In this document: positions 1 to 36,312 of the stretch, piece by piece
Layout: every line of letters begins with the position of its first letter
Position numbering within the stretch: position 1 is the first letter of the stretch
Source: a virus
Taxonomy: Duplodnaviria > Heunggongvirae > Uroviricota > Caudoviricetes
IMG/VR virus record: IMGVR_UViG_2579778938_000006
DNA length: 36,312 nucleotides
Strand: one strand, 5' to 3'
Notes under the pieces: generated by a model
Databases searched by the model: none
What the model was told of the DNA's origin: nothing
What the model saw: only the letters and a program-made list of their open reading frames with translations
Program-made: the position numbers and the translations under genes

Positions 1-756
1 TTACGGGGTAATGCCAACCGCTGCCGCCACTTTGTCGCCACTAGTGCTTTGTTTTTCGAATTCATCTAAGGCTCTTTCAACATCAGAAAGATACTCTTTG
101 AATGAGTTCAAGATCATGCTTAACGAGCCCCCCATAAATAGGACCTGTTTTCCATCTTTTTTAAAAAAATCAGGATATTTTTCTATAAGTTCAATAATGC
201 TTTTAATATTTTGCCCGTCGTTTTCTAAGTATTTTGCATCATTATGCGCACAACTGTTTCTTAATTTTGTTATTTTTTTGATATTCGAATAGTGGGATGT
301 TGACTTCATCCCTATCATTTTTTTGATAAATAGATGGCTCCTCTCAAATCCACTTCCTTTGAGATCTGAAACATTTATAGGAGAATGATGTCTATTAGCA
401 AAGTTGTTACAGAATTTTTCTATTTCGTGTTCAAAAATTCCGAATATAGTTAAGAATACTGACCTGCGGATAATACTTGGGTAGTATTCTAAAAACATTT
501 CATCGAGATCTAGCGATGAGCTGGTGAGTCCCATGTAATGATCAATTGACTGGTATACACCATCTTCCGGAGATATTTCAATTATATATTCTTCAGGTCC
601 TTTGTCTTTATATTCTGCTATGCCCTTAGCGATTGATGATTCGCTATGAGTGATTAACGTCTCGATAATATCAAATGTTAAAGAGAAGTCGAATATTGGT
701 AATTGAAACAAAAACTTAACCATGCTTGAGCCTTTAAGAATCTGATTTAGTAACAT
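1..756 (-). CDS. Hypothetical cargo protein (~240-251 aa) with RNxxAH (HEPN-like) motif; candidate Abi/defence or toxin protein
   Basis: AT-rich ORF downstream of int on the same strand; alternative start at 723 (MVKF...) has an AAAGG Shine-Dalgarno and avoids the overlap with int; contains LRNSCAHN; last codons cross the attL core. Confidence 0.55.
   Translation of the reverse strand: MLLNQILKGSSMVKFLFQLPIFDFSLTFDIIETLITHSESSIAKGIAEYKDKGPEEYIIEISPEDGVYQSIDHYMGLTSSSLDLDEMFLEYYPSIIRRSVFLTIFGIFEHEIEKFCNNFANRHHSPINVSDLKGSGFERSHLFIKKMIGMKSTSHYSNIKKITKLRNSCAHNDAKYLENDGQNIKSIIELIEKYPDFFKKDGKQVLFMGGSLSMILNSFKEYLSDVERALDEFEKQSTSGDKVAAAVGITP
19..40. repeat. attL: attL core candidate (cgctgccgccactttgtcgcca)
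   Basis: Matches 33458..33479 at 21 of 22 positions; lies just beyond the 3' end of int as in P2-like prophages. Confidence 0.6.
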
Positions 757-1765
757 CCAAAGTTGCTAGTGGATTGAAACGAAGAGCTGTCTCTAAGTGA
801 TCAGGTGATAGATGAGCATAACGCATAGTCATTTTTATGTCGTGATGTCCGAGGATTTTTTGCAAAGCAAGGATGTTTCCACCCGACATCATGAAATGCG
901 CCGCAAACGTATGGCGCAGAACGTGTGTCAGTTGACCGCGAGGGAGTACGATAGACGTTTTTTCCATCACAGATAAAAATTGAAAATAGCAGTCTGTGAA
1001 GAAATTGAACCCATCAAGCGCCATGATCTCTTCGTAAAGGTCTTTACTGATAGGGATGCTTCTGTTTTTCTTCCCTTTCGTTCTTACAAAGGTAATTCGG
1101 TATTTGGTTACCTGTGAGCGGGTAAGATTTACGGCTTCACGCCAGCGTGCGCCTGTGCTTAAGCATATCTTAACTACCAGTGCCAGTATTGGGTCCTGAC
1201 GTTTGCAATCAGCCAGCAATTCAACAATCTGCTCATGAGTAAGCCATGCCATCTCCTTTTCTGCGATGGTGAATTTTCGCATGTTCTCCAGTGGGTTCGG
1301 ATACGACCATTCGCCAAGGCGGGATAGTTCGCTAAAAACACTACTTAGATAGCTTTGCTCCAGGTTAATGGTGACCGGGCTTGCTCCTTTCTTCCATTTC
1401 TCGCTGAAGTAGATCTCGCCTGTCAGGCGTTTATCTCGATAGTGGGCAAACATTTTAGAGGTGAGATCAGTTGCAAGGGGATTGCCCAGAGCGTCAACCA
1501 TCAGCAGCAATTTGTCATAGACATGCTGCCCAGCAGTCAGTGATTTACCATGTAGTTTGAACCATAGCTCAACCACGTCTTTCAGTGTTCGACGATCCAC
1601 TGATTCACCTAGCCAGGGCTTTGCTTCGGTTTCTTCCATCGTGTGACGCTCAAAAGCCAGTGCTTCGCCTTTGGTGGCGAATTGTTTACGCACACGACGC
1701 CCACTACGTCCGGCGGGGTAACATTCGCAAAGCCATTTTCCTGTGGTGAGTTTTCGTACAGCCAT
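734..1765 (-). CDS. int: Tyrosine integrase (P2/186 Int family)
   Basis: Translation has conserved tyrosine-recombinase blocks (LSTGARWREA, HVLRHTFAAHFM, ILGHHDIKMTMRYAHL); likely start MAVRKLTTGKW at 1765 rather than the upstream ATG at 1921. Confidence 0.9.
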   Translation of the reverse strand: MAVRKLTTGKWLCECYPAGRSGRRVRKQFATKGEALAFERHTMEETEAKPWLGESVDRRTLKDVVELWFKLHGKSLTAGQHVYDKLLLMVDALGNPLATDLTSKMFAHYRDKRLTGEIYFSEKWKKGASPVTINLEQSYLSSVFSELSRLGEWSYPNPLENMRKFTIAEKEMAWLTHEQIVELLADCKRQDPILALVVKICLSTGARWREAVNLTRSQVTKYRITFVRTKGKKNRSIPISKDLYEEIMALDGFNFFTDCYFQFLSVMEKTSIVLPRGQLTHVLRHTFAAHFMMSGGNILALQKILGHHDIKMTMRYAHLSPDHLETALRFNPLATLDVTKSDS

Positions 1766-1953
1766 AAAAAATGCCCTCCAATAGAGAGCATTTTTACTGT
1801 ATGCATAACCAGTGTCAATGTATGAAATCCTACGACCATACATCTCACTGAAGCCATAATTAAGTTGGCTATTCTTTTTGCTATGTGAGCATGTAATTTT
1901 TGCGTTTAACCTGCGGCTCATTTTTATTTTAGGCGCAGATATAAAAGCAAAAG

Positions 1954-2145
1954 TTATCGTGAGTTTTTAGTACAGATTTTTTTGGATTTACTAATAGTTC
2001 CATCATTGCAAACGAATTTGCCATCTGAGGTACAGTGAGAAACACCTCCCTTTTTCCCTGAACAGGGATAATTTCTAGCATAGGTAGTTAGTGGGTTTAA
2101 TAACAAAGAACATGACAAAACCACAAAAAATACCTTACCAAGCAT
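1954..2145 (-). CDS. Small (63 aa) predicted secreted, lysine-rich, 4-Cys peptide in the cI-int operon
   Basis: Strong SD (GGAGGA) 5 nt upstream of ATG, 16 bp after the cI stop; N-terminal hydrophobic signal-like segment [23 protein letters not shown]; AT-rich. Confidence 0.5.
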
Positions 2146-2160
2146 AGTTTCCTCCCGGTA

Positions 2161-2736
2161 CTATTTAACATACTTGACTGTTAAACTTATAATTTTACCA
2201 ATTATTTCAATGTCTTCTATCTTGCATTCGAAGGCTCTGTTTCCACCCTCGACGAAGATTCTTCCACCGGGTAAACGAGTAATGTCACGGATCGTTATTT
2301 CGCCATCAATACTTATTACCCATTTACCATCACGTATATCATCAAATTCCTTATCACAAATAAATTCAGAATTATTATCTGTGATTACAAAAAGATTCTT
2401 GAATACCGACGGTAGAAATTCCCTATCGAAAATATAAAAACCGTCTTCACACAAGGCCCCATCAGATAATACATATTTAGCAACTTCCATAGTATTTGTA
2501 TTACCTGAAGTTTGCTTTGAACCATGCCCGGTTGTGAGCCAATTAAGCGAGGTGCCCGTTTCAAGGGCGCACTGGATTACCCATTCTGCGGGGAATGAGT
2601 CACGCATGTAGCGTGTGGCGAGTGTACTTTTAGAGATTCCTAAATGATCGCACAACGCCTGTCGAGTCTTGAATCCATAAGCTTCTACCATGCGCTCTAT
2701 AGCGCCTCGTCCGCCTTTCTCCAAATTCATGGTCAC
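2161..2736 (-). CDS. cI: CI-type immunity repressor (186 CI-like, 191 aa, N-terminal HTH)
   Basis: Position immediately upstream of int on the same strand and divergent from apl/cII; HTH-like segment LCDHLGISKSTLATRYMR; size matches 186 CI rather than the ~100 aa P2 C. Confidence 0.8.
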   Translation of the reverse strand: MTMNLEKGGRGAIERMVEAYGFKTRQALCDHLGISKSTLATRYMRDSFPAEWVIQCALETGTSLNWLTTGHGSKQTSGNTNTMEVAKYVLSDGALCEDGFYIFDREFLPSVFKNLFVITDNNSEFICDKEFDDIRDGKWVISIDGEITIRDITRLPGGRIFVEGGNRAFECKIEDIEIIGKIISLTVKYVK

Positions 2737-2754
2737 TCCAAGTGAACTTTTGTC

Positions 2755-2783
2755 TTGACGATTTCACTGTGCGATCGTATGTT
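2755..2783 (+). promoter_or_regulatory. Candidate rightward lytic promoter (pR-like): -35 TTGACG, 17-nt spacer, -10 TATGTT
   Basis: Sigma70-like hexamers in the cI/apl switch region upstream of apl. Confidence 0.35.
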
Positions 2784-2855
2784 TATGGTGTTCACAAAAT
2801 ACAAACGATCCGTATTCGTCCTGATTAATCATCATTAAACGAGGAATGTTGCATC

Positions 2856-3077
2856 ATGAGACCTAACATTTCAATCACTCTTACCACGCCTCATGTGACT
2901 ATTGAACGCTATAGCGAGCTGACAGGGCTGTCCATCGATACTATCAATGACATGTTGGCTGATGGACGCCTTATCCGTCACCGTTTGCGCAAAGATAAAA
3001 AACGCGAAAAAGTGATGATCAACATAGCAGCCATGACCGTTGATGCGCTTTCAGAATGCAATCTAAACCTTAATTAG
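2856..3077 (+). CDS. apl: Apl/Cox-like excisionase-transcriptional regulator (73 aa)
   Basis: First gene of the rightward early operon facing cI; small basic protein; positional equivalent of 186 Apl / P2 Cox. Confidence 0.6.
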
Positions 3078-3103
3078 TTCGATTCTGAAATACATCAGAG
3101 GCA

Positions 3104-3619
3104 TTGACCATGTTTGATTACCAAGTTTCCAAACATCCACATTTTGATGAAGCCTGTCGTGCATTCGCACTGCGCCACAATCTGGTGCAACTGGCAGAAC
3201 GTGCAGGTATGAATGTGCAGATTCTGCGGAACAAACTGAACCCAGCTCAACCTCATTTATTAACCGCACCAGAAATCTGGCTGCTTACCGATCTGACTGA
3301 AGATTCAACGCTGGTAGATGGTTTTCTGGCACAGATTCATTGTCTGCCATGTGTACCGATTAATGAGGTGGCAAAAGAGAAACTGCCACATTACGTCATG
3401 AGTGCAACCGCAGAGATCGGGCGTGTTGCTGCAGGTGCGGTGTCTGGCGATGTAAAAACCTGTGCCGGTCGTCGTGATGCTATCAGCAGCATTAACTCTG
3501 TAACACGACTGATGGCGCTGGCGGCTGTTTCATTGCAGGCCCGTTTACAGGCTAATCCTGCGATGGCGAGTGCAGTTGATACCGTGACTGGCCTCGGTGC
3601 TTCATTTGGTTTGCTGTGA
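3104..3619 (+). CDS. cII: CII-like lysogeny-establishment activator (171 aa)
   Basis: Second gene of the early operon; size and position as 186 CII. Confidence 0.6.
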
Positions 3620-3626
3620 GGTGCTT

Positions 3627-3827
3627 ATGCTGACGAAAGAACCATCATTTGCATCGCTGCTGGTTAAACAAAGCCCGGCAATGCATTACGGTCACGGCTG
3701 GATCATGGGGGAGGATGGTAAACGCTGGCATCCGTGCCGTTCACAAGATGAATTGCTGGCAGAACTATCTACGAAAAAACGGGGGAACAAATGGCTATTG
3801 AAGGCGCTGCGGCGACTGTTCCATTAA
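3627..3827 (+). CDS. Hypothetical early protein (position of 186 fil)
   Basis: ORF with GAGGTG SD; start taken at internal ATG 3627 after the cII stop. Confidence 0.4.
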   Translation: MLTKEPSFASLLVKQSPAMHYGHGWIMGEDGKRWHPCRSQDELLAELSTKKRGNKWLLKALRRLFH

Positions 3828-4132
3828 GCCCCGGTGAACGCCTGAATGGACTTAATCACATAGCGGAATTAAGGGCGAAAGTTTTTGGCCTGAATATTGA
3901 GTCAGAGCTTGAGCGGTTTATTAAAGATATGCGTGATCCACGGGATATCAATAACGAACAAAATAAACGAGCACTGGCAGCCATATTCTTTATGGCAAAA
4001 ATTCCGGCTGAACGTCATAGCATCAGCATCAATGAGCTGACCACTGACGAAAAGCGGGAGTTGATTAAAGCAATGAATCATTTTCGTGCAGTGGTGAGCT
4101 TATTTCCCAGACGGCTAACCATGCCGAATTAA
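3791..4132 (+). CDS. Hypothetical early protein (113 aa)
   Basis: ORF with GGGGGAA SD in the early operon. Confidence 0.45.
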   Translation: MAIEGAAATVPLSPGERLNGLNHIAELRAKVFGLNIESELERFIKDMRDPRDINNEQNKRALAAIFFMAKIPAERHSISINELTTDEKRELIKAMNHFRAVVSLFPRRLTMPN

Positions 4133-4199
4133 CCAACTAATGAAATTAATGGCGTAAACCCGCCGAGCATCCCTTTATCTAAATTCAGGAGAATTGATT

Positions 4200-4433
4200 A
4201 TGCGTAATATTGAAATCCTCACGACTAAAACCGGACCGGATGATGCTGGGCTTAATATTTTACTGACAGAGGCTCGTCTGGAAGAACGCCGGGCAAGGGC
4301 TGAAGCAATGGCAGCTCGCCTTGATAGCCTGGCGTGTCATATCTCATCCCGTCAGCTAAACCACGTGGAAGCGGCAGAACTGCTGCGTGTGACTGCTGAA
4401 GCAATCCAGAACGAAGCGCAGGAGATCCACTAA
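4200..4433 (+). CDS. Hypothetical early protein (77 aa)
   Basis: AGGAG SD upstream; ATG at 4200. Confidence 0.45.
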   Translation: MRNIEILTTKTGPDDAGLNILLTEARLEERRARAEAMAARLDSLACHISSRQLNHVEAAELLRVTAEAIQNEAQEIH

Positions 4434-4660
4434 TGGCTGATGCAATGGATCTCGTACAGCAGCGCGTTGAAGAAGAACGCCAGCGCCATATCCGTGCTGC
4501 CCGTGCCAAAACACCGGGCGTGTCTCGCGTGCTTTGCATTGAGTGTGAAGCGCCAATTCCGCCAGCACGCCGCCGTGCCATTCCGGGTGTGCAGCTTTGC
4601 ATTACCTGCCAGGAAATTGCAGAGCTGAAAGGCAAACATTACAACGGAGGTGCTGTATGA
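4433..4660 (+). CDS. TraR/DksA-family C4 zinc-finger protein
   Basis: CIECEAPIP...(17 aa)...CITCQ pattern; P2 orf82-like position upstream of the replication gene. Confidence 0.7.
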   Translation: MADAMDLVQQRVEEERQRHIRAARAKTPGVSRVLCIECEAPIPPARRRAIPGVQLCITCQEIAELKGKHYNGGAV

Positions 4661-5514
4661 GCACCATCCTGAAATGGGCGGGAAATAAAATCGCCATTAT
4701 GTCCGAACTGAAAAAACACCTTCCTGCTGGCCCGCGACTGGTTGAACCTTTCGCGGGTTCCTGTGCTGTGATGATGGAGACGGATTACCCCAGCTATCTT
4801 GTTGCGGATATTAATCCTGATTTAATCAACCTCTATAAAAAGGTTGCTGCTGATTGCGAGGCGTTTATATCTCGTGCCAGAGCTTTATTTGAGGAAGCAA
4901 ACAGGGAGGTGGCTTATTACAACATAAGGCAGGAGTTTAATTACTCCACTGAAATTACTGATTTCATGAAAGCGGTATATTTCCTGTATCTCAATCGTCA
5001 TGGTTACCGTGGATTATGTCGCTATAACAAGAGCGGGCATTTCAACATTCCGAACGGTAATTATAAAAATCCGTATTTCCCTGAAAAAGAAATTCGCGCA
5101 TTTGCAGAGAAAGCCCAGCGTGCAACGTTTATCTGCGCAAGCTTTGATGAAACGCTGGCGATGCTGCAGGTGGGGGATGTGGTGTATTGCGATCCGCCGT
5201 ATGACGGTACGTTTTCCGGCTATCACACTGATGGCTTCACTGAAGATGACCAGTATCACCTGGCATCCGTTCTTGAACATCGATCATCTGAAGGTCATCC
5301 GGTCATTGTTTCTAACAGTGACACATCCCTGATTCGTTCGCTGTATCGCAATTTCACTCACCACTACATCAAGGCAAAACGCAGCATCGGCGTGTCGGCT
5401 GGCGAGAGTAAATCTGCAACAGAAATCATTGCTGTTTCCGGGGCGCGCTGCTGGGTGGGATTTGATCCTTCGCGTGGCGTGGATAGTTCTGCCATGTACG
5501 GAGTGCGTGCATGA
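4657..5514 (+). CDS. dam: DNA adenine (N6) methyltransferase, Dam family
   Basis: Motif I FAGSCAV and catalytic DPPY; N-terminal WAGNK; ATGA overlap with the upstream gene. Confidence 0.85.
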
Positions 5515-7925
5515 GCCATGATGATATGAACAACTGCAGCGGCTTTAACGAGGTCGCCGCAGCATTCTCATGGAACAGCCCGAAAAAGGCTATTAACCCT
5601 TATCTGGACCCGGCGGAAGTTGCGCCGGTTTCTGCGCTTTCAAACCTGATCACTCTGTACGCTGCCGATAACGAGCAGGAACAACTGCGCCGCGAGGCAC
5701 TGAGTGATCAGGTCTGGGAGCGTTATTTCTTTAATGAATCCCGTGATCCTGTCCAACGCGAAATGGAGCAGGATAAGCTCATTAGCCGGGCAAAGCTGGC
5801 GCATGAGCAGCAGCGTTTTAACCCGGACATGGTCATTCTGGCAGACGTTAACGCCCAGCCTTCCCATATCAGCAAGCCGCTGATGCAACGTATTGAATAC
5901 TTCAGCAGTCTGGGCAGGCCAAAGGCTTATTCCCGCTATTTGCGTGAGACGATTAAGCCATGTCTGGAACGACTGGAGCATGTACGCGACAGTCAGCTAT
6001 CCACTTCTTTTCGCTTTATGGCAAGCCATGAAGGGCTGGACGGCCTGCTGATCCTGCCTGAAATGAGTCAGGAGCAGGTGAAACGCTTGTCTACCCTTGT
6101 CGCTGCGCATATGAGCATGTGCCTTGATGCAGCTTGTGGCGATTTGTATGTCACCGATGACGTTAAGCCAGAAGAAATCCGCAAGACATGGGAAAAGGTG
6201 GCAGCGGAAACCCTGCGTCTGGATGTCATCCCGCCTGCGTTTGATCAACTCCGCCGGAAAAGAAACCGCCGTAAACCCGTGCCCTATGAACTCATTCCGG
6301 GTTCGCTGGCGCGTATGTTGTGCGCCGACTGGTGGTATCGGAAATTATGGAAGATGCGTTGCGAATGGCGGGAAGAGCAGTTGCGCGCTGTCTGCCTGGT
6401 CAGCAAAAAAGCATCTCCTTATGTCAGCTATGAAGCCGTGATGCATAAACGTGAGCAGCGCCGTAAGTCGCTGGAGTTTTTCCGTTCTCATGAACTGGTG
6501 AACGAAGACGGCGACACGCTGGACATGGAGGATGTGGTAAACGCCAGCAGCAGCAACCCTGCGCATCGCCGCAATGAGATGATGGCCTGTGTTAAAGGTC
6601 TGGAGCTTATCGCGGAAATGCGCGGTGACTGCGCCGTTTTCTACACCATCACCTGTCCGTCACGTTTCCATTCCACGCTAAATAACGGCAGGCCCAACCC
6701 GACCTGGACAAATGCGACGGTAAGACAAAGCAGTGATTATCTGGTCGGCATGTTTGCTGCATTTCGTAAGGCGATGCACAAAGCCGGATTGCGCTGGTAT
6801 GGCGTGCGGGTGGCTGAGCCGCATCATGACGGTACAGTTCACTGGCACCTGTTGTGTTTTATGCGCAAAAAAGATCGCCGCGCCATTACTGCTTTGTTGC
6901 GTAAGTTTGCCATTCGTGAAGACCGCGAGGAGCTGGGTAATAACACAGGACCACGCTTTAAGTCTGAGCTGATAAACCCGCGCAAAGGTACGCCAACAAG
7001 CTACATCGCGAAATACATCAGTAAGAACATTGACGGGCGTGGTCTGGCTGGCGAGATCAGCAAGGAAACGGGTAAATCCCTGCGTGATAACGCTGAATAC
7101 GTTAATGCCTGGGCGTCTCTGCATCGTGTTCAGCAATTCCGCTTCTTTGGTATTCCAGGGCGTCAGGCTTACCGTGAACTGCGGTTGTTGGCTGGTCAGG
7201 CGGCAAGGCAGCAGGGTGACAAAAAAGCAGGTGCGCCGGTACTGGATAACCCGCGCCTTGATGCCATCCTGGCTGCTGCTGATGCTGGCTGTTTTGCCAC
7301 CTACATTATGAGGCAGGGCGGCGTGCTGGTTCCTCGCAAATATCACTTGATCAGAACCGCTTATGAAATCAATGAAGAGCCGACCGCCTATGGCGATCAC
7401 GGTATTCGTATTTATGGCATCTGGTCACCCATTGCAGAGGGCAAGATCTGCACTCATGCAGTGAAGTGGAAAATGGTTCGTAAAGCCGTTGACGTTCAGG
7501 AGGCGGCAGCCGACCAGGGCGCTTGCGCCCCTTGGACTCGTGGCAATAACTGTCCCCTTGCTGAAAATTTGTACCAACAAGGGAAAGACAAATCAGCTGA
7601 TGGGGATACCAGAACGGATATCACCCGTATGGATGACAAGGAGTTGCACGATTACCTGCACAGTATGAACAAAAAAGAACGCCGGGAACTGGCTGCAAGG
7701 TTACGCCTGGTGAAACCGAAACGGCGTAGAGACTACAAACAGCGAATTACAGACCATCAACGACAGCAGCTCGTCTATGAACTGAAGTCCAGAGGATTTG
7801 ATGGCAGCGAGAAAGAGGTCGATTTACTCCTTCGCGGCGGCAGTATTCCGTCAGGAGCAGGCCTGCGTATCTTCTATCGGAACCAGCGTTTGCAGGAAGA
7901 TGATAAGTGGCGGGATCTGTATTAA
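5511..7925 (+). CDS. A: Replication initiation protein A (rolling-circle HUH endonuclease, P2 gpA family)
   Basis: 804-aa protein with HUH-like VHWHLL and tyrosine block [10 protein letters not shown]; position after the early regulators. Confidence 0.85.
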
Positions 7926-8017
7926 TTACGCGGGTTAACAATTCGTGCTCTTAATAATACCAGGCATATCAGGCTGATGAACGTAAAAAAACGTTTTACA
8001 TCAGTAAGATTATTATA

Positions 8018-8037
8018 TACTGTAAATATAAACAGTG
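8018..8037 (+). promoter_or_regulatory. LexA (SOS) box TACTGTAAATATAAACAGTG overlapping a candidate promoter (-35 TTTACA 7995..8000)
   Basis: CTGT-N8-ACAG with AT-rich spacer, about 40 bp upstream of the tum-like start. Confidence 0.75.
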
Positions 8038-8078
8038 GTTATGTGTACAGTATTGCTTGTGGTGTCATAGGAGGAAAA

Positions 8079-8267
8079 ATGCAGGACTATTTTTTGGAGT
8101 CTTTGAAGCTCCAGCGCATTGATTTTTTTCTTAAGCTTGTAGCGGCTAGTGAGTGTAGTGATGAAGAGAAGGGGCTGGCTCTGCAGTGGGTTTCTGAATT
8201 GACTGATGAACTCATGGCAAAAATCAGAAGCCACGAATACAACCGCTCAATGGATGTCATCAGCTGA
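8079..8267 (+). CDS. tum: Tum-like SOS-inducible small protein (candidate antirepressor N-terminal module, 62 aa)
   Basis: AGGAGGA SD; directly downstream of the LexA box; position of 186 tum. Confidence 0.45.
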   Translation: MQDYFLESLKLQRIDFFLKLVAASECSDEEKGLALQWVSELTDELMAKIRSHEYNRSMDVIS

Positions 8268-8277
8268 GGTGACTTTT

Positions 8278-8511
8278 ATGCGCATTGAAATAATGATCGA
8301 TAAAGAGCAGAAAATTAGCCAGTCTACCCTGGACGCCCTTGAATCCGAGCTTTACCGCAATCTGCGCCCCCTGTATCCCAAAACGGTAATTCGTATCCGC
8401 AAAGGTAGCTCTAACGGTGTGGAACTGACCGGACTGCAACTGGACGAAGAAAGAAAACAAGTGATGAAAATTATGCAGAAGGTGTGGGAAGACGACAGCT
8501 GGCTGCATTAA
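8278..8511 (+). CDS. DinI-family protein (77 aa)
   Basis: Translation MRIEIMIDK...LDALESEL...IRIRKG...ERKQVMKIMQKVWEDDSW aligns by eye with E. coli DinI (MRIEVTIAK...IDALAGEL...KQRISEILQETWESADDW). Confidence 0.75.
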   Translation: MRIEIMIDKEQKISQSTLDALESELYRNLRPLYPKTVIRIRKGSSNGVELTGLQLDEERKQVMKIMQKVWEDDSWLH

Positions 8512-9016
8512 GAAACGTTGCTGGCGTCTGAACTTGCTTCTGGCGTCAGCAAGGTTGAATAACGAGCTGTGCGAGGCGTTAGCCATCTGATCAAAAGACA
8601 TCAAATATCATATTGTATATCGTGGTCAAACGCTGGAAACAATCATTCCCGGTCAGAGGGGCTTCTTTCAATGTCTAAAAGAGTGAGATAGAGGATACAG
8701 GATGGGAAGAGCTTATGATGATTGTTCTTGGATTGACTTGGAATATTTGATGTCCATTATCTAATGGACTTGGTCTTGATAGTTATCACGAAAGAGGAAG
8801 CCAACGTCATGTATTTGAAGAGTATCTCTTACCTTTTGATTAATTATTGTCCAAGTTTTTCAAAAGCTTCTTATCTGGCGGTCGATACATGATTTACTGT
8901 TGGATATGGTATTTAAAATTAATCTTTACACTGTGGTATATGCAGAATAGGATATTATCAATACAATCAAACTGTTTTCATACGGTTGTTAATATTGCAA
9001 TGTTATAGGTAATGTC

Positions 9017-10135
9017 ATGTATCTTTTCAAGTATTACCGTCCGGACTTCTTCTTCGAGAAAGCTATTCGTTATAATGAATTATATTTTTCCGCTCCTGCG
9101 CAATTGAATGATCCTAATGATCTCAATATAGATTATCGTTTTGATAATAAATTGAAATTATGGGATATTTTATTGCGTTCTCCTTGCGATAAATCCTATA
9201 AAAATTTGAGTCACATATTAGATTTGAGTAATTTGAATATACATAAGGGATTGAATCGTATTTTTAGAGGAAAAAAAATAAAAAGTAGCATTGAGTCATT
9301 AGATAGCCTGTTTGACTCACACGTTGATGAGATACGTAAGATCATAAATGATGGTTTACTACCTATCAATGTGATTAATTCCGCTATTTATGGGAATATT
9401 CCTGAACCACGCCAATTTTTGGTCTCACTTTGCGAGAACAGTATCAAAGAAAGGTTGTATAGGAAAATAGTTCCTGCAGTATTCAGTGTGTCATTTTCAG
9501 CTAATGCGTTAGATCGTATGATGTGGGCGCATTATGCTGCAGGCTTTAGTGGTTGTGTTGTGATTTATGAAACGCAGGATTTTAATATTAATGGCGTACC
9601 ACATCCTGGAATGAAGTTAAGAGAAAATTTATTTTCATCAGATAAAATTAATTTTCCAGTTAAGCCAATAAAATATAGTAATCAAGCTAAAGAGGTTTCA
9701 CTTCTAGACCCAAGCGCAAATGTTGCAGAGTTATTTTTAACTAAAAATAGATTTTGGAGATATGAAGCTGAATATCGAATGTTTATTCCAGAGGCAAATG
9801 CAGGAATAGGGAGTGAGCGGCATGTTCAAAGACACGTAAATCGAAATATTGGACATGTTTTTCATCATGATGCTAATGTTGTTAAAGGGATCATTTTTGG
9901 TCCTAGAATGTGTGAAATGAAAAAAGAAAGCATATGGAATTGTATCAAGTCAAATATGGAGAATTCAAATTCAACAATATGTTATTTTTTTGACTCTGAG
10001 TTATCAGCATCAGGAAAGATTACTATTTCAAAAGGGCAACGAGCGGAAAAAATGAAAAATTTCCCTTTGTTCAGGAACAAGTTAAGTCAGACGGAAATGG
10101 CTAAAGTTTTGAAGGAAATTGGCATTACGAACTAA
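9017..10135 (+). CDS. Hypothetical 372-aa cargo protein, DUF2971-like N-terminus; candidate anti-phage gene
   Basis: Very AT-rich; N-terminus LFKYYRPDFFFEKAIRYNELYFSAPAQLNDPNDL resembles the DUF2971 signature as I recall it; own terminator downstream; in the P2 old/tin hotspot position. Confidence 0.6.
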   Translation: MYLFKYYRPDFFFEKAIRYNELYFSAPAQLNDPNDLNIDYRFDNKLKLWDILLRSPCDKSYKNLSHILDLSNLNIHKGLNRIFRGKKIKSSIESLDSLFDSHVDEIRKIINDGLLPINVINSAIYGNIPEPRQFLVSLCENSIKERLYRKIVPAVFSVSFSANALDRMMWAHYAAGFSGCVVIYETQDFNINGVPHPGMKLRENLFSSDKINFPVKPIKYSNQAKEVSLLDPSANVAELFLTKNRFWRYEAEYRMFIPEANAGIGSERHVQRHVNRNIGHVFHHDANVVKGIIFGPRMCEMKKESIWNCIKSNMENSNSTICYFFDSELSASGKITISKGQRAEKMKNFPLFRNKLSQTEMAKVLKEIGITN

Positions 10136-10201
10136 CCTAACAACAGTGCATGCCTATGCTGCCTGAATTTGCATGACCGTTTGAGGATCGTTTTTGCTAA
10201 G

Positions 10202-10225
10202 GCCCGCCAGAACTGGCGGGCTTTT
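10202..10225 (+). terminator. Rho-independent terminator (GCCCGCC-agaact-GGCGGGC-TTTT)
   Basis: 7-bp GC stem, 6-nt loop, T-run; 67 bp downstream of the 372-aa gene stop. Confidence 0.7.
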
Positions 10226-10270
10226 GCGTGGATCAGGCACCTGCATGAAAACCACTACACAAAGCGGGCA

Positions 10271-10283
10271 GGCGTGGCGGGGA
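10271..10283. other. cos: cos-like motif GGCGTGGCGGGGA (possible cohesive-end site)
   Basis: Matches the first 13 nt of the P2/186 19-nt cohesive end as I remember it (GGCG[A/T]GGCGGGGAAAGCA); diverges after that. Confidence 0.3.
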
Positions 10284-10409
10284 TACGAGCGCGCGCTAGA
10301 AACGTTTACTGATATTCTTGTAGTACATTGCATTTTTCTTTTTTTATGTCATATCATTAGCCATTTGAATAGGACATTATTATCAATTTGTTGTCTCTGA
10401 GGATAAGTT

Positions 10410-12191
10410 ATGAATTTTGATGCAACACCACTAAATATAAAAAACATTCTATCTGTAAAACAAAGATATGTTATTCCTCGTAATCAACGTGAGTTTAGTT
10501 GGGAAAAGCTTCAGCTTGAAGAGTTATGGCAAGATATTGTCAGAAACATAAGGTTGAATGAAGATGGACAGAACTTGGAGTGTTCAGAATATTTTATAGG
10601 GACTATTGTTCTTTCTGGAGCAGATAGTGATGATGTATTAGAAGTGGTTGATGGACAACAACGATTTTCAGTTATTACTATATTGCTTTCATTAATATCG
10701 CGTAAATTGCGTTCCTTAGGGCAAGATTCATTAGCGGATGATATATTTAAAACATATATCGTTACTGTGAGTCCTACATTTAGCAGAAGCCAATTAGCTT
10801 CAAATGGTGAGACATTTATTGAAAAATTAGCAAAAAATAGCGATAGAACATATTTTAAGTTAAAATATCAAGATCGCGAAGAGCATCAAGTTGATGAATC
10901 TTGTGAAGAGGATGTACGTATAAGTTATGCAGGAATTTTTCTTTCTAGAAAACTAGGGAGGAAATCACTCTGTTCTGCATTGTTGCGAGATGGTGCAAAA
11001 CATTATAATAACCAAGATTATATATTTTGTTTGACTGCTGTATATAGAATGATTACCAATTATTTGAAGTTGGTAAAAATATCTGTAGGTAAGGAGGATG
11101 ATGCTTATGATATTTTTGAAGTGTTGAATGCTCGAGGGATAAACTTAAGTTCAATTGATTTGATAAAGAATAAAGTATTCCAAACTTGCACTCAAACATA
11201 TCCGGTAGATATTGCAAAAACAAAATGGGATTATATCGTTACTCAAATTGAGTCTAGGGATAGTAATAGCACTATTGCTGATTATATTAGAACGTGGTGG
11301 CTTTCTAAGTATAATTATATTGGAGAAGATCAACTTTATCGTGCTTTTAAACGTGAGATTCAAGATGAGAATACTTTATTGTCATCAGCATCATTTCTGA
11401 ACGAATTATATGATGATGTTGAATTATACTGTAAAATAATAGCGCCAAATACAGATGACTGGCCTCAACCTGATCAGCGTGAAATTTACAACTCGTTAAA
11501 AGCATTCGAGATTTTTAATGTGAGTATTCCTCGACCATTTGTACTCTCATTACTTAGAAAACGTAAAGAGAAACCGAGAGCCCTTACACAATCAATGCTG
11601 ATAGAATGTTTGAAGTCCTTAGAGTCATTTCACTTTAAGTTTAATGCAGTATGTCGTCTAAGACCATCTGGAATCGATGCAAAATATTCTGTATTAGCAG
11701 TAAGAATGAATAAGGCATTAAATAAAAGAGATGTTGAGGGTGTTATTAATGACGCGTTAGATTATTTTACACAGAAAGGGCCTTCAGAAAATATATTCAA
11801 ACAAGCATTTTCAAAGAATATTGTTTATACAAATAAAAAGTCTGGGCAAAGGAAGTTGATTGTTTATATTTTTGACAAATTGGAACGTATCAGACGAGGG
11901 ACACGAGAGTTAAAAATGGATATAGTTTCTTTGGAACACATATCATCTCAAAGCAAAACTAACGAGTCAGTCGTGGGTATGATTGGTAATTTACTACCAC
12001 TCTGTTTTTCACTTAATGAAGATTGCAAAAATTATGAGTTGCACAAAAAAATAGAATCTTATAAAAAATCTGATTTAAAATTAGTTACAGAGTTTGTTAG
12101 TGAGTCAGAAGCAAGAGAACATAAATGGGATGATTCATTAATAAAAGAAAGAACAGATAGCTTGGCGTTAGAAACGTTTGCTAAAATATAA
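10410..12191 (+). CDS. DUF262 (ParB-like/GmrS) + DUF1524 (His-Me finger/GmrD) fusion nuclease, 593 aa; GmrSD/BrxU-like type IV restriction candidate
   Basis: Motifs VIPRNQREFSWE, VDGQQRFSVI, FEVLNARGINLSSIDLIKNK (DUF262) and SLEHISSQ...GNLLPL...NEDCKN (DUF1524-like); AT-rich; GAGGA SD. Confidence 0.8.
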   Translation: MNFDATPLNIKNILSVKQRYVIPRNQREFSWEKLQLEELWQDIVRNIRLNEDGQNLECSEYFIGTIVLSGADSDDVLEVVDGQQRFSVITILLSLISRKLRSLGQDSLADDIFKTYIVTVSPTFSRSQLASNGETFIEKLAKNSDRTYFKLKYQDREEHQVDESCEEDVRISYAGIFLSRKLGRKSLCSALLRDGAKHYNNQDYIFCLTAVYRMITNYLKLVKISVGKEDDAYDIFEVLNARGINLSSIDLIKNKVFQTCTQTYPVDIAKTKWDYIVTQIESRDSNSTIADYIRTWWLSKYNYIGEDQLYRAFKREIQDENTLLSSASFLNELYDDVELYCKIIAPNTDDWPQPDQREIYNSLKAFEIFNVSIPRPFVLSLLRKRKEKPRALTQSMLIECLKSLESFHFKFNAVCRLRPSGIDAKYSVLAVRMNKALNKRDVEGVINDALDYFTQKGPSENIFKQAFSKNIVYTNKKSGQRKLIVYIFDKLERIRRGTRELKMDIVSLEHISSQSKTNESVVGMIGNLLPLCFSLNEDCKNYELHKKIESYKKSDLKLVTEFVSESEAREHKWDDSLIKERTDSLALETFAKI

Positions 12192-12197
12192 GTTCAG

Positions 12198-12218
12198 TGG
12201 CAGGTATAGTACCTGCCA
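12198..12218. terminator. Perfect hairpin (TGGCAGGTA-tag-TACCTGCCA) between convergent genes; possible bidirectional terminator
   Basis: 9-bp stem with 3-nt loop between the stop of the DUF262 gene and the stop of Q; no strong T-run. Confidence 0.4.
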
Positions 12219-12227
12219 TTATTCAAT

Positions 12228-13265
12228 TCACATACACTCCACAGAGTATTCACTGAATGAGATGATGTTTTTTTTAGCCCATTCATTAAGTTGCAGAATA
12301 TGTTTTTGAATTGGTAGTAACTCATTCATAACAAATACTTTCGCGGCCTTTTCCACATCCCCAAACCCCCCAACATTATTAGGCATAATCCCCATCATTT
12401 GCGGTGGCACACGATGCGCCGCCATCATGTCATCCCGGCTCACGTTCTTGATGTTTAGAAACTCATCCTTCGCCGCCACTTCTGACAACGGGATAATCTG
12501 AAGTCCGTCCTTTTTCCCGTTAGGCGAGTACATAAATAGGTTGCGGAAGTTACCTGGTCCTTTGGCGCTTTTCATCGCATTGCGGAGGTTGTTCACGTCC
12601 TCCTGGTTCTGCGCGGCATCGGTCATGTACATGATGAAGCCAGCATGACTGCCGTTTATGTAATACTTTCGACGGAACAGCGTGGCGGACTCATTGAGCA
12701 GGGCGGACGGAATAGCAGAAAGATAGCCGGGCAGGCCATAGATCTCCTGATTTATGTCCGGTTCCATCAGATGGAAAATGCTGCCTTTCGTGAACTGATA
12801 CGGCTGCGTAGTCATGCCGTATTGCACAAACCAGTAGGTATCCAGGTCTAATCCGCGTCGGGTGTATTTTGCCAGAGCAGGCTCAAGGGCGATAACTTCA
12901 CCGAACCGGTTTGTGCGTTTCTCCAGGTAGGCGTTACCAAATACCAGATAGTCCTGCACAAAACGCGAAAAAGCCTGCTGGCTGAGCAGCGGATGAGGGA
13001 TATAGGTACTGGTCAGAATGTTGCATTTCACCGCAATTGGTGAACTGTGGTGCACGGCAGCGCGGAAGGTGCGCGCCAGTCCGTCAAAGCTGACGGGCGG
13101 CTCATACCAGCGATCTGTCTGTACGCATTCCACATAGTCCAGCAGTTCTCGGCGGTCCAGAACAGGAACGGGATCGCCGAAGCTGAATACTTCGGCTGTA
13201 GTCTGGCTTTTAAGCTGGATCTGTTTCGTCGCCGCAGCGCGGTTTTTCTTACTCTTTCCCATCAA
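12228..13265 (-). CDS. Q: Portal protein (P2 gpQ)
   Basis: 345-aa ORF, P2 synteny (Q-P leftward, O-N-M-L rightward); overlaps the P stop. Confidence 0.85.
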   Translation of the reverse strand: MMGKSKKNRAAATKQIQLKSQTTAEVFSFGDPVPVLDRRELLDYVECVQTDRWYEPPVSFDGLARTFRAAVHHSSPIAVKCNILTSTYIPHPLLSQQAFSRFVQDYLVFGNAYLEKRTNRFGEVIALEPALAKYTRRGLDLDTYWFVQYGMTTQPYQFTKGSIFHLMEPDINQEIYGLPGYLSAIPSALLNESATLFRRKYYINGSHAGFIMYMTDAAQNQEDVNNLRNAMKSAKGPGNFRNLFMYSPNGKKDGLQIIPLSEVAAKDEFLNIKNVSRDDMMAAHRVPPQMMGIMPNNVGGFGDVEKAAKVFVMNELLPIQKHILQLNEWAKKNIISFSEYSVECM

Positions 13266-15028
13266 AAAATCTCCACAATATTGCTGGTATTGGCGGACTC
13301 GCCCTGCAGCGGTTCGTTAAACAGTGCGTGCATTGTTGCCCAGGCCAGATCGGCATGGCTGGTTTCTTCGCTGCGGCTGGCTTCATAGGTTGGGCGGTTG
13401 CCGCTGGCAGTGGTGGCGCGACGGATTGCCATAAAGGACTGCGCTATGTCGGTGTGCCCGGCGTCAAACTCTAGGCGGCGGTGGCTAATAATGTCGTAGG
13501 CCTTGAGTACCAGGGCGTTTTTAACGTTGGGGTTGTAGACAAACTCCCGGATGGCAGGAAAAAACGCTTTCACGTTCTCGTAAACCCCGTGACCGACGCC
13601 GGTTGAGTCGATACCGATATATGTCACGTTGTACTGTTCGGTCAGTTTTTTGATGGCGTCAGCCTGGGCGCGGAAGTCCATTCCGCGCCACTGGTGACGC
13701 TCAAGAATGCGGAACTTACCACCTGGCACGGCTGGCGGTGCCACCACCACGCATCCGGCGCTGTCGCCGTTCTGCGTACCTTTTGCCGGGTCATAACCGA
13801 TCCACACTTCGCGCCAGCCAAACGGGCGCAGCGCCAGTGCATGAAAGTCGGTCCAGACTTCCCAGCTGTCTACCATGCACGCCTGCAGCTCGCTGAGCGG
13901 GAATACGGACGCGAGATCGTCCACGAACTCACACATCAGCAGATTCTGGTATTCGTCCGGGCTGTACTCCATGCGCAACTGGTCAAGGTCGAACAGGTTA
14001 CATCCGCCGCGCACCGCATCTTCCACAGTGACTATCTGGCGGTACTGCCCGTCTGCGCACAGCAGGCCGGGGGCCAGATTGCTGTGGGACAGGTCGATGT
14101 CCACCTTATCGGCTTTGTTGCGCCCTCGGTTGAACAGCGCACCGGACCAGAACGGATAAGCACTGTGTGTCAGGCTGGATGGCGTGGAAAAATAGGTCTG
14201 TCGCCATTTTTTGTGAATAGCCATACCGGAAGCCACTTTGCGCAGCTCCTGGAATTTCGGTATCCAGAAATATTCATCCAGATACAGGTTGCCGTGGTAA
14301 CTCTGGGCCGTGCGGGCATTGGTGCCGAGGAAGTAAAGCGTGGCCCCGTTAGGAAGCACCATCGGATCACCTTTCAGCTCCACCTCGACTTCTTTGGCGA
14401 AATCGATGATGTACTGCTTAAAGACGTGAGCCTGTGCCTTACTGGCAGAAAGGAAAATCTGGTTACGTCCGGTAAGCAGGGCGTCAATCAGGGCCTCACG
14501 GGCAAAATAGAAGGTCGCGCCGATCTGGCGTGACTTTAGCAGGTTGCGGATGCGGTTGGTTTTTCCGGCTTCCCACCAGTGGCGCTGGTAGTTAAACATG
14601 GAGGAATGGAAAATTTCTTCCAGCTTCTCAATTTGTTCATCGGTGAAAACATTCTTTTCAGGCTGACGGCGTGGGCCTTTGTTGCGGTTGGCGACGTTAG
14701 GGTTTAAGTCGGCTTCGTTGCCGCCATTGTTAAACTTGCCGATCCGCGCGTGGCGTTCAGACTGGCGCGCCAGCAGGTCAATCTCTTTGAAATCTTTCCC
14801 TTCTTTGTGCTCCTTCATGATGAGCTGGCAGTAGCGTGCGGCGGTGGTGAGCTGCATCTGATCCAGCGGCCCATAGTCACCCCACTTGTCGCGTTTTTTC
14901 CAGCTGTGAACGGTTGCAACTTTCTCGCCCAGCATTTCAGCAATGCGGGCTACGCGGTATCCCTGAAAGTACAGCAGCATGGCCTGCCGACGGGGATCGA
15001 GATCTGCGGGTGTCAGTGTGGTGTTCAT
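13262..15028 (-). CDS. P: Terminase large (ATPase) subunit (P2 gpP)
   Basis: 588-aa ORF, synteny with Q; divergent from O. Confidence 0.85.
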   Translation of the reverse strand: MNTTLTPADLDPRRQAMLLYFQGYRVARIAEMLGEKVATVHSWKKRDKWGDYGPLDQMQLTTAARYCQLIMKEHKEGKDFKEIDLLARQSERHARIGKFNNGGNEADLNPNVANRNKGPRRQPEKNVFTDEQIEKLEEIFHSSMFNYQRHWWEAGKTNRIRNLLKSRQIGATFYFAREALIDALLTGRNQIFLSASKAQAHVFKQYIIDFAKEVEVELKGDPMVLPNGATLYFLGTNARTAQSYHGNLYLDEYFWIPKFQELRKVASGMAIHKKWRQTYFSTPSSLTHSAYPFWSGALFNRGRNKADKVDIDLSHSNLAPGLLCADGQYRQIVTVEDAVRGGCNLFDLDQLRMEYSPDEYQNLLMCEFVDDLASVFPLSELQACMVDSWEVWTDFHALALRPFGWREVWIGYDPAKGTQNGDSAGCVVVAPPAVPGGKFRILERHQWRGMDFRAQADAIKKLTEQYNVTYIGIDSTGVGHGVYENVKAFFPAIREFVYNPNVKNALVLKAYDIISHRRLEFDAGHTDIAQSFMAIRRATTASGNRPTYEASRSEETSHADLAWATMHALFNEPLQGESANTSNIVEIF

Positions 15029-15074
15029 GGCACAAACCTACAGCCTTGAATGAAGGCTTTCCCCGCCTGCGGTT

Positions 15075-15092
15075 TGTGTGGTTGTCGGTACA
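15075..15092. promoter_or_regulatory. TGT-N12-ACA dyad (Ogr/Delta activator site) in the divergent P/O late-promoter region
   Basis: TGTgtggttgtcggtACA; the 142-bp P-O intergenic region is where P2 late promoters PP/PO lie. Confidence 0.5.
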
Positions 15093-15170
15093 AATACCGC
15101 GCATTGTTTCACTGCCCCCATCACCGCAACCATAAGGCTCCAGTAAGTTTTTTCTAACGGAGCACGGCTC

Positions 15171-16004
15171 ATGACAGTGAAAGCAAAGCGTTTTCGCATC
15201 GGGGTGGAAGGTGCCACTACCGACGGACGTGAAATCCAGCGTGAATGGCTGGAACAGATGGCAGCCAGCTACAACCCGGCGGTGTATACCGCGCTGATTA
15301 ACCTTGAGCACATCAAGTCTTATCTGCCGGACAGCACCTTTAACCGCTACGGCAAGGTGACGGCGCTGTTTGCTGAAGAAATCACGGAAGGTCCGCTGGC
15401 GGGCAAGATGGCGCTGTATGCCGACGTTGAGCCAACGGAGTCCCTGGTGGAGCTGGTGAAAAAAGGCCAGAAATTATTCACATCTATGGAAGTCAGCCCA
15501 AAGTTTGCTGATACGGGCAAAGCCTACCTGGTCGGCCTGGCGGCCACTGATGACCCTGCCAGTCTGGGCACTGAAATGCTGACATTCAGCGCCAGTGCAG
15601 CCCATAACCCGCTGGCAAACCGCAAGCAGAATCCCGCCAATCTTTTTACCGCTGCAGAGGAAACGGTGATCGAACTGGAAGAAATCCAGGAGGACAAGCC
15701 GTCCCTGTTTGCCCGTGTCACGGCGCTGTTTACCAAAAAAGAGCAGTCCGATGACGCCCGGTTCTCTGATGTGCATAAGGCCGTGGAGCTGGTCGCCACT
15801 GAGCAGCAGAACCTGAGCGCACGCACCGAAAAATCCCTGTCTGAGCAGGAAGAACGCCTGTCTGAGCTGGAGACTGCTCTGCAGGAGCAGCAAACCGCCT
15901 TTAACGAACTGGTGAATAAGCTGAGTCATGAAGACAGCCGCCAGGACTACCGCCAGCGTGCAACAGGCGGTAACGCCCCCGCTGACACTCTGACCAATTG
16001 CTGA
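15171..16004 (+). CDS. O: Capsid scaffolding protein (P2 gpO)
   Basis: 277-aa ORF; synteny; acidic coiled-coil-like C-terminal half. Confidence 0.85.
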   Translation: MTVKAKRFRIGVEGATTDGREIQREWLEQMAASYNPAVYTALINLEHIKSYLPDSTFNRYGKVTALFAEEITEGPLAGKMALYADVEPTESLVELVKKGQKLFTSMEVSPKFADTGKAYLVGLAATDDPASLGTEMLTFSASAAHNPLANRKQNPANLFTAAEETVIELEEIQEDKPSLFARVTALFTKKEQSDDARFSDVHKAVELVATEQQNLSARTEKSLSEQEERLSELETALQEQQTAFNELVNKLSHEDSRQDYRQRATGGNAPADTLTNC

Positions 16005-16020
16005 TGGAGCACAAAACCTG

Positions 16021-17079
16021 ATGAAGAAGAATACCCGCTTTGCTTTTAACGCTTACCTGCAGCAACTGGCACGTCTGAACGGTGTGGCAGTTGAAGAACT
16101 GTCCAGCAAGTTCACTGTAGAGCCGTCTGTGCAGCAGACGCTGGAAGACCAGATCCAGCAGTCCGCCGCTTTCCTGACGCTGATTAACGTCACGCCAGTG
16201 ACTGAGCAGTCCGGTCAGCTGCTGGGGCTGGGTGTTGGCAGCACCATTGCCGGAACCACTGACACCACCGCGAAAGAGCGTGAACCTGTCGATCCGACGC
16301 TGATGGTCGATGTGGAATACAAATGCGAGCAGACCAACTTTGACACGGTGCTGACCTACGCGAAGCTGGACCTGTGGGCGAAGTTTCAGGATTTCCAGGT
16401 GCGTATCCGTGACGCCATCGTGAAACGTCAGGCACTGGACCGCATCATGATCGGCTTTAACGGCGTGAAGCGTGCGAAAACCTCCAACCGTAGTGAAAAC
16501 CCGCTGCTGCAGGATGTGAACAAAGGCTGGCTGCAGAAAATCCGTGAGGATGCACCGGATCACGTCATGGGCAGCACCACCACGGGCGGCGAAACCACAC
16601 CGGGTGCGGTGAAAGTCGGGAAAGGTGGCGAATATGCCAACCTGGACGCTGTGGTGATGGATGCGGTCAATGAGCTTATCGACGTGGTCTACCAGGACGA
16701 TGACGATCTGGTGGTGATTTGCGGTCGTGAACTGCTGTCTGACAAGTATTTCCCGCTGGTCAACAAAGAGCAGGAAAACAGTGAAAAACTGGCAGCCGAT
16801 ATGATCATCAGTCAGAAACGCATGGGTGGCCTGCAGGCCGTGCGTGCGCCGTTCTTCCCGCCGAATGCGCTGCTGATCACCCGTCTGGATAACCTGTCCA
16901 TCTACTGGCAGGAAGATACCCGCCGCCGTTCAGTTATCGACAACCCGAAACGTGACCGGATTGAAAATTTTGAATCCGTTAACGAAGCCTATGTGGTTGA
17001 GGACTACCGCTGCGCCGCACTGGTGGAAAACATCCAGATTGGTGACTTCAGCGCCGCCGCAGCAGAAACCGGAGTGTAA
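16021..17079 (+). CDS. N: Major capsid protein (P2 gpN)
   Basis: 352-aa ORF following O. Confidence 0.85.
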   Translation: MKKNTRFAFNAYLQQLARLNGVAVEELSSKFTVEPSVQQTLEDQIQQSAAFLTLINVTPVTEQSGQLLGLGVGSTIAGTTDTTAKEREPVDPTLMVDVEYKCEQTNFDTVLTYAKLDLWAKFQDFQVRIRDAIVKRQALDRIMIGFNGVKRAKTSNRSENPLLQDVNKGWLQKIREDAPDHVMGSTTTGGETTPGAVKVGKGGEYANLDAVVMDAVNELIDVVYQDDDDLVVICGRELLSDKYFPLVNKEQENSEKLAADMIISQKRMGGLQAVRAPFFPPNALLITRLDNLSIYWQEDTRRRSVIDNPKRDRIENFESVNEAYVVEDYRCAALVENIQIGDFSAAAAETGV

Positions 17080-17082
17080 TTC

Positions 17083-17733
17083 ATGAGCCTGAGTCCCGCA
17101 CGGCAGCATCGCCTGCGCGTTCAGGCTGAACAGACCGCTCGCGAGGGTGGCAGTGTTCGCCACGCGTCGGGCTATGACCTGATGCTGCTGCAACTGGCGG
17201 AAGACCGCCGCCGTCTCAAGGGCGTTCAGTCCACGGTCAAAAAAGCGGAAATCAAGGTGGAACTGCTGCCGAAATACGCCGCCTGGGCAGAGGGTGTCCT
17301 GGCTGGCGGAGGCGCGCAACAGGATGACGTGCTGATGTACGTGATGCTGTGGCGCATTGATGCCGGAGATTATGCCGGGGCGCTGGAGATCGGGCGTCAC
17401 GCCCTGCGTCATGGCTGGGTGATGCCGTTGGGTAACCGCAACGTGCAGACCGTGCTGGCAGAGGAAATGGCAGACGCGGCGCAGAGCGCAATGCTTGCCG
17501 CCACCGGCTTTGATGCTGATCTGTTGCTGCAGACGCTGGAGCTGACTGACGGTCTGGATATGCCGGACCAGTCACGGGCACGTCTGCATAAAGCGATTGG
17601 CGCTGTCCTGAGTGAAAGCAATCCGGCTTCCGCCCTTAATCATCTCAACCATGCGTTACAGCTCGATCCCCGCTGTGGCGTGAAAAAAGACAAACAGCAG
17701 CTGGAGCGCAGACTGCGCAATGACAGCCGCTGA
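17083..17733 (+). CDS. M: Terminase small/endonuclease subunit (P2 gpM)
   Basis: 216-aa ORF following N. Confidence 0.8.
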   Translation: MSLSPARQHRLRVQAEQTAREGGSVRHASGYDLMLLQLAEDRRRLKGVQSTVKKAEIKVELLPKYAAWAEGVLAGGGAQQDDVLMYVMLWRIDAGDYAGALEIGRHALRHGWVMPLGNRNVQTVLAEEMADAAQSAMLAATGFDADLLLQTLELTDGLDMPDQSRARLHKAIGAVLSESNPASALNHLNHALQLDPRCGVKKDKQQLERRLRNDSR

Positions 17734-17828
17734 CAGAACGTGCCCCCGCGCACGGGCGGCACGGGGTGGCGAAAGGCACTGCCACATCAAAACCCCGTCC
17801 ACCGCCCTTTATTTCAGGAGAAAGCAGC

Positions 17829-18293
17829 ATGAAGTTTGTTGCGCCAGAACAGGCACCGGAACAGGCGGAAATCATCAGAAATACGCCGTTCTGGCCTGAT
17901 GTGGACCTGTCGGAGTTTCGCAGTGTCATGCGCACTGACGGCACGGTGACGCAGCCGCGTTTAAAGCAGGTTGCGCTGTCGGCAATTTCGGAGGTCAACG
18001 CAGAGCTGTATGAGTTTCGCAGACGCCAGCAGATGCTGGGGTATGCCTCGCTGGCAGAAGTCCCGGCGGAACAACTGGACGGCAAAAGCGAGCGCATTCA
18101 GCACTATTTCAACGCGGTTTACTGCTGGGCACGCGCCATGCTCAACGAACGTTACCAGGACTATGACGCCACGGCATCCGGTGCGAAGCGGGGCGAGGAA
18201 CTGGCGGAAGCAAGCGGTGATTTATGGCGTGACGCCCGCTGGGCCATCAGCCGGGTGCAGGATGCGCCGCACTGCACAGTGGAGCTTATCTGA
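17829..18293 (+). CDS. L: Head completion/stabilisation protein (P2 gpL)
   Basis: AGGAG SD before ATG 17829; synteny. Confidence 0.8.
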   Translation: MKFVAPEQAPEQAEIIRNTPFWPDVDLSEFRSVMRTDGTVTQPRLKQVALSAISEVNAELYEFRRRQQMLGYASLAEVPAEQLDGKSERIQHYFNAVYCWARAMLNERYQDYDATASGAKRGEELAEASGDLWRDARWAISRVQDAPHCTVELI

Positions 18294-18496
18294 TGAAAGT
18301 GCGTGCGCATCAATATGACACGGTGGACGCACTTTGCTGGCGTCATTACGGGCGCACGCAGGGTGTCACGGAGCAGGTACTGAAGGCAAATCCGGGGCTT
18401 GCCGAATATGGCCCCTTTTTACCTCACGGGCTGCAGGTGGAGTTGCCGGACATTCCGACCACCACCACCGTGCAGACCGTCCAGCTATGGGACTGA
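18293..18496 (+). CDS. X: Tail protein X (P2 gpX, 67 aa)
   Basis: 67-aa ORF overlapping the L stop; size and position as P2 X. Confidence 0.8.
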   Translation: MKVRAHQYDTVDALCWRHYGRTQGVTEQVLKANPGLAEYGPFLPHGLQVELPDIPTTTTVQTVQLWD

Positions 18497-18499
18497 ATT

Positions 18500-18715
18500 A
18501 TGACGCTTGAGCGAATCAGCGCCTTTATCACGTACTGCATCGCCGTTGTGCTGGCCTGGCTGGGCGATTTGTCCATCAAGGATGCCTCAACGCTGGGCGG
18601 CCTGATGATTGGTGTGCTGATGCTGGCTATCAACTGGTACTACAAACACAAAGCCTACCAGCTTCTGCGCGACGGGCAGATCTCGCGGGAGGACTATGAA
18701 TCCATCAATCGTTAA
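18500..18715 (+). CDS. Holin (two-TMD class II, pinholin-like)
   Basis: 71 aa with two hydrophobic segments and a charged C-terminus; first gene of the lysis cassette. Confidence 0.7.
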   Translation: MTLERISAFITYCIAVVLAWLGDLSIKDASTLGGLMIGVLMLAINWYYKHKAYQLLRDGQISREDYESINR

Positions 18716-19208
18716 ACGCTGCCTTGTCGGGGGCGTGCTGGCTATTGCTGCCACGCTGCCGGGTTTTCAGCAGCTTCACACCTCCGTGGAGGGGCTGAAA
18801 CTGATTGCCGATTACGAAGGCTGTCGTCTGCAGCCGTATCAGTGCAGCGCGGGTGTCTGGACCGACGGCATTGGTAATACATCGGGCGTCATTCCCGGCA
18901 AAACAATCACGGAACGACAGGCAGCAGAAGGGCTGATCTCCAACATGCTGCGTGTGGAGCGGGCACTGGAAAGGTGTGTGAAGCAACAGCCACCACAGAA
19001 GGTGTATGACGCTACGGTGTCGTTTGCCTTCAACGTGGGGACGGGCAATGCCTGTAGTTCCACGCTGGTGAAATTGCTCAATCAGCGGCGCTGGGCGGAT
19101 GCGTGCCGACAGTTGCCGCGCTGGGTTTATGTAAAAGGTGTGTTTAATCAGGGGCTGGATAACCGCCGTGCGCGGGAGATGGCTTGGTGTTTACAGGGAG
19201 CAAACTGA
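18696..19208 (+). CDS. Endolysin (phage lysozyme), possible SAR-type N-terminus
   Basis: Lysozyme-like block EGLKLIADYEGCRLQPYQCSAGVWTDGIGNT; N-terminal Gly/Ala-rich weakly hydrophobic segment CLVGGVLAIAATLPGF. Confidence 0.8.
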   Translation: MNPSIVKRCLVGGVLAIAATLPGFQQLHTSVEGLKLIADYEGCRLQPYQCSAGVWTDGIGNTSGVIPGKTITERQAAEGLISNMLRVERALERCVKQQPPQKVYDATVSFAFNVGTGNACSSTLVKLLNQRRWADACRQLPRWVYVKGVFNQGLDNRRAREMAWCLQGAN

Positions 19209-19209
19209 A

Positions 19210-19587
19210 ATGAAAAAGAAATTAATCAGCGGACTGTTTCTGATGTTATGGATGGCGCTGTTAGTCGCAGCAATGGTGTATCCGCAGGGGATTTTTCCGG
19301 TACTGGCAGCGTCCGGCGTTTGGGTAGCCTGTTTGCTGACATGGGCGGTAATTCCGGTAGCACTGGCTGCGTTAATTAAGAATGGCCCGCTCTGGCAGGA
19401 GTTAAGGGCATCTTTGCTGAAGACAATTACCCGAAAAGAAAACGTATTTATCACCTGGGTGATGCGATTGCTGATTGTTGTAAGTCTCGCCTGGACGGGG
19501 TGGGCTATTACCCTGGTCTTTTATCTACTGACCGTTATTGCCTTCTGGATCACCCGTAATCAGATGGCGCAACAGGTAGCAGCATGA
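19210..19587 (+). CDS. lysA: LysA-like membrane protein (lysis timing)
   Basis: 125 aa, multiple TM segments; position after the endolysin. Confidence 0.7.
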   Translation: MKKKLISGLFLMLWMALLVAAMVYPQGIFPVLAASGVWVACLLTWAVIPVALAALIKNGPLWQELRASLLKTITRKENVFITWVMRLLIVVSLAWTGWAITLVFYLLTVIAFWITRNQMAQQVAA

Positions 19588-20012
19588 ACCGGTTGCTGCT
19601 GGTTGTGCTGGCGTTATTACTGGCGGCACTGGGCTGGCAGACGTGGCGGCTGGCTGATGCCAGCCAGACCATTAGCACGCAGGCAGACGAGCTGCAGAGC
19701 AAAAGCCAGGCACTGGCAAAGAGCAACAGCCAGCTTATCAGCCTGTCCATTCTGACTGAAACCAATAACCGGGAGCAGGCGCGGCTCTATGCCGAAGCAG
19801 AACAGACCAGCGCGCTGCTGAGACAACGACAACACCGGATCGAGGAACTGAAACGTGAGAACGAGGATTTACGCCGCTGGGCTGATACTCCTTTGCCTGC
19901 TGACATTATCCGGCTGCGGGAACGTCCGACGCTCACCGGAGGTGCAGCTTACCGTCAGTGGTTGTCCGCGAGTGACGCCGTGTCGGCTGGATCAGGCAGC
20001 GCCGCGCACTAA
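19584..20012 (+). CDS. lysB: LysB (Rz-like inner-membrane spanin)
   Basis: N-terminal TM anchor then coiled-coil-like region; position. Confidence 0.75.
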   Translation: MNRLLLVVLALLLAALGWQTWRLADASQTISTQADELQSKSQALAKSNSQLISLSILTETNNREQARLYAEAEQTSALLRQRQHRIEELKRENEDLRRWADTPLPADIIRLRERPTLTGGAAYRQWLSASDAVSAGSGSAAH

Positions 20013-20145
20013 CGGTGATCTGAACGCGTTGCTGGATGAAACGGAGGCCGCCTGGGCGGTCTGTGCAGACAAAGTGGACATGATTATTGCGTGTCAGGAG
20101 CGAAACAGTGAACAAACCACAATCCCTGCGCCACGCCCTAAATAA
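19855..20145 (+). CDS. lysC: LysC (Rz1-like outer-membrane lipoprotein spanin), overlapping lysB in another frame
   Basis: Signal peptide with lipobox LSGC; Pro-rich; starts inside lysB in a different frame. Confidence 0.7.
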   Translation: MRTRIYAAGLILLCLLTLSGCGNVRRSPEVQLTVSGCPRVTPCRLDQAAPRTNGDLNALLDETEAAWAVCADKVDMIIACQERNSEQTTIPAPRPK

Positions 20146-20539
20146 AGCGGTGCCTTATGTCCGCAATAACCCGGAAAAACTGCATCTGTTTGTGGATAAC
20201 GGTTCGCTGGTTGCCACGGGGGCCAGCTCCATGTCGTGGGAGTACCGTTACACCCTGAACGCGGTGATTGAGGATTTCAGCGGCGACCAGAATCTGTTGA
20301 TGGCCCCGGTTTTGCTGTGGCTGAGGGATAACCAGCCCGATGCCATCAATAACCCGGCGTTACGGGAAAAACTATTCACCTTTGAGGTGGATATTCTGCG
20401 CAACGATGTCTGTGATATCAGCTTGAACCTGCAACTGACGGAACGTGTGCTGGTCAGCACTGACGGCAGTGTGTCGAGCGTTGAAGCTGTAGCGGAACCC
20501 GATGAACCTGAAGAAATGTGGACGGTGAAACGTGGCTGA
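20087..20539 (+). CDS. R: Tail completion protein R (P2 gpR)
   Basis: 150-aa ORF, synteny; exact start uncertain. Confidence 0.7.
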   Translation: MRVRSETVNKPQSLRHALNKAVPYVRNNPEKLHLFVDNGSLVATGASSMSWEYRYTLNAVIEDFSGDQNLLMAPVLLWLRDNQPDAINNPALREKLFTFEVDILRNDVCDISLNLQLTERVLVSTDGSVSSVEAVAEPDEPEEMWTVKRG

Positions 20540-20984
20540 ACTGCAGAAAGTGGACGACTGGCTGAGTGCCTTGCTGGCGAATCTGGAACCAGCCGCCAGA
20601 AGCCGCATGATGCGCCAGCTGGCGCAGGAACTGCGCCGGACACAGCAGCAGAATATCAGGATGCAGCGCAACCCTGACGGCAGCAGTTATGAACCGCGAC
20701 GGGTAACAGCACGAAGTAAAAAAGGGCGCATCAAACGTCAGATGTTTGCAAAGCTGCGCACCACAAAATACCTGAAAACCGCCGCCAGCGCGGATTCTGC
20801 CAGCGTACAGTTTGAAGGTAAGGTGCAGCGCATTGCCCGCGTTCATCATTACGGCCTGCGCGATCGCGTCAGTCCAAAGGGGGGAGTCATTAAGTATCCA
20901 TCCCGAAAATTGCTGGGTTTAAATGAACATACTGAAAATGAAGTAAGAGATTTACTTTTAAAGTATTTTTTGATGAAAAATTAG
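20532..20984 (+). CDS. S: Tail completion protein S (P2 gpS)
   Basis: 150-aa ORF; the last ~30 codons run into AT-rich DNA. Confidence 0.8.
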   Translation: MAELQKVDDWLSALLANLEPAARSRMMRQLAQELRRTQQQNIRMQRNPDGSSYEPRRVTARSKKGRIKRQMFAKLRTTKYLKTAASADSASVQFEGKVQRIARVHHYGLRDRVSPKGGVIKYPSRKLLGLNEHTENEVRDLLLKYFLMKN

Positions 20985-20989
20985 AATGT

Positions 20990-21520
20990 TTACGCACTTA
21001 ATAAACTTAAATAACTTTTTATGCTTTGGCAAAAAGGGAAAAGGTCTATTTTAATTTTCCAGTTTTTTTTGTTTTGAACCCCAGAAGCAATAATAGAACC
21101 ATCCCAATATTTTATTCCATTTTTGCCGGTCTTTTTTGTTAACTCAAAACTTAATGCGTGAATAATTTTATTGCAGCATTCGCGTATAGAACCTTTAACA
21201 TGACCATCTATAACAAAAAGTATATTTTCATGTTCTTCAAATGCTTCTTTCTCAGGTGAGTAATCTGGGTTCCACTCATGTTCACTAGTGTCTTGGAGAA
21301 TTCGTAGTTTTGTACAAAGGCTAATAAGATTGTTGCTAATGGTATATTCCAACCATCCGTTGTACGATAACTCCTCCATTTCAAATTCAGTTACTATAGA
21401 ATCATCATATACTTTCTGTGTGGAATATATACGCTGTAAATAAAATTCAGATGAACAGCATAATTGCTCAATTATTCTTGCGTGTTCTTCTATAGCGTAA
21501 TAATCAATTGGATGGCTCAT
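20990..21520 (-). CDS. Hypothetical moron protein (176 aa; 189 aa if started at 21559) between tail genes S and V on the opposite strand
   Basis: AT-rich ORF antiparallel to the late operons; AAAGG SD before ATG 21520; convergent with S, divergent from V. Confidence 0.6.
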   Translation of the reverse strand: MSHPIDYYAIEEHARIIEQLCCSSEFYLQRIYSTQKVYDDSIVTEFEMEELSYNGWLEYTISNNLISLCTKLRILQDTSEHEWNPDYSPEKEAFEEHENILFVIDGHVKGSIRECCNKIIHALSFELTKKTGKNGIKYWDGSIIASGVQNKKNWKIKIDLFPFCQSIKSYLSLLSA

Positions 21521-21551
21521 TCTTTTACCTTTCTTCGATTGGAATTGTATT

Positions 21552-21569
21552 TGTGTCATTTACCACACA
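21552..21569. promoter_or_regulatory. TGT-N12-ACA dyad (Ogr/Delta site) upstream of V (PV-like late promoter)
   Basis: TGTgtcatttaccacACA centred ~55 bp upstream of the V ATG. Confidence 0.45.
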
Positions 21570-21615
21570 AGGACGTATTGATGCCATAGATTCAAGGTCC
21601 GTGCAACCTAACCCT

Positions 21616-22194
21616 ATGAACGCACAACTAACCGAAATCATGCGCCTTATCACCAACCTGATCCGCACTGGGGTAGTCACCGAAGTGGATCGGGAGAACT
21701 GGCTTTGCCGGGTGAAAACGGGCGAGCTTGAAACCAACTGGATCAGCTGGCTGACGCTGCGTGCCGGGAATGCCCGGACATGGTGGCGACCATCGGAAGG
21801 TGAGCAGGTGGTGCTGCTGAGTCTGGGCGGAAATCTGGAAACCGCCTTTGCGTTGCCCGCCATCTATTCGAATCAGTTCGCTCCACCGTCGACGTCGGCG
21901 GATGCCTGCGTGACAGAGCATCCTGACGGCGGCTGGTTTGAATATGAACCCGCCACCGGGCGCTGGTATGTCAGGGGCATCAAATCCATGGTTATTGAGG
22001 CTGTCGACAACATCACCATGAAAACCAGTGAGTTTGTACTGGAGGCTGACCGCACGCGCATTAACAGCGAAGTGGTGATCAATGGTGGCGTTACCCAGGG
22101 CGGCGGAGCGATGAGTTCTAACGGGATTGTGGTTGATGCGCATCAGCATACTGGCGTCCTGAAAGGCGGCGACACAACCGGAGGCCCGGTATGA
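21616..22194 (+). CDS. V: Baseplate spike/assembly protein V (P2 gpV)
   Basis: 192 aa; synteny V-W-J-I. Confidence 0.8.
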   Translation: MNAQLTEIMRLITNLIRTGVVTEVDRENWLCRVKTGELETNWISWLTLRAGNARTWWRPSEGEQVVLLSLGGNLETAFALPAIYSNQFAPPSTSADACVTEHPDGGWFEYEPATGRWYVRGIKSMVIEAVDNITMKTSEFVLEADRTRINSEVVINGGVTQGGGAMSSNGIVVDAHQHTGVLKGGDTTGGPV

Positions 22195-22550
22195 CGCTTT
22201 ATAGCGGGATGAACAATACCAGCGGCAAAGCCATTACTGATATTGACCATCTGCGCCAGTCGGTGCGGGACATTCTGCTGACGCCACAGGGTAGCCGCAT
22301 TGCCCGTCGTGAATATGGTTCCCTGCTGTCGGCACTGATAGACCAGCCACAAAATCCGGCATTACGCCTGCAGGTCATGTCGGCAGTGTATGTGGCGCTG
22401 AGTCGCTGGGAGCCACGGCTGACGCTGGATTCCATCACCATCAACAGCAACTTTGACGGTTCTATGGTGGTGGAGCTGACCGGGCGGCGGAATAACGGTG
22501 TGCCTGTGTCCCTTTCCGTATCAACAGGAGCAGAGAATGGCAGTGATTGA
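22191..22550 (+). CDS. W: Baseplate protein W (gp25-like)
   Basis: 119 aa; overlaps the V stop; synteny. Confidence 0.85.
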   Translation: MTLYSGMNNTSGKAITDIDHLRQSVRDILLTPQGSRIARREYGSLLSALIDQPQNPALRLQVMSAVYVALSRWEPRLTLDSITINSNFDGSMVVELTGRRNNGVPVSLSVSTGAENGSD

Positions 22551-23445
22551 CCTTTCGCAGTTGCCTGCGCCGCAGATTGTGGATGTGCCGGACTTTGAGA
22601 CGCTGCTTGCCGAACGCAAGGCAGAATTTGTGGCGCTTCATCCGAAAGATGAACAGGAGGCTGTGATGCGTACGCTGGAACTGGAATCTGAACCCGTCAC
22701 CAAATTGTTGCAGGAGAACGCTTATCGTGAGCTGCTTCTGCGCCAGCGCATTAACGAAGCCGCGCAGGCGGTGATGGTGGCTTATGCGATGGGCGGCGAT
22801 CTGGACCAGCTCGCCGCCAATTACAACGTGAAACGCCTGACGGTGATACCTGCTGATGATGACGCTGTGCCGCCCGTTGCGGCTGTGATGGAAAGCGATG
22901 AAGCGTTACGCCTGCGTGTGCCTGCAGCCTTTGAGGGGCTTTCAGTTGCGGGGCCAACTGCAGCTTATGAATTTCATGCCCGAAGCGCCGACGGTCGGGT
23001 GGCGGATGCCAGTGCAACCAGTCCGGCCCCTGCAGAGGTGGTGCTGACTGTCCTGAGTCGCGAAGGCGACGGAACAGCAGAAAAAGACTTGCTGGATGTG
23101 GTGGAGAACGCCCTGAACAGTGAGAACGTCCGCCCGGTGGCTGACCGTCTGACGGTTCGCAGCGCAGAAATCATCCCGTACCGCGTGGAAGCCACCATTT
23201 TTCTCTACCCGGGGCCGGAAGCAGAGCCGGTAATGGCAGCGGCAAAAGCCAGCCTGCAGAAGTACATCGCCAGTCAGACGCGTCTTGGTCGGGATATTCG
23301 CCGTAGCGCCATCTTTGCCGCCCTGCATGTTGAGGGTGTGCAGCGTGTGGAGCTGGCTTCTCCTCTGGCGGATGTGGTCCTGAACAAAACACAGGCGGCA
23401 TCATGTACGCAGTGGAGCGTAACCAACGGAGGAACGGATGAATAG
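22537..23445 (+). CDS. J: Baseplate protein J
   Basis: 302 aa from MAVIDLSQLP; synteny. Confidence 0.85.
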   Translation: MAVIDLSQLPAPQIVDVPDFETLLAERKAEFVALHPKDEQEAVMRTLELESEPVTKLLQENAYRELLLRQRINEAAQAVMVAYAMGGDLDQLAANYNVKRLTVIPADDDAVPPVAAVMESDEALRLRVPAAFEGLSVAGPTAAYEFHARSADGRVADASATSPAPAEVVLTVLSREGDGTAEKDLLDVVENALNSENVRPVADRLTVRSAEIIPYRVEATIFLYPGPEAEPVMAAAKASLQKYIASQTRLGRDIRRSAIFAALHVEGVQRVELASPLADVVLNKTQAASCTQWSVTNGGTDE

Positions 23446-24043
23446 TCTGCTGCCACCGGGTTCAACACCACTGGAGCGCCGACTGGCGCAAACCTGCAGC
23501 GGGATTTCTGATCTGCAGGTGCCGCTGCGTGACTTGTGGAATCCGGCGACCTGTCCGGTCAGCTTCCTGCCTTATCTCGCCTGGGCGTTCTCTGTGGATC
23601 GCTGGGATGAGGGCTGGACTGAAAGCGTCAAACGTCAGGTGGTGAAGGATGCTTTTTATATTCATCAGCATAAAGGAACCACCAGTGCCGTGCGGCGGGT
23701 AGTGGAACCGTTCGGCTTCCTGATCCGCATTATTGAGTGGTGGCAGACCGGAGAAACACCGGGCACGTTTCGCCTGGATATCGGCGTGCAGGACCAGGGC
23801 ATTACTGAAGATACCTATCTGGAACTTGAGCGACTGATAAGCGATGCCAAACCATGTAGCCGTCACATGATCGGCATGTCCATTAACCTGCAGACCAGCG
23901 GCCCGCATTGGGTGGGAGTCGCCAGCTATCTTGGCGAAGAAATCACGATCTATCCGTATATCAACGAAACGATTATTTCCGGTGGCACCGCGCATGAAGG
24001 CGGGGCGGTCCATGTTATTGACACAATGAGAGTGAATCCATGA
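23438..24043 (+). CDS. I: Baseplate/tail protein I
   Basis: 201 aa; synteny. Confidence 0.85.
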   Translation: MNSLLPPGSTPLERRLAQTCSGISDLQVPLRDLWNPATCPVSFLPYLAWAFSVDRWDEGWTESVKRQVVKDAFYIHQHKGTTSAVRRVVEPFGFLIRIIEWWQTGETPGTFRLDIGVQDQGITEDTYLELERLISDAKPCSRHMIGMSINLQTSGPHWVGVASYLGEEITIYPYINETIISGGTAHEGGAVHVIDTMRVNP

Positions 24044-25791
24044 GCACAAAATTTTATACCCTGCTGACGGATATTGGCGCGGCGAAACTTGCCAGCGCCG
24101 CCGCGCTCGGTGTGCCTTTAAAAATTACCCATATGGCGGTCGGTGATGGCGGCGGAACATTGCCAACGCCGGACGCAAAGCAGACTGGGCTGGTGAATGA
24201 GAAACGCCGGGCTGCGCTGAATATGCTGTACATCGACCCGCAGAACAGCAGCCAGATTATTGCTGAACAGGTGATCCCTGAAAACGAGGGTGGTTGGTGG
24301 ATACGTGAAGTGGGCCTGTTTGATGAGTCCGGAGCATTGATTGCCGTGGGCAACTGCCCGGAAAGCTATAAGCCGCAACTGGCTGAAGGCAGCGGGCGTA
24401 CCCAGACCGTGCGTATGGTGTTGATTACCAGCAGCACGGACAATATCACCCTGAAAATCGACCCTGCTGTAGTACTGGCAACTCGCAAGTATGTGGATGA
24501 CAAAATATCAGAGCACGAACAGTCACGACGTCACCCGGACGCCTCGCTGACCGCAAAAGGTTTTACTCAGTTAAGCAGTGCGACCAACAGTGAATCCGAA
24601 ATACTGGCCGCAACACCGAAGGCAGTGAAGGCTGTATATGACCTTGCAGCAGGTAAGGCACCTGTCAGTCACACGCACCCGTGGAATCAGATAACAGGTG
24701 TACCTGCAGCCTCGCTGACGGTAAAAGGCACCGTGCAACTCAGCAGCGCCACTAACAGCACATCAGAAACGCAGGCTGCCACACCAAAGGCAGTGAAGGC
24801 GGCATATGACCTTGCAGCAGGTAAGGCACCTGTCAGTCACACGCACCCGTGGAGCCAGATAACGGATGTGCCTGCAGCTTCACTGACGGTAAAAGGCACC
24901 GTGCAACTCAGCAGCGCCACTAACAGCACGTCAGAAACGCAGGCTGCCACACCAAAAGCTGTGAAGGCTGTATATGACCTTGCCAATGGAAAACAACCTG
25001 CCGACGCCACGCTGACCGCACTGGCAGGCCTTGCCACTGCGGCAGACAAACTTCCGTATTTTACGGGGAATGATACAGCCAGCCTGACAACCCTGACTAA
25101 CGTTGGACGGAATATTCTGGATAAAGCAAGCACACAGGCGGTTATTCAATATCTTGGTCTGAGCGATGCAAGTGGATACGTTGGACGCTGGCTGAATACC
25201 CGGGTTTTCACCTCATCAGGTACGTACACCCCGACGCCAGGAACAAAACGGATCAGGGTCACAATAACTGGCGGCGGTGGCGGTGGGGGCGGCTGCAAGG
25301 CTATATCCAATAATGAAACGTTTTTCGGTGCTGGCGGTGGGGCCGGTGGAACAATAATTTCAATAATGACCCCGACACAGAATAGTTATCCAGTCACTAT
25401 CGGCGCAGGTGGGGCCGGTGGTGTTAGTGCGACGTACGGCATCAATGGCGGTAATAGCTTATTCGCATCGTTAATTGCTCCTGGTGGCGCAGGTGGCGGG
25501 AAAGTGGGAGTTACAAATACAAACGGCGGTAACGGAGGTGTGCCGAGTACTGGCGATATCCGCATCACTGGTGGAAATGGAGGCGACGGTCAGTCCGGAA
25601 ATATCAGCGTCAGCGGTGAAGGCGGAACATCGTACTGGGGTGGCGGTGGACGCGCAGGCGCTGGCGGTGGCGTTAGCGGTAAGGCATATGGTTCAGGCGG
25701 AGGTGGTGCATACGATGCCGGTTATAGCGGAACCAGTATGACGGGCGGGAAAGGCGCTGCAGGGATTTGTATTATCGAGGAGTTTGCATAA
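24040..25791 (+). CDS. H: Tail fibre protein H with tandem 56-aa repeats and a glycine-rich C-terminal domain
   Basis: N-terminus MSTKFYTLLTDIGAAKLA typical of P2 H; 168-bp tandem DNA repeats; C-terminal GGxGG-rich ~190 aa ending GICIIEEFA. Confidence 0.85.
   Translation: MSTKFYTLLTDIGAAKLASAAALGVPLKITHMAVGDGGGTLPTPDAKQTGLVNEKRRAALNMLYIDPQNSSQIIAEQVIPENEGGWWIREVGLFDESGALIAVGNCPESYKPQLAEGSGRTQTVRMVLITSSTDNITLKIDPAVVLATRKYVDDKISEHEQSRRHPDASLTAKGFTQLSSATNSESEILAATPKAVKAVYDLAAGKAPVSHTHPWNQITGVPAASLTVKGTVQLSSATNSTSETQAATPKAVKAAYDLAAGKAPVSHTHPWSQITDVPAASLTVKGTVQLSSATNSTSETQAATPKAVKAVYDLANGKQPADATLTALAGLATAADKLPYFTGNDTASLTTLTNVGRNILDKASTQAVIQYLGLSDASGYVGRWLNTRVFTSSGTYTPTPGTKRIRVTITGGGGGGGGCKAISNNETFFGAGGGAGGTIISIMTPTQNSYPVTIGAGGAGGVSATYGINGGNSLFASLIAPGGAGGGKVGVTNTNGGNGGVPSTGDIRITGGNGGDGQSGNISVSGEGGTSYWGGGGRAGAGGGVSGKAYGSGGGGAYDAGYSGTSMTGGKGAAGICIIEEFA
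24541..24990 (+). repeat. Tandem 168-bp repeat (~2.7 copies) inside tail fibre gene H
   Basis: Units begin at 24541, 24709 and 24877 with a few substitutions; encode ASLTxKGxxQLSSATNSxSExxAATPKAVKAxYDLAAGKAPVSHTHPWxQITxVP. Confidence 0.85.
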
Positions 25792-26204
25792 TGAATGCGT
25801 CATATGCAGTTATTGAAAATGGGATGGTTGTGAATGTCATTGTCTGGGATGGTGAGGATGAATTCACTGTGCCGGATAATCTGCAGCTCATTAATATTTC
25901 TGATATCAGTGAGCAGCCCGGAATCGGCTGGGCGTATTCAGACGGGGTATTTACTGCGCCGCTCCCTCCGGAACGTTCTCATGATGAACTGGTAGCTGAC
26001 GCTGAACAGAAAAAACAGTCGCTGATAGACGCAGCAATGGTCAATATCAGCGTGATTCAGTTAAAGCTGCAGGCCGGGCGCAAACTGACGCAAGAGGAAA
26101 CTACCCGACTTAACGTTGTGCTGGATTATATCGAGGCTGTGACGGCAACAAATACCAGCACCGCACCTGATATTATTTGGCCTGTTTTCCCTGCAAGCAG
26201 ATAA
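25791..26204 (+). CDS. G: Tail fibre assembly chaperone (P2 gpG/Tfa family)
   Basis: 137 aa starting at the ATG that overlaps the H stop; position after H. Confidence 0.75.
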   Translation: MNASYAVIENGMVVNVIVWDGEDEFTVPDNLQLINISDISEQPGIGWAYSDGVFTAPLPPERSHDELVADAEQKKQSLIDAAMVNISVIQLKLQAGRKLTQEETTRLNVVLDYIEAVTATNTSTAPDIIWPVFPASR

Positions 26205-26216
26205 ATACCGTCATTT

Positions 26217-26234
26217 TGTGTGAATAACGGTACA
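26217..26234. promoter_or_regulatory. TGT-N12-ACA dyad (Ogr/Delta site) upstream of FI (PF-like late promoter)
   Basis: TGTgtgaataacggtACA centred ~85 bp upstream of the FI ATG. Confidence 0.5.
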
Positions 26235-26310
26235 ACTGCGCTTAGCTGCTTGTCAGACACAATCACTTCAACATAGGGCGAAGCCTAATCCAATCAGGAG
26301 GTTCGCCACT

Positions 26311-27483
26311 ATGGCTCAGGATTACCACCACGGAGTGCGCGTTGTTGAAGTCAACGAAGGCACTCGATCCATTACCACGGTGAGCACCGCCATCGTGGGC
26401 ATGGTCTGCACGGGCGATGATGCCGATGCAAAAATGTTCCCTCTTAATAAACCCGTGCTGATCACTGATGTGCTTACTGCCAGCGGTAAGGCGGGTGAAT
26501 CCGGTACGCTGGCCCGTTCGCTGGATGCCATCGCTGACCAGGCAAAACCCGTGACCGTTGTTGTGCGTGTGCCGCAGGGTGAAACGGAAGAAGAAACCAC
26601 GACCAATATCATCGGCGCAGTGACTGCTGAAGGTAAAAAAACTGGTATGAAAGCCCTGTTATCTGCCCAGTCACAGCTCGGTGTTAAACCGCGCATTCTC
26701 GGCGTGCCGGGGCACGATAATAAAGCCGTTGCTACTGAGTTGCTGGGCGTGGCGCAAAGCCTGCGTGGGTTTGCTTACCTGTCAGCGTATGGCTGCAAGA
26801 CGGTGCAGGAGGCGATCACTTACCGTAAAAACTTCAGTCAGCGTGAAGGGATGCTGATTTGGCCTGACTTTACTGGCTGGGACACGGTGCTGAATGCCGA
26901 CGCAACGGCATATGCCACCGCCCGTGCGCTTGGTCTGCGTGCCAAAATTGATGAGCAGACAGGGTGGCACAAAAGCCTGTCCAACGTGGGCGTGAACGGT
27001 GTCACCGGAATTTCTGCTGATGTGTTCTGGGATCTGCAGGACCCGGCAACTGATGCGGGACTGCTTAACCAGAACGATGTTACCACACTTATCCGCAAAG
27101 ACGGCTTTCGCTTCTGGGGTTCCCGCTGTCTGAGTGATGACCCACTCTTTGCCTTTGAAAACTACACCCGCACGGCGCAGGTGCTGATGGACACGATGGC
27201 AGAAGCGCCAATGTGGGCGGTCGACAAACCGCTGAATCCGTCGCTGGCCCGCGACATTATCGAAGGTATCCGCGCCAAAATGCGCAGCCTGATCAGTCAG
27301 GGCTATCTCATTGGTGGCGATTGCTGGCTGGATGAGTCGGTGAACGACAAAGACACTCTGAAAGCTGGAAAACTCACCATCGACTACGACTACACACCAG
27401 TGCCGCCACTTGAAAACCTGATGCTGCGTCAGCGCATCACCGATCAGTACCTGGTGAATTTCGCCAGCCAGGTCAGCGCGTAA
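26311..27483 (+). CDS. FI: Contractile tail sheath protein FI
   Basis: 390 aa; AGGAGG SD; synteny. Confidence 0.9.
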
Positions 27484-27492
27484 GGGGACAAC

Positions 27493-28008
27493 ATGGCTTT
27501 ACCACGCAAATTAAAACACCTCAACCTGTTTAACGACGGGAACAACTGGCAGGGGATCGTTGAGTCGCTGACGCTGCCGAAATTCACCCGCAAATATGAG
27601 AAGTATCGCGGCGGCGGAATGCCGGGAGCAGTGGATGTGGATCTGGGGCTTGATGACAGTGCGCTGGACACAGAATTTTCCATTGGTGGTACTGAACTGC
27701 TGCTGTTTAAGCAGATGGGCAAAGCCACGGTGGATGGCATCCAGTTGCGCTTTACCGGCTCTATCCAGCGTGATGATACCGGGGAAGTGCAGGCCGTGGA
27801 GCTTGTGGTGCGTGGACGTCACAAAGAAGTGGATTCCGGCGAGTGGAAGACGGGCGAAAGCAACACCACCAAAGTGACCAGTACCAACAGCTACGCGAAG
27901 CTGACTATCAATGGTGAGGTGCTCTATGAAGTGGACCTTATCAACATGGTGGAAATTGTGGACGGTGTGGACCTGATGGAAGCGCACCGCAACGCCCTCG
28001 GCCTCTGA
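27493..28008 (+). CDS. FII: Tail tube protein FII
   Basis: 171 aa; synteny. Confidence 0.9.
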   Translation: MALPRKLKHLNLFNDGNNWQGIVESLTLPKFTRKYEKYRGGGMPGAVDVDLGLDDSALDTEFSIGGTELLLFKQMGKATVDGIQLRFTGSIQRDDTGEVQAVELVVRGRHKEVDSGEWKTGESNTTKVTSTNSYAKLTINGEVLYEVDLINMVEIVDGVDLMEAHRNALGL

Positions 28009-28062
28009 TGTATCTGAACGGCGCGGAATGCCGCGCCAGAACCTAATTTACAGGACAGCAAA

Positions 28063-28365
28063 ATGAGCGATAAGCAGACTGAAAAGACCATTCAACTGGA
28101 TACCCCCATCATGCGTGGTAAAACTGAAATCACCGAAATTGTGCTGCGTAAACCGCAGTCCGGTGCGCTGCGCGGTACACGCCTGCAGGCCATTATGGAT
28201 ATGGATGTGAACGCGATGATGACCGTGATCCCCCGCATCTCCAGCCCGGCGCTGACTGCACAGGAAATTGCAGAGATGGACCCGGCAGATCTCACTGCCA
28301 TGTCGGTTGAGGTTGTCACTTTTTTGTTGAAGAAGTCGGTGCTTGCCGGTTTACCGACAGCCTGA
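28063..28365 (+). CDS. E: Tail assembly chaperone E
   Basis: 100 aa upstream of the tape measure gene; contains the TTTTTTG slippery site near its 3' end. Confidence 0.8.
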   Translation: MSDKQTEKTIQLDTPIMRGKTEITEIVLRKPQSGALRGTRLQAIMDMDVNAMMTVIPRISSPALTAQEIAEMDPADLTAMSVEVVTFLLKKSVLAGLPTA

Positions 28366-28499
28366 CGGTTGATGATCTGGTGGCAGATATCGCCACCATT
28401 TTTCACTGGCCGCCATCCGTTACTGACGTTATGCCGCTGACCGAAGTGCTGGAATGGCGGTATAAAGCGATTCAGAGAAGCGGGGCCAACGATGAGTGA
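28063..28499 (+). CDS. E': E+E' fusion chaperone made by programmed -1 frameshift at TTTTTTG (28320..28326)
   Basis: The -1 frame after the slippery heptamer stays open for 57 codons (VEEVGACRFTDSL...QRSGANDE) and stops at 28497..28499, overlapping the T start; analogous to P2 E/E' and lambda G/GT. Confidence 0.7.
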
Positions 28500-31400
28500 T
28501 AATAACCTGCGCCTGCAGGTCATTCTTAATGCGGTTGACAAACTCACCCGCCCATTCCGTGCTGCACAGGCCAGTTCGAAAGAGCTGGCTGGCGCAATCA
28601 GAAACTCCCGTGACGCATTAAAGCAACTCAATCAGGCGGGTAACAACCTGGAAAAATTTCGCAAGCTGCAGGCCGATAACAAAAAGTTAGGCGACAGGCT
28701 GAACTATGCCAGACAGAAGGCAAATTTGCTTAGTTCTGAGCTGGAAGCGATGGAACAACCATCACAAAGGCATCTTGTGGCTTTAGGTCGGCAAACGCTG
28801 GCAGTCCAACGCCTGGAAGAACAACAAAAATATTTGCAGAAGCAAACGGCGCTTGTGCGTGCAGAACTGTACCGGGCGGGAATTTCTGCGAAAGATGATG
28901 CGGGAGCAACTGCCCGTTTAGCCCGTGAAACATCACGTTATAACCAGGAATTGTCGAAACAGGAGGCGCGGCTGAAGCGACTGGGGGAAGCTCAGCGCAG
29001 GATGAATGCAGCGCGTGCCAGTTATGCCCGTTCGCTGGAGGTGCGCGATCGCATCGCAGGAGCCGGAGCCACTACTACGGCTGCAGGGCTGGCAATGGGG
29101 ACGCCAGTGATGGCGGCAGTAAAAAGCTATACCAGCATGGAAGATGCCATGAAAGGTGTGGCAAAGCAGGTCAATGGTCTGCGTGACGATAATGGCATCC
29201 GCACTGCACGTTTTTATGAAATGCAGGATGCCATCAAAGCTGCCAGCGAACAGTTGCCGATGGAAAACGGTGCGGTGGACTTCGCTGCACTGGTTGAAGG
29301 TGGTGCGCGTATGAACGTCGCAAACCCTGACGACAGCTGGGAAGACCAGAAACGTGACCTGCTGGCCTTCGCCAGTACGGCAGCAAAGGCGGCAACAGCC
29401 TTTGAGCTGCCAGCGGATGAACTGTCAGAAAGTCTGGGGAAAATCGCCCAGCTCTACAAAATACCAACCCGCAATATTGAACAGCTCGGCGATGCGCTGA
29501 ACTATCTGGATGATAACGCCATGTCGAAAGGGGCGGACATCATTGATGTGATGCAACGTCTGGGCGGTGTGGCTGACCGTCTGGATTATCGTAAAGCGGC
29601 GGCACTGGGTTCCACCTTTCTGACACTGGGCGCTGCGCCGGAGGTTGCAGCCAGTGCAGCAAACGCGATGGTGCGTGAATTGTCCATTGCCACCATGCAA
29701 AGCAAGAGTTTCTTTGAAGGAATGAATCTGCTGAAACTCAATCCTGAAGTGATTGAAAAGCAGATGACGAAGGATGCGATGGGAACTATCCAGCGCGTGC
29801 TGGAGAAGGTGAACGCACTGCCGCAGGACAAGCGTCTGTCTGCCATGACCATGTTGTTTGGTAAAGAGTTTGGCGATGACGCGGCGAAACTGGCAAACAA
29901 CCTGCCGGAACTGCAGCGTCAGTTAAAACTGACAGCGGGCAATGATGCGCTCGGCTCCATGCAGAAAGAATCCGACATTAACAAGGATTCACTTTCTGCG
30001 CAGTGGTTGCTGGTCAAAACCGGAGCGCAGAACACCTTCAGCAGCCTGGGCGAAACGCTGCGCCAGCCGCTGATGGATATTCTGTACACGGTGAAAAGCG
30101 TCACGGGGGCGTTGCGTCGCTGGGTGGAAGCTAACCCGGAACTGACAGGCACACTGATGAAAGCATCGGCTGTTGTGGCTGCGGTGACCGTCGGCCTCGG
30201 CACCTTAGCGGTGGCGCTGGCTGCAGTGCTGGGGCCGCTGGCAGTGATCCGTCTGGGATTCTCTGTGCTGGGTATCAAAACGTTACCTTCCGTTACGGCA
30301 GCAGTAACTCGAACCAGCAGCGCGTTGTCCTGGCTGGCTGGCGCACCACTGGTACTGCTGCGACGCGGGCTTGCTTCATCGGGCAACGCTGCGGGTTTAC
30401 TTACTGCACCGTTGTCATCTTTGCGCCGCACGGCATCACTGACGGGAAATGTCCTGAAAACTGTAGCAGGTGCGCCGGTTGCACTTTTGCGGTCTGGATT
30501 ATCCGGTTTACGTGCTGTTGCTGTGATGTTTATGAATCCTCTGGCGGTACTGCGCGGTGGACTGGTCGCCGCAGGCACGGTGCTGCGAGTACTGGCATCT
30601 GGTCCACTGGCGATGCTGCGCGTTGCCCTGTATGCCGTATCTGGTCTGTTAGGTGCTCTGCTCAGTCCGATAGGTCTTGTGGTTACTGCACTGGCGGGCG
30701 TGGCGCTGGTTGTCTGGAAATACTGGCAACCCATCACCGCATTTCTTGGTGGCGTGGTGGAAGGATTCAAAGCGGCGGCAGGTCCCGTCAGTGCAGCATT
30801 CGAACCGCTTAAGCCCGTGTTCCAGTGGATTGGCGACAAAGTACAGGCGCTGTGGGGCTGGTTTACTGATCTGCTGACGCCCGTTAAGTCGACCTCTGCC
30901 GAACTGCAGAGTGCAGCGGCAATGGGGCGGCGATTCGGGGAGGCACTGGCGGAAGGGCTGAATATGGTCATGCATCCGCTGGACTCCCTGAAATCCGGCG
31001 TTTCCTGGTTGCTGGAGAAGCTCGGCATTGTCAGTAAAGAGGCCGCAAAGGCAAAACTGCCGGAAAGCGTGACGCGTCAGCAACCTGCGACGGTGAATGC
31101 AGACGGTAAAGTGATGATGCCATCGGGTGGTTTTCCATCATGGGGATATGGCTTTGCGGGGATGTATGACAGCGGCGGCTATATCCCGCGCGGGCAGTTT
31201 GGCATCGTCGGTGAAAACGGGCCGGAAATTGTTAACGGCCCGGCAAATGTGACCAGCCGGAGAAATACAGCTGCACTGGCTGCCGTTGTTGCCGGAATGA
31301 TGGGCGTTGCTGCCGCGCCTGCAGAGCTTCCACCGTTGCACCCTTTGGCACTTCCCGCGAAAGGCGGCGAAGCGATGGTGAGTCGTGCAGCCACTGTGCC

Positions 31401-31569
31401 GCCCGTTCAACGGATTGAGGCACCGATGCAGATCATCATTCAGACGCAGCCAGGACAAAGTGCGCAGGATATTGCGCGGGAGGTGGCCCGCCAGCTTGAT
31501 GAACGTGAACGCAGGCTGAAGGCAAAAGCCAGGAGTAACTACAGCGATCAGGGGGGATACGACGCATGA
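28492..31569 (+). CDS. T: Tail tape measure protein T (1025 aa)
   Basis: Long ORF after E/E'; coiled-coil-like N-terminal half, hydrophobic repeat region in the C-terminal half. Confidence 0.9.
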   Translation: MSDNNLRLQVILNAVDKLTRPFRAAQASSKELAGAIRNSRDALKQLNQAGNNLEKFRKLQADNKKLGDRLNYARQKANLLSSELEAMEQPSQRHLVALGRQTLAVQRLEEQQKYLQKQTALVRAELYRAGISAKDDAGATARLARETSRYNQELSKQEARLKRLGEAQRRMNAARASYARSLEVRDRIAGAGATTTAAGLAMGTPVMAAVKSYTSMEDAMKGVAKQVNGLRDDNGIRTARFYEMQDAIKAASEQLPMENGAVDFAALVEGGARMNVANPDDSWEDQKRDLLAFASTAAKAATAFELPADELSESLGKIAQLYKIPTRNIEQLGDALNYLDDNAMSKGADIIDVMQRLGGVADRLDYRKAAALGSTFLTLGAAPEVAASAANAMVRELSIATMQSKSFFEGMNLLKLNPEVIEKQMTKDAMGTIQRVLEKVNALPQDKRLSAMTMLFGKEFGDDAAKLANNLPELQRQLKLTAGNDALGSMQKESDINKDSLSAQWLLVKTGAQNTFSSLGETLRQPLMDILYTVKSVTGALRRWVEANPELTGTLMKASAVVAAVTVGLGTLAVALAAVLGPLAVIRLGFSVLGIKTLPSVTAAVTRTSSALSWLAGAPLVLLRRGLASSGNAAGLLTAPLSSLRRTASLTGNVLKTVAGAPVALLRSGLSGLRAVAVMFMNPLAVLRGGLVAAGTVLRVLASGPLAMLRVALYAVSGLLGALLSPIGLVVTALAGVALVVWKYWQPITAFLGGVVEGFKAAAGPVSAAFEPLKPVFQWIGDKVQALWGWFTDLLTPVKSTSAELQSAAAMGRRFGEALAEGLNMVMHPLDSLKSGVSWLLEKLGIVSKEAAKAKLPESVTRQQPATVNADGKVMMPSGGFPSWGYGFAGMYDSGGYIPRGQFGIVGENGPEIVNGPANVTSRRNTAALAAVVAGMMGVAAAPAELPPLHPLALPAKGGEAMVSRAATVPPVQRIEAPMQIIIQTQPGQSAQDIAREVARQLDERERRLKAKARSNYSDQGGYDA

Positions 31570-32051
31570 TGATGGTGCTGGGATTGTACGTGTTTATGCT
31601 GCGCACCGTGCCGTATCAGGAACTGCAGTATCAACGCAGTTGGCGACATGCGGCAAACAGCCGGGTAAACCGTCGTCCGTCCACGCAGTTTCTGGGACCG
31701 GAAAACGACATGCTGACGCTTTCCGGTGTTCTTATGCCGGAGATAACAGGCGGCAGGCTGTCGTTGCTGGCACTTGAGCAGATGGCAGAACAGGGGAAAG
31801 CATGGCCTCTGATTGAAGGCAGCGGCACGATTTACGGCATGTATGTGATTGAGGGACTGAATCAGACTAAAACGGAGTTTTTCCGCGACGGTATGCCGCG
31901 CCGGATTGAGTTCACCCTGTCGCTCAAACGGGTGGATGAATCCCTGTCCGATATGTTCGGTGATCTCAGTGCGCAGCTGAATAATCTGCAGGGAACGGCA
32001 ACATCTGCCTTAAGCGATATCAGTAAAACGGTGGGAGGGCTTCTGTCGTGA
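31566..32051 (+). CDS. U: Tail protein U
   Basis: 161 aa; synteny. Confidence 0.85.
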   Translation: MMMVLGLYVFMLRTVPYQELQYQRSWRHAANSRVNRRPSTQFLGPENDMLTLSGVLMPEITGGRLSLLALEQMAEQGKAWPLIEGSGTIYGMYVIEGLNQTKTEFFRDGMPRRIEFTLSLKRVDESLSDMFGDLSAQLNNLQGTATSALSDISKTVGGLLS

Positions 32052-33148
32052 ATTTCAGCTCTGAACTGCTTAACAAAGGCAACAAAACTCCCGCATTCAG
32101 CATCAGTATTGAGGGCAGGGATATCACCACTGTGCTGGACAACCGCCTGATTGGGCTGACGCTGACGGATAACCGGGGATTTGAAGCGGACCAGCTTGAT
32201 CTGGAACTGGACGACGCCGATGGAAAAATCGTGCTGCCGCGCCGTGGTACGGTCATTACGCTGGCGCTGGGCTGGAAGGGGCAGCCGCTTTTCCCGAAAG
32301 GGGCATTCACGGTGGACGAGATTGAACACACTGGCGCACCGGACCGCCTGACTATCCGGGCGCGAAGTGCTGATTTTCGGGAAACCCTGAATACCCGCCG
32401 TGAAAAATCGTGGCATAACACCACCATCGGGGAAGTGGTGAAGGAAATAGCCGCGCGGCACAAGCTGAAGATGGCACTGGGTAAAGAGCTGTCGGATAAG
32501 CCCGTGGAGCATATAGACCAGACTAATGAGAGTGACGGCAGTTTTCTGATGCGACTGGCGCGACAGTACGGTGCCATCGCGTCGGTGAAAAATGGCAATC
32601 TGTTATTCATCCGGCAGGGGCAGGGCAAAAGCGCCACTGGTAAACCACTGCCAGTGATCACTATCACACGCAAGGACGGCGACAGTCACCGATTTACCCT
32701 GGCAGATCGCGGAGCCTACACGGGCGTAATTGCCAGCTGGTTGCATACCCGTGAACCCGCGAAGAAAGAAAGCACCACGGTGAAGCGTAAGCGCAGAACT
32801 AAGAAGCAGAAGAAAGAGCCGGAAGCGAAGCAGGGCGATTACCTGGTGGGTACGGATGAAAACGTGCTGGTACTTAATCGCACCTATGCCAACCGGGGCA
32901 ACGCTGAACGGGCAGCGAAAATGCAGTGGGAACGTCTGCAACGCGGCGTTGCGTCATTCTCGCTACAACTGGCGGAAGGGCGGGCAGATCTCTACACGGA
33001 AATGCCTGTGAAGGTCAGTGGTTTTAAACAGCCGATAGATGATGCGGAATGGACCATTACGACTCTGACACATACCGTCAGCCCGGATAACGGTTTTACG
33101 ACCAGTCTGGAGCTTGAAGTGAGGATTGATGATTTCGAAATGGAATGA
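32048..33148 (+). CDS. D: Tail protein D (late gene D)
   Basis: 366 aa; synteny. Confidence 0.85.
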   Translation: MNFSSELLNKGNKTPAFSISIEGRDITTVLDNRLIGLTLTDNRGFEADQLDLELDDADGKIVLPRRGTVITLALGWKGQPLFPKGAFTVDEIEHTGAPDRLTIRARSADFRETLNTRREKSWHNTTIGEVVKEIAARHKLKMALGKELSDKPVEHIDQTNESDGSFLMRLARQYGAIASVKNGNLLFIRQGQGKSATGKPLPVITITRKDGDSHRFTLADRGAYTGVIASWLHTREPAKKESTTVKRKRRTKKQKKEPEAKQGDYLVGTDENVLVLNRTYANRGNAERAAKMQWERLQRGVASFSLQLAEGRADLYTEMPVKVSGFKQPIDDAEWTITTLTHTVSPDNGFTTSLELEVRIDDFEME

Positions 33149-33238
33149 TTCTTCGCAATGGAGAACTTTTAAGTTTGCAAAATGGAATAATGCGGTATCA
33201 TTATTGTGAATTTAGCAAAAATGGGGAGAACTCGAAAA

Positions 33239-33457
33239 ATGATGATTTGCCCACTGTGTGGAAGTGCCGCCCATACTCGCAGCAGTTTTCAGGTATCTTC
33301 ATTGACCAAAGAGCGTTACAACCAGTGCCAGAACATTAACTGCAGCCATACTTTTGTTACCCATGAAACTTTTGTTCGTTCGATTGCAACGCCAAAAGAG
33401 TCAAATCCGGTTCAGCCGCATCCAATGAAATCAGGACAGGTGGCGCTCTCTCTTTGA
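33239..33457 (+). CDS. ogr: Ogr/Delta-family zinc-finger late transcription activator (72 aa)
   Basis: MMICPLCGSAAHTRSS...ERYNQCQNINCSHTF matches the P2 Ogr Cys4 pattern (CPLC...CQNxNC); last phage gene before attR. Confidence 0.85.
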   Translation: MMICPLCGSAAHTRSSFQVSSLTKERYNQCQNINCSHTFVTHETFVRSIATPKESNPVQPHPMKSGQVALSL

Positions 33458-33479
33458 CGCTGCCGCCATTTTGTCGCCA
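33458..33479. repeat. attR: attR core candidate (cgctgccgccattttgtcgcca)
   Basis: Direct repeat of 19..40 (1 mismatch); located 1 bp after the ogr stop, before the ybjL terminator. Confidence 0.6.
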
Positions 33480-33534
33480 TCGTTAAAAAACAGTGTTTCT
33501 AACATCATGATTTTAAACAGCTTAAATTTCAGGC

Positions 33535-33580
33535 AACAAAAAACCCATCAACCTTGAACCGAAATGGCGGGGTTGATGGG
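33535..33580 (-). terminator. Rho-independent terminator downstream of ybjL (minus strand)
   Basis: 10-bp stem CCCATCAACC / GGTTGATGGG followed on the minus strand by TTTTTTGTT; loop is long (17 nt). Confidence 0.5.
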
Positions 33581-33692
33581 CTCCACAAAATGGGGACATC
33601 AAAGAAAAGCAGTGGCACTAATTAAGACTGATGCCCTGCGGAAAAGTTCTGCGGTTGTGCAAAAAAATTTCATTTTCAGGGCAACTTCAGTT

Positions 33693-35378
33693 TTATCCTA
33701 ATCCTGGCCATACCATGACGATGATTGTCCCTGCCAGCGTCAGCAGGACGTTGGCGATTGCGTAGGTGCCCGCATAGCCCAGCGCAGGGATGTTACTGCG
33801 AGCTGTATCACTGATGATCTCCATTGCCGGCGCGCAGGTGCGTGCGCCCATCATTGCGCCGAACAACAGTGCGCGGTTCATTCGCAATACATAAGCACCG
33901 AACAAGAAACAGATAACCACGGGCACAAGACTGACAATTAATCCGGCAATCAACATCTGACCGCCAATCGCGCCCAGGCCGTTATTAATACCGCTACCGG
34001 CGCTCAGACCAACGCCTGCCATAAACACCATCAAGCCGAACTCTTTCACCATGCTTAATGCACCTTGCGGAATGTAACCGAAGGTCGGGTGGTTAGCACG
34101 CATAAAGCCCAGCATAATTCCGGCGAATAACAACCCGGCAGCGTTCCCCATGCCGAAACTGAATGTGCTGAACTGGAAGGTGATCATCCCGATCATCAGC
34201 CCAATAACAAAGAAGGCGCAGAATGCCAGCAGGTCAGTGACCTGGCTGTGAATCGAGATAAAGCCGATGCGATCGGCGATGGTTTTTACGCGGCGGGCAT
34301 CGCCGCTGACTTGTAAAACGTCACCTTTGTTAAGCACGACGTTGTCATCTATCGGCATCTCAATCTGGCTACGAATGACGCGGTTAAGGAAGCAACCGTG
34401 ATCGGTCAACTTCAGTTGTGCGAGACGTTTACCTACAGCGTTATGGTTTTTAACGACCACTTCTTCAGTGACGATACGCATGTCGAGAAGGTCACGATCG
34501 AAAACTTCTTTACCGTTACGGAAGCTGGGATCGAGTCGGGCATGGGCGTCGGGATAGCCTACCAACGCTATTTCATCGCCCATTTGTAGCACGGCATCAC
34601 CGTCTGGATTTGCCAGAATCCCGTTACGTCGAATACGTTCAATGTAGCAGCCGGTTTGTCGATAAATACCCAGTTCACGCAGATTTTTGCCGTCGGTCCA
34701 GGCCACCAGTTCCGGGCCGACGCGATAGGCGCGGATCACCGGTAAATAAACCTTACGGTTGGCATCAGTGTCCAGGCCACGTTCGCGGGCGATTTGCTGG
34801 GCGCTGGTCTGTAAGTCCTGATGCTGCAATTTCGGCAAGTAACGCGCACCAACAATCAAACTCACCAGACCGATTAAATAGGTTAAGGCATACCCGAGGC
34901 TCAGATTATCCAGTGCCAGTGAGAGCTGCCTGCTTTCCATGCCGGAATGACGCAGTGTATCGCCAGCACCGACCAGAACCGGTGTCGACGTCATAGAGCC
35001 TGCTAACATACCGGCCGTCAGGCCAATATCCCAGCCAAACAGCTTACCTAACCCTAAGGCGATCACCAGCGCACTGCCAACCATCACCAGTGCTAACATT
35101 AGGTAATTTTTCCCATCGCGAAAAAAAATGGAAAAAAAGTTCGGTCCGGCTTCGACCCCGACGCAGAAAATAAACAGCATAAAGCCAAGATTAAGCGCAT
35201 CGGTGTTAATGCTGAAATGTTGTTGGCCTAATAACAGCGATACGACTAAAACGCCAATGGAATTACCCAGTTGGATCGAACCAAGTCGTAACTTTCCGAG
35301 ACATAGCCCAAGCGCGAGGACCACAAATAATAACAGAATGTAATTCCCATTTAACAATTCGGCGACGTTTATATTCAC
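33693..35378 (-). CDS. ybjL: Putative transporter YbjL (AAE-family membrane protein with TrkA-C domains)
   Basis: 561-aa translation starting [34 protein letters not shown] matches E. coli YbjL from memory. Confidence 0.9.
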
Positions 35379-35647
35379 GGAGGCTAACTTCTTGTTTACT
35401 AGTAAGCTGTTGAAAGAAATGGTAATTTACGATAATGTTTTTTACCAGAATTCAGGGCGCAGATTCATTCAGCGCACCTAAACGATAGTAAAGTAACAAT
35501 ATATTTTACTAGTGTAATCACATTAGGTATCAACGGCTATATGAATTGCGTTGGCCTATATTAGCATGGAATGCGAAGCGGCTTTATCTTACTGAACGCC
35601 ACACTGGCGAAAAATGTGTTCGATAGACGCAGTGTCAGGAGGAACGA

Positions 35648-36025
35648 GTGAAACATAAACAACGTTGGGCGGGGGCAATCTGCTGTTTTGTCCTCTTCAT
35701 TGTGGTGTGCCTTTTTCTGGCGACGCACATGAAAGGCGCTTTTCGGGCTGCCGGGCATCCTGAAATCGGCTTGCTATTTTTCATTCTTCCTGGAGCAGTC
35801 GCCAGCTTCTTTTCACAGCGTAGAGAAGTCCTGAAACCTCTGTTTGGCGCAATGCTGGCGGCACCCTGTTCGATGCTCATTATGCGGCTGTTTTTTTCAC
35901 CGACGCGCTCATTCTGGCAAGAGCTGGCATGGTTACTAAGCGCGGTGTTCTGGTGTGCGCTGGGGGCACTGTGTTTCTTATTTATCAGTAGTTTGTTTAA
36001 ACCACAGCACAGAAAAAATCAGTAA
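35648..36025 (+). CDS. ybjM: Inner membrane protein YbjM
   Basis: 125-aa hydrophobic protein in conserved position between ybjL and grxA. Confidence 0.8.
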   Translation: MKHKQRWAGAICCFVLFIVVCLFLATHMKGAFRAAGHPEIGLLFFILPGAVASFFSQRREVLKPLFGAMLAAPCSMLIMRLFFSPTRSFWQELAWLLSAVFWCALGALCFLFISSLFKPQHRKNQ

Positions 36026-36054
36026 AGCCCTCAACGCGAGGGCTTGTCAGACGA

Positions 36055-36312
36055 TCAGGCGTCCAGATTTTCTTTCACCCATGCAGCAAAATCGGTATAG
36101 CCGCCGATATGTTGCTGATCGACAAAAATCTGCGGCACGGTTTCTACGGGTTTACCTGCCTTTTGTTGTAGATCTTCTTTAGTGATCCCTTCCGCACGAA
36201 TATCTACATACTGATACTGAAAATCATCGCGTTCATTGCTCAATTTCTCAGCCAGATCTTTTGCACGCACACAGTAAGGGCAACCCGAACGACCAAAAAT
36301 AACGGTTTGCAT
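36055..36312 (-). CDS. grxA: Glutaredoxin 1
   Basis: 85 aa with active site CPYC (MQTVIFGRSGCPYCVRAK...). Confidence 0.95.
   Translation of the reverse strand: MQTVIFGRSGCPYCVRAKDLAEKLSNERDDFQYQYVDIRAEGITKEDLQQKAGKPVETVPQIFVDQQHIGGYTDFAAWVKENLDA

Follow-up and report, generated by a model that had tools for sequence, protein, structure and literature searches.

The window, meaning here the whole analysed stretch of 36,312 nucleotides, is almost the whole of a P2-like prophage of E. coli with 186-type regulation. At its left end lie three genes, all on the minus strand. These are a 186-type CI repressor (2161..2736; Pfam Phage_CI_repr, 2.8e-33, and Phage_CI_C, 6.3e-27), a tyrosine integrase, int, of 343 amino acids (734..1765; Pfam Int_N, 3.6e-32, and Phage_integrase, 2e-21), and a cargo gene. 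At the right end, an ogr-type gene ends at 33457 and is followed by ybjL, ybjM and grxA. In complete E. coli genomes the same element is found between rcdA and ybjL, and the integration site of the prophage is the 3′ end of rybB.

The cargo gene occupies 1..723 of the minus strand and encodes a stand-alone HEPN-like protein of 240 amino acids, as judged from the list of open reading frames, the PGAP annotation and the homologues. The full open frame in that list runs over 1..756 on the same strand and would give 251 amino acids; its in-frame ATG at 756 has no support from homologues and was rejected as the start. The ATG at 723 is backed by PGAP and by all homologues, which begin with MVK, and an AAGG Shine-Dalgarno sequence stands 7 nucleotides upstream of it. 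This start lies 11 bp past the int stop at 734. The GC content is 0.344 for the cargo coding sequence against 0.464 for int (0.336 against 0.456 at third codon positions), 0.330 for the inserted segment described below and 0.503 for the prophage. In these respects the original prediction, which described an AT-rich reading frame directly downstream of int on the same strand, holds. A consensus scan finds a terminator-like hairpin for minus-strand transcripts about 60 bp past the cargo stop, at attL. A promoter scan yields sites that are no more numerous than expected by chance.

A 22-bp direct repeat is present at 19..40 and 33458..33479, with one mismatch between the copies; it occurs in 0 of 100 shuffles. 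The original prediction took the left copy as the attL core. On this reading the 3′ end of the cargo frame crosses the core, the last six codons are host flank, and the C-terminus of the protein switches between the integrated and the excised form. The repeat is real and does lie near both prophage ends, but this reading is almost certainly wrong. The repeat is not the crossover core because of four results, which come from genome counts, empty sites, an attP record and the consensus of known arm sites.

First, positions 1..40 of the window are found in only 1,104 of 5,426 complete E. coli genomes, and the right flank in 5,419 of them. About 4,300 genomes without the prophage lack positions 1..40 and yet keep the rcdA-rybB-ybjL locus; their match to the window starts only at 33523 or 33535. 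Second, empty sites (K-12 and strain ZJ3920) read AACAAAAAACCCAT followed by CAACCTTGAACC, with the 22-bp repeat absent, and attL in two lysogens reads AACAAAAAACCCAT followed by TTATGTAAACGGGTT. Third, all 20 IMG/VR loci with the cargo gene are in prophage form, and the attP junction is taken from a clone record of Klebsiella phage KP12 (OM835953; L116). The order in this record is ogr, repeat, 53 bp, AACAAAAAACCCAT, 92 bp, repeat and int. The second repeat copy lies inside the 3′ end of int, 145 bp separate the two copies, true core included, and all of this is contiguous phage DNA. Fourth, the repeat units TGCCGCCACT and TGTCGCCACT, found by pattern search in an 11-bp register, agree with tgccGCCActt, the consensus published for the arm sites of 186-type integrases (PMC3448106).

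The left copy belongs instead to the P′-arm pair, two tandem 186-type Int arm-binding repeats at 22..42 on the plus strand (pattern search). The right copy belongs to the P-arm pair of such repeats, at 33458..33481 on the plus strand directly after the ogr stop (repeat and pattern search). The true core is AACAAAAAACCCAT, at 33535..33548 on the plus strand in the attR of the window. It is common to the empty sites L119 and L120, the attL of L001 and L002 (5913-5926), the window attR, and the attP in L116. Its attL copy falls 75-88 bp left of window position 1, outside the cargo frame. The core is the final 14 nucleotides of the rybB small RNA gene (33535..33613, minus strand; Rfam RF00110, 105.3 bits, full length 1-79). 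A hairpin at 33540-33580 was considered as a ybjL terminator and rejected, as Rfam places it as the rybB terminator. At attL the phage contributes a substitute hairpin ahead of the shared T-tract. A literature search for rybB as an integration site of P2-like phages found none. This gives a detailed map of a P2/186-type attP, in which the core falls within the rybB terminator and the arm-site pairs stand 53 and 92 bp from it.

Since the repeat consists of phage arm sites, all codons of the cargo frame are phage DNA, and neither integration nor excision changes the protein. The codons that had been assigned to host flank are the tail of int. As a caution, a direct repeat close to the ends of a prophage may represent arm sites and not the crossover core.

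The source of the cargo C-terminus can be seen by comparison with relatives. In the commonest relatives at the rybB site, int is 350 amino acids long and ends in NPLATLPSGDKVAAAVGITP, at a stop codon that corresponds to window positions 1-3. In relatives with nothing inserted (L003, L018 and L019), int, ending in LATLPSGDKVAAAVGITP and a stop, is directly continuous with positions 1..42. These positions are identical to the final 42 nucleotides of the 350-residue int in L003 and in phage KP12. The int gene of this lineage normally ends, then, inside its own P′-arm binding sites. In the window, int ends in NPLATLDVTKSDS at 734, and 7 other residues replace the ancestral tail of 14. Relative to the empty-slot relatives, the inserted cargo segment spans 43..757 on the minus strand and includes the 7 new terminal int codons (DVTKSDS) with the int stop. 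The insertion cut off the last 14 codons of int. The displaced int tail (SGDKVAAAVGITP and the stop; 1..42, minus strand) now forms the C-terminal tail of the cargo protein, which ends in QSTSGDKVAAAVGITP. The cargo frame has no stop codon of its own, and therefore reads in frame through the last 13 int codons and ends at the old int stop. By this comparison, the last 13 cargo codons are phage DNA, a displaced int tail fused in frame.

Such a fusion could be taken as a sign of damage, with the cargo frame a decaying or non-functional remnant. Its own stop codon was lost or never existed, and homologues of at most 59% identity lack the tail, their frames ending either right at the same AGTGGCGAC junction or a few bases short of it, just ahead of the arm sites; L113 has a TAG stop that spans the junction. 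The gene is also rare in E. coli, with 25 occurrences in 5,426 genomes, or in 25 of about 1,100 prophages at the rybB site. Against decay, the fused form is intact in homologues of 75-79% amino acid identity from Raoultella, Cronobacter, Phytobacter, Citrobacter and Enterobacter, and all conserved residues of the family are kept. The extra tail is dispensable in relatives and predicted to be disordered (pLDDT below 50 for residues 231-240 of an AlphaFold2 model). Decay is thus very improbable as an explanation. On the side of int, integrases that share only 50-75% identity have a G-D/G-K-V/M-A-A tail in common and differ in the residues after it. The tail recurs because those codons overlap the arm sites, and the constraint presumably acts on the DNA. 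The conclusion is that the fusion arose as a by-product of recombination at a fixed junction, that it is tolerated, and that it does not act as a switch.

The slot that holds the cargo is bounded by the end of the int catalytic domain (...NPLATL) and by the P′-arm Int-binding repeats of attP. Among 77 species-level loci with related integrases, the arm-site sequence is recognisable in 22. In nine of these the slot is empty and int runs directly into the arm sites. In the other 13 it is filled with 336-1,257 bp of mostly AT-rich cargo, and at least eight unrelated cargos occur among them. A comparison of related prophages had been proposed to see whether they carry different genes between int and att, and they do. 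Five loci have an 89-residue protein. Among the other occupants, two are repeat proteins, one Gly-rich and one secreted-looking; another combines a transmembrane segment with pentapeptide repeats, and in Salmonella there is a HEPN homologue. Three further occupants are membrane proteins that differ from one another and are encoded on the opposite strand; one of them matches putAbiC (PF16872, 37.8 bits, cut-off 22). In E. coli the slot is empty or holds a cargo of 89 residues, of 110 residues (E. coli B) or of the HEPN type.

The slot between int and att is hypervariable and its cargo is swappable. Cassettes are exchanged at a fixed junction that keeps the arm sites, and for this reason the slot can vary without breaking integration. 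The int-att interval has been described as a minor defence hotspot of P2-like phages, with 3% of their systems (PMC13586616, 2026).

The codons at 244..261 (minus strand) read as R155-N-S-C-A-H160, an Rx4H motif. HEPN proteins have been defined by Rx4-6H with a polar residue (N, D or H) straight after the R (PMC3710099), and R155-N156...H160 has this form. In a protein of such composition, about 0.6 occurrences of Rx4-6H are expected by chance. A lone motif is therefore not evidence of HEPN, and it is the conservation throughout the family that is significant. R155 does not vary among 96 relatives that share 20-58% identity, and seven further positions (N156, H160, E28, P82, R86, E98 and C105) reach at least 90% conservation. 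The motif singled out in the original prediction is thus present and conserved. An exhaustive profile search of the family collects 2,072 cluster representatives at E <= 1e-3, which with few exceptions are 220-240 amino acids long and match from end to end.

Residues of about 133-219 give sub-threshold matches to eight Pfam families, namely HEPN_RiboL-PSP, Abi_2, pEK499_p136, MAE_28990, AbiU2, Apea, DUF3644 and Cthe2314. Matches of this kind in Pfam are nearly all to HEPN families. For the cargo protein, every HEPN family model stays below its curated cut-off. The best, RiboL-PSP-HEPN (PF18735), scores 17.4 bits (E 0.0043) against a gathering cut-off of 28.4; this model is matched by 18 of the 96 relatives, at best with 4.2e-8 (an estimated 34 bits or so). 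Abi_2 (AbiD/AbiF, PF07751) scores 14.6-14.7 bits, below its cut-off of 25.6, and covers only the motif segment. A distant relationship of RiboL-PSP-HEPN to AbiD and AbiF has been described (Anantharaman et al. 2013, PMC3710099).

PF18730, the Cthe_2314-like HEPN model, is not among the matches listed to E 10 for the proteins P0190, P0191 and P0022, a range in which HMMER filters remove most matches above about 0.1; two of the 96 relatives match it at 0.0015. UniRef names a near-identical cluster member "Cthe-2314-like HEPN domain-containing protein", a match that was not reproduced. PADLOC searches return weak matches to Cas13a HEPN, RT-associated HEPN and HEC-01A, and no PADLOC, NCBIfam or named defence model matches the cargo protein. 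The defence system PD-T7-4, which is said to "often overlap an integrase gene" (PMC9519451), was considered as its identity and rejected, as no PADLOC model matches the protein. In PHROGs the protein matches phrog_21382, of unknown function (9e-10). It has no tblastn match in 50,697 phage records, sequence profile searches of the PDB return nothing meaningful, and a literature search on its accessions found none.

The AlphaFold2 model of the cargo protein has a pLDDT of 86 and a pTM of 0.80. Besides long helices at 14-41, 73-111, 145-161 and 200-236, it shows a short one at 125-137; helix 1 is followed by a beta-hairpin, and the motif by a small insert made up of a helix and a hairpin. The motif is modelled at the C-terminal end of helix 145-161 and is followed by a loop, and the conserved E98 falls in the preceding long helix, 73-111, where the Ex3[KR] spacing is inexact. 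In HEPN domains core helix 3 ends in the motif, which extends into the start of the loop to helix 4, and helix 2 has a conserved acidic residue (PMC3710099). As modelled, the placement of the motif and E98 matches this description. A fold search of BFVD returns only uncharacterised viral proteins. The fold proposed in the original prediction thereby gains moderate support, from the eight sub-threshold Pfam families and from the motif at the helix end of the model. The protein is likely a member of the HEPN superfamily. It is nearest to the AbiD/AbiF/RiboL-PSP clade, while a place in any named HEPN family is not established.

With this clade (PMC3710099), the source of its best HMM matches, the cargo protein shares several features. 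There is an Rx4H motif with N after the R, placed at a helix end ahead of a loop, and the long helix before it carries a conserved acidic residue. Between core helices there is a helical insert, and the genes are stand-alone, borne on mobile elements and found in an Abi-like context. Unlike members of the clade, the cargo protein is below every curated cut-off, and it has the beta-hairpin behind helix 1 and the helix-plus-hairpin insert that follows the motif. With about 230 amino acids and the additional conserved residues E28, P82, R86 and C105, its family stands apart. In contrast to RiboL-PSP-HEPN proteins, it has a single domain, with no L-PSP fusion, and no ParB or L-PSP gene is a neighbour in any context examined.

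The best matches to solved structures are the HepT toxins (5yep, 7bxo and 8xdj) and HI0074 (1jog). HepT toxins head the Foldseek search of the PDB, with nearly whole target chains aligned, modest scores, non-significant E-values and 8-12% identity, and they are half the size of the cargo protein. As HepT toxins are part of MNT-HEPN systems, this resemblance is one argument for an addiction toxin, comparable to those of toxin-antitoxin pairs, that stabilises the prophage and does not serve in defence against other phages. Its antidote would be a small RNA, an overlapping frame or a phage protein. An antisense frame of 93 codons (11..292, plus strand) is open in four of five close relatives, but it is interrupted in L101 and absent from more distant homologues, and was rejected as a partner gene. 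The adjacent MNT antitoxin of HepT systems is absent beside the cargo gene, which is flanked by int and by the attP arm or host DNA, and neither an MNT gene nor any other candidate antitoxin gene adjoins in any context examined; the neighbours differ wholly from one context to the next. An addiction toxin is accordingly an unlikely explanation.

The homologues are found in a variety of places. The same slot between int and the arm sites holds them in P2-like prophages of Enterobacter ludwigii, Serratia marcescens and Salmonella and in one from a metagenome. In P4-like satellites of Raoultella and Pantoea they lie downstream of the primase gene, between it and att, and one of these adjoins a DUF4238 gene. 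One homologue is in a defence island, 9 bp after a ResIII helicase gene and beside Zeta-toxin, PglZ and SMC-like genes. Another is beside resolvases, and yet another in a plasmid leading region near psiB and ssb. Anti-defence genes are common in plasmid leading regions. Because the neighbours otherwise share nothing, the gene can be regarded as a self-contained single-gene module of mobile elements.

These contexts also bear on whether the protein is an immune effector at all. A HEPN-like fold could instead serve in RNA processing or regulation for the phage, in counter-defence or in host fitness. The homologue in the plasmid leading region would suit such a role, as would the other slot occupants that are small wHTH-like, membrane or secreted-looking proteins without a link to defence. 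On the other hand, the catalytic-type motif is conserved throughout the family, the gene turns up repeatedly, in the cargo positions of P2 and P4 and within a defence island, and another occupant of the slot is AbiC-like. A non-immune role is improbable on balance, if a little less so than an addiction toxin.

The preferred explanation is that the cargo is a phage-borne HEPN-type accessory gene, encoding a latent anti-phage RNase expressed from the cI-int transcript; its probability is roughly 0.6. The parts of this explanation are not equally firm. That a HEPN-fold accessory gene occupies a variable slot is highly probable, and for an anti-phage RNase as its product the odds are about even. 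In phage 186 the lysogenic promoter drives cI and int, and by analogy expression of the cargo from the lysogenic cI-int transcript is plausible. The cargo would then be co-transcribed with cI and int in the lysogen, and its translation may be coupled with that of int. The protein would be a metal-independent RNase with the Rx4H motif as its active site. It would stay latent until another phage infects, and cleavage of RNA would then lead to abortive infection or exclusion.

Two extensions of this explanation can be considered. The family of about 230 amino acids, with its roughly 2,000 cluster representatives, could be a new single-gene RNase system of abortive infection or exclusion, missed by current catalogues and moving among the P2 slot, the P4 slot, plasmids and defence islands. 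This is a tentative proposal, with chances somewhat short of even. For the fused variant it might be added, as speculation, that Int occupancy of the P′ arm modulates the 3′ end of the transcript, and with it expression of the effector, during integration and excision. If the protein is an active anti-phage RNase, it would represent an uncatalogued, compact (720-bp) single-gene HEPN defence family with a mobile-element ecology.

A parallel from S. aureus prophages is the tail-activated HEPN defence Tha (PMC11087260), likewise a protein of the prophage for which an action against incoming phages has been proposed. No sequence relationship to the cargo protein was detected, host and phage type differ, and the likeness is one of analogy only.

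Prophage cargo of the HEPN/Abi type in a P2-like hotspot is an already known kind, and the int-att hotspot was published in 2026. The cargo family itself is uncharacterised and absent from the defence catalogues tried. In the literature searched, the slot within the int 3′ end, the fixed P′-arm junction and the capture of the int tail appear to be undescribed. As in the P2-like defence hotspots already reported (Rousset 2022, PMC9122126; Vassallo 2022, PMC9519451; PMC13586616), AT-rich swappable cargo lies here between conserved phage genes. Unlike theirs, the cargo in this case matches no DefenseFinder- or PADLOC-type model tried, and the slot is placed more precisely, inside the ancestral int 3′ end and upstream of the P′-arm sites. 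The main hotspot of this prophage holds PDC-S31-like and GmrSD genes.

The prophage is integrated at the 3' end of rybB, the gene for a sigma-E-dependent sRNA, which was recognized by an Rfam match of 105 bits at 33535..33613 on the minus strand. The 14-bp attachment core (33535..33548) forms the tail of the RybB terminator. Because of this, rybB is left intact at attR. At attL, the shared T-tract is preceded by a substitute hairpin of phage origin. A search of the accessible literature library found no paper naming rybB as an attachment site of P2-like phages.

Empty attachment sites come in two forms. The attB sequences of two strains lacking the prophage at this site, K-12 (L119) and ZJ3920 (L120), were compared with positions 33523..33548 of the window. 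In one allele, identity with the phage covers the 14-bp core only, while in the other it extends over 26 bp (AAATTTCAGGCAACAAAAAACCCAT). The longer allele could be the footprint of a past integration and excision, or it could be a sign that the functional core is longer.

A phage record in attP form is also available. The database places OM835953.1, “Klebsiella phage KP12 clone KP12_3”, in Vequintavirinae, but despite this label the record contains a complete-looking P2-like genome whose integrase is 96% identical to that of the window. It presumably represents a prophage induced from the propagation host.

The 3' ends of related integrase genes (species-level loci L018-L094) carry a common feature. 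Integrases of only 50-75% identity end in a G-D/G-K-V/M-A-A motif, which is encoded by the arm-site sequence GGCGACAAAGTGGCGGCAG, and differ in the tail residues that follow it. The P'-arm Int-binding sites generally seem to lie inside the 3' end of the int coding sequence in this lineage. The arm sites also contain the start of a 93-aa ORF (11..292, plus strand) running antisense to the cargo gene. This ORF is open in four of five relatives of 75-79% identity, but it is broken in L101, and homologues at greater distance lack it. Codon composition probably accounts for it as a side effect.

In certain contexts, recurrent partner genes are found beside more distant HEPN homologues. Two P4-like contigs (L009, 4869..6687, and L010) encode a DUF4238 protein directly upstream of the homologue. 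In a defence island (L126, 269..4808), the genes in this place encode a protein of 659 aa and a ResIII helicase, with a 9-bp gap. Some HEPN subfamilies may be multi-gene systems.

Gene content varies between cI and int as well, as a comparison of the window with six related loci (L002, L005, L013, L016, L115, and L118) makes clear. The window has a 63-aa YdcA-family ORF here (1954..2145, minus strand). At this position, relatives encode an unknown protein of 314 or 526 aa, a KAP NTPase of 483 aa, a SNIPE/T5orf172 protein of 558 aa, or a “chromosome segregation ATPase”, also of 558 aa.

Elsewhere in the prophage, an AT-rich island, the classical P2 hotspot, separates the replication gene from the portal gene. 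It encodes a PDC-S31-like/DUF2971 protein (9017..10135, plus strand) and a type IV restriction enzyme of the GmrSD family (10410..12191, plus strand; HEC-06/Orf5 models, 7e-75), with a DinI-like gene ahead of both (8206..8511, plus strand). Finally, a 189-aa ORF in the tail-gene region (20990..21559, minus strand), at about the position of P2 Z/fun, has no match in Pfam or PADLOC and occupies a stretch where AT content rises sharply (GC 0.32).

Follow-up and report, generated by a model that had tools for sequence, protein, structure and literature searches.

Arm-type integrase sites as the probable identity of a 22-bp direct repeat near the ends of a PhiECO1-class prophage between rcdA and ybjL

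The 36,312-nt stretch of viral and host DNA analysed here (hereafter, the window) holds a P2-like prophage whose ends are formed by the attachment core AACAAAAAACCCAT, and not by the imperfect 22-bp direct repeat that lies close to both ends of the phage gene set. Judging from their sequence and placement, the two copies of the repeat are very probably the P and P' arm-type integrase sites in the attP of a 186-type P2-like phage. The prophage belongs to the PhiECO1 integration class, with which it shares the attB and the core, and its arm sites, core and integration site are as already described for this phage family. The sequence-only reading had recognized a P2-like prophage, and its gene content bears this out: besides late genes, the window encodes a tyrosine integrase (int, 734..1765, minus strand; Int_N and Phage_integrase domains), a 186-type CI immunity repressor (2161..2736, minus strand; Phage_CI_repr, E=3e-33; Phage_CI_C, E=6e-27), a Cox/Apl-like excisionase and repressor that is a candidate recombination directionality factor (2856..3077, plus strand; phrog_575, E=6e-31) and the ogr/B late-gene activator, the final phage gene before attP (33239..33457, plus strand; Pfam Ogr_Delta, E=7e-22).

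The repeat itself is genuine. Its copies, CGCTGCCGCCACTTTGTCGCCA (19..40) and CGCTGCCGCCATTTTGTCGCCA (33458..33479), lie in the same orientation and are identical at 21 of 22 positions, differing solely in a C at 30 versus a T at 33469; the window contains no further match with up to 3 mismatches, and 100 shuffles yielded none either, so that none is expected by chance. Each copy consists of two 8-mers with starts 11 bp apart, TGCCGCCA-ytt-TGTCGCCA, located at 22..29 and 33..40 in the left, int-proximal copy (the putative P' site, plus strand) and at 33461..33468 and 33472..33479 in the right, ogr-proximal copy (the putative P site, plus strand). Outside the lineage of the window only 19 of the 22 bases (positions 4–22) are conserved, the first three (CGC) varying in other phages. 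With 13 occurrences in the window, the 8-mer TGYCGCCA exceeds the expected 4; hence, single 8-mers carry little information, and only phased pairs are informative. The right copy begins directly 3' of the ogr TGA (33455..33457) and precedes the ybjL terminator hairpin, as had been described. The left copy, in contrast to the claim that the repeat brackets exactly the int-to-ogr span, falls within the final 42 nt of a minus-strand open reading frame (1..756) that is itself downstream of int.

The sequence-only reading took the repeat for a duplicated attachment core, bounding a prophage from 19 to 33479, with the mismatch as a possible mark of the crossover. The strongly nonrandom character of the repeat and the proximity of its copies to both ends of the phage gene set would agree with such a role, which is nevertheless almost certainly not the case. 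Alignment to prophage-free Escherichia coli, the check proposed with that reading, recovered an attB that contains AACAAAAAACCCAT and no 22-mer, the latter being absent from the K-12 empty site (rcdA-ybjL region) even with up to 3 mismatches allowed, which is the outcome that had been named in advance as refuting that reading. Prophage-free genomes align with the window only from 33523 or 33535 onward and not from 33480, a start 43–55 nt further right, and in lysogens sharing the left end of the window (YZLc4-1, SHP24, and HS) the host sequence extends to a point 75 nt left of window position 1 and no further. Across the junctions of YZLc4-1, SHP24, HS, and RM10466, the rcdA stop codon is followed by the core and then by phage DNA, with the 22-mer approximately 92–110 nt inside. 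An attachment core should be present once in attP, but the contiguous attP of phage genomes KP12 and ESSI2_ev129 has two copies of the repeat, approximately 180 bp apart, one 19-mer on each side of a different, shared core. Finally, the mismatch falls in the 3-nt spacer between the 8-mers, where C, T, and A are all found among related phages, which removes its value as a mark of the crossover.

By contrast, alignment of all four attachment sites identifies AACAAAAAACCCAT as the sequence common to attB, attL, attR, and attP, and this core extends imperfectly to 26 nt, TAAATTTYAGRYAACAAAAAACCCAT. In attR, the 26-nt imperfect core reads TAAATTTCAGGCAACAAAAAACCCAT (33523..33548, plus strand) and includes the identical 14-mer at 33535..33548, its single copy in the window. 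The attL copy, located by comparison with the lysogens sharing the same left end, lies 75–88 nt to the left of position 1 and hence outside the window. To the left of the 14-mer, attL carries the host variants and attR those of the phage, which places the strand exchange within the identical 14-mer. The published coordinates of PhiECO1 in E. coli HS, 916812-948276 (Nilsson et al. 2011, PMC3448106), place both ends between rcdA and ybjL, at the initial A of AACAAAAAACCCA, and the annotated attL and attR of Klebsiella phage 4LV2017 are (G)CAGGCAACAAAAAACCCAT; the published or annotated attachment sites of the PhiECO1 integration class are thus the 14–20-nt AACAAAAAACCCAT core, another point against the 22-mer.

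Integration next to ybjL, without a tRNA target, was correctly recognized in the sequence-only reading. The insertion lies between rcdA (ybjK) and ybjL, with attB just after the rcdA stop codon, within the base of the ybjL terminator and its U-tract, and a search of the window found no tRNA or tmRNA genes. The intrinsic terminator of ybjL forms a hairpin at approximately 33544..33581 (minus strand; dG −24.1 kcal/mol, z = −2.3), and its U-tract (33535..33543, plus strand) is part of the core. Further to the right are the host genes ybjL itself (aspartate:alanine antiporter; 33693..35378, minus strand), ybjM (35648..36025, plus strand), and grxA (36055..36312, minus strand). The rcdA-ybjL site is occupied by a prophage in about 1100 of 5426 complete E. 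coli genomes.

What, then, is the repeat? In P2-like phages, direct repeats flank the core, with tgccGCCActt as the 186-type consensus (Nilsson et al. 2011, PMC3448106). The first unit of the window repeat, TGCCGCCAcTT, matches this consensus exactly, the second unit being TGTCGCCA, and the RefSeq record of phage 186, in which the arm sites are annotated as "predicted", gives YAYCGCCAYTY in tandem 11-bp units. The copies lie in the same orientation on both sides of the attP core, as seen in KP12, ESSI2_ev129, and the four-site alignment. The 19-mer recurs in the noncoding P arms of other phages amid unrelated flanks, and the int-side copy is 100% identical even where it no longer codes for Int. 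As this copy encodes GDKVAA in native integrases, part of the int-side conservation could stem from coding. Furthermore, the IMG/VR set was gathered using the motif itself, which makes 8-mer conservation within that set circular; the unbiased elements of the comparison are the flanks, the spacer position, the IHF offset, and ESSI2_ev129, which was found by homology.

An IHF-like site, AATCATGATGTTA (33500..33512, minus strand), matches WATCAANNNNTTR at 12 of 13 positions 20 nt past the right arm site. Although the match is not significant alone, an IHF-like site occurs at the 19–20-nt offset in 21 of 39 noncoding contexts, divergent ones included, and in 0 of 34 coding contexts, and ESSI2_ev129 has a perfect consensus match at offset 20. 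These observations also bear on whether the repeat has any function at all. The left copy could be a coding remnant of the Int tail, as its GDKVAA codons would allow, and the right copy a leftover from a past duplication or illegitimate recombination, given that a weak resemblance to the 22-mer in the 3' end of rcdA (p about 0.0025) hints at old sequence exchanges. Yet the noncoding right copy has been kept amid unrelated P-arm sequence at a set distance from the IHF-like site, the left copy is identical in lysogens in which a cargo insertion made it noncoding, and the P2 record has Int arm sites annotated with the same geometry. We therefore regard a functionless repeat as very improbable.

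The repeats might, on the other hand, bind a phage protein other than Int, such as a Cox/Apl-like excisionase, CI, or Ogr, considering that the excisionase sites of 186 and P2 are likewise short direct repeats phased by one helical turn within attP. We consider this unlikely, albeit somewhat less so than a repeat devoid of function. The Cox/Apl sites of P2 and 186 are one-sided, lying between the core and the P' arm, whereas the 22-mer motif is found on both sides; the motif fits the published Int arm consensus and co-occurs with a W/E/Y-type Int N-terminal domain; and the interval between the core and P' holds other repeats, AAAACAATAAGTTAG twice and GGTGGT twice, which are better excisionase candidates. 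The W/E/Y residues are discriminating: the 186-type N-terminal arm-binding domain of the window integrase reads GKWLCECYP and that of 186 GGWICELYP, whereas P2 has GRYEVDIRP (Y/D/R). Among the 37 distinct open reading frames linked to the motif in IMG/VR, 36 are of the W-E-Y type, and the remaining one is not an integrase.

Arm-type integrase sites remain the preferred reading. On the circular phage genome, the ogr stop codon is followed by the putative P arm with two TGYCGCCA units 11 bp apart, 20 nt, the IHF-like site, and the core TAAATTTCAGGCAACAAAAAACCCAT, and past the core there are approximately 92 nt with the candidate excisionase repeats and then the putative P' arm, bearing the same 19-mer, in the 3' end of int. 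In a scheme modeled on lambda, P2, and 186, a heterobivalent Int would bind the arm sites through its N-terminal domain and the core through its core-binding and catalytic domains, with IHF presumably bending the P arm such that arm-bound Int could reach the core. Strand exchange with attB would then occur inside AACAAAAAACCCAT, in the ybjL terminator just past the rcdA stop. Integration places both arm sites inside the prophage, the P copy 55 nt inside attR and the P' copy 92 nt inside attL, and they consequently look like terminal direct repeats.

The int side of the prophage has been remodeled. The window integrase is 35% identical to P2 Int over the full length and 98% identical to 4LV2017 Int up to RFNPLATL, beyond which the two diverge, the native 14-aa C-terminal tail being replaced by DVTKSDS. 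Window positions 1..42 (minus strand) correspond to the end of int in Klebsiella phages KP12 and 4LV2017 and are present in 1104 of 5426 E. coli genomes, mostly annotated as integrase, with homology ending at 42. This segment is a relic of the ancestral int 3' end (SGDKVAAAVGITP codons and stop) and now forms the last 13 codons of the frame at 1..756 (minus strand), a low-GC, HEPN-like cargo gene of 251 aa with an RNSCAH (Rx4H) motif, separating the catalytic region of int from the arm site. Its RefSeq homologue is annotated as 240 aa (window 1..723). The profile matches of the product are to HEPN_RiboL-PSP (E=0.005, below the cut-off), HEC-01A (E=0.005), phrog_21382 (E=9e-10), and an abortive-infection phrog (E=0.003). 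The cargo gene, found in only 25 genomes, is a clean insertion of about 720 nt that in the window fuses the former Int-tail codons and stop codon to the cargo gene.

As a separate observation, the point at which the cargo gene interrupts the int tail coincides precisely with the inner edge of the arm site. Several integrase lineages carry unrelated low-GC genes of 0.35–2 kb between the Int catalytic region and the 19-mer, including those for HEPN-like, HNH, and DUF4917 proteins, membrane proteins, and lipoproteins. In the lineage of the window, the eight different insertions all map to a single interval of at most 9 nt just inside the arm site and cut off the C-terminal tail of Int. We tentatively suggest, at somewhat less than even probability, that the arm site marks a very precise cargo slot whose position is set by the layout of attP, which would require a spacing of about 90 nt between arm site and core, and by a core-located terminator of the int operon, which would let the cargo and the lysogenic operon be expressed together; an Int without its tail might then come at a functional cost or have a regulatory effect on recombination. 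If true, the novelty would be confined to the fine anatomy of the slot and its connection with the arm site.

The biology of arm sites and cores is textbook knowledge for P2/186-like phages and has been published for the PhiECO1 integration class. The lesson concerns annotation: direct repeats near prophage ends are not always the attachment core, and where a phage has a heterobivalent integrase, its arm sites can pass for terminal repeats and displace the called boundaries. If the 22-mer were taken as the end, the right boundary of the window prophage would move by about 55 nt and the left one by about 110 nt, and the host would wrongly be credited with the putative IHF site, the core, the candidate excisionase sites, and the int-operon terminator. 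Correct ends are important both to pipelines that delimit prophages and in designing attB/attP tools.

The proposed arrangement has several known counterparts. In the attP of lambda, the heterobivalent integrase bridges the arm-type sites P1, P2, and P'1–P'3 and the core, aided by IHF bends, and the arm sites exist solely in attP and hence lie inside the prophage at attL and attR; the lambda motif is unrelated to that of the window phage, and the number and arrangement of sites differ. P2 (NC_001895) has the same order of elements (Int P arm, IHF, core, Cox, Int P' arm), with the P arm just 3' of ogr, the P' arm within the final codons of int, a pair of 8-mers 11 bp apart in each arm, and similar arm-to-core distances (35 and 86 nt, compared to 43 and 92 nt in the window phage). 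It differs in its 8-mer, TGTGGACA, recognized by a Y/D/R-type N-terminal domain, in its core sequence and attB locations, and in a terminator that separates ogr from the P arm and has no equivalent in the window phage. Phage 186 shares the CGCCA-centred motif, in tandem units phased by 11 bp and as direct repeats flanking the core, the W/E/Y-type Int N-terminal domain (61% identity over the first 60 aa), CI-type immunity, a Cox/Apl-like excisionase, and an additional gene between int and attP (orf69 in 186). Unlike 186, the window phage has 2 + 2 units, the first of them with TG instead of YA at positions 1–2, and inserts in the ybjL terminator by way of an identical core of 14 nt. Also comparable are the PhiECO1 class (E. 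coli HS, ATCC 8739, and CFT073; Salmonella PhiSEN1) and Klebsiella phage 4LV2017 (Elveevirus), with the same rcdA-ybjL attB, core, and arm sites and a late region 96% identical over 88% of its length, from which the window copy is set apart by the 251-aa cargo gene in the int tail and by its own accessory genes at the gpA-gpQ hotspot.

Comparison with related phages, lysogens and empty sites points to the two 22-mer copies of the window as very probably the 186-type Int arm sites of attP. The direct repeat in which the sequence-only reading had seen the prophage ends is itself real: CGCTGCCGCCAYTTTGTCGCCA occurs in exactly 2 copies, at 19..40 and 33458..33479, in direct orientation and with 1 mismatch, and shuffled sequence gave 0 matches to it. 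Within each copy, two 8-mers begin 11 bp from each other (TGCCGCCA-ytt-TGTCGCCA), and the sole mismatch between the copies falls in the 3-nt spacer. The right copy begins, as had been proposed, at the base directly 3' of the ogr stop (ogr, 33239..33457), but the left copy does not lie outside the phage genes: it belongs to the final 42 nt of an ORF on the minus strand (1..756), downstream of int (734..1765). The equivalent of window 1..42 in Klebsiella phages 4LV2017 and KP12 is the int 3' end itself, encoding ...LPSGDKVAAAVGITP*. The lone 8-mer TGYCGCCA is found 13 times in the whole window against ~4 expected, the surplus copies being dispersed in GC-rich late genes with no phased pairs among them.

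The claim that this repeat is the att core failed on comparison with other genomes, where the junctions map elsewhere. Among 5426 complete E. coli genomes, with which the right junction was compared, ~1110 carry the same ogr-ybjL junction, and in those free of the prophage homology to the window does not begin at 33480 but further on, at 33523 or 33535. The K-12 empty site, which reads rcdA stop, TAGATAAGTTTTAGATAACAAAAAACCCATCAACC... and then the ybjL terminator, contains no copy of the 22-mer with up to 3 mismatches. On the left, the lysogens YZLc4-1 (100% identical to window 1..760), SHP24 and HS, which share the left end of the window, display intact rcdA, TAGATAAATTTTAGATAACAAAAAACCCAT and then phage DNA (TTATGTAAATGGGTTAG...), so that window position 1 is 75 nt inside the phage DNA of this junction type. 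Empty-site and junction comparisons rule out the 22-mer as att core and indicate that it is not the site of attachment. By contrast, a P2-like prophage between rcdA and ybjL had been correctly recognized, as had the lack of a tRNA at the site: a search of the window for tRNA or tmRNA genes found none, which rules out such a gene as the integration target.

An alignment of attB, 2 attL, 2 attR and 1 contiguous attP leaves AACAAAAAACCCAT as the sole segment common to all four kinds of site, with an imperfect extension to 26 nt. This 14-mer is single-copy in the window (33535..33548). To its left, attL carries host variants and attR phage variants; hence, judging from the aligned sequences, strand exchange must fall inside the 14-mer. 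The same junction sequences place the attL copy of the core beyond the left end of the window, 75-88 nt before position 1, where the expected sequence is the rcdA stop, TAGATAAATTTTAGAT, AACAAAAAACCCAT, TTATGTAAATGGG... Contiguous attP sites are present in KP12 and in Escherichia phage ESSI2_ev129, in the order 19-mer (positions 4-22 of the 22-mer), ~55 nt, core, ~92 nt, 19-mer. Phage 4LV2017, the closest named relative (Int 98% and late region 96% identical to those of the window), has annotated attL and attR sites, both (G)CAGGCAACAAAAAACCCAT. Furthermore, the PhiECO1 prophage of E. coli HS is listed at 916812-948276 (Nilsson, Cardoso-Palacios, Haggård-Ljungquist 2011, PMC3448106); when checked in HS, each coordinate corresponds to the 14-mer's first A, in the rcdA-ybjL interval. 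The site class is common to PhiECO1, PhiECO2 (ATCC 8739), PhiECO3 (CFT073) and Salmonella PhiSEN1 (PMC3448106). The core and the integration site of this attP are thus already published, and this part of the finding is already known.

At least 120 IMG/VR stretches contain TGCCGCCANTTTGTCGCCA, and they represent 76 distinct contexts; as every member had to contain the 8-mers in order to be picked up, this set is useless for judging conservation inside them. In coding contexts, the motif is located 53-72 nt past the catalytic tyrosine of integrases with differing tails, and the W-E-Y residues of 186-type Int N-termini were found in 36 of the 37 distinct motif-linked ORFs from IMG/VR, the 37th being no integrase. 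The flanks of non-coding contexts are often unrelated. An IHF-like element, YAANNNNTTGATW, follows the motif at 19-20 nt in 21 of 39 non-coding versus 0 of 34 coding contexts; its counterpart in the window is at 33500..33512. Single matches to the IHF consensus are not significant window-wide (37 found versus 34 expected), and it is only the conserved offset that would lend this match its weight. ESSI2_ev129, identified through homology rather than through the motif, has its P arm (the ogr-proximal site in the window) beside another gene, where it is accompanied by TGTCGCCACTTTGTCGCCA, a perfect IHF consensus at offset 20, and by an identical core.

A sequence in K-12 rcdA, TGACGCTG----CATTTTGTCACC (1416..1437 of L001, the K-12 rcdA region, outside the window), ~85 nt upstream of the core, resembles the 22-mer, with a local alignment score of 24 versus 14.2 +/- 2.1 for shuffled sequence (p ~0.0025). 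We rejected this rcdA 3' end as attB or an ancestral site, as rcdA is intact in lysogens and non-lysogens alike, with no sequence difference between them, and offers one half-site only; the resemblance may be due to chance. Four short IMG/VR contigs (L014, L030, L074 and L081), in which the two arm sites are merely 8-10 kb apart, were considered as possible satellites. L030, which extends from int through tail genes and ogr to ybjL, proved instead to be what an internal deletion has left of a prophage at the same rcdA-ybjL site.

By analogy with lambda, P2 and 186, Int would bridge arm and core sites, IHF would bend the P arm and exchange with attB would take place within the 14-mer, after which the prophage would contain both arm sites, close to its ends. 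The core is structural in both partners. Folding of the minus strand identifies it as the stem base and U-tract (GGGUUUUUUGUU) of the ybjL terminator, and in attP and attL a hairpin of the phage's own (CCCATTTAYRTAAATGGG) precedes the same U-tract, probably terminating the leftward cI-int transcript. Since the U-tract is shared with either the host or the phage hairpin, ybjL and the phage operon would each keep a terminator after recombination. A simple terminator scan of 33150..33750 found nothing; the ybjL hairpin, revealed by folding, has a loop or bulge outside the scanner's rules. Between the core and the int-proximal P' arm (1427..1500 of the compared locus L004, covering the 75 nt that precede window position 1), AAAACAATAAGTTAG and GGTGGT each occur twice as direct repeats, ~10 bp apart; these are candidate Cox/Apl-like excisionase sites, the excisionase gene being at window 2856..3077.

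The minus-strand ORF at 1..756 (251 aa, low GC of ~36%) contains an RNSCAH (Rx4H, HEPN-like) motif and gave only weak or uninformative matches in Pfam, PADLOC and PHROGs, the weak ones being to HEPN_RiboL-PSP, HEC-01A and an abortive-infection PHROG. It is a clean ~720-nt insertion that separates the Int catalytic region from the arm site, removes the native Int tail (...LPSGDKVAAAVGITP) and leaves a truncated one (...LDVTKSDS); the last 13 residues of the ORF (SGDKVAAAVGITP) and its stop codon are the former Int end. This ORF is restricted to 25 of the 1104 E. coli genomes with window 1..42, and other cargo occupies the same slot in at least 15 different contexts. In several integrase lineages, this cargo micro-hotspot (window 41..49 and 757..770; loci L130, L003, L044, L066, L068, L074, L091, L112, L036, L128, L127, L025, L083 and L043) accommodates unrelated 0.35-2 kb modules in the gap from the Int catalytic region to the arm site, including HNH, DUF4917, DUF4156 lipoprotein, membrane, Gly-repeat and HATPase-like genes; in the int lineage of the window, all 8 insertions fall within one interval of at most 9 nt. 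Phage 186 has orf69 in the equivalent int-attP place, and a 2026 survey (PMC13586616) reports the int-att interval of P2-like phages as a minor defence hotspot.

The int-cI interval is a second variable slot, given that the 63-aa ORF found there (1954..2145, minus strand; YdcA family in RefSeq homologues) is replaced in RM10466 by a DUF4276 protein and an AAA ATPase. The known gpA-gpQ hotspot holds a low-GC (~33-37%) gene pair on the plus strand (9017..12191), encoding a DUF2971/PDC-S31-like protein of 372 aa and a GmrSD-type, HEC-06/Orf5-like type IV restriction protein of 593 aa. Amid the tail and baseplate genes lies a 189-aa ORF of lower GC (~43%) on the opposite, minus strand (20990..21559; phrog_18838), where RM10466 has a DUF6216 gene.

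[quoted passage not shown] The RefSeq record of 186 contains predicted arm-type sites with the consensus YAYCGCCAYTY, and tandem 11-bp units are visible on both sides of its attP. In the P2 RefSeq record, the order is Int P arm just after ogr, IHF, core, Cox and Int P' arm, the latter beginning 8 nt inside the int CDS 3' end, and each arm comprises two TGTGGACA-like 8-mers, 11 bp apart. The 22-mer copies of the window occupy positions equivalent to the P and P' arms of P2, with arm-to-core distances of 43 and 92 nt compared to 35 and 86 nt in P2. The window Int is 35% identical to that of P2, and its N-terminus, GKWLCECYP (W/E/Y), resembles GGWICELYP of 186, unlike GRYEVDIRP of P2.

What the first reader, a model, noticed from the sequence alone, without database searches (positions are those of the whole stretch)
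1954..2145. Small secreted-type Cys-containing peptide gene between the repressor and integrase
A 63-aa ORF starts 16 bp after the cI stop with a strong GGAGGA SD. It has an N-terminal signal-like hydrophobic segment and a ~40-residue Lys-rich tail with four cysteines ([40 protein letters not shown]). Being in the cI-int lysogenic transcript, it would be made in the lysogen, which fits a lysogenic-conversion factor.
Basis: inference. Interest (0 to 1): 0.5.

Follow-up and report, generated by a model that had tools for sequence, protein, structure and literature searches.

The report
Prophage copy of periplasmic YdcA mini-protein
The small ORF is a real, strongly conserved gene for an exported, cysteine-bridged, very basic 40-residue protein of the catalogued but uncharacterised YdcA family, which this P2/186-like prophage carries directly behind its repressor gene; what it does is not known.

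Summary
A 63-codon ORF lies on the minus strand at 1954-2145, 15 nt after the stop of a 186-type cI, behind a GGGAGGA ribosome site.

It is a real gene. It scores above the curated cut-off of the NCBIfam YdcA model, and RefSeq annotates the 99%-identical region as 'YdcA family protein'. The module occurs in about 600-1100 of 5426 complete E. coli genomes. Between homologues the mature part keeps its amino acids while synonymous sites are saturated; the signal part varies freely.

The N-terminus behaves as a signal-peptidase-I signal: Ala at -1 in 32 of 32 sequences, and no lipobox. The product is a 40-residue peptide with four invariant Cys and charge +7.

A strong hairpin plus U6 abuts the int start codon, so cI and this gene probably form the lysogenic mRNA.

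The function is unproven. The only solved relative is Legionella Dis2, a type IV secretion cap protein. The same domain heads secreted nucleases of four unrelated families, and the fusion to the non-specific endonuclease is abundant. My preferred reading is a periplasmic binder of polyanions, probably DNA, used by the prophage as a lysogen-expressed accessory gene. Envelope anchoring is the main rival.

It is a known family member of moderate interest.

The parts
1954..2145 (-). ydcA-family CDS: 63 codons plus the TAA stop at 1956-1954.
   Evidence: ORF list and sequence. NF007463 115.8 bits against a cut-off of 93. phrog_6000 1.9e-34. RefSeq labels the 99%-identical region 'YdcA family protein'. 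Purifying selection.
2077..2145 (-). Predicted Sec signal peptide, residues 1-23 ([23 protein letters not shown]), with signal peptidase I cleavage after TYA.
   Evidence: The hydrophobic core [12 protein letters not shown] has mean Kyte-Doolittle hydropathy 2.86. There is no lipobox. Ala at -1 in 32 of 32 homologues and A/S/T/V at -3 in 32 of 32. This part diverges freely, pN about 0.5. No dedicated signal-peptide predictor was available.
1957..2076 (-). Mature 40-residue YdcA domain, [40 protein letters not shown]: four invariant Cys, 4.3 kDa, pI 9.7, net charge about +7.
Evidence: Nearly invariant core across alpha-, beta- and gammaproteobacteria. Sequence and fold similarity to Dis2. Charge statistics.
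2150..2156 (-). Shine-Dalgarno sequence GGGAGGA, 4 nt before the ATG.
   Evidence: Read directly from the sequence.
2161..2736 (-). 186-type cI repressor, the upstream gene of the same operon. The likely ATG is at 2730; the ORF is open from the GTG at 2736.
   Evidence: Pfam Phage_CI_repr 2.8e-33 and Phage_CI_C 6.3e-27. RefSeq 'phage repressor protein CI', 189 aa.
1766..1795 (-). Terminator-like hairpin (13 bp including the A-U extension; core UGCUCUCU/GGAGGGCA) followed by U6. It directly abuts the int ATG (1765-1763), and the int Shine-Dalgarno sequence lies in its 3' arm. It probably ends or attenuates the cI-ydcA transcript.
   Evidence: RNAfold -21.1 kcal/mol with z -5.9 for the 56-nt stretch 1755-1810 that contains it; the hairpin is also present in the fold of the longer 206-nt stretch. 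It is kept in all sibling loci. In the KAP-NTPase variant a hairpin of different sequence (AGUCCUCA/UGAGGACU plus U6) sits at the same place. The simple terminator scan did not list it.
734..1765 (-). P2-type tyrosine integrase. The true start is MAVRKL at 1765; the mechanical ORF runs up to 1921.
   Evidence: Pfam Int_N 3.6e-32 and Phage_integrase 2e-21. RefSeq integrase of 350 aa in the sibling prophage. GGAGGG lies 8 nt before the ATG.

Best explanation
Identity: the ORF encodes a YdcA-family pre-protein (PF27300, PRK10040). It is exported by Sec and cut by signal peptidase I after Ala23. It folds in the periplasm into a 40-residue, two-disulfide, strongly basic mini-domain.

Expression: it is translated from its own strong ribosome site on the leftward lysogenic mRNA that starts with cI. 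That mRNA probably ends, or is attenuated, at a hairpin plus U6 that also buries the int ribosome site. The peptide would therefore be made continuously in the lysogen. It is a small accessory gene ('moron') fixed next to the repressor, as in Haemophilus phage HP2.

Mechanism (inferred): the YdcA domain is a stand-alone binding module for an invariant anionic ligand in the cell envelope. That ligand is most likely nucleic acid, because the same domain is the N-terminal module of secreted nucleases from four unrelated families. As a free peptide in a lysogen it would bind DNA that passes through the periplasm. That could interfere with entry of foreign DNA by superinfection, transformation or conjugation, or otherwise change the properties of the envelope.

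How sure each step is:
- The gene is real, belongs to the family, has its operon position and is conserved: shown here.
- Signal cleavage and disulfide bonds: strongly inferred.
- Expression in the lysogen: inferred from the layout of the operon.
- The ligand and the benefit to the phage: hypothesis. I put DNA or another polyanion at about 0.35-0.4, and any exclusion phenotype lower.
For: Family membership:
- NF007463 115.8 bits against a cut-off of 93.
- Homologues carry precomputed PF27300 'YdcA'.
- The RefSeq label is 'YdcA family protein'.
- K-12 YdcA has the same motif.

Export:
- The -3/-1 positions fit signal peptidase I in 32 of 32 sequences, the h-region is variable, and there is no conserved Cys or lipobox.
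- The literature calls K-12 YdcA a predicted periplasmic protein with a signal sequence (PMC11340327).
- Dis2, the only solved relative, has its disulfides visible in the cryo-EM map (PMC8486379).

Selection: mature part pN 0.04-0.10 against pS 0.7-0.9; signal part pN about 0.5.

Operon:
- The gap after cI is 15 nt.
- In HP2 the ATG overlaps the cI stop, downstream of the annotated pL.
- A hairpin plus U6 precedes int, and a sibling prophage has a different sequence forming the same structure.

Ligand:
- The core domain is always basic: mean +4 over 33-34 residues, and 121 of 140 are +3 or more.
- It is nearly invariant across alpha-, beta- and gammaproteobacteria, which argues for a universal target.
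- The domain is fused N-terminally to SNase, Endonuclease_NS, a PLD-type domain (PLDc_2) and, more weakly, HNH.
- All 120 listed hits of 744 to one such endonuclease carry PF27300 plus PF01223, including Methylobacter isolates.
- A further SNase fusion is seen in locus L073.

Mobile elements:
- It occurs in P2-, Mu- and other prophage contexts.
- It occurs in Moraxella, Acinetobacter, Haemophilus and Pseudomonas phages.
- A 3.9-kb mobilisable plasmid spends one of its five genes on it.
Against: - No experiment shows expression, export or any ligand.
- No signal-peptide predictor could be run.
- In Dis2 the domain makes protein-protein contacts with DotC, DotD and DotK next to the outer membrane, not with DNA. 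Its deletion has almost no phenotype (PMC12716638).
- Nuclease fusions would fit a cell-envelope anchor equally well.
- Other associations point to trans-envelope machines rather than DNA: a VasL fusion and a type VI secretion cluster.
- Most family members are stand-alone and chromosomal, with heterogeneous neighbours.
- K-12 ydcA has been linked to acid and 3-hydroxypropionate tolerance, not to DNA or phage (PMC7642389).
- There was no hit among PADLOC defence models.
- The hairpin was not picked up by the simple terminator scan, and its activity is untested.
Confidence: 0.55

Rival explanations
1. Envelope-anchoring or stabilising module. The basic disulfide domain binds the inner face of the outer membrane, peptidoglycan, or lipoproteins of trans-envelope machines. 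In fusion proteins it tethers enzymes to the envelope. As a free peptide it modifies envelope properties such as stress tolerance or the function of secretion or uptake machines, which benefits the lysogen.
For: - Dis2 sits next to the outer membrane. It contacts the lipoproteins DotC and DotD (its N-terminal tail) and the OmpA-like DotK (PMC8486379; PMC12716638).
- One family member is fused to VasL, and one lies inside a type VI secretion cluster.
- Fusion proteins have long Ser/Gly/Ala/Thr/Lys/Pro-rich linkers, typical of tethers.
- A K-12 ydcA deletion is sensitive to 3-hydroxypropionate, and the gene is reported as acid-induced (PMC7642389).
Against: - Every enzymatic fusion partner found is a nuclease, from four families. 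There is no mixture of periplasmic enzymes, as a generic anchor would predict.
- No known membrane- or peptidoglycan-binding fold was matched.
- The Dis2 deletion leaves the complex intact.
Confidence: 0.25
2. Classical superinfection-exclusion or entry-exclusion protein that works by protein-protein inhibition. The peptide would bind a specific host or incoming component, such as a receptor, a tail-tip or tape-measure protein, or a type IV secretion cap, in the manner of P1 Sim or plasmid TrbK.
For: - It is expressed from the immunity operon.
- It is small and periplasmic.
- It is carried by many temperate phages and small plasmids.
- Its Dis2 relative binds type IV secretion cap proteins.
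- A UniRef entry names the cluster 'Conjugal transfer protein'.
Against: - The core domain is about 70-80% identical between phages of Escherichia, Haemophilus, Moraxella and Acinetobacter, and it also sits at non-mobile chromosomal loci. A partner-specific inhibitor should co-vary with its target.
- There is no lipobox, unlike Llp, Cor, Ltp or TrbK.
- There was no PADLOC hit.
- The UniRef name is an unverified label.
Confidence: 0.12
3. Secreted cationic antimicrobial or bacteriocin-like peptide, defensin-like, used by the lysogen against competitors.
For: It is a 40-residue peptide with charge +7 and two probable disulfides. A comparative-genomics paper lists a YdcA-family gene among loci associated with antimicrobial-positive Pseudomonas strains (PMC13541209).
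Against: - No immunity, processing or export genes are adjacent.
- A Sec signal alone leaves the peptide in the producer's own periplasm.
- The domain is a stable module of larger enzymes and of Dis2.
- The cited association is correlative only.
Confidence: 0.04
4. Spurious or decaying ORF with no function: intergenic filler between cI and int.
For: It is short, lies in AT-rich sequence, and has no Pfam hit in the local library.
Against: It scores above cut-off on NCBIfam. It shows strong purifying selection with saturated synonymous sites. Homologues fall into 608 clusters at 90% identity and 449 representatives at 50% identity. It has a canonical ribosome site.
Confidence: 0.01

Closest known systems
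E. coli K-12 YdcA (b1419) and the YdcA family (Pfam PF27300; NCBIfam PRK10040 models NF007462, NF007463, NF007464; phrog_6000)
   Same: Same architecture: a signal peptide followed by a domain of about 35 residues with four Cys. Same motif, CSGxKGG[VI]xHC...F[VI]CNDGxxSxSKKxC. The window protein passes the curated cut-off of NF007463.
   Different: It is a paralogue of the chromosomal K-12 gene, not its orthologue: NF007462 scores only 68.5 bits against a cut-off of 118. It sits in a prophage immunity operon, whereas K-12 ydcA lies between rydC and hokB and is reported to be under YdcI control. The family has no established function.
[quoted passage not shown]
   Same: It is the only solved relative. 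phmmer gives E 3e-5, the profile 5e-5, and Foldseek probability 0.97 with 38% identity over 39 columns. It shares the signal peptide, the CSKxGG[VI]xxC...VCN[ND]GxxS motif and the disulfide-rich fold.
   Different: Dis2 has two tandem lobes pinned by five disulfides and is a stoichiometric part of a secretion machine. The window protein has one lobe and four Cys, and no secretion-system genes lie nearby.
YdcA-domain secreted nucleases: Endonuclease_NS of Methylobacter/Methylococcales, and the SNase, PLDc_2 and HNH fusions
   Same: The same domain sits directly after the signal peptide.
   Different: Those proteins carry a linker and a catalytic nuclease domain. The window protein is the domain alone, with a 5-residue basic tail.
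Unannotated ORF after cI in Haemophilus phages HP2 and S2
   Same: Same family, same position (directly after a 191-aa 186-type CI, upstream of int, in the pL operon) and same length class, 60 aa.
   Different: In HP2 the ATG overlaps the cI stop, and a further secreted protein, orf1(S), lies between it and int. It is not annotated in the GenBank record.
Periplasmic or lipoprotein exclusion factors of temperate phages and plasmids (P1 Sim, T5 Llp, phi80/HK022 Cor, TP-J34 Ltp, RP4 TrbK). The comparison rests on my own knowledge, not on a test here.
   Same: A small exported protein made by the resident element, which could act on incoming DNA or particles in the envelope.
   Different: No sequence relationship was detected in Pfam, PHROGs or PADLOC. 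There is no lipobox. No exclusion phenotype is known.

Membership tests
YdcA family (NCBIfam NF007463 / PRK10040.1-2; Pfam PF27300) | Whole-protein score above the curated model cut-off. | tested here: met
   NF007463 gives 115.8 bits against a cut-off of 93, covering residues 5-63 of 63. PF27300 is not in the local Pfam copy, but the 98%-identical cluster representative P0001 and all close homologues carry precomputed PF27300.1.
YdcA family | N-terminal cleavable signal peptide followed directly by the domain. | tested here: met
   Ala at -1 and A/S/T/V at -3 in 32 of 32 sequences, with a hydrophobic core of 12 residues. The domain starts at median residue 24 across the family. No SignalP run was possible.
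YdcA family | Four conserved Cys and the CSGKKGG[VI]xHC / F[VI]CxDG / SxSK motifs. | tested here: met
   All are present. There are four Cys in 140 of 140 domains.
Orthologue of chromosomal E. coli K-12 ydcA (NF007462 / PRK10040.1-1) | Score above the equivalog cut-off and the same chromosomal neighbourhood (cybB-rydC-ydcA-hokB). | tested here: not met
   68.5 bits against a cut-off of 118. The neighbours here are cI and int, not cybB and hokB.
Dis2 (Dot/Icm type IV secretion cap component) | Two tandem lobes joined by five disulfides. | tested here: not met
   The window protein has a single lobe and four Cys, against the Dis2 description in PMC8486379.
Dis2 (Dot/Icm type IV secretion cap component) | Encoded in a genome with a Dot/Icm system, and assembled into it. 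| tested here: not met
   The window is a P2/186-like prophage. No secretion-system genes were seen near the locus. Physical association cannot be tested.
Lipoprotein superinfection- or entry-exclusion factors (Llp, Cor, Ltp, TrbK type) | Lipobox with an invariant Cys at +1 of the mature protein. | tested here: not met
   There is no [LVI][ASTVI][GAS]C match. Cys12 in the signal is present in only 8 of 32 homologues.
Lysogenic-conversion gene (moron) of a temperate phage | Located in a transcript that is active in the lysogen. | tested here: inconclusive
   The layout fits: it starts 15 nt after cI on the same strand, no terminator-like site was predicted within cI or the ORF, and in HP2 the homologue lies downstream of the annotated pL. 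No transcript data are available.
Lysogenic-conversion gene (moron) of a temperate phage | Confers a phenotype on the lysogen that is dispensable for phage growth. | not testable with these tools
   No tblastn match was found in any enterobacterial phage record of the collection, which fits a dispensable gene. No phenotype is known.
Known anti-phage defence systems (PADLOC) | Match to a defence-system protein model. | tested here: not met
   No family at E 0.01 or better.

The most novel reading that the evidence does not exclude
The YdcA domain is an unrecognised, disulfide-stabilised, 35-residue periplasmic or extracellular DNA-binding module. Secreted nucleases use it to capture substrate. 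Temperate phages and small plasmids carry the free domain as a new kind of exclusion factor. That factor would coat or trap DNA crossing the periplasm, blocking superinfection, conjugative entry or natural transformation. This would protect the prophage from being replaced, which would explain why the domain is found in phages of the naturally competent genera Haemophilus, Moraxella and Acinetobacter. As a corollary, Dis2 of the Dot/Icm system, published as Legionella-specific and without homologues, would be a tandem copy of this widespread domain.
Probability: 0.15. Interest if true: 0.7.

Novelty: already known. Interest (0 to 1): 0.33.

Why it matters
The gene itself is ordinary. It is an already catalogued family member present in roughly a tenth to a fifth of complete E. 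coli genomes.

It matters in three modest ways.
- It marks a conserved cargo slot directly behind the repressor of 186/HP2-type phages. Sibling prophages also place a KAP-NTPase defence candidate there.
- YdcA is a widespread protein of unknown function in E. coli K-12. The nuclease fusions and the Dis2 relationship found here give the first concrete, testable ideas about its ligand.
- The function is cheap to test with a 40-residue peptide that can be synthesised.

If the peptide proved to be a periplasmic DNA binder that limits DNA entry, it would be a new class of exclusion factor.

Tried and rejected
- The local Pfam-A copy gave only a sub-threshold chance hit, GULLO2-like at E 0.075. The family model PF27300 is newer than that copy.
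- Rfam found nothing meaningful in 1-4200.
- Weak PDB sequence hits to plant Pin-II proteinase inhibitors (E 0.07-1.8) were rejected as Cys-pattern noise.
- The lpg1681 family hit (E 0.11) was rejected as sub-threshold.
- Lipoprotein reading: rejected.
- I looked for a fixed genomic partner in 67 upstream and 64 downstream neighbours from species-level loci. None exists.
- PADLOC gave no hit for the ORF.
- A literature search for YdcA with phage, and for 'YdcA family protein', found no functional study.
- The overlapping 50-aa ORF in another frame (1929-2081, minus strand) was rejected, because the substitution pattern fits the 63-aa frame.
- The profile search with the domain alone listed only short stand-alone proteins in its top 120, so it added nothing on domain architecture.

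Full report
**What is there**

The window is a P2/186-like prophage. From the left end, on the minus strand, it encodes:
- a 251-aa ORF (1-756);
- a P2-type integrase (734-1765; Int_N 3.6e-32, Phage_integrase 2e-21);
- the ORF in question (1954-2145);
- a 186-type CI repressor (2161-2736; Phage_CI_repr 2.8e-33, Phage_CI_C 6.3e-27).

On the plus strand follow an Apl-sized ORF, cII, fil, a Dam methylase and the replication gene A. The rest of the window matches P2-family phage structural genes.

Its ATG (2145-2143) lies 15 nt after the cI stop codon, and GGGAGGA lies 4 nt upstream of it.

**Is it a gene?**

Yes, on three grounds.
- It scores 115.8 bits on NCBIfam NF007463 (PRK10040.1-2; cut-off 93) and 1.9e-34 on phrog_6000.
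- RefSeq annotates the 99%-identical region in E. coli KE47 as 'phage repressor protein CI | YdcA family protein | phage integrase'. The 1.1-kb module matches in 1103 of 5426 complete E. coli genomes, and 592 of them cover at least 80% of it.
- The 90%-identity cluster has 355 members on at least 1000 contigs, and IMG/VR holds 493 related stretches.

Codon analysis against homologues separates two parts of the protein.
- In the mature part, synonymous sites are saturated (pS 0.7-0.9) while pN is only 0.04-0.10. A close variant differs by 8 synonymous changes and 1 non-synonymous change.
- In the first 22 codons pN is about 0.5.

This is the signature of a translated protein whose signal peptide needs only to stay hydrophobic.

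**Export**

No signal-peptide predictor was available, so I used the family. In an alignment of 32 homologues the N-terminal 20-odd residues are hydrophobic but unconserved. They end in an invariant Ala, and position -3 is always A, S, T or V. The nearly invariant block [34 protein letters not shown] follows directly. Cys12 inside the signal is not conserved and there is no lipobox, so the protein is not a lipoprotein.

The mature product would be 40 residues, 4.3 kDa, pI 9.7 and net charge about +7. The literature describes K-12 YdcA (57 aa, same motif) as a predicted periplasmic protein of unknown function (PMC11340327).

**Operon**

The layout puts the gene in the leftward lysogenic operon: a 15-nt gap after cI, its own strong ribosome site, and no terminator-like site predicted within cI or the ORF on that strand.

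In Haemophilus phage HP2 I found an unannotated 60-aa homologue, [60 protein letters not shown]. Its ATG overlaps the stop of a 191-aa CI. It lies downstream of the pL promoter annotated in that record and upstream of orf1(S) and int. Sibling E. coli prophages have cI - YdcA - KAP NTPase - int.

The slot directly behind the repressor is therefore conserved across Enterobacterales and Pasteurellales. A 186-type CI is the upstream neighbour in 5 of 67 species-level loci.

Between the ORF and int there is a strong hairpin plus U6, AAAAAUGCUCUCUAUUGGAGGGCAUUUUUU, immediately followed by AUG. The 56-nt stretch that contains it folds at -21.1 kcal/mol (z -5.9), and the int ribosome site lies in the 3' arm. 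All sibling loci keep it. The KAP-NTPase variant has a hairpin of unrelated sequence at the same place, AGUCCUCAGACAUGAGGACUUUUUU followed by AUG.

I infer that cI-ydcA is the main lysogenic message and that int expression is held down by termination, by occlusion of its ribosome site, or by both. This is untested, and the simple terminator scan did not list the hairpin.

**What the domain is related to**

A full HMMER scan of 1.84 billion representative proteins found 449 family representatives. A word-indexed profile search found 608 clusters at 90% identity, mostly stand-alone proteins of 55-70 aa. A scan of one genome per species found relatives in alpha-, beta- and gammaproteobacteria.

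The only solved relative is Legionella Dis2 (Lpg0823), chain AN of 7MUC/7MUD. The scores are phmmer E 3e-5, profile 5e-5, and Foldseek probability 0.97 with 38% identity. Dis2 consists of two such lobes held by five disulfides. It lies next to the outer membrane in the Dot/Icm cap and touches DotC, DotD and DotK. Its authors found no structural homologue and call it Legionella-specific, and its deletion has almost no effect (PMC8486379; PMC12716638). Seeing Dis2 as a tandem YdcA-domain protein is a by-product of this work.

**Clues to function**

- The core domain is always basic. The mean is +4 over 33-34 residues, 121 of 140 are +3 or more, and there are always four Cys.
- It is conserved far more tightly than host-specific envelope proteins would allow. 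Core identity is 70-80% between Escherichia, Haemophilus, Moraxella and Acinetobacter elements. This points to a universal ligand.
- Among longer family members, the only enzymatic partners are nucleases from four unrelated families: SNase, Endonuclease_NS, a PLD-type domain (PLDc_2) and, more weakly, HNH. The YdcA domain always comes directly after the signal peptide and is followed by a low-complexity linker.
- The Endonuclease_NS fusion is not an artefact. All 120 listed hits of 744 to one such protein carry PF27300 plus PF01223, including Methylobacter isolates.
- Non-enzymatic partners are basic Cys-containing 'GPRGGxYC...SGxKSY' tails (a weak PBCV_basic_adap match), one VasL and one DUF4124.
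- Mobile elements favour the gene. It occurs in diverse prophage contexts (CI, HTH/S24, Mu Gam, GemA, P22 antirepressor neighbours) and in Moraxella, Acinetobacter, Haemophilus and Pseudomonas phages. It occurs on Acinetobacter plasmids, including a 3.9-kb MOBQ plasmid with only five genes. In a plasmid type VI secretion cluster a YdcA-domain protein sits next to a GIY-YIG nuclease.
- There is no constant neighbour, so it works alone.

**Mechanism: what I commit to**

Shown: this is a real, conserved gene of the YdcA family in the immunity operon.

Strongly inferred: Sec export, cleavage after Ala23 and two disulfides.

Hypothesis: the domain binds an invariant polyanion of the envelope compartment. 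DNA is my first choice because of the nuclease fusions, at about 0.35-0.4. The free peptide made by the lysogen would then act on DNA in transit, or on the envelope, to the prophage's advantage.

The main rival, at about 0.25, is an envelope or secretion-machine anchoring role. The position of Dis2 and the VasL and type VI secretion links suggest it. A target-specific exclusion protein (about 0.12) fits poorly with the extreme conservation. A bacteriocin-like role (about 0.04) lacks export and immunity genes. A spurious ORF is excluded.

The only published phenotypes concern K-12 ydcA: sensitivity of a deletion to 3-hydroxypropionate, and reported acid induction under YdcI (PMC7642389). They do not discriminate between these readings.

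**Novelty and verdict**

But the peptide is an already catalogued family member that RefSeq labels as such, and no conversion phenotype is shown. I rate it 'already known', with interest about 0.33.

The interest lies in three things:
- the testable ligand hypothesis for a widespread protein of unknown function;
- the conserved cargo slot behind cI;
- the link to Dis2.

Noticed in passing
window 1..756 (- strand): A 251-aa ORF lies downstream of int and overlaps its last 23 nt. It has weak HEPN/Abi-like matches: RiboL-PSP-HEPN E 0.005, Abi_2 0.04, phrog_21382 9e-10, phrog_2158 'abortive infection' 0.0026, PADLOC HEC-01A 0.005. The sibling prophage in E. coli KE47 lacks it; there int abuts the host gene rcdA. 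It is a candidate defence cargo gene at the attachment-site end.
   Followed up: partly
window 1766..1795 (- strand): A terminator-like hairpin plus U6 directly abuts the int ATG, and the int ribosome site lies in its 3' arm. The 56-nt stretch that contains it folds at -21.1 kcal/mol (z -5.9). Sibling prophages with a KAP NTPase carry a hairpin of different sequence at the same position, so the structure rather than the sequence is conserved. It probably limits int expression in the lysogen. The simple terminator scan missed it.
   Followed up: partly
L001 2920..3102 (Haemophilus phage HP2, NC_003315.1, about 2486-2668 on the complementary strand): An unannotated 60-aa YdcA-family ORF has its ATG overlapping the cI stop codon. 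It lies upstream of orf1(S), itself a signal-peptide protein, and int. The same match occurs in phage S2.
   Followed up: yes
L005-L008 5198..6529: In sibling 186-like prophages a 443-aa KAP-family NTPase is inserted between ydcA and int. It matches the PADLOC candidate defence model PDC-S20 (E 1e-171) and, more weakly, PifA and QatA. The cI-to-int interval is therefore a variable cargo slot.
   Followed up: partly
PDB 7MUC/7MUD chain AN (Legionella Dis2, Lpg0823): Dis2 is published as Legionella-specific and without structural homologues. It is in fact a tandem repeat of the widespread YdcA domain: phmmer E 3e-5, Foldseek probability 0.97.
   Followed up: partly
P0212, P0184, P0119, P0214, P0204; L073 4506..5321: The YdcA domain is the N-terminal module of secreted nucleases of four unrelated families: Endonuclease_NS, SNase, PLDc_2 and HNH. 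The Endonuclease_NS fusion is abundant, with at least 120 clusters, in Methylobacter and other Methylococcales.
   Followed up: yes
L173 728..904 (Acinetobacter pittii plasmid pApiMCR53a, 3916 bp); L175 4926..5327 (Citrobacter plasmid): A five-gene MOBQ mobilisable plasmid carries a YdcA gene next to a traD-like gene. In a plasmid type VI secretion cluster a 133-aa YdcA-domain protein lies between tssE and a GIY-YIG nuclease, upstream of a VasL-domain gene.
   Followed up: partly
window 1766..1921 (- strand): The mechanical integrase ORF (395 aa, from the ATG at 1921) over-extends. The real start is MAVRKL at 1765, behind GGAGGG, which matches the 350-aa RefSeq integrase. The 188 nt between the ydcA stop and int are AT-rich non-coding sequence that folds well (z -5.9 for 1755-1960).
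   Followed up: partly
L013 (JAEWTL010000113.1, 'Bacillota bacterium' metagenome-assembled genome): This 3-kb contig encodes a YdcA protein identical to the window's and has the same gene layout (a CI-sized ORF upstream, an integrase-sized ORF downstream). It is almost certainly a mis-binned Enterobacteriaceae contig, not a Gram-positive occurrence.
   Followed up: no

Follow-up and report, generated by a model that had tools for sequence, protein, structure and literature searches.

This analysis indicates with high confidence that two short genes of the window (the whole 36,312-nucleotide stretch of viral DNA that was analysed) constitute the SOS-induction operon of a Fels-2/186-like prophage, in a two-gene form. 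The first gene (ORF1, 8079-8267, forward strand) encodes a 62-aa protein of the TumA type, a predicted antirepressor modelled as a two-helix hairpin. The second one (ORF2, 8278-8511, forward strand) encodes a 77-aa DinI-like protein (PF06183) of the TumB type. Both lie downstream of a LexA box.

The preliminary description of this DNA predicted that the prophage is SOS-inducible, and this is supported by the work done on DuoHS from E. coli HS, which encodes identical Tum and DinI-like proteins and a CI repressor 99% identical to that of the window. The in-frame deletion of the 62-aa tum of DuoHS abolishes mitomycin C-induced lysis and virion foci, and both are separately abolished by lexA(Ind-) (PMC12055606, Nat Microbiol 2025). 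The deleted gene, ECHS_RS04495, encodes a protein 100% identical to ORF1, and the primers used at the deletion junction match the window on both sides of ORF1. The evidence for SOS induction is that obtained with DuoHS, the window prophage being known here from its sequence.

Prophage context and CI repressor

The window corresponds to a P2/186-like, more precisely Fels-2-like, prophage (Peduoviridae). It includes an integrase gene (734-1921, reverse strand), the cI gene encoding a 186-type immunity repressor presumed to be the target of Tum (2161-2730, reverse strand; Phage_CI_repr and Phage_CI_C domains), an Apl/Cox-like gene (2856-3077), the CII gene (3104-3619), the replication gene A (gpA, 5511-7925; PF05840, E = 1.6e-127) and a portal gene (12228-13265, reverse strand), beyond which structural genes were recognised from the list of ORFs. 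The ORF1/ORF2 module is located directly after gene A, a synteny shared with 186, PSP3, Fels-2, DuoHS and metagenomic relatives.

The CI of the window is 33% identical to that of 186 over 175 aa. Its C-terminus gave a faint match to Peptidase_S24 (E = 0.008) that lies below the Pfam cut-off. This CI is a 186-type repressor, predicted from its domains to be unable to cleave itself. In 186, CI is inactivated by Tum and not by cleavage.

Putative SOS promoter and LexA box

The sequence TACTGTAAATATAAACAGTG (8018-8037, forward strand) is a LexA (SOS) box that differs by three mismatches from the 20-mer consensus TACTGTATATATATACAGTA. It is the sole site of the 36-kb window showing three mismatches or fewer to this consensus, none of 100 shuffled sequences yielded any such site, and the single occurrence of CTGT-N8-ACAG in the window is also located there. 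A chance occurrence of the box was rejected. The arrangement initially proposed, i.e., a LexA box overlapping a promoter with a -35 element TTTACA, is thereby confirmed. The box is invariant in DuoHS and Fels-2 and was found 5′ of every ORF1-family member examined, including members that are only 32-45% identical and carried by other prophage backbones.

The -35 element TTTACA (7995-8000, forward strand), which by analogy with 186 would belong to the equivalent of its p95 promoter, is identical in DuoHS and Fels-2, and 186 p95 has a -35 of the same TT(T/C)ACA form. The putative -10 element TACTGT (8018-8023, forward strand) follows at a spacing of 17 nt and makes up the left arm of the box; if TATACT (8016-8021) were the -10 instead, the spacer would be 15 nt. 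Whichever hexamer is used, LexA bound at 8018-8037 would occlude the -10. The annotated p95 promoter of 186 (TTCACA-N18-TACTGT) has the same design: there too, the LexA box has the -10 as its left arm. The SOS promoter at 7995-8023 was missed by a generic sigma-70 scan, because TACTGT fits the -10 consensus at only three of six positions; we infer this promoter from its likeness to 186 p95 and not from the scan.

The distance between the box and the gene differs among relatives. In the other family members examined, the LexA box is located 15-21 nt 5′ of the start codon, whereas the main box of the window is 41 nt away from it. A second, degenerate LexA-like site, CAGTGGTTATGTGTACAGTA (8033-8052, forward strand), overlaps the right arm of the main box. 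It shows six mismatches to the consensus, with an intact right arm (ACAGTA) and a decayed left arm, and it is to this segment that the LexA boxes of 186 and PSP3 align (MAFFT). Located 26 nt from the ATG, it is closer than the main box to the position occupied by the box in 186, PSP3 and others, which suggests that the functional box moved upstream in the Fels-2 group. The second site is probably a relic.

ORF1 and the antirepressor half of Tum

The two short ORFs reported in the preliminary description are real and each is preceded by a strong Shine-Dalgarno sequence, but both start positions had been placed one nucleotide too high. The ATG of ORF1 (8079) is preceded at 4 nt by AGGAGG (8069-8074, forward strand). 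ORF1 did not match any family in Pfam or PADLOC, and in PHROGs it belongs to phrog_698, annotated as "unknown function". Closely related proteins are nevertheless encoded by many phages: identity reaches 96.8% with STM2728 of Fels-2 and 83-98% with proteins from SopE-phi, RE-2010 and P2-like phages of Klebsiella, Escherichia and Yersinia.

The proposal that the first ORF corresponds to a part of Tum was upheld, the protein being a homologue of the N-terminal half. Since direct BLASTP of ORF1 against 186 Tum returned no match, this homology rests on profiles and on intermediate sequences. Profile-profile comparison (hhalign) of the ORF1 family with the family of the 186 Tum N-terminus gave a probability of 95.9% and an E value of 5.7e-9, in a register that places residues 3-44 of ORF1 against residues 3-44 of Tum, with about 19% identity. 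Furthermore, BLASTP aligned one ORF1-family protein, P0296, directly with 186 Tum (42% identity across 36 residues; E = 1e-8). An exhaustive HMMER search delineated 67 representative clusters (50% identity) in the ORF1 family; apart from start-codon extensions, all the representatives are 50-75 aa in length. Its divergent members display the motif LQRIELVARLVA..C...DKELAL.WIAEL, which resembles residues 10-42 of Tum. On the basis of these sequence comparisons, the homology between ORF1 and the antirepressor half of 186 Tum is remote but real.

The AlphaFold2 model of ORF1 (pLDDT 87.7) consists of two helices (residues 2-23 and 28-61) forming a hairpin. A Foldseek search of the PDB with this model recovered generic helical hairpins only (best E = 1.6) and no informative neighbour.

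In many database entries, ORF1 is extended to ATG 7977, which lies 5′ of both the LexA box and the SOS promoter, and the protein has 96 aa (or 84-106 aa), but RefSeq and the DuoHS deletion use the 62-aa form with its AGGAGG Shine-Dalgarno sequence. In view of this 62-aa form, the longer calls and the name "levan regulatory protein" look like annotation artefacts. Many records describe the product as a "hypothetical protein" or give it the spurious levan name; this annotation should read tum/tumA.

ORF2 and the DinI family

The second ORF had been described as clearly DinI-family, and this assignment was borne out. ORF2, whose Shine-Dalgarno sequence GAGGTGA (8266-8272, forward strand) overlaps the stop codon of ORF1, matches the DinI family PF06183 over the complete profile (positions 1-63 of 63; E = 6.6e-23; 81.3 bits for a cut-off of 24.2), and it also matches the solved structure of E. 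coli DinI, 1GHH (E = 2.7e-6). The statement that 186 Tum has a DinI-like C-terminal part likewise proved right: ORF2 aligns without gap with Tum residues 71-145, with about 41-42% identity. The protein is 100% identical to the DinI-like proteins of DuoHS (ECHS_RS04500) and Fels-2, and 78% identical to TumB of PSP3.

DinI-family proteins act on RecA. As a member of this family, ORF2 probably tunes the SOS signal through RecA filaments; it is predicted to be an accessory and not the antirepressor. Among four distant loci of the ORF1 family, a dinI gene is present in only one, whereas the small gene always follows gpA and a LexA box. Since three of these four loci lack a dinI gene, the constant element is the small helical protein behind the LexA box. 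The DinI-like gene looks like an optional companion, with repeated gain, loss or fusion in the course of evolution.

A conserved two-gene layout

The preliminary description suggested that the two ORFs could be a split or two-gene version of Tum. The two-gene form did stand, and it is a conserved one: tumA and tumB are separate in PSP3, and tum is split in Fels-2. What did not stand is a recent frameshift or a pseudogene. The window does not hold the single polypeptide of 186, its two parts being encoded in separate frames: ORF1 ends with a TGA at 8265-8267 and is followed by a gap of 10 nt and a frame change before ORF2. No fusion of an ORF1-type protein with a DinI-like protein (about 140 aa) was found among 484 word-indexed homologues nor among the 67 representatives at 50% identity.

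The different frames of these two ORFs, only 10 nt apart, together with the existence in 186 of one 146-aa protein spanning both parts, could be taken to mean that a 186-like tum was broken by a recent frameshift or stop and that the module is a non-functional pseudogene. This explanation, which retains almost no probability, is effectively refuted. Indeed, the identity of ORF1 to the N-terminus of Tum is low (about 19%), each ORF has its own Shine-Dalgarno sequence, the 62 + 77 aa layout is conserved across genera, at 83-100% protein identity in phages of E. coli, Salmonella, Klebsiella and Yersinia, and deletion of the identical gene prevents the induction of DuoHS, all of which argues against a recent frameshift. 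Of 5426 complete E. coli genomes, 1125 (about a fifth) carry the module. Moreover, close homologues of the N-terminal part of the 186-type Tum also exist as stand-alone "Tum protein" genes of 63-67 aa.

A scan for terminator-like structures detected a weak stem-loop (8256-8273, forward strand) that covers the stop codon of ORF1 and the Shine-Dalgarno sequence of ORF2. With -12.2 kcal/mol and a z score of -1.3, it is not significantly stable and was rejected as a terminator. It may couple the translation of ORF1 and ORF2.

Such a coupling between adjacent ORFs, as well as the covalent link between the two parts in 186, would fit a two-subunit Tum in which neither protein alone inactivates CI; besides, the DuoHS experiment removed ORF1 only and does not imply that ORF2 is dispensable. 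We nevertheless regard a two-subunit Tum as quite unlikely. Distant ORF1-family genes are found alone behind their LexA box, in prophage regions devoid of dinI, and the upstream gene of PSP3 is by itself reported to have antirepressor activity (Lemire et al. 2011, PMC3121763). In addition, 186 also produces the DinI-like part separately, and this product is annotated only as "modulates SOS induction".

Proposed induction mechanism

In a lysogen, host LexA would occupy 8018-8037, overlapping the -10 element, and the operon would be silent. After DNA damage, active RecA would lead to LexA self-cleavage and the promoter would fire. The 62-aa helical hairpin encoded by ORF1 would then bind the non-cleavable 186-type CI and free the lytic promoter, allowing lytic growth, and the 77-aa DinI-family protein, equivalent to the C-terminal part of Tum, would act as an accessory on RecA filaments. 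We infer the binding of ORF1 to the window CI by analogy with 186. As cited in later papers (Shearwin 1998), 186 Tum sequesters CI and blocks its binding to operators; direct binding of Tum to CI has been demonstrated for 186 only.

The phages whose Tum is at least 90% identical to ORF1 encode CIs that are only 41-56% identical overall to that of the window, and this divergence is unevenly distributed: identity is 69-78% in the N-terminal HTH domain and 30-41% in the C-terminal domain. In 186, which has a different type of Tum, the N-terminal domain of CI is only 41% identical to that of the window. This comparison, which covers six sequences (the window CI and phage loci L008-L012) and is only suggestive, leads to a possible but rather doubtful interpretation: Fels-2-type Tum might recognise the N-terminal DNA-binding domain of CI and not its divergent C-terminal oligomerisation domain. 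If true, one near-invariant 62-aa Tum could cross-induce co-resident Fels-2-like prophages that have differing CIs. One of the loci compared, L009 of Klebsiella phage Kp4872-2 (OK490434.1, 2536-3839), contains the CI N-terminal HTH twice in tandem, ahead of the C-terminal domain; the frame of this CI homologue is a stop-free stretch of 318 codons, which could encode a repressor with a duplicated domain or correspond to two adjacent genes read through.

Downstream hairpin and defence cargo

Just 3′ of ORF2 lies a strong GC-rich hairpin devoid of a U tract (8518-8552, forward strand; -23.5 kcal/mol, z score of -4.2; none of 200 shuffled sequences was as stable), which marks the boundary with a variable cargo. 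This hairpin is shared with phage vB_EcoM-813R9 and missing from DuoHS and Fels-2, whose similarity to the window stops at the stop codon of ORF2. It might act as a non-canonical terminator or stabilise the RNA, or it might delimit the exchange of cargo.

The cargo region that follows the hairpin separates the DinI-like gene from the portal gene; it is about 3.7 kb long, with a GC content of 33-40%, and of 33-37% over 9017-12191. The preliminary description suggested that the cargo may also be SOS-inducible; between ORF2 and the cargo genes lie the hairpin and a low-GC stretch of unrelated DNA, about 500 nt long. One of these genes (9017-10135) encodes a DUF2971 protein that matches the PADLOC candidate PDC-S31 (E = 2.2e-23), and the other (10410-12191) a type IV restriction enzyme of the GmrSD type, 593 aa long, with GmrSD_N and GmrSD_C domains (PADLOC HEC-06, E = 7.4e-75). 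DuoHS, Fels-2 and phage 813R9 carry other genes in place of this cargo (9017-12191).

The presence of these PDC-S31 and GmrSD defence genes downstream, on the same strand as the operon, the action of DinI-family proteins on RecA and the faint sub-threshold S24 match of CI raise another explanation: the operon would mainly act on the host as an SOS modulator, or would drive the cargo, and induction would occur by another route such as CI autocleavage. We consider this explanation very improbable. The S24 match lies under the Pfam cut-off, CI is of the 186 type (Phage_CI_C) that Tum inactivates in 186, and the deletion of tum abolishes the induction of DuoHS; on these grounds, autocleavage of CI was rejected as the induction route. 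Furthermore, the cargo varies among phages that carry the same module, the similarity with DuoHS and Fels-2 ending precisely with ORF2, and the strong hairpin is located directly 3′ of this gene. With an SOS-induction operon based on Tum, DNA-damaging agents should mobilise the prophage along with its anti-phage cargo, by way of LexA and the antirepressor and not by cleavage of the repressor.

Comparison with known systems

The module described here is already known, and this analysis adds no new biology to the publications on 186, PSP3, Fels-2 and DuoHS. The closest relative is DuoHS, in which ORF1 and ORF2 have identical counterparts, the CI is almost the same and the LexA box and the -35 are identical and located at the same place after gpA. 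It differs by unrelated cargo 3′ of the DinI-like gene and by a few leader substitutions, located 3′ of the box and 5′ of the Shine-Dalgarno sequence. Fels-2 (STM2728/STM2726.1) shows the same LexA box, the same synteny, a nearly identical ORF1 and an identical ORF2. In SopE-phi, RE-2010 and the P2-like phages of Klebsiella, ORF1 is 90-98% identical; these phages and Fels-2 differ from the window by their more distant CIs.

In distant relatives, the metagenomic P2-like prophages L013, L015 and L017, dinI is missing. Their LexA-controlled tum-like gene directly precedes an ogr/delta-type gene and then the portal gene, or a putAbiC-family gene is intercalated, and their ogr is not placed as in P2 and 186.

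In PSP3, Tum is likewise encoded by two genes, which follow gene A and a LexA box that is nearly perfect. Its annotation describes tumA (60 aa) as "similar to 5' end 186 tum; UV induction of prophage" and tumB as DinI-like. However, whereas TumB is close to ORF2, TumA shows hardly any similarity to ORF1 (hhalign probability of 9.5%, E = 0.0034), and tumA and tumB share one frame with a gap of 3 nt, unlike the window ORFs, which are separated by 10 nt and a change of frame. Lemire et al. 2011 (PMC3121763) state that tum is split in Fels-2 and PSP3 and that the antirepressor activity lies in the upstream gene of PSP3; this assignment is a personal communication that is cited second-hand. A literature search on TumA, TumB and PSP3 found no relevant papers.

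With E. coli DinI (1GHH), ORF2 aligns end to end, including the acidic C-terminal W-E-x-x-D-x-W motif, but the two proteins share only 29% identity and ORF2 is encoded by a prophage and co-transcribed with an antirepressor gene.

Phage 186 shares with the window a LexA box covering the -10 of p95, located after gene A, a Tum whose N-terminal part resembles ORF1 and whose DinI-like C-terminal part resembles ORF2, and a 186-type CI. It differs in that its Tum (146 aa) fuses both parts in one frame with additional internal starts, the DinI-like half being also expressed separately from an internal GTG. Its box is 18 nt from the start codon, compared to 41 nt in the window, and its module is followed by orf97, where the window carries defence cargo.

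Follow-up and report, generated by a model that had tools for sequence, protein, structure and literature searches.

A DUF2971 protein with an ADP-ribosyltransferase fold as candidate single-gene anti-phage cargo in the cos-proximal slot of a P2-like prophage

The stretch of viral DNA analysed here (36,312 nucleotides, referred to throughout as the window) carries, at positions 9017–10135, in the right-arm slot of an E. coli prophage of the P2/186 type, a gene for a 372-aa protein that its sequence places in the DUF2971 family. The protein has an ADP-ribosyltransferase (ART) fold, and its core is closest to DarT and Tpt1, ARTs that modify nucleic acids. We judge it probable, at roughly 60%, that this is a single-gene, Aristaios-like anti-phage ADP-ribosyltransferase, that is, a cytoplasmic DUF2971 effector which acts alone. 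The family, the insertion hotspot and the protein itself (WP_021542067) are all already present in the literature. The features on which the argument draws are as follows.

8020–8511, + strand: upstream SOS context (equivalent to the 186 p95 operon), with a LexA box at 8020–8035 (CTGTAAATATAAACAG), a small orf at 8080–8267 and a DinI-like gene at 8278–8511
8583–10145, + strand: DUF2971 cargo module (promoter region, gene and 3' end), with boundaries from blastn
8925–8953, + strand: sigma-70-type promoter candidate, TTTACA (8925–8930), 17 nt, TAGGAT (8948–8953)
9017–10135, + strand: DUF2971/PDC-S31 protein gene, 372 aa, ATG start, ADP-ribosyltransferase fold, pI 9.2, no membrane segment
10146–10297, no strand: conserved cos region common to both cargo modules, defined as the overlap of the two module boundaries
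10199–10225, + strand: hairpin plus TTTT, a probable intrinsic terminator inside the cos region (RNAfold -23.4 kcal/mol, 11-bp stem)
10271–10289, + strand: predicted 19-nt cohesive end (cos), GGCGTGGCGGGGATACGAG, from homology to 186 and P2, with cut positions inferred
10410–12191, + strand: neighbouring but separate cargo, which fills the left-arm slot (cos to portal gene) and encodes a 593-aa HEC-06-type, GmrSD-like (DUF262 + DUF1524) type IV restriction enzyme

The open reading frame agrees in coordinates, strand and length with the AT-rich, 372-aa frame picked out by an earlier reading of the letters alone (hereafter the sequence-only reading), and has a GC content of 0.33. It lies within an AT-rich island (about 8500–12500) of GC 0.31–0.39, compared with 0.52–0.60 in the flanking prophage. 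The gene is real and under purifying selection (dN/dS of 0.14–0.20 against diverged copies), and conservation of M1-Y-L-F-K-Y throughout the homologues supports its ATG start. A homologue search returned 59 homologous clusters at 90% identity, the members of which are uniform in length at about 366–386 aa. The ORF-poor, AT-rich upstream DNA described in the sequence-only reading as about 500 bp long measures 505 bp (8512–9016; GC about 0.38–0.39) and contains ORFs of only 40–53 aa, none of them conserved in divergent loci. A small ORF or RNA antitoxin was considered for this region and rejected, there being no coding conservation outside close relatives.

The DUF2971 assignment had been suggested from the N-terminus, and it holds for the family if not for the part of the protein covered by Pfam. 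The match to the Pfam DUF2971 model (PF11185) falls exactly at threshold (22.0 bits against a gathering cutoff of 22; E 4e-4) and covers residues 169–255, spanning profile positions 1–89 of a current model that is 89 positions long and misses the N-terminus. Precomputed PF11185 matches are found in many homologues at 59–71% identity, and copies that are 97–99% identical are labelled 'DUF2971 domain-containing protein' by RefSeq/PGAP; NCBIfam has no model for the protein. Longer profiles match more strongly. The PADLOC PDC-S31 model PDLC04990 aligns at 2.2e-23 with residues 3–312 (profile positions 9–236 of 259), three further PDC-S31 models match at 7e-17 to 4e-5 and phrog_1762 matches at 1.2e-29. 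Both the PDC-S31 and phrog_1762 profiles cover the N-terminal motif ELxFxS..ELNDPxD, which is a family-wide signature, and further family signatures (MW.HYA, W.YE.E.R and G.IFG) also lie outside the short Pfam model. The family is large, with 6,687 clusters at 50% identity in a profile search and a presence in about 6,000 species according to the literature.

A published ART survey (PMC12522546) predicts that DUF2971 proteins are ARTs, relates them to DarT, AbiGi and Tox-ART-HYD1, and notes in them a conserved Tyr and an ExE motif. Across 46 sequences reaching down to 17% identity, N31, D32, S159, Y173, G179, Y220, K243, W247, E250, E252, R254 and G291 are invariant, as is S157-x-S159, while K5 and R8 are invariant within the subfamily. 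The NAD+ site is probably formed by N31-D32, S159 (within S-x-S), Y173, K243, W247 and E250-x-E252-x-R254. The assignment of the motif I and II residues is uncertain, the published reading being a 'modified H-Y-E' (PMC12522546) and the subfamily having in addition a [K/R]-SxS-ExE look. Conservation along the protein is highest in the motif-bearing segments and lowest in a helical insert; this poorly conserved insert (about 46–150) and the C-terminal tail (about 317–372) are candidates for the parts that specify target or trigger. Foldseek searches with the structure model found nothing in the PDB (best E 0.07) or among the BFVD viral structures (best E 0.05), and HMM profiles built from the subfamily (A1) and from the wider family (A2) gave only chance matches to peptide deformylase against all PDB sequences, reaching no PDB DarT chain. 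At E<=1, Pfam lists only DUF2971 for the protein and PADLOC only PDC-S31. The sequence-only reading had left the function unknown; it is now narrowed to an ADP-ribosyltransferase-fold defence candidate.

The fold could instead be catalytically inactive or repurposed, serving as an NAD+ or nucleotide sensor, an NADase or a nucleic-acid binder in a role that does not involve ADP-ribosyl transfer. A DarT-like toxin carried without an antitoxin is unusual, so the protein may be non-toxic or no active enzyme. We nevertheless consider such a role unlikely, because the strict invariance of E-x-E, S-x-S and the Tyr across a very divergent family argues that ART-type catalysis has been retained.

The gene occupies the interval between replication gene A (gpA, 5511–7925) and the portal gene Q (12228–13265). 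As the sequence-only reading had placed it, this is the slot of P2 old/tin and also of 186 orf97, directly after the LexA-boxed orf-dinI operon. The P2 gpA-gpQ interval is a hotspot known for defence systems (Rousset et al. 2022, PMC9122126), and WP_021542067 is catalogued in Table S5 of that study (PMC9122126). The module boundaries emerge from blastn comparisons: two prophages that lack the gene (L001, L002) cease to match the window at 8582, while all those that carry it (L003-5, L014-18) are collinear with it from 8583 to about 10297. A 113-bp stretch (8720–8832) is absent in the 98%-identity group. The view of the gene as variable cargo and no core gene was borne out. It is found in 27 of 5,426 complete E. 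coli genomes, in each case in the dinI-cos interval of P2-like prophages, compared with 2,384 of these genomes that match the prophage backbone, and in just one of the 80 other loci with the same cos in which the slot was measurable. The backbone is 97–98% identical to prophages bearing other cargo, and the survey of this slot in other P2-like prophages, which had been proposed as a check, showed variable contents among near-identical backbones. The contrary case of a tin, old or orf97 homologue was also looked at; BLASTP gave only short insignificant patches, and no AAA or Toprim domains were found by Pfam.

Relatives of the gene occur in a Salmonella ICE, in a lambdoid prophage beside GIY-YIG and HNH cargo, in a Lonsdalea island beside SIR2+DUF87, near Thoeris and MADS genes, and in chromosomal, genomic and defence islands. 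The ICE copy lies between transfer operons and has the look of inserted cargo. The neighbours of the homologues show no recurrent Pfam or PADLOC family, and no flanking ORF is conserved. A tblastn search gave one weak partial match among 50,697 phage genomes and, among 72,556 plasmids (PLSDB), one weak Azospirillum match and no lactococcal match. The gene appears to be a self-contained, horizontally mobile 'moron', and it has no conserved partner.

Separate transcription, as the sequence-only reading had proposed, is supported by a promoter that is conserved with the gene across element types and by the hairpin downstream. The promoter at 8925–8953 was listed by a scan that overall did not perform above chance; its TTTACA and TAGGAT hexamers and their spacing are kept before homologues in P2 prophages, the Salmonella ICE and the Lonsdalea and Brenneria islands, and in a subgroup at 40% identity it reads TTTACA-17-AAGGAT within surrounding DNA that has diverged. 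Conservation of the -35/-10 pair with the DUF2971 gene also extends to a lambdoid prophage. The downstream element had been called a clean rho-independent terminator at 10202..10225. The hairpin is strong (10199–10224, with a GC core at 10202–10221); it is followed by a U-tract of only four (TTTT, 10222–10225, then G), and a simple terminator scanner did not list it. Its homologue in 186 is CGCCAGAGCTGGCGCGGC, a hairpin close to cosR near the right end of that phage that carries no terminator annotation. Read-through from the dinI operon into the DUF2971 gene is possible on SOS induction because the hairpin after dinI has no U-tract. That hairpin was compared with 186 t95a and showed no homology, and a second LexA box before the DUF2971 gene was rejected, the sole canonical box in the window being that at 8020.

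Phage ARTs that modify host proteins are known, such as T4 Alt, ModA and ModB. An ART in this position might benefit the prophage in ways beyond defence, through host take-over, counter-defence in P2-type lytic growth or exclusion of superinfection by its own kind. The gene is carried by a phage and immediately follows the SOS-inducible operon whose final hairpin has no U-tract, and the 186 record states that Orf97, from the same slot, blocks 186 infection. We find such a role quite improbable, since the gene has its own promoter and is not wired into the phage operon, shows no similarity to Orf97, is not conserved in P2-like phages, is almost absent from sequenced phage genomes, and is equally present in non-phage elements (ICE, chromosomal islands and defence islands).

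More doubtful still is a role as a toxin that stabilises the mobile element, by addiction or post-segregationally, or as an effector that is secreted or injected to act on other cells, even though effector roles have been raised for some DUF2971 proteins, about 18%, in an ART survey (PMC12522546). No antitoxin, immunity or DarG macrodomain gene is conserved beside the gene in any context examined, and neither a macrodomain nor an ARH gene occurs among the window ORFs scanned. A signal peptide and a hydrophobic segment are both absent from the protein (max KD19 1.06), the homologues, with their uniform lengths, carry no fused delivery domain of the Rhs, CDI or T6SS kind, and the copy in the ICE resembles cargo. 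Among the neighbours, the sole macro domain is that of Thoeris ThsA, at a single locus.

Between the DUF2971 gene and its downstream neighbour lies the cos region. The gap, which the sequence-only reading gave as 275 bp, is 274 bp long (10136–10409), and the independence of the two genes that was drawn from it and from the terminator is strongly supported, now on firmer ground since the gap holds the cos site. Within it, 10146–10297 recurs at 87–92% identity in 87 records of P2-like phages (Klebsiella, Salmonella, Yersinia and E. coli). The segment 10205–10283 aligns at 66/81 positions with the right end of 186, running into its annotated 19-nt cos, and the predicted cohesive end is identical to that of 186 at 15 of 19 positions and to that of P2 at 14 of 19 (counted by hand). 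The exact 19-mer occurs in at least 120 IMG/VR contigs, and all 120 matches are internal because the contigs are prophage-derived. With cos between them, packaging puts the DUF2971 and DUF262 genes at the two opposite ends of the virion DNA. The 593-aa product of the latter matches Pfam GmrSD_N (2e-32), GmrSD_C (1e-11) and PADLOC HEC-06 (7e-75).

Cargo in the right and left slots assorts almost freely, with 50 combinations in 55 loci. Near-identical copies of the DUF2971 gene pair with at least eight other downstream cargoes, and the DUF262 gene with at least three other upstream cargoes (it accompanies different right-slot cargo in L001, L002 and L129). Right-end and left-end cargo could be exchanged independently because the obligatorily conserved cos region between the slots can anchor homology, and 10146–10297 is likely such a recombination anchor; cos-anchored shuffling of cargo would bear on a recombination mechanism raised in the recent P2/P4 literature. 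GmrSD-type enzymes recognise modified DNA, and the two genes are adjacent, on the same strand, both AT-rich and within one gpA-portal interval, so that a two-gene defence system could be imagined in which, for example, the ART marks DNA and the GmrSD-like nuclease cuts it. This arrangement is scarcely credible and is largely refuted by the genomics: cos and a strong hairpin 3' of the DUF2971 gene separate the two, the DUF2971 gene (98–99% nucleotide identity) is elsewhere followed by AIPR, PIN, DprA, DUF4145, another DUF262 allele or hypotheticals, the DUF262 gene is elsewhere preceded by an HNH gene, by a 141-aa hypothetical or by other cargo, the pair is absent from every complete E. coli genome, HEC-06-type GmrSD is active alone, and no DUF262 gene adjoins the homologues in the ICE, the lambdoid prophage and genomic islands.

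For the preferred reading, a single-gene anti-phage ART, we propose the following course of events, in which catalytic activity, defence phenotype, target, trigger and abortive outcome are all inferred. The lysogen would express the DUF2971 protein from its own promoter, possibly with a contribution from SOS read-through, and the protein would stay inert until a competing phage infects. It would then transfer ADP-ribose from NAD+ onto nucleic acid of the phage or host, or onto the transcription machinery. By analogy with Aristaios, phage gene expression or replication would be blocked, probably with loss of the infected cell (abortive infection). Throughout, the protein would work alone, the DUF262 gene being distinct cargo beyond cos. 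A more specific version, which we put forward only tentatively, is that the enterobacterial DUF2971 subfamily comprises free-standing DarT-like nucleic-acid ADP-ribosyltransferases that need no antitoxin, in which the insert and tail act as a built-in phage sensor or autoinhibitory lid and the target (phage DNA, RNA or a transcription complex) differs from that of DarTG; a single protein would then both sense the phage and modify the target. If the preferred reading holds, the gene would offer an E. coli-tractable member of a very large and barely studied family, and a direct test of antitoxin-free carriage of a DarT-like ADP-ribosyltransferase, of its modified target and of its phage cue.

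Several known systems can be set beside this one. P2 old/tin and 186 orf97 share its slot, which has the replication/SOS genes on one side and cos on the other. They are exclusion genes and non-essential, but old and tin lie on the opposite strand with their promoter beside cos, and Old is an ABC-ATPase/Toprim nuclease. DarT, the ssDNA thymidine/guanosine ADP-ribosyltransferase of DarTG, has a similar ART core, to which the DUF2971 core adds a helical insert of about 100 residues and an extra C-terminal region; DarTG includes the DarG macrodomain antitoxin, whereas none accompanies the DUF2971 gene. AbiGi has AbiGii as its partner in a two-gene system, in contrast to the partnerless DUF2971 gene. 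The ART survey names AbiGi and Tox-ART-HYD1 as the sequence families nearest to DUF2971 (PMC12522546), and these and other ART-like Abi proteins have an abortive-infection context in common with it.

The closest precedent is Aristaios, a 316-aa DUF2971 protein that has been validated as a single-gene Abi-like system impairing phage transcription (PMC11381338, PMC13064643) and is encoded on the Lactococcus plasmid pUCCL641_199 (Grafakou et al. 2024, PMC11381338). The two proteins belong to the same Pfam family (372 aa here, 316 aa in Aristaios). Their settings differ, being Gram-positive and plasmid-borne for Aristaios and an enterobacterial P2-like prophage here, and a demonstrated defence phenotype belongs to Aristaios only. 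Aristaios acts as a single protein; for the present gene the genomes show no conserved partner. No DUF2971 appears in the supplementary data of the Vassallo 2022 E. coli screen, and a full-text literature search for 'PDC-S31' returned no paper. PDC-S31 is itself a PADLOC single-gene candidate, one of a set of 145 candidate systems, which was predicted because its genes lie embedded in BREX, DISARM and type I RM loci ('guilt-by-embedding'; Payne et al., 10.1101/2024.01.29.577857). The protein described here matches it by HMM and both are single-gene, but where PDC-S31 was predicted from its embedding among BREX, DISARM and RM genes, this copy sits in a cos-proximal prophage hotspot.

The DUF2971 gene is a rare, self-contained cargo gene which carries its own putative promoter and sits in the slot at the right end of an E. 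coli prophage of P2/186 type. We put the probability of its family, fold and cargo status at about 0.9, and its product, a DUF2971 protein of predicted ADP-ribosyltransferase (ART) fold, is most likely an anti-phage effector that needs no second gene. The sequence-only reading had described and interpreted the gene correctly, and its account can now be sharpened. The prophage backbone is 97–98% identical to prophages of several complete E. coli genomes over 84–86% of the first 25 kb of the window, and is laid out as follows:

734-1921, reverse: integrase
After the integrase in gene order: 186-type CI and CII
After CI/CII and before replication protein A: Dam methylase
5511-7925: replication protein A
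8020-8035: canonical LexA box, CTGTAAATATAAACAG, the sole such box in the window
8080-8511, forward: 62-aa orf (phrog_698) and DinI-like gene, behind the LexA box
9017-10135 and 10410-12191, forward: two AT-rich cargo genes (DUF2971 and DUF262), between the DinI-like gene and the portal
12228-13265, reverse: portal
13262-15028, reverse: terminase, followed by the late genes

The LexA box, orf and DinI-like gene are arranged as in the p95 SOS operon of phage 186. Two other AT-rich ORFs were seen in the window. A 189-aa ORF (20990-21559, reverse) in a sharp AT-rich island (GC 0.32), between the tail-completion gene S (20532-20984) and the baseplate genes, had no match in Pfam or PADLOC and looks like further cargo, placed in the hotspot that P2-like phages are known to have among their late genes. 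A 251-aa ORF (1-756, reverse; GC ~0.34) adjoins the integrase at the prophage edge, matches only HEPN RiboL-PSP and HEC-01A weakly (E 0.005 each), and may be cargo of the integrase-att hotspot.

The 372-aa ORF proposed from sequence was confirmed exactly, with an ATG start, as was its AT-richness (GC 0.33); it lies in an island at ~8500-12500 with a GC content of 0.31-0.39, compared to 0.52-0.60 in the surrounding prophage DNA. The gene is evidently real, because its dN/dS of 0.14-0.20, taken against copies with dS 0.06-1.5, indicates purifying selection and full-length homologues of its product fall into 59 clusters at 90% identity. The upstream DNA is indeed ORF-poor: the 505 bp between the DinI-like stop (8511) and the start codon hold only ORFs of 40-53 aa, none of them conserved in divergent loci. 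A candidate promoter at 8925-8953 (TTTACA-17-TAGGAT) recurs in front of the gene in its P2, ICE, Lonsdalea and Brenneria copies, and is kept as TTTACA-17-AAGGAT in a 40%-identity subgroup although the DNA around it has diverged; from this conservation, the promoter appears to travel with the gene. A hairpin behind dinI (~8514-8556, -23.5 kcal/mol) shows no homology to t95a of 186 and lacks a U-tract, so that SOS read-through into the DUF2971 gene may occur. Upstream of the promoter, a 113-bp segment (8720-8832) holding a small hairpin (8752-8769) and a promoter-like site is present in the window and in the 99.3% group (L003, a P2-like prophage with the gene) and missing from the 98% group of DUF2971 prophages, and is thus dispensable for the module.

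The Pfam DUF2971 model scores the window protein at 22.0 bits, which is exactly the gathering score. The N-terminus had been singled out as DUF2971-like; the family assignment stands, and the N-terminal motif is a true family signature, but it falls outside the current Pfam model, whose 89 positions cover residues 169-255. Membership is secure on other grounds, namely the matches to the PADLOC PDC-S31 models (residues 3-312, 2.2e-23) and to phrog_1762 (residues 1-345, 1.2e-29), the Pfam match in many homologues 59-71% identical, the RefSeq name DUF2971 for copies at 98-99%, and the residues invariant in an alignment reaching down to 17% identity (N31, D32, S159, Y173, G179, Y220, K243, W247, E250, E252, R254 and G291). 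An exhaustive profile search returned 6,687 50%-identity clusters at E<=1e-3 and only 23 at E<=1e-30: the family is huge, and the tight 366-386-aa subfamily is small, being found only in Enterobacterales, Pseudomonas and a few other taxa.

The ART-type comparison list for the window protein contains DarT from M. tuberculosis (7.7) and Thermus (7.0), Thermosipho DarTG (6.7), E. coli DarT1 (6.2) and the RNA 2'-phosphotransferase Tpt1/KptA (6.9, 6.6 and 6.4), together with, listed without figures, the Rhs toxins TreX and TreTu, PARP15, scabin, heat-labile enterotoxin and pertussis-like toxins. These matches agree with two independent publications: a 2025 survey (PMC12522546), where DUF2971 is predicted to belong to the ARTs as a relative of DarT, AbiGi and Tox-ART-HYD1 and to combine a conserved Tyr and an ExE motif with large helical inserts, and the description of lactococcal Aristaios, whose authors found an ART fold for a 316-aa DUF2971 protein (PMC11381338). 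In the window protein, the invariant E250-x-E252 stands at the start of strand 252-259, S157-x-S159 lies within strand 154-161, and H172-Y173 is in the helix that comes next; the assignment of motifs I and II to residues is one that we infer. Conservation is lowest in the helical insert (46-150) and in the C-terminal tail (317-372), which may thus serve specificity or sensing. With a pI of 9.2 the protein is basic, and it lacks any hydrophobic segment. We consider defence by ADP-ribosylation somewhat favoured, while a nucleic-acid target specifically is a tentative and rather unlikely proposal.

The 274-bp gap to the neighbouring DUF262 gene is predicted to contain cos. By blastn boundaries, the DUF2971 module runs from ~8583 to ~10297 and the DUF262 module from ~10146 onward, and their overlap is a GC-richer 150-bp segment (10146-10297) with counterparts of 87-92% identity in 87 records of P2-like phages, spread over four genera. 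Within it, 10205-10283 aligns at 66/81 positions with the right end of phage 186 and extends 13 bases into the annotated 19-nt cohesive end of that phage, and the window 19-mer GGCGTGGCGGGGATACGAG (10271-10289) matches 186 at 15/19 and P2 at 14/19 positions. The hairpin read as a terminator (10199-10224; 11-bp stem, GC core 10202-10221, then TTTTG; -23.4 kcal/mol) is real and belongs to this conserved cos region. With cos so placed, the DUF2971 gene would close the right arm, at the place occupied by tin/old in P2 (as had been claimed) and by orf97 in 186, and the two cargo genes would lie at opposite ends of the packaged DNA. The cos-to-portal interval, empty in P2 and 186, has received the DUF262 gene in the window. 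The right arm is 99.5% identical to L003 up to 10298 and the left arm 99.6% identical from 10146 to L002, a locus without the DUF2971 gene; the window is a mosaic of these L003-like and L002-like arms, which join in the cos region.

That the two cargo genes are independent, as proposed, was settled by a survey of at least 120 IMG/VR contigs with the exact cos 19-mer. Among 81 measurable right slots (dinI-to-cos), 23 were empty (~206 bp) and 45 exceeded 600 bp, with 34 sequence clusters; for 87 left slots (cos-to-portal), the corresponding figures were 9 (154-189 bp), 73 and 64. The 55 loci in which both could be measured gave 50 different combinations, and one right-slot cluster, seen six times, had a different partner in the left slot each time. 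The window shares its DUF2971 cluster with one other contig, whose left cargo differs, and its DUF262 cluster with another contig, whose right cargo differs. In these loci the two slots assort almost freely, and the conserved cos region of 150 bp is the obvious stretch of homology at which the cargo of each arm could be exchanged on its own.

The gene itself is rare cargo. Of 5,426 complete E. coli genomes, 27 carry it, always in the dinI-portal interval of a P2-like prophage and at 97.7-99.3% nucleotide identity, except for one copy at 82.7%. The next gene varies: AIPR, PIN, DprA (two genomes), DUF4145, a different DUF262 allele (579 aa), a 380-aa hypothetical, or two hypotheticals and IS421. 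The window's own combination is absent from the complete E. coli genomes. Its DUF262 product, a 593-aa GmrSD-like type IV restriction enzyme (DUF262 + DUF1524), matches the experimentally validated GmrSD-like HEC-06 (7e-75), and a near-identical copy is often present in E. coli prophages whose right slot contains other cargo. In two E. coli P2-like prophages with DprA in the left slot, ~850 bp between cos and dprA (L005 6303-7153, L017 4302-5152) hold no annotated gene; DprA was validated by Rousset et al. together with a PRTase (PMC9122126), so this interval may be a decayed or unannotated partner.

More distant homologues are lone cargo in other settings: a Salmonella ICE, between its T4SS operons (63% identity), the dnaB-to-Q interval of an E. 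coli lambdoid prophage (40%; Logan SRR7533017, region 4807-10471), Lonsdalea, beside SIR2+DUF87 and IS elements, and a small Pseudomonas island. The lambdoid copy is flanked by DUF7380/EMARD_N, LEM-3-type GIY-YIG and HNH_2 genes, an arrangement suggestive of a cargo island made up of several nuclease-like candidates. At seven further loci, no family of either Pfam or PADLOC is repeated among the 59 neighbours, which include Thoeris ThsA/ThsB, MADS genes, RmrA, a type II REase, ArdC and prophage genes, and the gene therefore has no conserved partner and no antitoxin.

The literature already covers the family and its predicted fold, one validated member, the hotspot and the same protein. The P2 defence hotspot was described as the "cos-proximal" gpA-gpQ region (PMC9122126); since cos lies between the cargo genes, it is really two slots, dinI-to-cos and cos-to-portal. 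Table S5 of that paper lists 'hypothetical + DinI + DUF2971 + hypothetical' with WP_021542067, the L003 protein, and DUF2971 is absent from its file of tested systems; PDC-S31 is one of 145 untested candidates derived by guilt-by-embedding. Tin, Old and Orf97 were rejected as relatives, being unrelated. By sequence the window protein is no member of the DarT family, and DarG, the antitoxin of DarTG, is absent beside its gene; it would bear on the antitoxin-free tolerance of a DarT-like enzyme, its substrate and its trigger. Aristaios, of the same DUF2971 family, shows that one such protein on its own can be enough for Abi-like resistance and for interference with phage transcription (PMC11381338).

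Follow-up and report, generated by a model that had tools for sequence, protein, structure and literature searches.

The block between positions 10146 and 10296 of the 36,312-nucleotide stretch of DNA analysed here (the window) is very probably the functional cos site of an apparently complete Fels-2-like Escherichia coli prophage, cut by the prophage's own terminase. It is a real but ordinary feature of an already known kind, a P2-family cos between swappable cargo genes, and its importance beyond correct annotation is small. Its recognition fixes the expected start and end of the virion DNA of this prophage, and places the two defence-type genes on either side of it as the two halves of a well-known cos-proximal hotspot.

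The preliminary description of this DNA had noted a 13-nucleotide match to the beginning of the P2/186 cohesive end, and the reference records bear this out. The plus strand reads GGCGTGGCGGGGA at 10271–10283; the P2 record annotates cosL as GGCGAGGCGGGGAAAGCAC and the 186 record annotates cos as GGCGTGGCGGGGAAAGCAT. The predicted 19-nucleotide, 5′-protruding cohesive end of the window, GGCGTGGCGGGGATACGAG, is collinear with both annotated sites. It matches the 186 cohesive end at 15 of 19 positions overall, the first 13 nucleotides being the same, and that of P2 at 14 of 19; the positions at which the window is unlike P2/186 are 14, 16, 17 and 19 of the overhang. The match to the annotated cos of phage SEN8 is complete (19/19), the cos features of both SEN8 and phage Cartapus being labelled ‘putative’ and assigned by homology. 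The literature that could be searched yielded no experimental end-mapping for GGCGTGGCGGGGATACGAG.

With up to one mismatch allowed, GGCGTGGCGGGGA is unique on the two strands of the whole 36-kb window; 0.05 matches are expected by chance, and a match was obtained in 5 of 100 shuffled sequences at the same threshold. No second cos-like site was present in the window, either with the 13-mer at ≤1 mismatch or with a degenerate 19-mer at ≤3 mismatches. Two-mismatch matches to the 13-mer at 5471, 26701 and 31150 were rejected, as they fall inside genes and are without cos flanks.

The window was compared with SEN8 (a Salmonella phage, genus Felsduovirus), Cartapus (an Escherichia phage, genus Elveevirus), both Fels-2-like Peduoviridae, and with 186, P2 and P4, the six sequences being aligned by anchoring on the 19-mer. 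All six display a (G/T)TGCAT(G/T) repeat cluster about 100–125 bp left of the 19-mer, TGCAT(G/T)AAAACC about 29 bp left of it, AAGCGGGC(A/G) directly on its left and (C/T)GCGCGC directly on its right. A G+C-rich hairpin about 50–70 bp left of the 19-mer is found in five of the six, P2 being without it. P2 and P4 agree at 52 of 55 positions over the 29 + 19 + 7 bp that make up the core; its limits were set here from this P2/P4 identity and equated with the ‘55-bp core’ that citing papers credit to Ziermann & Calendar (1990). Over this core (10242–10296) the window matches SEN8 at 54 of 55 positions, Cartapus at 53, P4 at 44, 186 at 43 and P2 at 41. The flanks align as well as the overhang. As the similarity spans the whole 55-bp core, the match reflects homology and not a chance 13-mer. 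Within the left flank, TGCATGAAAACC...AAGCGGGCA in the window is the counterpart of TGCATTAAAACC...AAGCGGGCG in P2 and P4; on the right, the CGCGCGC of the window is also that of P4, whereas P2 and 186 have TGCGCGC. Taken together, this comparison identifies 10271–10289 as the cos of the prophage, and homology predicts that cleavage would occur there.

An alignment of 64 loci from different species displayed a sharp conserved block at 10146–10296, with nothing conserved outside it. The parts of this block, together with the neighbouring features, are collected in Table 1. Equivalents of its (G/T)TGCAT(G/T) repeats lie at the same distance from cos in P2, 186 and P4, and the TGCATG repeats of the left flank are candidate terminase-binding elements. 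The hairpin at 10199–10226 folds as RNA with −24.5 kcal/mol (z = −4.3; none of 200 shuffles was equally stable), sits where phage 186 has its annotated terminator t95b, and is kept in relatives with differing sequences. Alignment columns of the inverted pair at the left edge of the core are ≥90% conserved, and its first heptamer (10233–10239) is the exact reverse complement of 10160–10166.

Table 1. Coordinates of the predicted cos region and of neighbouring features in the window.
Feature	Position	Strand	Remarks
Left-slot cargo gene, 372 aa	9017..10135	+	Pfam DUF2971 at threshold (E 4e-4); PADLOC candidate PDC-S31 (E 2e-23)
Distal left flank	10146..10190		Conservation begins abruptly at ~10146 (64 loci)
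GTGCATG	10146–10152		Distal left flank; candidate terminase-binding repeat
TGCCTGA (consensus TGCATGA)	10160–10166		Distal left flank; candidate terminase-binding repeat
TGCATGA	10170–10176		Distal left flank; candidate terminase-binding repeat
GGATCG	10185–10190		Distal left flank
Intrinsic-terminator-like hairpin, GGCCCGCC-AGAACT-GGCGGGC-TTTT	10199..10226	+	Closes rightward A/DinI/cargo transcription unit
Inverted pair TCAGGCA-CC-TGCATGA (consensus TCATGCA-GG/CC-TGCATGA)	10233..10248		Left edge of 55-bp core
P2/P4-type cos core, 55 bp	10242..10296	+	~29 bp left + 19 + 7 bp right
Predicted 19-nt 5′-protruding cohesive end	10271..10289	+	In register with the P2 cosL and 186 cos annotations
CGCGCGC	10290..10296	+	Right flank of predicted bottom-strand nick; last conserved cos bases
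Cassette-borne, AT-rich leader of GmrSD gene	10297..10409	+	Outside cos; no conservation in relatives; GC 0.28
Right-slot cargo gene, GmrSD-family (DUF262 + DUF1524) type IV restriction-like, 593 aa	10410..12191	+	
Hairpin TGGCAGGTA-TAG-TACCTGCCA	12198..12218		Between convergent GmrSD and Q; direct reading
Portal gene, P2 Q homologue	12228..13265	−	Pfam Phage_portal
Terminase large subunit, P2 P homologue	13262..15028	−	Pfam Terminase_5, Terminase_6N, Terminase_6C
Terminase small subunit, P2 M homologue	17083..17733	+	Pfam Phage_term_smal, 3e-40

To the right of the 19-mer conservation is short. The CGCGCGC heptamer is near-invariant among 58 aligned loci, relatives that are alike on the left side diverge mutually at +7 to +10 past the 19-mer, and nothing is conserved across relatives between +8 and Q. 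Read directly, the reverse complement of this heptamer, GCGCGCG, resembles the left nick flank GCGGGCA, and the two nick flanks thus appear quasi-symmetric. The leader that follows has 100% identity with E. coli J3, where the same cargo is present, and contains no plus-strand promoter call reaching 9/12 (10297–10409). The cos forms an island of GC 0.53 between AT-rich cargo cassettes with a GC of about 0.30–0.35. A structured RNA was considered for this region and rejected: Rfam gave nothing at E ≤ 1 for 9900–10600, and the RNAalifold covariation term was about 0 over 58 loci. A 68-aa ORF overlapping cos (10194–10400) was also rejected as a gene, because it crosses the junction between conserved and non-conserved sequence at 10296. 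In its behaviour the cos region is a terminator combined with a double-stranded site for recognition by protein.

Two further observations concern the left flank. The substitutions 10163 A>C and 10236 T>G together change TGCATGA/TCATGCA to TGCCTGA/TCAGGCA, and the two arms, which bracket the hairpin, are still exact reverse complements. This paired allele represents one evolutionary event, being found in loci L125 and L212–L214 and in 26 E. coli genomes, and single-sided heptamer variants occur in loci L014 and L054; the paired change is for these reasons not taken as evidence of structure. At 10174–10190 relatives keep two GATC (Dam) sites, ATGATCG...GGATCG, the first of which is GACC in the window; the prophage encodes its own Dam-type methylase (4597–5514).

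The cos has the arm for replication and accessory genes (A, DinI/Tum, cargo) on one side and, on the other, the divergent operons Q-P and O-N-M for packaging and capsid, the gene order being A (5511–7925), DinI (8206–8511), cargo, cos, cargo, Q, P, O, N and M. The whole set comprises int, a 186-type CI, CII, Dam, A, DinI, Q, P, O, N, M through D, and ogr, with the host genes ybjL and ybjM directly after ogr. The portal protein is 94% identical to that of Cartapus, 87% to that of SEN8 and 60% to that of P2. The large terminase shares 99.3% of 583 aa with that of SEN8 and is 99.5% identical to the part of the Cartapus enzyme that was compared, both terminase genes are full-length as judged from their domains, and the large subunit is the enzyme expected to cut this cos. 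The gene content points to a Fels-2-like (Peduoviridae) E. coli prophage that is apparently complete, though less surely so at its left end, as attL was not found in the window. At the window's left edge, a 251-aa ORF without a Pfam match (1–756, minus strand) lies outside the integrase gene (734–1921), whose start it overlaps. This ORF may belong to the host, or it may be cargo of the minor slot between int and att that has been described (PMC13586616). Within the tail-fibre gene (24040–25791), three tandem 168-nt repeats, 74–87% identical, are present at 24574–25000.

The prophage might nevertheless be defective apart from cos, through a missing attL or a regulatory or tail defect, in which case the site would be intact and never used. 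Such a defect would fit the finding that no credible attL or att direct repeat linking the int side to the ogr side is present within the window, and most of the prophage genes were assessed by ORF length and domains. Against it, all the expected P2-family genes are full length, ybjL/ybjM follow ogr directly and near-identical modules occur in many strains. A defect of this kind is, on balance, improbable.

If the site is functional, as we favour, the terminase (the products of 13262–15028 and 17083–17733) would recognise the cos region on circular phage DNA, binding the left-flank repeats and the core. The top strand would be nicked before 10271 and the bottom strand after 10289, and this stagger would leave 19-nt 5′ overhangs of GGCGTGGCGGGGATACGAG. 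The conserved recognition sequence would consist of about 125 bp left of the 19-mer and 7 bp (CGCGCGC) on its right. Because only these 7 bp are conserved on the right, any insert would presumably be tolerated from +8, which would make cos a fixed divider of two independently exchanged slots, DinI-to-cos (with the 372-aa DUF2971 gene) and cos-to-Q (with the GmrSD gene). Three elements of this scheme are predictions: where the nicks fall, that the repeats serve in binding, and that this particular prophage can be induced.

The preliminary description had raised the possibility that the motif is degenerate and the prophage unable to package, that is, that a P2/186-type site has decayed by drift of its last six bases. 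The difference from 186 and P2 at 4–5 of 19 positions could be read in this way. Among 80 loci encoding relatives of the window portal protein, one genome per species, about 38 have the exact 19-mer GGCGTGGCGGGGATACGAG, in hosts that include Escherichia, Enterobacter, Citrobacter, Klebsiella, Pantoea, Tatumella and others (dozens of Enterobacterales species). In more distant portal relatives the overhang ends in CTACGAG or GTACGAG, and in one 186-like locus it ends in AAAGCAT. The 3′ third of the overhang thus follows phylogeny rather than decay, and is therefore a lineage variant; the part that is unlike P2/186 is invariant or near-invariant across the Fels-2-like lineage. Moreover, at least 120 IMG/VR contigs contain the 25-mer made up of the 19-mer and a following CGCGCG.

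The same bases are found in two relatives that form particles. SEN8 is a plaque-forming temperate phage that was isolated as virions with lytic activity, and its authors give its cos as ggcgtggcggggatacgag (PMC5427200); its GenBank record begins at the first base of the cos 19-mer. Cartapus, a prophage of E. coli LF82, gave virome coverage above background and nuclease-protected genomes, with 3.3e5 encapsidated genomes/mL (PMC9928086), and carries the identical 19-mer, annotated as its (putative) cos. Both have the same left-flank repeats, the same hairpin and the same location of the site, between DinI-side accessory genes and Q, and both have unrelated sequence from +8 on.

Three substitutions in the window also speak for decay, each in the left flank at a base that is strongly conserved: 10163 A>C (A in 62 of 63 other loci), 10177 T>C (T in 58 of 63, with loss of a conserved GATC) and 10236 T>G (T in 56 of 63). 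These changes could lower packaging efficiency. However, out of 5426 complete E. coli genomes, 1249 match the 161-bp cos region and 26 carry the exact window allele, 100% identical and accompanied by differing right-slot cargo. This identity among genomes with differing cargo argues that the window allele is viable and not a dead end. With the cognate terminase intact and 99% identical to that of SEN8 as well, decay of the site is very unlikely, and the earlier suggestion of a degenerate cos does not stand; by sequence, the prophage has no visible packaging-site defect.

On either side of the functional cos proposed here lies a cargo gene that domain and model matches class as putatively defence-type. 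The left-slot gene is AT-rich (GC about 0.31), and other E. coli strains combine it and the same cos-flank allele with different cargo in the right slot. The 593-aa right-slot protein matches Pfam GmrSD_N (2e-32) and GmrSD_C (1e-11) and PADLOC HEC-06 (7e-75). The hairpin downstream of it occupies the position of the annotated terminator tQ of P2, just after Q. Given P2-type cleavage, the 372-aa gene would be the last at the right end of the virion DNA and the GmrSD gene the first at its left end, between cos and Q. The homology of the site to P2/186 cos and the functional relatives support this arrangement, with cargo at both virion ends, as had been proposed from the sequence at the outset.

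The cos-to-Q interval had at the same time been called a less usual cargo slot, and here the comparison with relatives points the other way. The window has 1938 bp from the 19-mer to the Q stop codon. Among the species loci (n = 65) the corresponding distance is <300 bp in 10, 300–1000 bp in 9 and ≥1 kb in 46, with a median of 1656 bp; among the IMG/VR loci with an identical 25-mer (n = 85, among the matches listed) it is <300 bp in 9, 300–1000 bp in 15 and ≥1 kb in 61, with a median of 1697 bp. Cargo is thus present between cos and Q in 85–89% of relatives, with a median of about 1.7 kb, the IMG/VR part being among the matches listed. Across relatives, the IMG/VR part again among the matches listed, the right slot spans 148–5376 bp and the left slot 337–3676 bp. 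In the 58 IMG/VR loci among the matches listed that allowed measurement on both sides, both slots are occupied in 29, the right only in 25, the left only in 2 and neither in 2, which makes cos-to-Q the more often occupied of the two among those matches. In SEN8 the cos-to-portal interval is 2.2 kb and holds a hypothetical protein and an HNH endonuclease, with one gene on the other side of cos; in Cartapus it is 0.8 kb and holds a DUF4145 protein. The literature has in fact known this position as a hotspot since the 1990s: PMC5694545 cites Dodd & Egan (1996) and Nakayama (1999) for insertions between cosL and Q.

In phage lambda the terminase binds at cosB, to one side of the site that is nicked. 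It is conceivable by analogy that the cut site here is intact and that a terminase-binding part toward Q has been displaced by the 1.9-kb GmrSD insertion, with packaging impaired, the more so as the cos-to-Q distance is a mere 170 bp or so in P2 and 186; but this is hardly credible, since P2 and P4 have nothing in common beyond +7 and yet are both packaged by the P2 terminase, 85–89% of relatives (the IMG/VR part among the matches listed) carry unrelated inserts from +7 to +10, as do SEN8 (2.2 kb) and Cartapus (0.8 kb), and nothing from +8 to Q is conserved in relatives.

The alleles on the two sides of the cos have different histories. E. coli J3 shares the GmrSD gene of the window, and against this strain there are zero mismatches for 3 kb rightward from the 19-mer; leftward, mismatches appear first at 10260, then at 10236, 10230, 10177 and others, and divergence is full left of 10145. 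Compared with three strains that share the DUF2971 gene (CFSAN061761, O68:H12 97.3 and ST95-32, whose right slots hold DprA, retron St85 or another DUF262), the left side is identical until 10064 and the right side diverges at 10296–10299. Since identity to J3 holds right of 10260 and identity to the DUF2971 strains holds left of 10296–10299, the crossover falls within 10261–10295. Read from these alignments, the window is a recombinant whose 35-bp crossover interval contains the cohesive end.

The identity of the left flank was also surveyed in 139 loci. When only the left cargo is in common, the 125-bp left flank has a median identity of 99.2% (131 pairs); when only the right cargo is in common it is 88.8% (28 pairs), and against a background of both cargos different it is 84.8%. 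It is thus the left cargo, not the right, that the flank accompanies, a descriptive result only, as the pairs are not phylogenetically independent.

Rousset et al. (2022) speculate that cut cos ends seed exchange (PMC9122126). In such a model, cut cos ends of two co-resident P2-like genomes would anneal or ligate, and cargo would thereby be exchanged; the junction and flank pattern fit such an exchange. That the cohesive end itself, and not ordinary homologous recombination, is the exchange point for defence cargo is a tentative and somewhat doubtful proposal. The only long invariant run is about 35 bp, the core itself, and RecA-type exchange confined to this invariant core explains the junction and flank pattern equally well.

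Some individual loci and the satellite question deserve separate mention. Locus L160 (IMGVR_UViG_3300011853_000021) has two copies of the 25-mer in opposite orientation, at 3441–3465 (minus) and 6704–6728 (plus), 3.2 kb apart; this double cos could reflect a misassembly, adjacent elements or an inversion. In the prophage of E. coli O68:H12 97.3 (locus L213), which has the same DUF2971-cos module as the window, a group II intron reverse transcriptase/maturase lies at 973–2460, at the 3′ end of the A region. As regards P4-like satellites, 112 of the 120 contigs among the exact-25-mer IMG/VR matches listed are phage-type (Q, P or A nearby), and psu, sid, delta and alpha were found near the exact 25-mer in none of these 120.

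Overall, the organisation proposed for the window closely resembles that of known P2-family systems. P4, which is packaged by the P2 terminase (PMC9122126), has the left-flank repeats in common with P2 and nothing beyond +7 on the right; the P2/P4 homology stops 7 bp right of the 19-mer, exactly like the block in the window. In P4 the variable genes gop, beta and cII start directly right of cos, which corresponds to the GmrSD side in the window. P2 and 186, unlike the window, have no cargo between cos and Q (167–176 bp), and the P2 cargo genes old and tin lie only on the non-Q side of cos. Rousset et al. (2022; PMC9122126) placed the defence hotspot of P2 in the cos-proximal region from gpA to gpQ, and this gpA-gpQ hotspot is borne out by a survey of 2026 (PMC13586616). 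It is likewise made up of variable, AT-rich, defence-type genes between A and Q adjoining cos. The published definition treats A-to-Q as one hotspot, whereas in the window and its relatives there are two slots; in Fels-2-like phages the ‘gpA-gpQ hotspot’ is in effect two slots parted by a 150-bp conserved cos block, and surveys anchored on cos could separate the two cleanly.

Follow-up and report, generated by a model that had tools for sequence, protein, structure and literature searches.

What does the AT-rich gene that lies ahead of the portal gene of a 186/P2-like prophage encode, and how does it relate to the old/tin hotspot of P2, where a preliminary description based on the sequence alone had placed it? 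The DNA analysed here, referred to as the window, is a single stretch of 36,312 nt. Its host flank (ybjL, ybjM and the sRNA RybB) is 100% E. coli, and the element itself is a 186/P2-like prophage in which the following features were located:

734–1921, minus strand: integrase gene
2161–2736, minus strand: CI-type repressor gene
3104–3619: CII gene
4597–5514: D12-class Dam methylase gene
5511–7925: gpA gene
8206–8511: DinI gene
9017–10135, plus strand: gene for a 372-aa DUF2971 protein (PADLOC PDC-S31 candidate), an independent cargo in the DinI–cos slot (the old/tin side) and outside the DUF262 module
10145–10297, no strand assigned: cos packaging block, GC 0.575, shared at 87–92% identity by 87 P2-like phage records; it bounds the DUF262 slot on the left
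10271–10289: cohesive end of 19 nt, GGCGTGGCGGGGATACGAG, homologous together with its flanks to the annotated P2 cosL, GGCGAGGCGGGGAAAGCAC
10410–12191, plus strand: gene for a 593-aa DUF262 + DUF1524 protein, ATG start, 100% identical to RefSeq WP_001008289.1
12228–13265, minus strand: portal gene Q, which is conserved and bounds the cargo slot on the right
13262–15028, minus strand: terminase gene P

Conservation among the loci stops abruptly at about nt 10297, and beyond this point the AT-rich leader is specific to each ortholog group. Because the cos site (10271–10289) precedes the gene start at 10410, the gene falls on the side of cos that faces the portal gene, not on the old/tin side. 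The gene does lie between the replication/SOS module (DinI) and Q of a 186/P2-like prophage, as first described, but its assignment to the old/tin side is not correct. P2 has old and tin in the interval from gpA to cos (before cosR), and its cosL is separated from Q by only 168 bp that include the tQ terminator; in the window, the old/tin side is taken by the DUF2971 gene and the cos–Q side by the DUF262 gene. The locus is the published cos-proximal gpA–gpQ hotspot, and resembles the P2 old/tin hotspot (Rousset et al. 2022, PMC9122126) in its gpA–gpQ location, AT-richness and variable content, but P2 old and tin precede cos, towards gpA, and the DUF262 gene follows it, towards Q.

The gene was found in 50 of 5426 complete E. 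coli genomes, in every case chromosomal, single-copy and at least 99% identical. A similar P2-like cos/Q junction occurs in about 1249 E. coli genomes, only some 4% of which carry the gene, and related phages with a backbone 92–94% identical have different cargo at the equivalent place (Abi/AIPR, Hypoth_Ymh or others). Across cos, its neighbour varies by genome: a 141-aa hypothetical protein, PD-T4-7, an HNH protein or, as in the window, DUF2971. PD-T4-7 is a validated defence gene. The DUF2971 gene was present in 27 complete E. coli genomes, all of them lacking the DUF262 gene, and in one of these an AIPR gene occupies the cos–Q slot. The cos site splits the P2 hotspot into two slots that recombine independently. 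Orthologs from Enterobacter and Klebsiella (83% identity) and from E. coli and Salmonella (69%) hold the same slot, and at one locus (L007) the ortholog is the sole cargo from DinI to Q. The order cos–gene–Q was seen in 22 of 23 P2-like loci, drawn from E. coli loci, from contigs of assemblies and metagenomes, and from 14 viral contigs of IMG/VR. More distant relatives each occur alone, on an IncFII plasmid (45% identity), in lambdoid prophages of Klebsiella (37%), in an islet of Enterobacter (43%) and on an Aeromonas chromosome (51%). The DUF262 gene is mobile, horizontally acquired cargo; the earlier view of it as swappable is borne out by the four different neighbours and by the unrelated genes that fill the slot elsewhere.

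The composition of the gene and the signals around it were then compared with the backbone. Its reading frame (593 aa, plus strand, ATG start) is exactly as first described, and the start codon is credible because the N-terminus is conserved among homologs, M1 being almost invariant in an alignment of 80 of them. The AT-richness reported earlier is confirmed: GC is 0.322 in the gene and 0.50–0.56 in gpA, Q and P, and the gene is housed in an AT-rich island (about 8500–12500) within a backbone of 50–56% GC. The following signals flank the reading frame, among them the ribosome-binding site that had also been noticed before:

10202–10225, plus strand: terminator-like hairpin, GCCCGCCAG-AA-CTGGCGGGC followed by TTTT, within the cos block; its T-run is under the scan threshold
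10298–10409, plus strand: cargo-specific AT-rich leader, GC 0.277
10328–10357, plus strand: weak promoter candidate in the leader, with a putative −35 TTGCAT (10328–10333), an 18-nt spacer and a putative −10 TATCAT (10352–10357)
10399–10403, plus strand: Shine-Dalgarno sequence GAGGA, 6 nt before the ATG; loci of diverged orthologs have AAGGA or GGGAA at the equivalent place
12199–12217, no strand assigned: hairpin, GGCAGGTA-TAG-TACCTGCC, in the 36 nt separating the DUF262 stop codon from the portal gene, which is convergent; this is the place of the tQ terminator in P2

The gene is bracketed by the two hairpins, and the upstream one (10202–10225), judging by its sequence, would shield it from upstream transcription. 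Expression in the lysogen is presumably from the gene's own leader. A promoter and terminator consensus scan of 8400–12400 returned 20 promoter-like sites, where 17.6 would be expected; in the leader no site rose above its threshold, and a search of Rfam found no RNA families near the gene.

The protein consists of two domains joined via a long helical linker. Both of the Pfam families proposed in the preliminary description were recovered over their cut-offs, and all five peptides quoted there were found in the translation: VIPRNQREFSWE (aa 21–32), VDGQQRFSVITILL (aa 80–93), FEVLNARGINLSSIDLIKNK (aa 236–255), VSLEHISSQSK (aa 506–516) and GNLLPLCFSLNEDCKN (aa 526–541). The domains and their motifs are placed as follows:

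10437–11180, plus strand: DUF262/ParB-like NTPase domain, aa 10–257 (Pfam GmrSD_N, PF03235, 113.3 bits, cut-off 33.2, profile positions 1–199 of 199)
10650–10664, plus strand: DGQQR NTP-hydrolysis motif, aa 81–85, invariant in 117/117 sequences
11781–12167, plus strand: DUF1524 His-Me-finger nuclease domain, aa 458–586 (Pfam GmrSD_C, PF07510, 45.2 bits, cut-off 23)
11934–12017, plus strand: catalytic core, invariant in 117/117 sequences, comprising E509-H510 (11934–11939), G526-N527 (N527 at 11988–11990) and N536 (12015–12017)

An alignment of 117 sequences showed invariant columns along both domains. The N-terminal domain has an invariant motif of Y20, R24, Q26-R27 and S30-W31, followed by D81-G-Q-Q-R85, A232-Y233 and the FExLNARG...DL motif (aa 236–251), in which F236-E237, L239-N-A241, G243 and D250-L251 are invariant and R242 is R in 116 of the 117 sequences. 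In the C-terminal domain the invariant columns are E509-H510, Q514, G526-N527, P530 and N536. The sequence EH-I-S-S had been taken for a divergent form of the H-x-x-P of DUF1524. It proved to be the commonest state in the clade and no defect, since position 513 is S in 58 of the aligned sequences, P in 40 and C in 9.

An AlphaFold model built from an 80-homolog alignment (mean pLDDT 87.8) predicts a beta-beta-alpha element (b507–510, b528–531, a533–539) bearing H510, N527 and N536. The FExLNARG segment, although highly conserved, is the lowest-confidence region of the model. A model from the single sequence reached a pLDDT of 32 and was dropped.

A decaying or inactive remnant is scarcely believable at this locus. 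The frame is full-length, with the catalytic and nucleotide-binding residues intact and invariant; the protein is 100% identical in many genomes, and a series of orthologs falling from 83% to 44% identity keeps a length of 586–606 aa.

The position of the gene raises another alternative. In HK97-like phages, an HNH nuclease assists terminase at cos, and an HNH/His-Me nuclease gene immediately flanked by cos on one side and by the portal and terminase genes on the other could be read as a packaging accessory that aids the terminase cut at the adjacent cos. This has next to no likelihood. P2 has no gene there, just the short interval with its terminator, the gene is missing from most of the E. 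coli genomes with a similar junction, and unrelated genes substitute for it elsewhere. Its composition is foreign to the backbone, its homologs also occur outside phages, and a DUF262-NTPase joined to DUF1524 differs from the small HNH proteins of packaging systems. The packaging idea was dropped, as the distribution contradicts it.

A database search returned 890 relatives. Among the best 120 of these 890, nearly all are two-domain proteins of 570–606 aa, and their sources are Enterobacteriaceae, Aeromonas, Vibrio, Shewanella, cyanobacteria and Bacteroidota. A tblastn search of 50,697 phage records yielded only Listeria phage genes at 23% identity, megablast against phage records found none with DUF262 cargo, and a search of NCBIfam found no model for the protein.

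The protein has the DUF262 domain, the DGQQR motif and the DUF1524 beta-beta-alpha element with (D/E)H...N...N that characterise the GmrSD superfamily. In PADLOC, a comparison that the preliminary description had also proposed, it matches the HEC-06 family from end to end (PDLC04154, 7.4e-75, 250.7 bits, aa 3–587 against profile positions 7–558 of 569), with a second HEC-06 model close behind (PDLC04157, 2.7e-73). The PADLOC 'Orf5' (DndI) models score nearly equally (5.8e-66), while the SspE and mREase_IV models are far weaker. On these profile matches, the protein is a member of the HEC-06/DndI branch of the GmrSD superfamily, and not, as first suggested, nearest to GmrSD and BrxU.

The tested HEC-06 protein is WP_096851903.1 (Payne et al., bioRxiv 10.1101/2024.01.29.577857), a PADLOC family that is reported to block T4. 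The window protein is 24% identical to it and collinear over about 430 aa, the comparison covering residues 1–399 of the tested protein. The two are alike in being encoded by a single gene for DUF262, a helical linker and DUF1524, about 560–600 aa long, with no partner genes, and in having both DGQQR and the EH nuclease motif, which are essential in HEC-06: Q79A/R80A (in DGQQR) and E471A/H472A (in EHICP) each end defence (10.1101/2024.01.29.577857). R85 of the window protein corresponds to R80 of HEC-06, and E509-H510 to E471-H472. The single-gene state is evident from the four differing E. coli neighbours, from L007, and from the relatives that stand alone on a plasmid and on chromosomes. The differences are that HEC-06 sat inside a Hma system, the window gene instead being carried by a prophage in the cos–Q slot, and that HEC-06 has EHICP and a Phe at the position of DndI Y25, the counterparts in the window protein being EHISS and Asn. 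HEC-06Bact, a homolog at 22% identity, restricts T-even phages, while T4-GT7, which has unmodified cytosines, escapes it (PMC12366544).

DndI is the closest solved relative (PDB 9JFL), at 17% identity. It was described as ORF5 of the dpt/dnd cluster of Salmonella Cerro 87 and later renamed dndI; it is an ATPase-coupled nickase, co-transcribed with dndFGH and dependent on phosphorothioation (PT) by IscS-DndBCDE (PMC11662687). PT-DNA stimulates its ATPase through Y25, which leads to release from self DNA, and DndI harms PT-free cells (PMC11662687). DndI aligns with the family profile over its full length (E 1.3e-38), and the global fold of DndI is also that of the window protein. The profile alignment pairs DndI R87 with R85, E507-H508 with E509-H510, and N541, essential for the DndI nuclease, with N536; DndI R87 and HEC-06 R80 were both required for defence when mutated (PMC11662687, 10.1101/2024.01.29.577857).

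These parallels could be taken to mean that the window protein is a PT sensor of the DndI/SspE type, with host PT marks stimulating the NTPase and freeing the enzyme from self DNA, so that unmarked phage DNA is nicked. DndI is, however, dnd-linked, while the window gene has no dnd linkage and moves freely among hosts: no dnd or ssp genes were found in the 36-kb window or within the 7–9 kb flanks of six inspected homolog loci. The sensing tyrosine (Y25 in the P-x-Y-Q patch of DndI, Y30 in SspE) is replaced by N25 in the window protein (P23-R24-N25-Q26), and Asn is shared at this position by every one of the 45 cluster representatives with 44% identity or more, Tyr and Phe clades appearing only at 43% or less. 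Damage to PT-free cells by DndI ill fits a gene that travels on temperate phages and a plasmid (in E. coli, Enterobacter, Klebsiella, Salmonella and others); because of this, and because dnd linkage is absent, PT sensing is a very improbable explanation. Residue 25 as such (N, Y or F) was considered as a predictor of dnd linkage and rejected, as the Y25 and F25 representatives are likewise stand-alone and the tested HEC-06 has Phe.

The other members of the superfamily are more remote. SspE (PDB 6JIV/7DRS) is about 770 aa, linked to sspABCD and senses PT through Tyr30, in contrast to a window protein of 593 aa, and their sequences align solely over aa 3–111 of the latter. GmrSD sensu stricto and BrxU (PDB 7P9K) share the same two Pfam domains and the single-polypeptide plan of NTPase plus His-Me nuclease; they are stand-alone or embedded defence genes and target hmC or glucosyl-hmC DNA. 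The RLFDS nucleotide-binding motif of BrxU and a close structural match to BrxU were not found in the window protein. The preliminary description had called the DUF262/DUF1524 enzymes (GmrSD, BrxU, SspE) modification-dependent as a group. This applies to GmrSD and BrxU, which act on hmC and glucosyl-hmC, but SspE, and DndI also, are not restriction enzymes of that kind.

Taken as a whole, it is probable, with real room for doubt, that the gene product is a stand-alone His-Me nuclease, gated by its NTPase, which restricts incoming phage DNA and is probably triggered by hypermodified bases. The architecture, the intact catalytic residues, the fold, mobility, a stand-alone context and the lack of a phosphorothioation partner were all observed here. 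The earlier proposal of a stand-alone anti-phage restriction enzyme gains weight from the HEC-06 family match, the single-gene contexts and the intact motifs, which suggest that the window protein has anti-phage activity. A dependence on modification is suggested by distant relatives, the tested HEC-06 being 24% identical. In the mechanism envisaged, the prophage carries the gene as cargo between cos and Q, and the leader of the gene would drive its expression in the lysogen. The DUF262 NTPase (DGQQR) would control the DUF1524 nuclease (E509-H510, N527, N536), and the DNA of a superinfecting phage would be nicked or cleaved under NTPase control, protecting the lysogen. The likeliest trigger would be hypermodified phage DNA, for example the hmC or glucosyl-hmC of T-even phages, a Type IV-like activity as in HEC-06 and HEC-06Bact. 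Dam- and Dcm-methylated host DNA would be spared; tolerance of both marks is expected because the hosts are E. coli, which have both methylations. Several points sit uneasily with this overall reading: identity to the tested HEC-06 is low, DndI, the closest solved relative, follows the opposite logic, in that a self mark restrains it, the leader has no promoter of consensus quality, and the FExLNARG segment is modelled with the least confidence.

A nuclease of the same family with a trigger other than base hypermodification, and hence a phage range independent of hmC and glucosyl-hmC, is a less likely but serious alternative. Such an enzyme might attack foreign DNA that is unmodified, might be set off by a replication intermediate or a phage protein, or might act as an abortive-infection toxin. 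The GmrSD-like fold serves several logics (BrxU, SspE, DndI), the window protein is distant from all tested members, HEC-06 and DndI included, and elsewhere the slot holds genes of Abi/AIPR type. Against this, both of the stand-alone HEC-06-group proteins with test results are active on T-even phages, one of them being inactive on T4-GT7. A constitutively active nuclease blind to the difference between self and foreign DNA would also prove toxic, like DndI when phosphorothioate is missing, yet many lineages stably retain the gene with a 100% identical protein.

It is also conceivable, though improbable, that the protein is a DndI-type nuclease released by a self mark, one that has lost PT sensing, uses another self mark or none, and restricts unmarked DNA. 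A candidate mark could be Dam GATC methylation, from the host and from the D12-class methylase of the prophage (4597–5514). Hosts sampled for the clade with N25 are Enterobacterales, Aeromonas, Vibrio, Shewanella and Pseudoalteromonas, and the host orders of this clade are Dam-positive. The closest structure is that of a self-mark sensor, DndI.

The window protein has been catalogued before: WP_001008289 is listed as 'DUF262/DUF1524' in Table S5, on hotspot arrangements, of Rousset et al. 2022 (PMC9122126). The main text of that paper names no DUF262/DUF1524 system among the validated P2 systems, and leaves five inactive cloned systems unnamed; in the main text of a 2026 survey of P2/P4 hotspots the family was not found either. 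A literature search found no paper on the activity of the window protein or of the N25 clade. The protein is a further member of the known GmrSD/HEC-06 defence family, and tools of the PADLOC type would flag it automatically.

If the protein is active, restriction of the GmrSD-like, probably Type IV, kind joins the lysogenic-conversion repertoire of P2/186-like prophages. The gene is present in about 1% of complete E. coli genomes, many of them clinical isolates, and is thus relevant to the choice of T-even-like phages for therapy. For locus mining, the division of the P2 hotspot by cos is a small practical refinement. Within the family, the N25 clade, marked by EH-x-S and by Asn in place of the PT-sensing residue, falls between the modification-dependent HEC-06 enzymes and the PT-sensing DndI, and its specificity could illuminate how the fold switches between cutting the marked and sparing the marked.

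Published surveys treat the gpA–gpQ cargo region of P2-like prophages as one single hotspot. In the window, the phage cos site is located inside this region:

10145–10297, cos block, with the cos 19-mer at 10271–10289

The hotspot is split by this site into two independently assorting cargo slots, DinI–cos, which is the old/tin side, and cos–Q, and each is bordered by conserved anchors (DinI, cos and Q). The sole exception to the cos–gene–Q order is IMG/VR contig 3300007106_000010 (L036), where the portal homolog lies upstream of a 63% ortholog of the DUF262 gene, with the opposite relative orientation, and where no cos block was detected.

The DinI–cos slot of the window carries a second cargo gene:

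9017–10135, + strand, AT-rich gene for a 372-aa protein, DUF2971 / PADLOC candidate PDC-S31

The match of this protein to Pfam DUF2971 is borderline (22 bits, equal to the cut-off), and PADLOC candidate PDC-S31 is matched at 2e-23. Of 5426 E. coli genomes, 27 carry the DUF2971 candidate gene, and none of these also has the DUF262 gene; its companion in strain ARL09/232 is an AIPR gene. In the commonest E. coli arrangement, represented by E. coli G4/9 (locus L002) and shared by many genomes like it, the neighbour of the DUF262 gene in the DinI–cos slot is PD-T4-7:

L002 4675–5733, DinI–cos slot, PD-T4-7 (PADLOC, 2.8e-144)

Since PD-T4-7 adjoins the DUF262 gene, two different putative defences stand back to back across cos in these prophages.

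Some prophages with the DUF262 gene also carry, between the Dam methylase gene and gpA, a gene of the domain family to which DndC, part of the DndBCDE phosphorothioation machinery, belongs:

L003 1978–2988 and L005 2017–3027 (loci of two relatives), PAPS-reductase-domain gene

It is missing from the window and from most other carriers, and is therefore not a consistent partner of the DUF262 gene.

Two further AT-rich ORFs and a host sRNA gene were located elsewhere in the window:

20990–21559, − strand, 189-aa ORF coinciding with a sharp dip in GC content (0.32)
1–756, − strand, 251-aa ORF, AT-rich (GC about 0.34)
33535–33613, − strand, RybB sRNA gene of the host (Rfam match, 105 bits)

The 189-aa ORF, flanked by tail-completion genes and a baseplate gene, occupies the position of P2 orf30; it had no match in Pfam or PADLOC, and may represent another cargo slot. 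The 251-aa ORF lies past the integrase, close to the left end of the prophage, and gave no match in a Pfam search and only a marginal PADLOC match, to HEC-01A (E 0.005). The integrase–att interval is described as a minor P2 defence hotspot in a 2026 NAR survey. RybB is directly outside the right end of the prophage, with an ogr-like gene on one side and ybjL on the other, placing the integration site at or beside rybB.

Apart from the catalytic sites, the highest conservation in the family of the 593-aa DUF262 protein is found in one motif:

11100–11159 (aa 231–250), AY-IFE-LNARG-L---DL

Confidence in the AlphaFold model, built on 80 homologs, is lowest at this same motif (pLDDT 52–59, with aa 240–245 below 50). 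The coincidence of strong conservation with low model confidence suggests a hinge or interface that would become ordered only in a dimer or ligand-bound state.

Follow-up and report, generated by a model that had tools for sequence, protein, structure and literature searches.

The three perfect TGT-N12-ACA dyads in this 36,312-nt stretch of DNA (hereafter the window) are best read as Ogr-type activator sites for four late promoters of one geometry, from which the V and P messages would be made without a leader; we put the probability of this reading at roughly 85%. Among P2-like prophages the window falls in the Fels-2/4LV2017/Cartapus group, and these three phages share 95–99% DNA identity with it across the three dyad regions. 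The dyads are an ordinary, known kind of regulatory site, and the predicted leaderless P message is a modestly new variant. In the mechanism that we propose, the Ogr-family protein encoded at 33239–33457 most likely binds the three dyads and, with its site centred ~55.5 bp 5′ of the transcript start in each case, would bring RNA polymerase to leftward PP and rightward PO from 15075–15092, to PV from 21552–21569 and to PF from 26217–26234. The −10 elements of these promoters would be weak and a usable −35 lacking, and the V...G and P-Q messages would begin at the A of the ATG (+1).

Candidate activator dyads and the Ogr homologue

The ogr homologue lies at 33239..33457 on the (+) strand, downstream of gene D as in P2, and encodes a C4 zinc-finger late activator (MMICPLCG...CQNINC) whose translation shows a CX2C...CX4C motif. 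Its product matches Pfam Ogr_Delta (PF04606, E = 5e-22) and PHROG 603, a transcription regulation family. Late transcription in P2 needs Ogr together with the alpha subunit of RNA polymerase, and is blocked by rpoA109. The Ogr/Delta late-promoter consensus is TGT-N12-ACA (PMC3931495, crediting Christie & Calendar 1985 and Julien & Calendar 1995). Direct reading of the sequence bore out the initial annotation, which had placed three such dyads in the window: those at 15075..15092 (TGTGTGGTTGTCGGTACA), 21552..21569 (TGTGTCATTTACCACACA) and 26217..26234 (TGTGTGAATAACGGTACA) are all perfect matches. The first, which would be common to the divergent PP and PO, occupies 15074–15093 in its extended TTGT-N12-ACAA form; the second is the candidate activator dyad of PV, and the third that of PF. 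The dyads sit 5′ of the P-Q, O...S, V...G and FI...D operons, whose genes were identified by Pfam and whose order is identical in P2. Their identification with the late-promoter positions of P2-like phages at P/O, V and FI likewise held, activator sites being annotated at homologous places in the records of P2 and 186.

It had further been claimed that three dyads in such regions are non-random, and here placement upstream of late operons supported the claim while enrichment over chance did not. The bare motif showed no enrichment in the window-wide count that the initial annotation had proposed (9 observed, against 9.44 ± 3.07 in shuffles), and the count alone thus goes against the claim; the remaining six dyads, at 14634, 15017, 27527, 29522, 35339 and 35994, lie in coding or host DNA. 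The three dyads at late operons, by comparison, fall within ~343 nt of non-coding DNA 5′ of those operons (Poisson P ~4e-5). Within the window, TTGT-N12-ACAA matches only these three sites (0.79 expected; at least three matches in 6/100 shuffles), and a window scan with a longer consensus, one mismatch allowed, was uninformative (10 against 6.15). It is therefore the position of the dyads, not their number, that indicates function. The dyad at 15017–15034, which lies across the P ATG, was considered as an additional Ogr site or one for autoregulation; just 5/37 distinct relatives have it, and it is probably a chance match.

Hundreds of related prophages, often with unrelated flanks, have a perfect dyad at a fixed place 5′ of P/O, V and FI. 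For P/O we took species-representative genomes, the O-gene relatives in the viral collection being at least 99% identical and uninformative; the intergenic region holds a single perfect dyad in 56/64 and 13/16 species-level relatives. Upstream of V, a perfect dyad is present in all 80 sequences (79 relatives and the window, in 8 unrelated upstream types), its centre lying 54.5–56.5 bp from the ATG and at exactly 55.5 bp in 77 of them. Upstream of FI the dyad is perfect in 79/79 relatives (54 distinct upstream sequences, which fall into 4 unrelated types), starting 92–94 bp before the ATG with its centre at 83.5–85.5 bp. Relatives are non-independent samples; their spacers still differ by >20% between clusters, with no indels on the P side.

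This conservation of position across unrelated flanks, the Ogr homologue encoded by the element, and the annotation of the homologous P2 and 186 sites as activator binding sites all speak against the alternative that the dyads match by chance, or serve a host regulator (e.g. CRP-like TGTGA...TCACA), and that Ogr has no part in them. Such a reading would fit the agreement between the window count and its expectation, and TGTG-initial half-sites resemble CRP half-sites. The CRP consensus, however, is TGT-N10-ACA and the spacing here is N12, and we consider this explanation highly improbable. From the Ogr_Delta gene, the P2/186 annotations and the positional conservation, we conclude that an activator of the Ogr family almost certainly has its sites at the dyads.

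Predicted geometry of the four late promoters

From the dyad centre to the A of the ATG we measured 87.5 bp for O, 85.5 bp for FI and 55.5 bp for both V and P, in agreement with the two spacing classes described initially. The accompanying hint that these reflect different promoter geometry was not upheld, as the −10-like hexamer stands at an equal offset from the dyad in the four promoter classes and leader length alone differs. In each of the four classes an nAnnnT hexamer begins at 43.5–44.5 bp, counted from the dyad centre, and is found at the common offset in 20/22 sequence clusters for P, 23/24 for O, 7/8 for V and 4/4 for FI. Because this offset is constant, the geometry would be the same at all four promoters. 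The conserved hexamer, 43.5–48.5 bp from the dyad centre, predicts a +1 at ~55.5 bp in the four classes, as annotated for P2 and 186. Sigma-70 consensus promoter scans of the three dyad regions found no promoter, and we infer the likely late-promoter starts by extrapolation from the P2/186 annotations and the hexamer spacing. On this basis leader length is predicted to separate the classes, at ~30 nt for O and FI and zero for V and P. A start by RNA polymerase 1–2 nt off the A could give a very short leader in place of none.

At PO, the −10-like CAACCAT (AACCAT) at 15127..15133 (+) predicts a start at ~15139–15142 and a leader of ~30 nt before the O ATG at 15171 (+), which has a GGAG Shine-Dalgarno sequence at 15159–15162. 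This element is homologous in position to GAAACT of P2, which lies 5′ of the annotated P2 transcription start site (TSS) at 3127. The PO hexamer falls at offset 44/45 from the dyad, and its assignment is ambiguous, with a second nAnnnT peak 6–7 bp further downstream in 15/24 clusters. A −35-like TTGTTT at 15104..15109 (+) lies within a CGYGTTGTTTC block that is conserved in the O-side cluster representatives, which suggests a functional role for it. At PF, the −10-like CAACAT at 26269..26274 (+) predicts a start at 26281 and a 30-nt leader before the FI ATG at 26311 (+), and nAACAT is retained at offset 44 in every FI cluster. The FI ATG is preceded by AGGAGG at 26296–26301; the Shine-Dalgarno sites of FI and O are both strong.

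At both V and P the hexamer occupies −12 to −7 from the A of the ATG. For PV this is CAACCT at 21604..21609 (+), with nAnnnT kept at that offset in 7 of the 8 unrelated clusters, and for PP it is TAGGTT at 15035..15040 (−). An activator lying nearer the polymerase at PV and PP, for example centred near −41, with leaders of 10–15 nt, would also account for a centre-to-ATG distance ~30 bp shorter there than at O and FI. We regard such a pair of geometries as unlikely. Apart from the constant offset of the −10-like element in the four classes, the hexamer at V and P stops 6 nt short of the ATG, no conserved hexamer lies 10–15 nt further upstream, and the would-be leader is without a Shine-Dalgarno sequence. 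In the P2 record, moreover, the V TSS is annotated on the V ATG itself, both at 10308. The spacing in relatives points the same way: the dyad centre lies exactly 55.5 bp from the P ATG in 67/79 usable species-level loci (54/64 and 13/16 species-representative genomes), whereas the O ATG of those same P/O loci lies anywhere from 81.5 to 100.5 bp away. Invariance of this kind, down to the base pair for P and V, against drift at O, is expected if the ATG is the +1, as in the single geometry that we favour.

Predicted leaderless starts of P and V

The start codon of P, the terminase large subunit, is at 15026..15028 (−), with its A at 15028 as the predicted PP start, such that the P-Q mRNA is predicted to be leaderless. 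The upstream element is homologous to TAGCCT in P2 (3023–3028), 7 nt upstream of the annotated P2 TSS at 3016. TAnnnT is kept at the exact PP offset in the 20 of 22 clusters, which differ by >20%, and also in Photorhabdus, Xenorhabdus and Providencia loci. The hexamer varies as TAnnnT (TATTTT, TAATCT etc.) and is not Shine-Dalgarno-like. Neither GGAG nor AGGA is present in the 20 nt before the ATG of P or of V, in contrast to the GGAG of O and the AGGAGG of FI. An in-frame ATG stands at the P start in every locus where the start could be placed, by scripts that sought ATG only.

The missing Shine-Dalgarno sequence before ATG 15028 could also mean that the start of P is mis-assigned and that translation begins at M17 (14980), behind a 48-nt leader, and the RefSeq record of 4LV2017 indeed begins P 16 codons downstream. 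The protein itself argues otherwise, with an N-terminus that aligns from M1 with P2 and 186 gpP, including the invariant DPRRQA within residues 1–16, and with A or L, not M, as residue 17 in P2, 186 and many relatives. Substitutions in codons 2–20 are concentrated at third positions (36 extra alleles, against 16 at first and 14 at second positions). Because M1 aligns with P2/186 gpP and variation falls at third positions, we take ATG 15028 as the real start; the long form of P is also annotated in Cartapus and Fels-2, and a start at M17 is very unlikely. The spacing result accounts for the disagreement among gene callers over where P starts, the 4LV2017 annotation being 16 codons short. Fels-2, 4LV2017, Cartapus and this element belong to a large Enterobacterales P2-like clade that extends from Escherichia, Citrobacter, Klebsiella, Pantoea and Erwinia to Xenorhabdus, Photorhabdus and Providencia. 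Across this clade the terminase-portal operon is on balance probably leaderless, and its AUG would be the Ogr-dependent +1. We found no report of a leaderless P in P2-like phages in a literature search of incomplete coverage, so any claim of novelty is weak.

At PV, the V start codon (baseplate spike) at 21616..21618 (+) is also the predicted transcription start, and the N-termini of V align. V is thus predicted to be leaderless here, as it is in the P2 record, and P2 is named among the few cases of leaderless mRNA in E. coli (PMC4633059). The V dyad had been described as overlapping the 5′ end of a reverse-strand moron. This is true for the longest open reading frame (ATG 21559) and not for the start equivalent to that in Cartapus (ATG 21520), which has a Shine-Dalgarno-like AAAGG upstream. 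Because the Cartapus annotation begins the gene at the equivalent of 21520 and AAAGG precedes it, the PV dyad is probably upstream of this accessory gene and not within it. The accessory gene has no Pfam or PADLOC match, and matches only PHROG 18838, of unknown function. Leftward activation of this gene by Ogr was considered and rejected: the +1 would fall at ~21505, inside the open reading frame, and by reading there is no nAnnnT at the required place.

These results leave the picture of P2 late regulation unchanged, and supply a rule for annotating late promoters in a very common prophage group, namely TTGT-N12-ACAA followed by a −10 hexamer whose first base is 44 bp from the centre of the dyad. 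They also predict leaderless translation of two essential late operons in E. coli and related hosts, which have few such mRNAs. If this is true, half of the late operons (P and V) begin without a ribosome-binding site, which could limit the output of low-copy proteins. A leaderless message might hold translation low for the terminase, portal and baseplate spike, which are needed in few copies, while scaffold and sheath are needed in many. P2/186 (leadered) and the Fels-2-like phages (leaderless) would form a natural matched pair, with the same gene and activator, for the study of leaderless initiation and protein dosage.

Comparison with known systems

P2, whose late promoters depend on Ogr and are also served by P4 Delta, agrees with the window in its four operons and in where its three activator sites lie, one of them common to the divergent P and O operons. 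A single activator site is annotated for pO and pP, and we placed its dyad centre at 3071.5, from which the TSSs at 3016 and 3127 are each 55.5 bp away. The P2 record annotates the pV and pF activator sites at homologous places, and a reverse-oriented accessory gene, orf30, lies directly upstream of the PV site as in the window. The P2 late promoters likewise have a weak −10 and no −35. The P2 dyads are imperfect (TGT-N12-cCA; TGT-N11-ACA at PV), whereas those of the window are all perfect and have the extended TTGT-N12-ACAA form. P2 P also differs in having a 23-nt leader with a GGCGAGG Shine-Dalgarno sequence and a dyad centre 78.5 bp from the ATG, in place of 55.5 bp and a predicted leaderless start. 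In 186 (B-dependent p12, pV and pJ) and PSP3, a B-protein site is shared between the divergent terminase and scaffold operons and another lies 5′ of the sheath gene; their activator and the window's Ogr belong to one zinc-finger family. Unlike in the window, the terminase gene of both has a 23-nt leader with a Shine-Dalgarno sequence, and its ATG is 78.5 bp away from the dyad centre. At the equivalent position 5′ of its V homologue, 186 has only the left half-site. We also tried phiCTX, which offered no useful comparison, having a different intergenic layout, a GTG start with a Shine-Dalgarno site, and no such dyad.

Fels-2, 4LV2017 and Cartapus (Felsduovirus/Elveevirus) share the window's layout and perfect dyads, at 55.5 bp for P, 87.5 bp for O, 55.5 bp for V and 81.5–85.5 bp for FI. 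Their records annotate no promoters, and the dyad spacers and the gene upstream of V vary among them. The classical leaderless mRNAs of E. coli (lambda cI from PRM, P2 V and Tn1721 tetR) have the AUG at the 5′ end and no Shine-Dalgarno sequence, like the messages predicted here for P and V. Unlike those classical cases, the window's are predictions, and leaderless initiation would here apply to the first gene of P-Q, an essential packaging operon.

Gene content of the prophage

The window is a P2-like prophage. Around all three candidate late-promoter sites its DNA is 95–99% identical to that of Escherichia phages Cartapus and 500465-1 and of Klebsiella 4LV2017-like phages; within the V and FI genes, identity to Fels-2 and SopE-phi is ~84–86%. 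Pfam matches identified terminase P (13262–15028, minus strand), scaffold O (15171–16004), spike V (21616–22194), sheath FI (26311–27483) and, downstream of gene D, an Ogr/Delta zinc-finger gene (33239–33457; PF04606, E = 5e-22). Lying 3′ of the latter are what we take, from translations read by eye, to be host genes resembling ybjL (33693–35378) and grxA (36055–36312). Nearly the whole prophage is inside the window, from a tyrosine integrase (734–1921) to the host junction past ogr, and it includes a DinI-like (Tum-like) gene at 8206–8511. Two cargo genes at 9017–12191, with the replication region on one side and gene Q on the other, fill the slot that old and tin occupy in P2. One (9017–10135, 372 aa) has a match to PADLOC candidate system PDC-S31 (E = 2e-23) and a weak one to DUF2971; the other (10410–12191, 593 aa) is a GmrSD-type endonuclease (PF03235 and PF07510) matching PADLOC HEC-06 (E = 7e-75). 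Both are probably anti-phage defence cargo.

Dyads upstream of the late operons

TGT-N12-ACA dyads noted in the initial annotation at 15075–15092 (P/O intergenic region), 21552–21569 (upstream of V) and 26217–26234 (upstream of FI) agreed exactly with our sequence check, their centres standing 87.5, 85.5, 55.5 and 55.5 bp from the ATGs of O, FI, V and P, respectively. The accompanying chance argument did not hold as stated: the window has nine matches against 9.44 ± 3.07 in shuffles, the remaining six falling in coding or host DNA. Only the placement of TGT-N12-ACA is unusual, not its count: three matches fall within ~343 non-coding nt ahead of the late operons, where ~0.06 are expected (P ~4e-5). 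The longer TTGT-N12-ACAA occurs in the window at the three promoter sites only (0.79 expected). A fourth dyad, TGTG-N10-CACA at 15017–15034 (TGTGGTGTTCATGGCACA), lies across the P start codon and 58 bp away from the true P/O dyad; because only 5 of 37 distinct relatives have it, it is probably a by-product of coding and −1 to −6 sequence.

We compared the FI and V regions across 79 relatives drawn from a collection of viral contigs. Upstream of FI, these carry 54 distinct sequences, some ~30% identical to the window, i.e. unrelated at the random level, and a perfect dyad begins 92–94 bp 5′ of the FI ATG in all 79. The slot upstream of V, where different reverse-oriented accessory genes are found or gene S ends directly, changes its contents among at least eight unrelated sequences and the adjoining PV dyad stays fixed, perfect in 79/79 with its centre 54.5–56.5 bp (mostly 55.5) from the V ATG. 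In the window this slot holds an AT-rich, reverse-oriented gene (20990–21559, minus strand), matching P2 orf30 in slot and orientation; PHROG 18838 (unknown function) was its only match, Pfam and PADLOC searches giving none, and its start is likely ATG 21520, as annotated in Cartapus, rather than 21559. For the P/O region, with one genome per bacterial species, a single perfect dyad was present in 56 of 64 loci, and in 54 of those 56 its centre stood precisely 55.5 bp from the first base of the P ATG, whereas the distance to the O ATG in this set of loci varied from 81.5 to 100.5. Sixteen more loci (Budvicia, Photorhabdus, Xenorhabdus, Providencia, Morganella, Proteus, Moellerella) gave 55.5 in 13 cases.

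That the dyads are chance matches or host-factor sites is excluded by positions conserved across unrelated flanks and by a spacing of N12 where CRP-type sites have N10. Judged by its homology to P2 Ogr, P4 Delta and 186 B, the zinc-finger activator is most likely the protein bound at each of the three dyads. In the P2 system, the activator, placed at about −55, contacts the alpha subunit of RNA polymerase.

A common promoter geometry

The differing dyad-to-ATG distances had been taken as a hint of different promoter geometry. Cluster representatives >20% different were aligned on the dyad centre and oriented along transcription, and a hexamer of the form nAnnnT peaked at one offset common to all four promoter classes: P (20/22 clusters, typically TAnnnT), O (23/24, offsets 44/45, AAACAT or AACCAT), V (7/8, CAACCT and others) and FI (4/4, nAACAT). 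This common dyad-to-(−10) offset argues against different activation geometry at some promoters, and points to a single one. Reading the hexamer as −12 to −7 places the transcript start 55.5 bp from the dyad centre. A search of the three window regions for a sigma-70 consensus promoter gave none, which fits promoters that depend on an activator.

Predicted starts for O and FI leave leaders with Shine-Dalgarno sites: ~15139–15142 for PO, with GGAG at 15159–15162, and 26281 for PF, with AGGAGG at 26296–26301 and a 30-nt leader. The exact PO start is uncertain, because a weaker second hexamer peak lies 6–7 bp further downstream. A CGYGTTGTTTC block (15100–15110), on the O-facing side of the shared dyad, is conserved across diverged relatives; its TTGTTT falls at the PO −35 position, about −36 to −31.

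Predicted leaderless starts of P and V, and comparison with P2

For P and V, +1 is predicted to be the A of the ATG itself, hence the ~55 bp spacing. Protein and codon conservation argue against a mis-assigned P start: residues 1–16 align with the gpP N-terminus of P2 and 186, including the invariant DPRRQA, extra alleles in codons 2–20 number 36 at third positions versus 16 and 14 at the others, and the alternative start M17 is not conserved. These comparisons indicate that ATG 15028 is the true start. It follows a −10 TAGGTT by six bases, and hexamer variants in relatives (TATGTT, TATTTT, TAATCT, TAGTCT) are of the kind that fits a −10 element rather than a Shine-Dalgarno site. Because, in addition, the 23-nt P leader is missing from the window, Cartapus, Fels-2, 4LV2017 and most species-level relatives, we predict that the P-Q mRNA of this lineage is leaderless. 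The leaderless reading would explain why the RefSeq terminase large subunit of Klebsiella phage 4LV2017 (NC_047818, 13949–15667; our record L245) is annotated with 16 codons fewer than its Cartapus and Fels-2 counterparts, likely due to a real ATG without a ribosome-binding site. Leaderless initiation at P and V may make for less translation of the low-copy products (terminase, portal, spike, baseplate) than of scaffold, capsid, sheath and tube, which follow strong Shine-Dalgarno sites.

In P2-like phages, late promoters of the Ogr type are textbook knowledge (PMC3931495); those of this prophage group are without annotation. The literature searched, which covers older P2 papers poorly, held no report of a leaderless terminase operon, weakly suggesting a new variant. 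P is arranged otherwise in P2, 186 and PSP3, where the dyad centre is 78.5 bp from the ATG rather than 55.5 and a Shine-Dalgarno site is present. The mapped P2 start precedes the ATG by 23 nt, its Shine-Dalgarno sequence is GGCGAGG, and P2 TAGCCT is the homologue of the window TAGGTT. A sub-group of loci with a P2-like P N-terminus (L316–L324 from Pectobacterium and Brenneria, with L314, L315 and L325) has a half dyad only, or a dyad displaced by 1–2 bp. Its −10, TAGCCT, stands seven bases ahead of the ATG, so its P mRNA would also be nearly leaderless, and it looks intermediate between the P2 and window layouts. Leaderless V is already known for P2, which PMC4633059, citing Christie & Calendar 1985, counts among the few E. 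coli leaderless mRNAs. The V transcript and coding sequence both start at base 10308 in the P2 record, the V proteins of P2 and the window align at their N-termini, and no Shine-Dalgarno sequence was found ahead of the window V ATG. In the P2 record, pO and pP share one annotated activator site, whose dyad centre we place at 3071.5; the annotated starts, 3016 and 3127, both lie 55.5 bp from it, in agreement with the window geometry, and 186 is annotated likewise.
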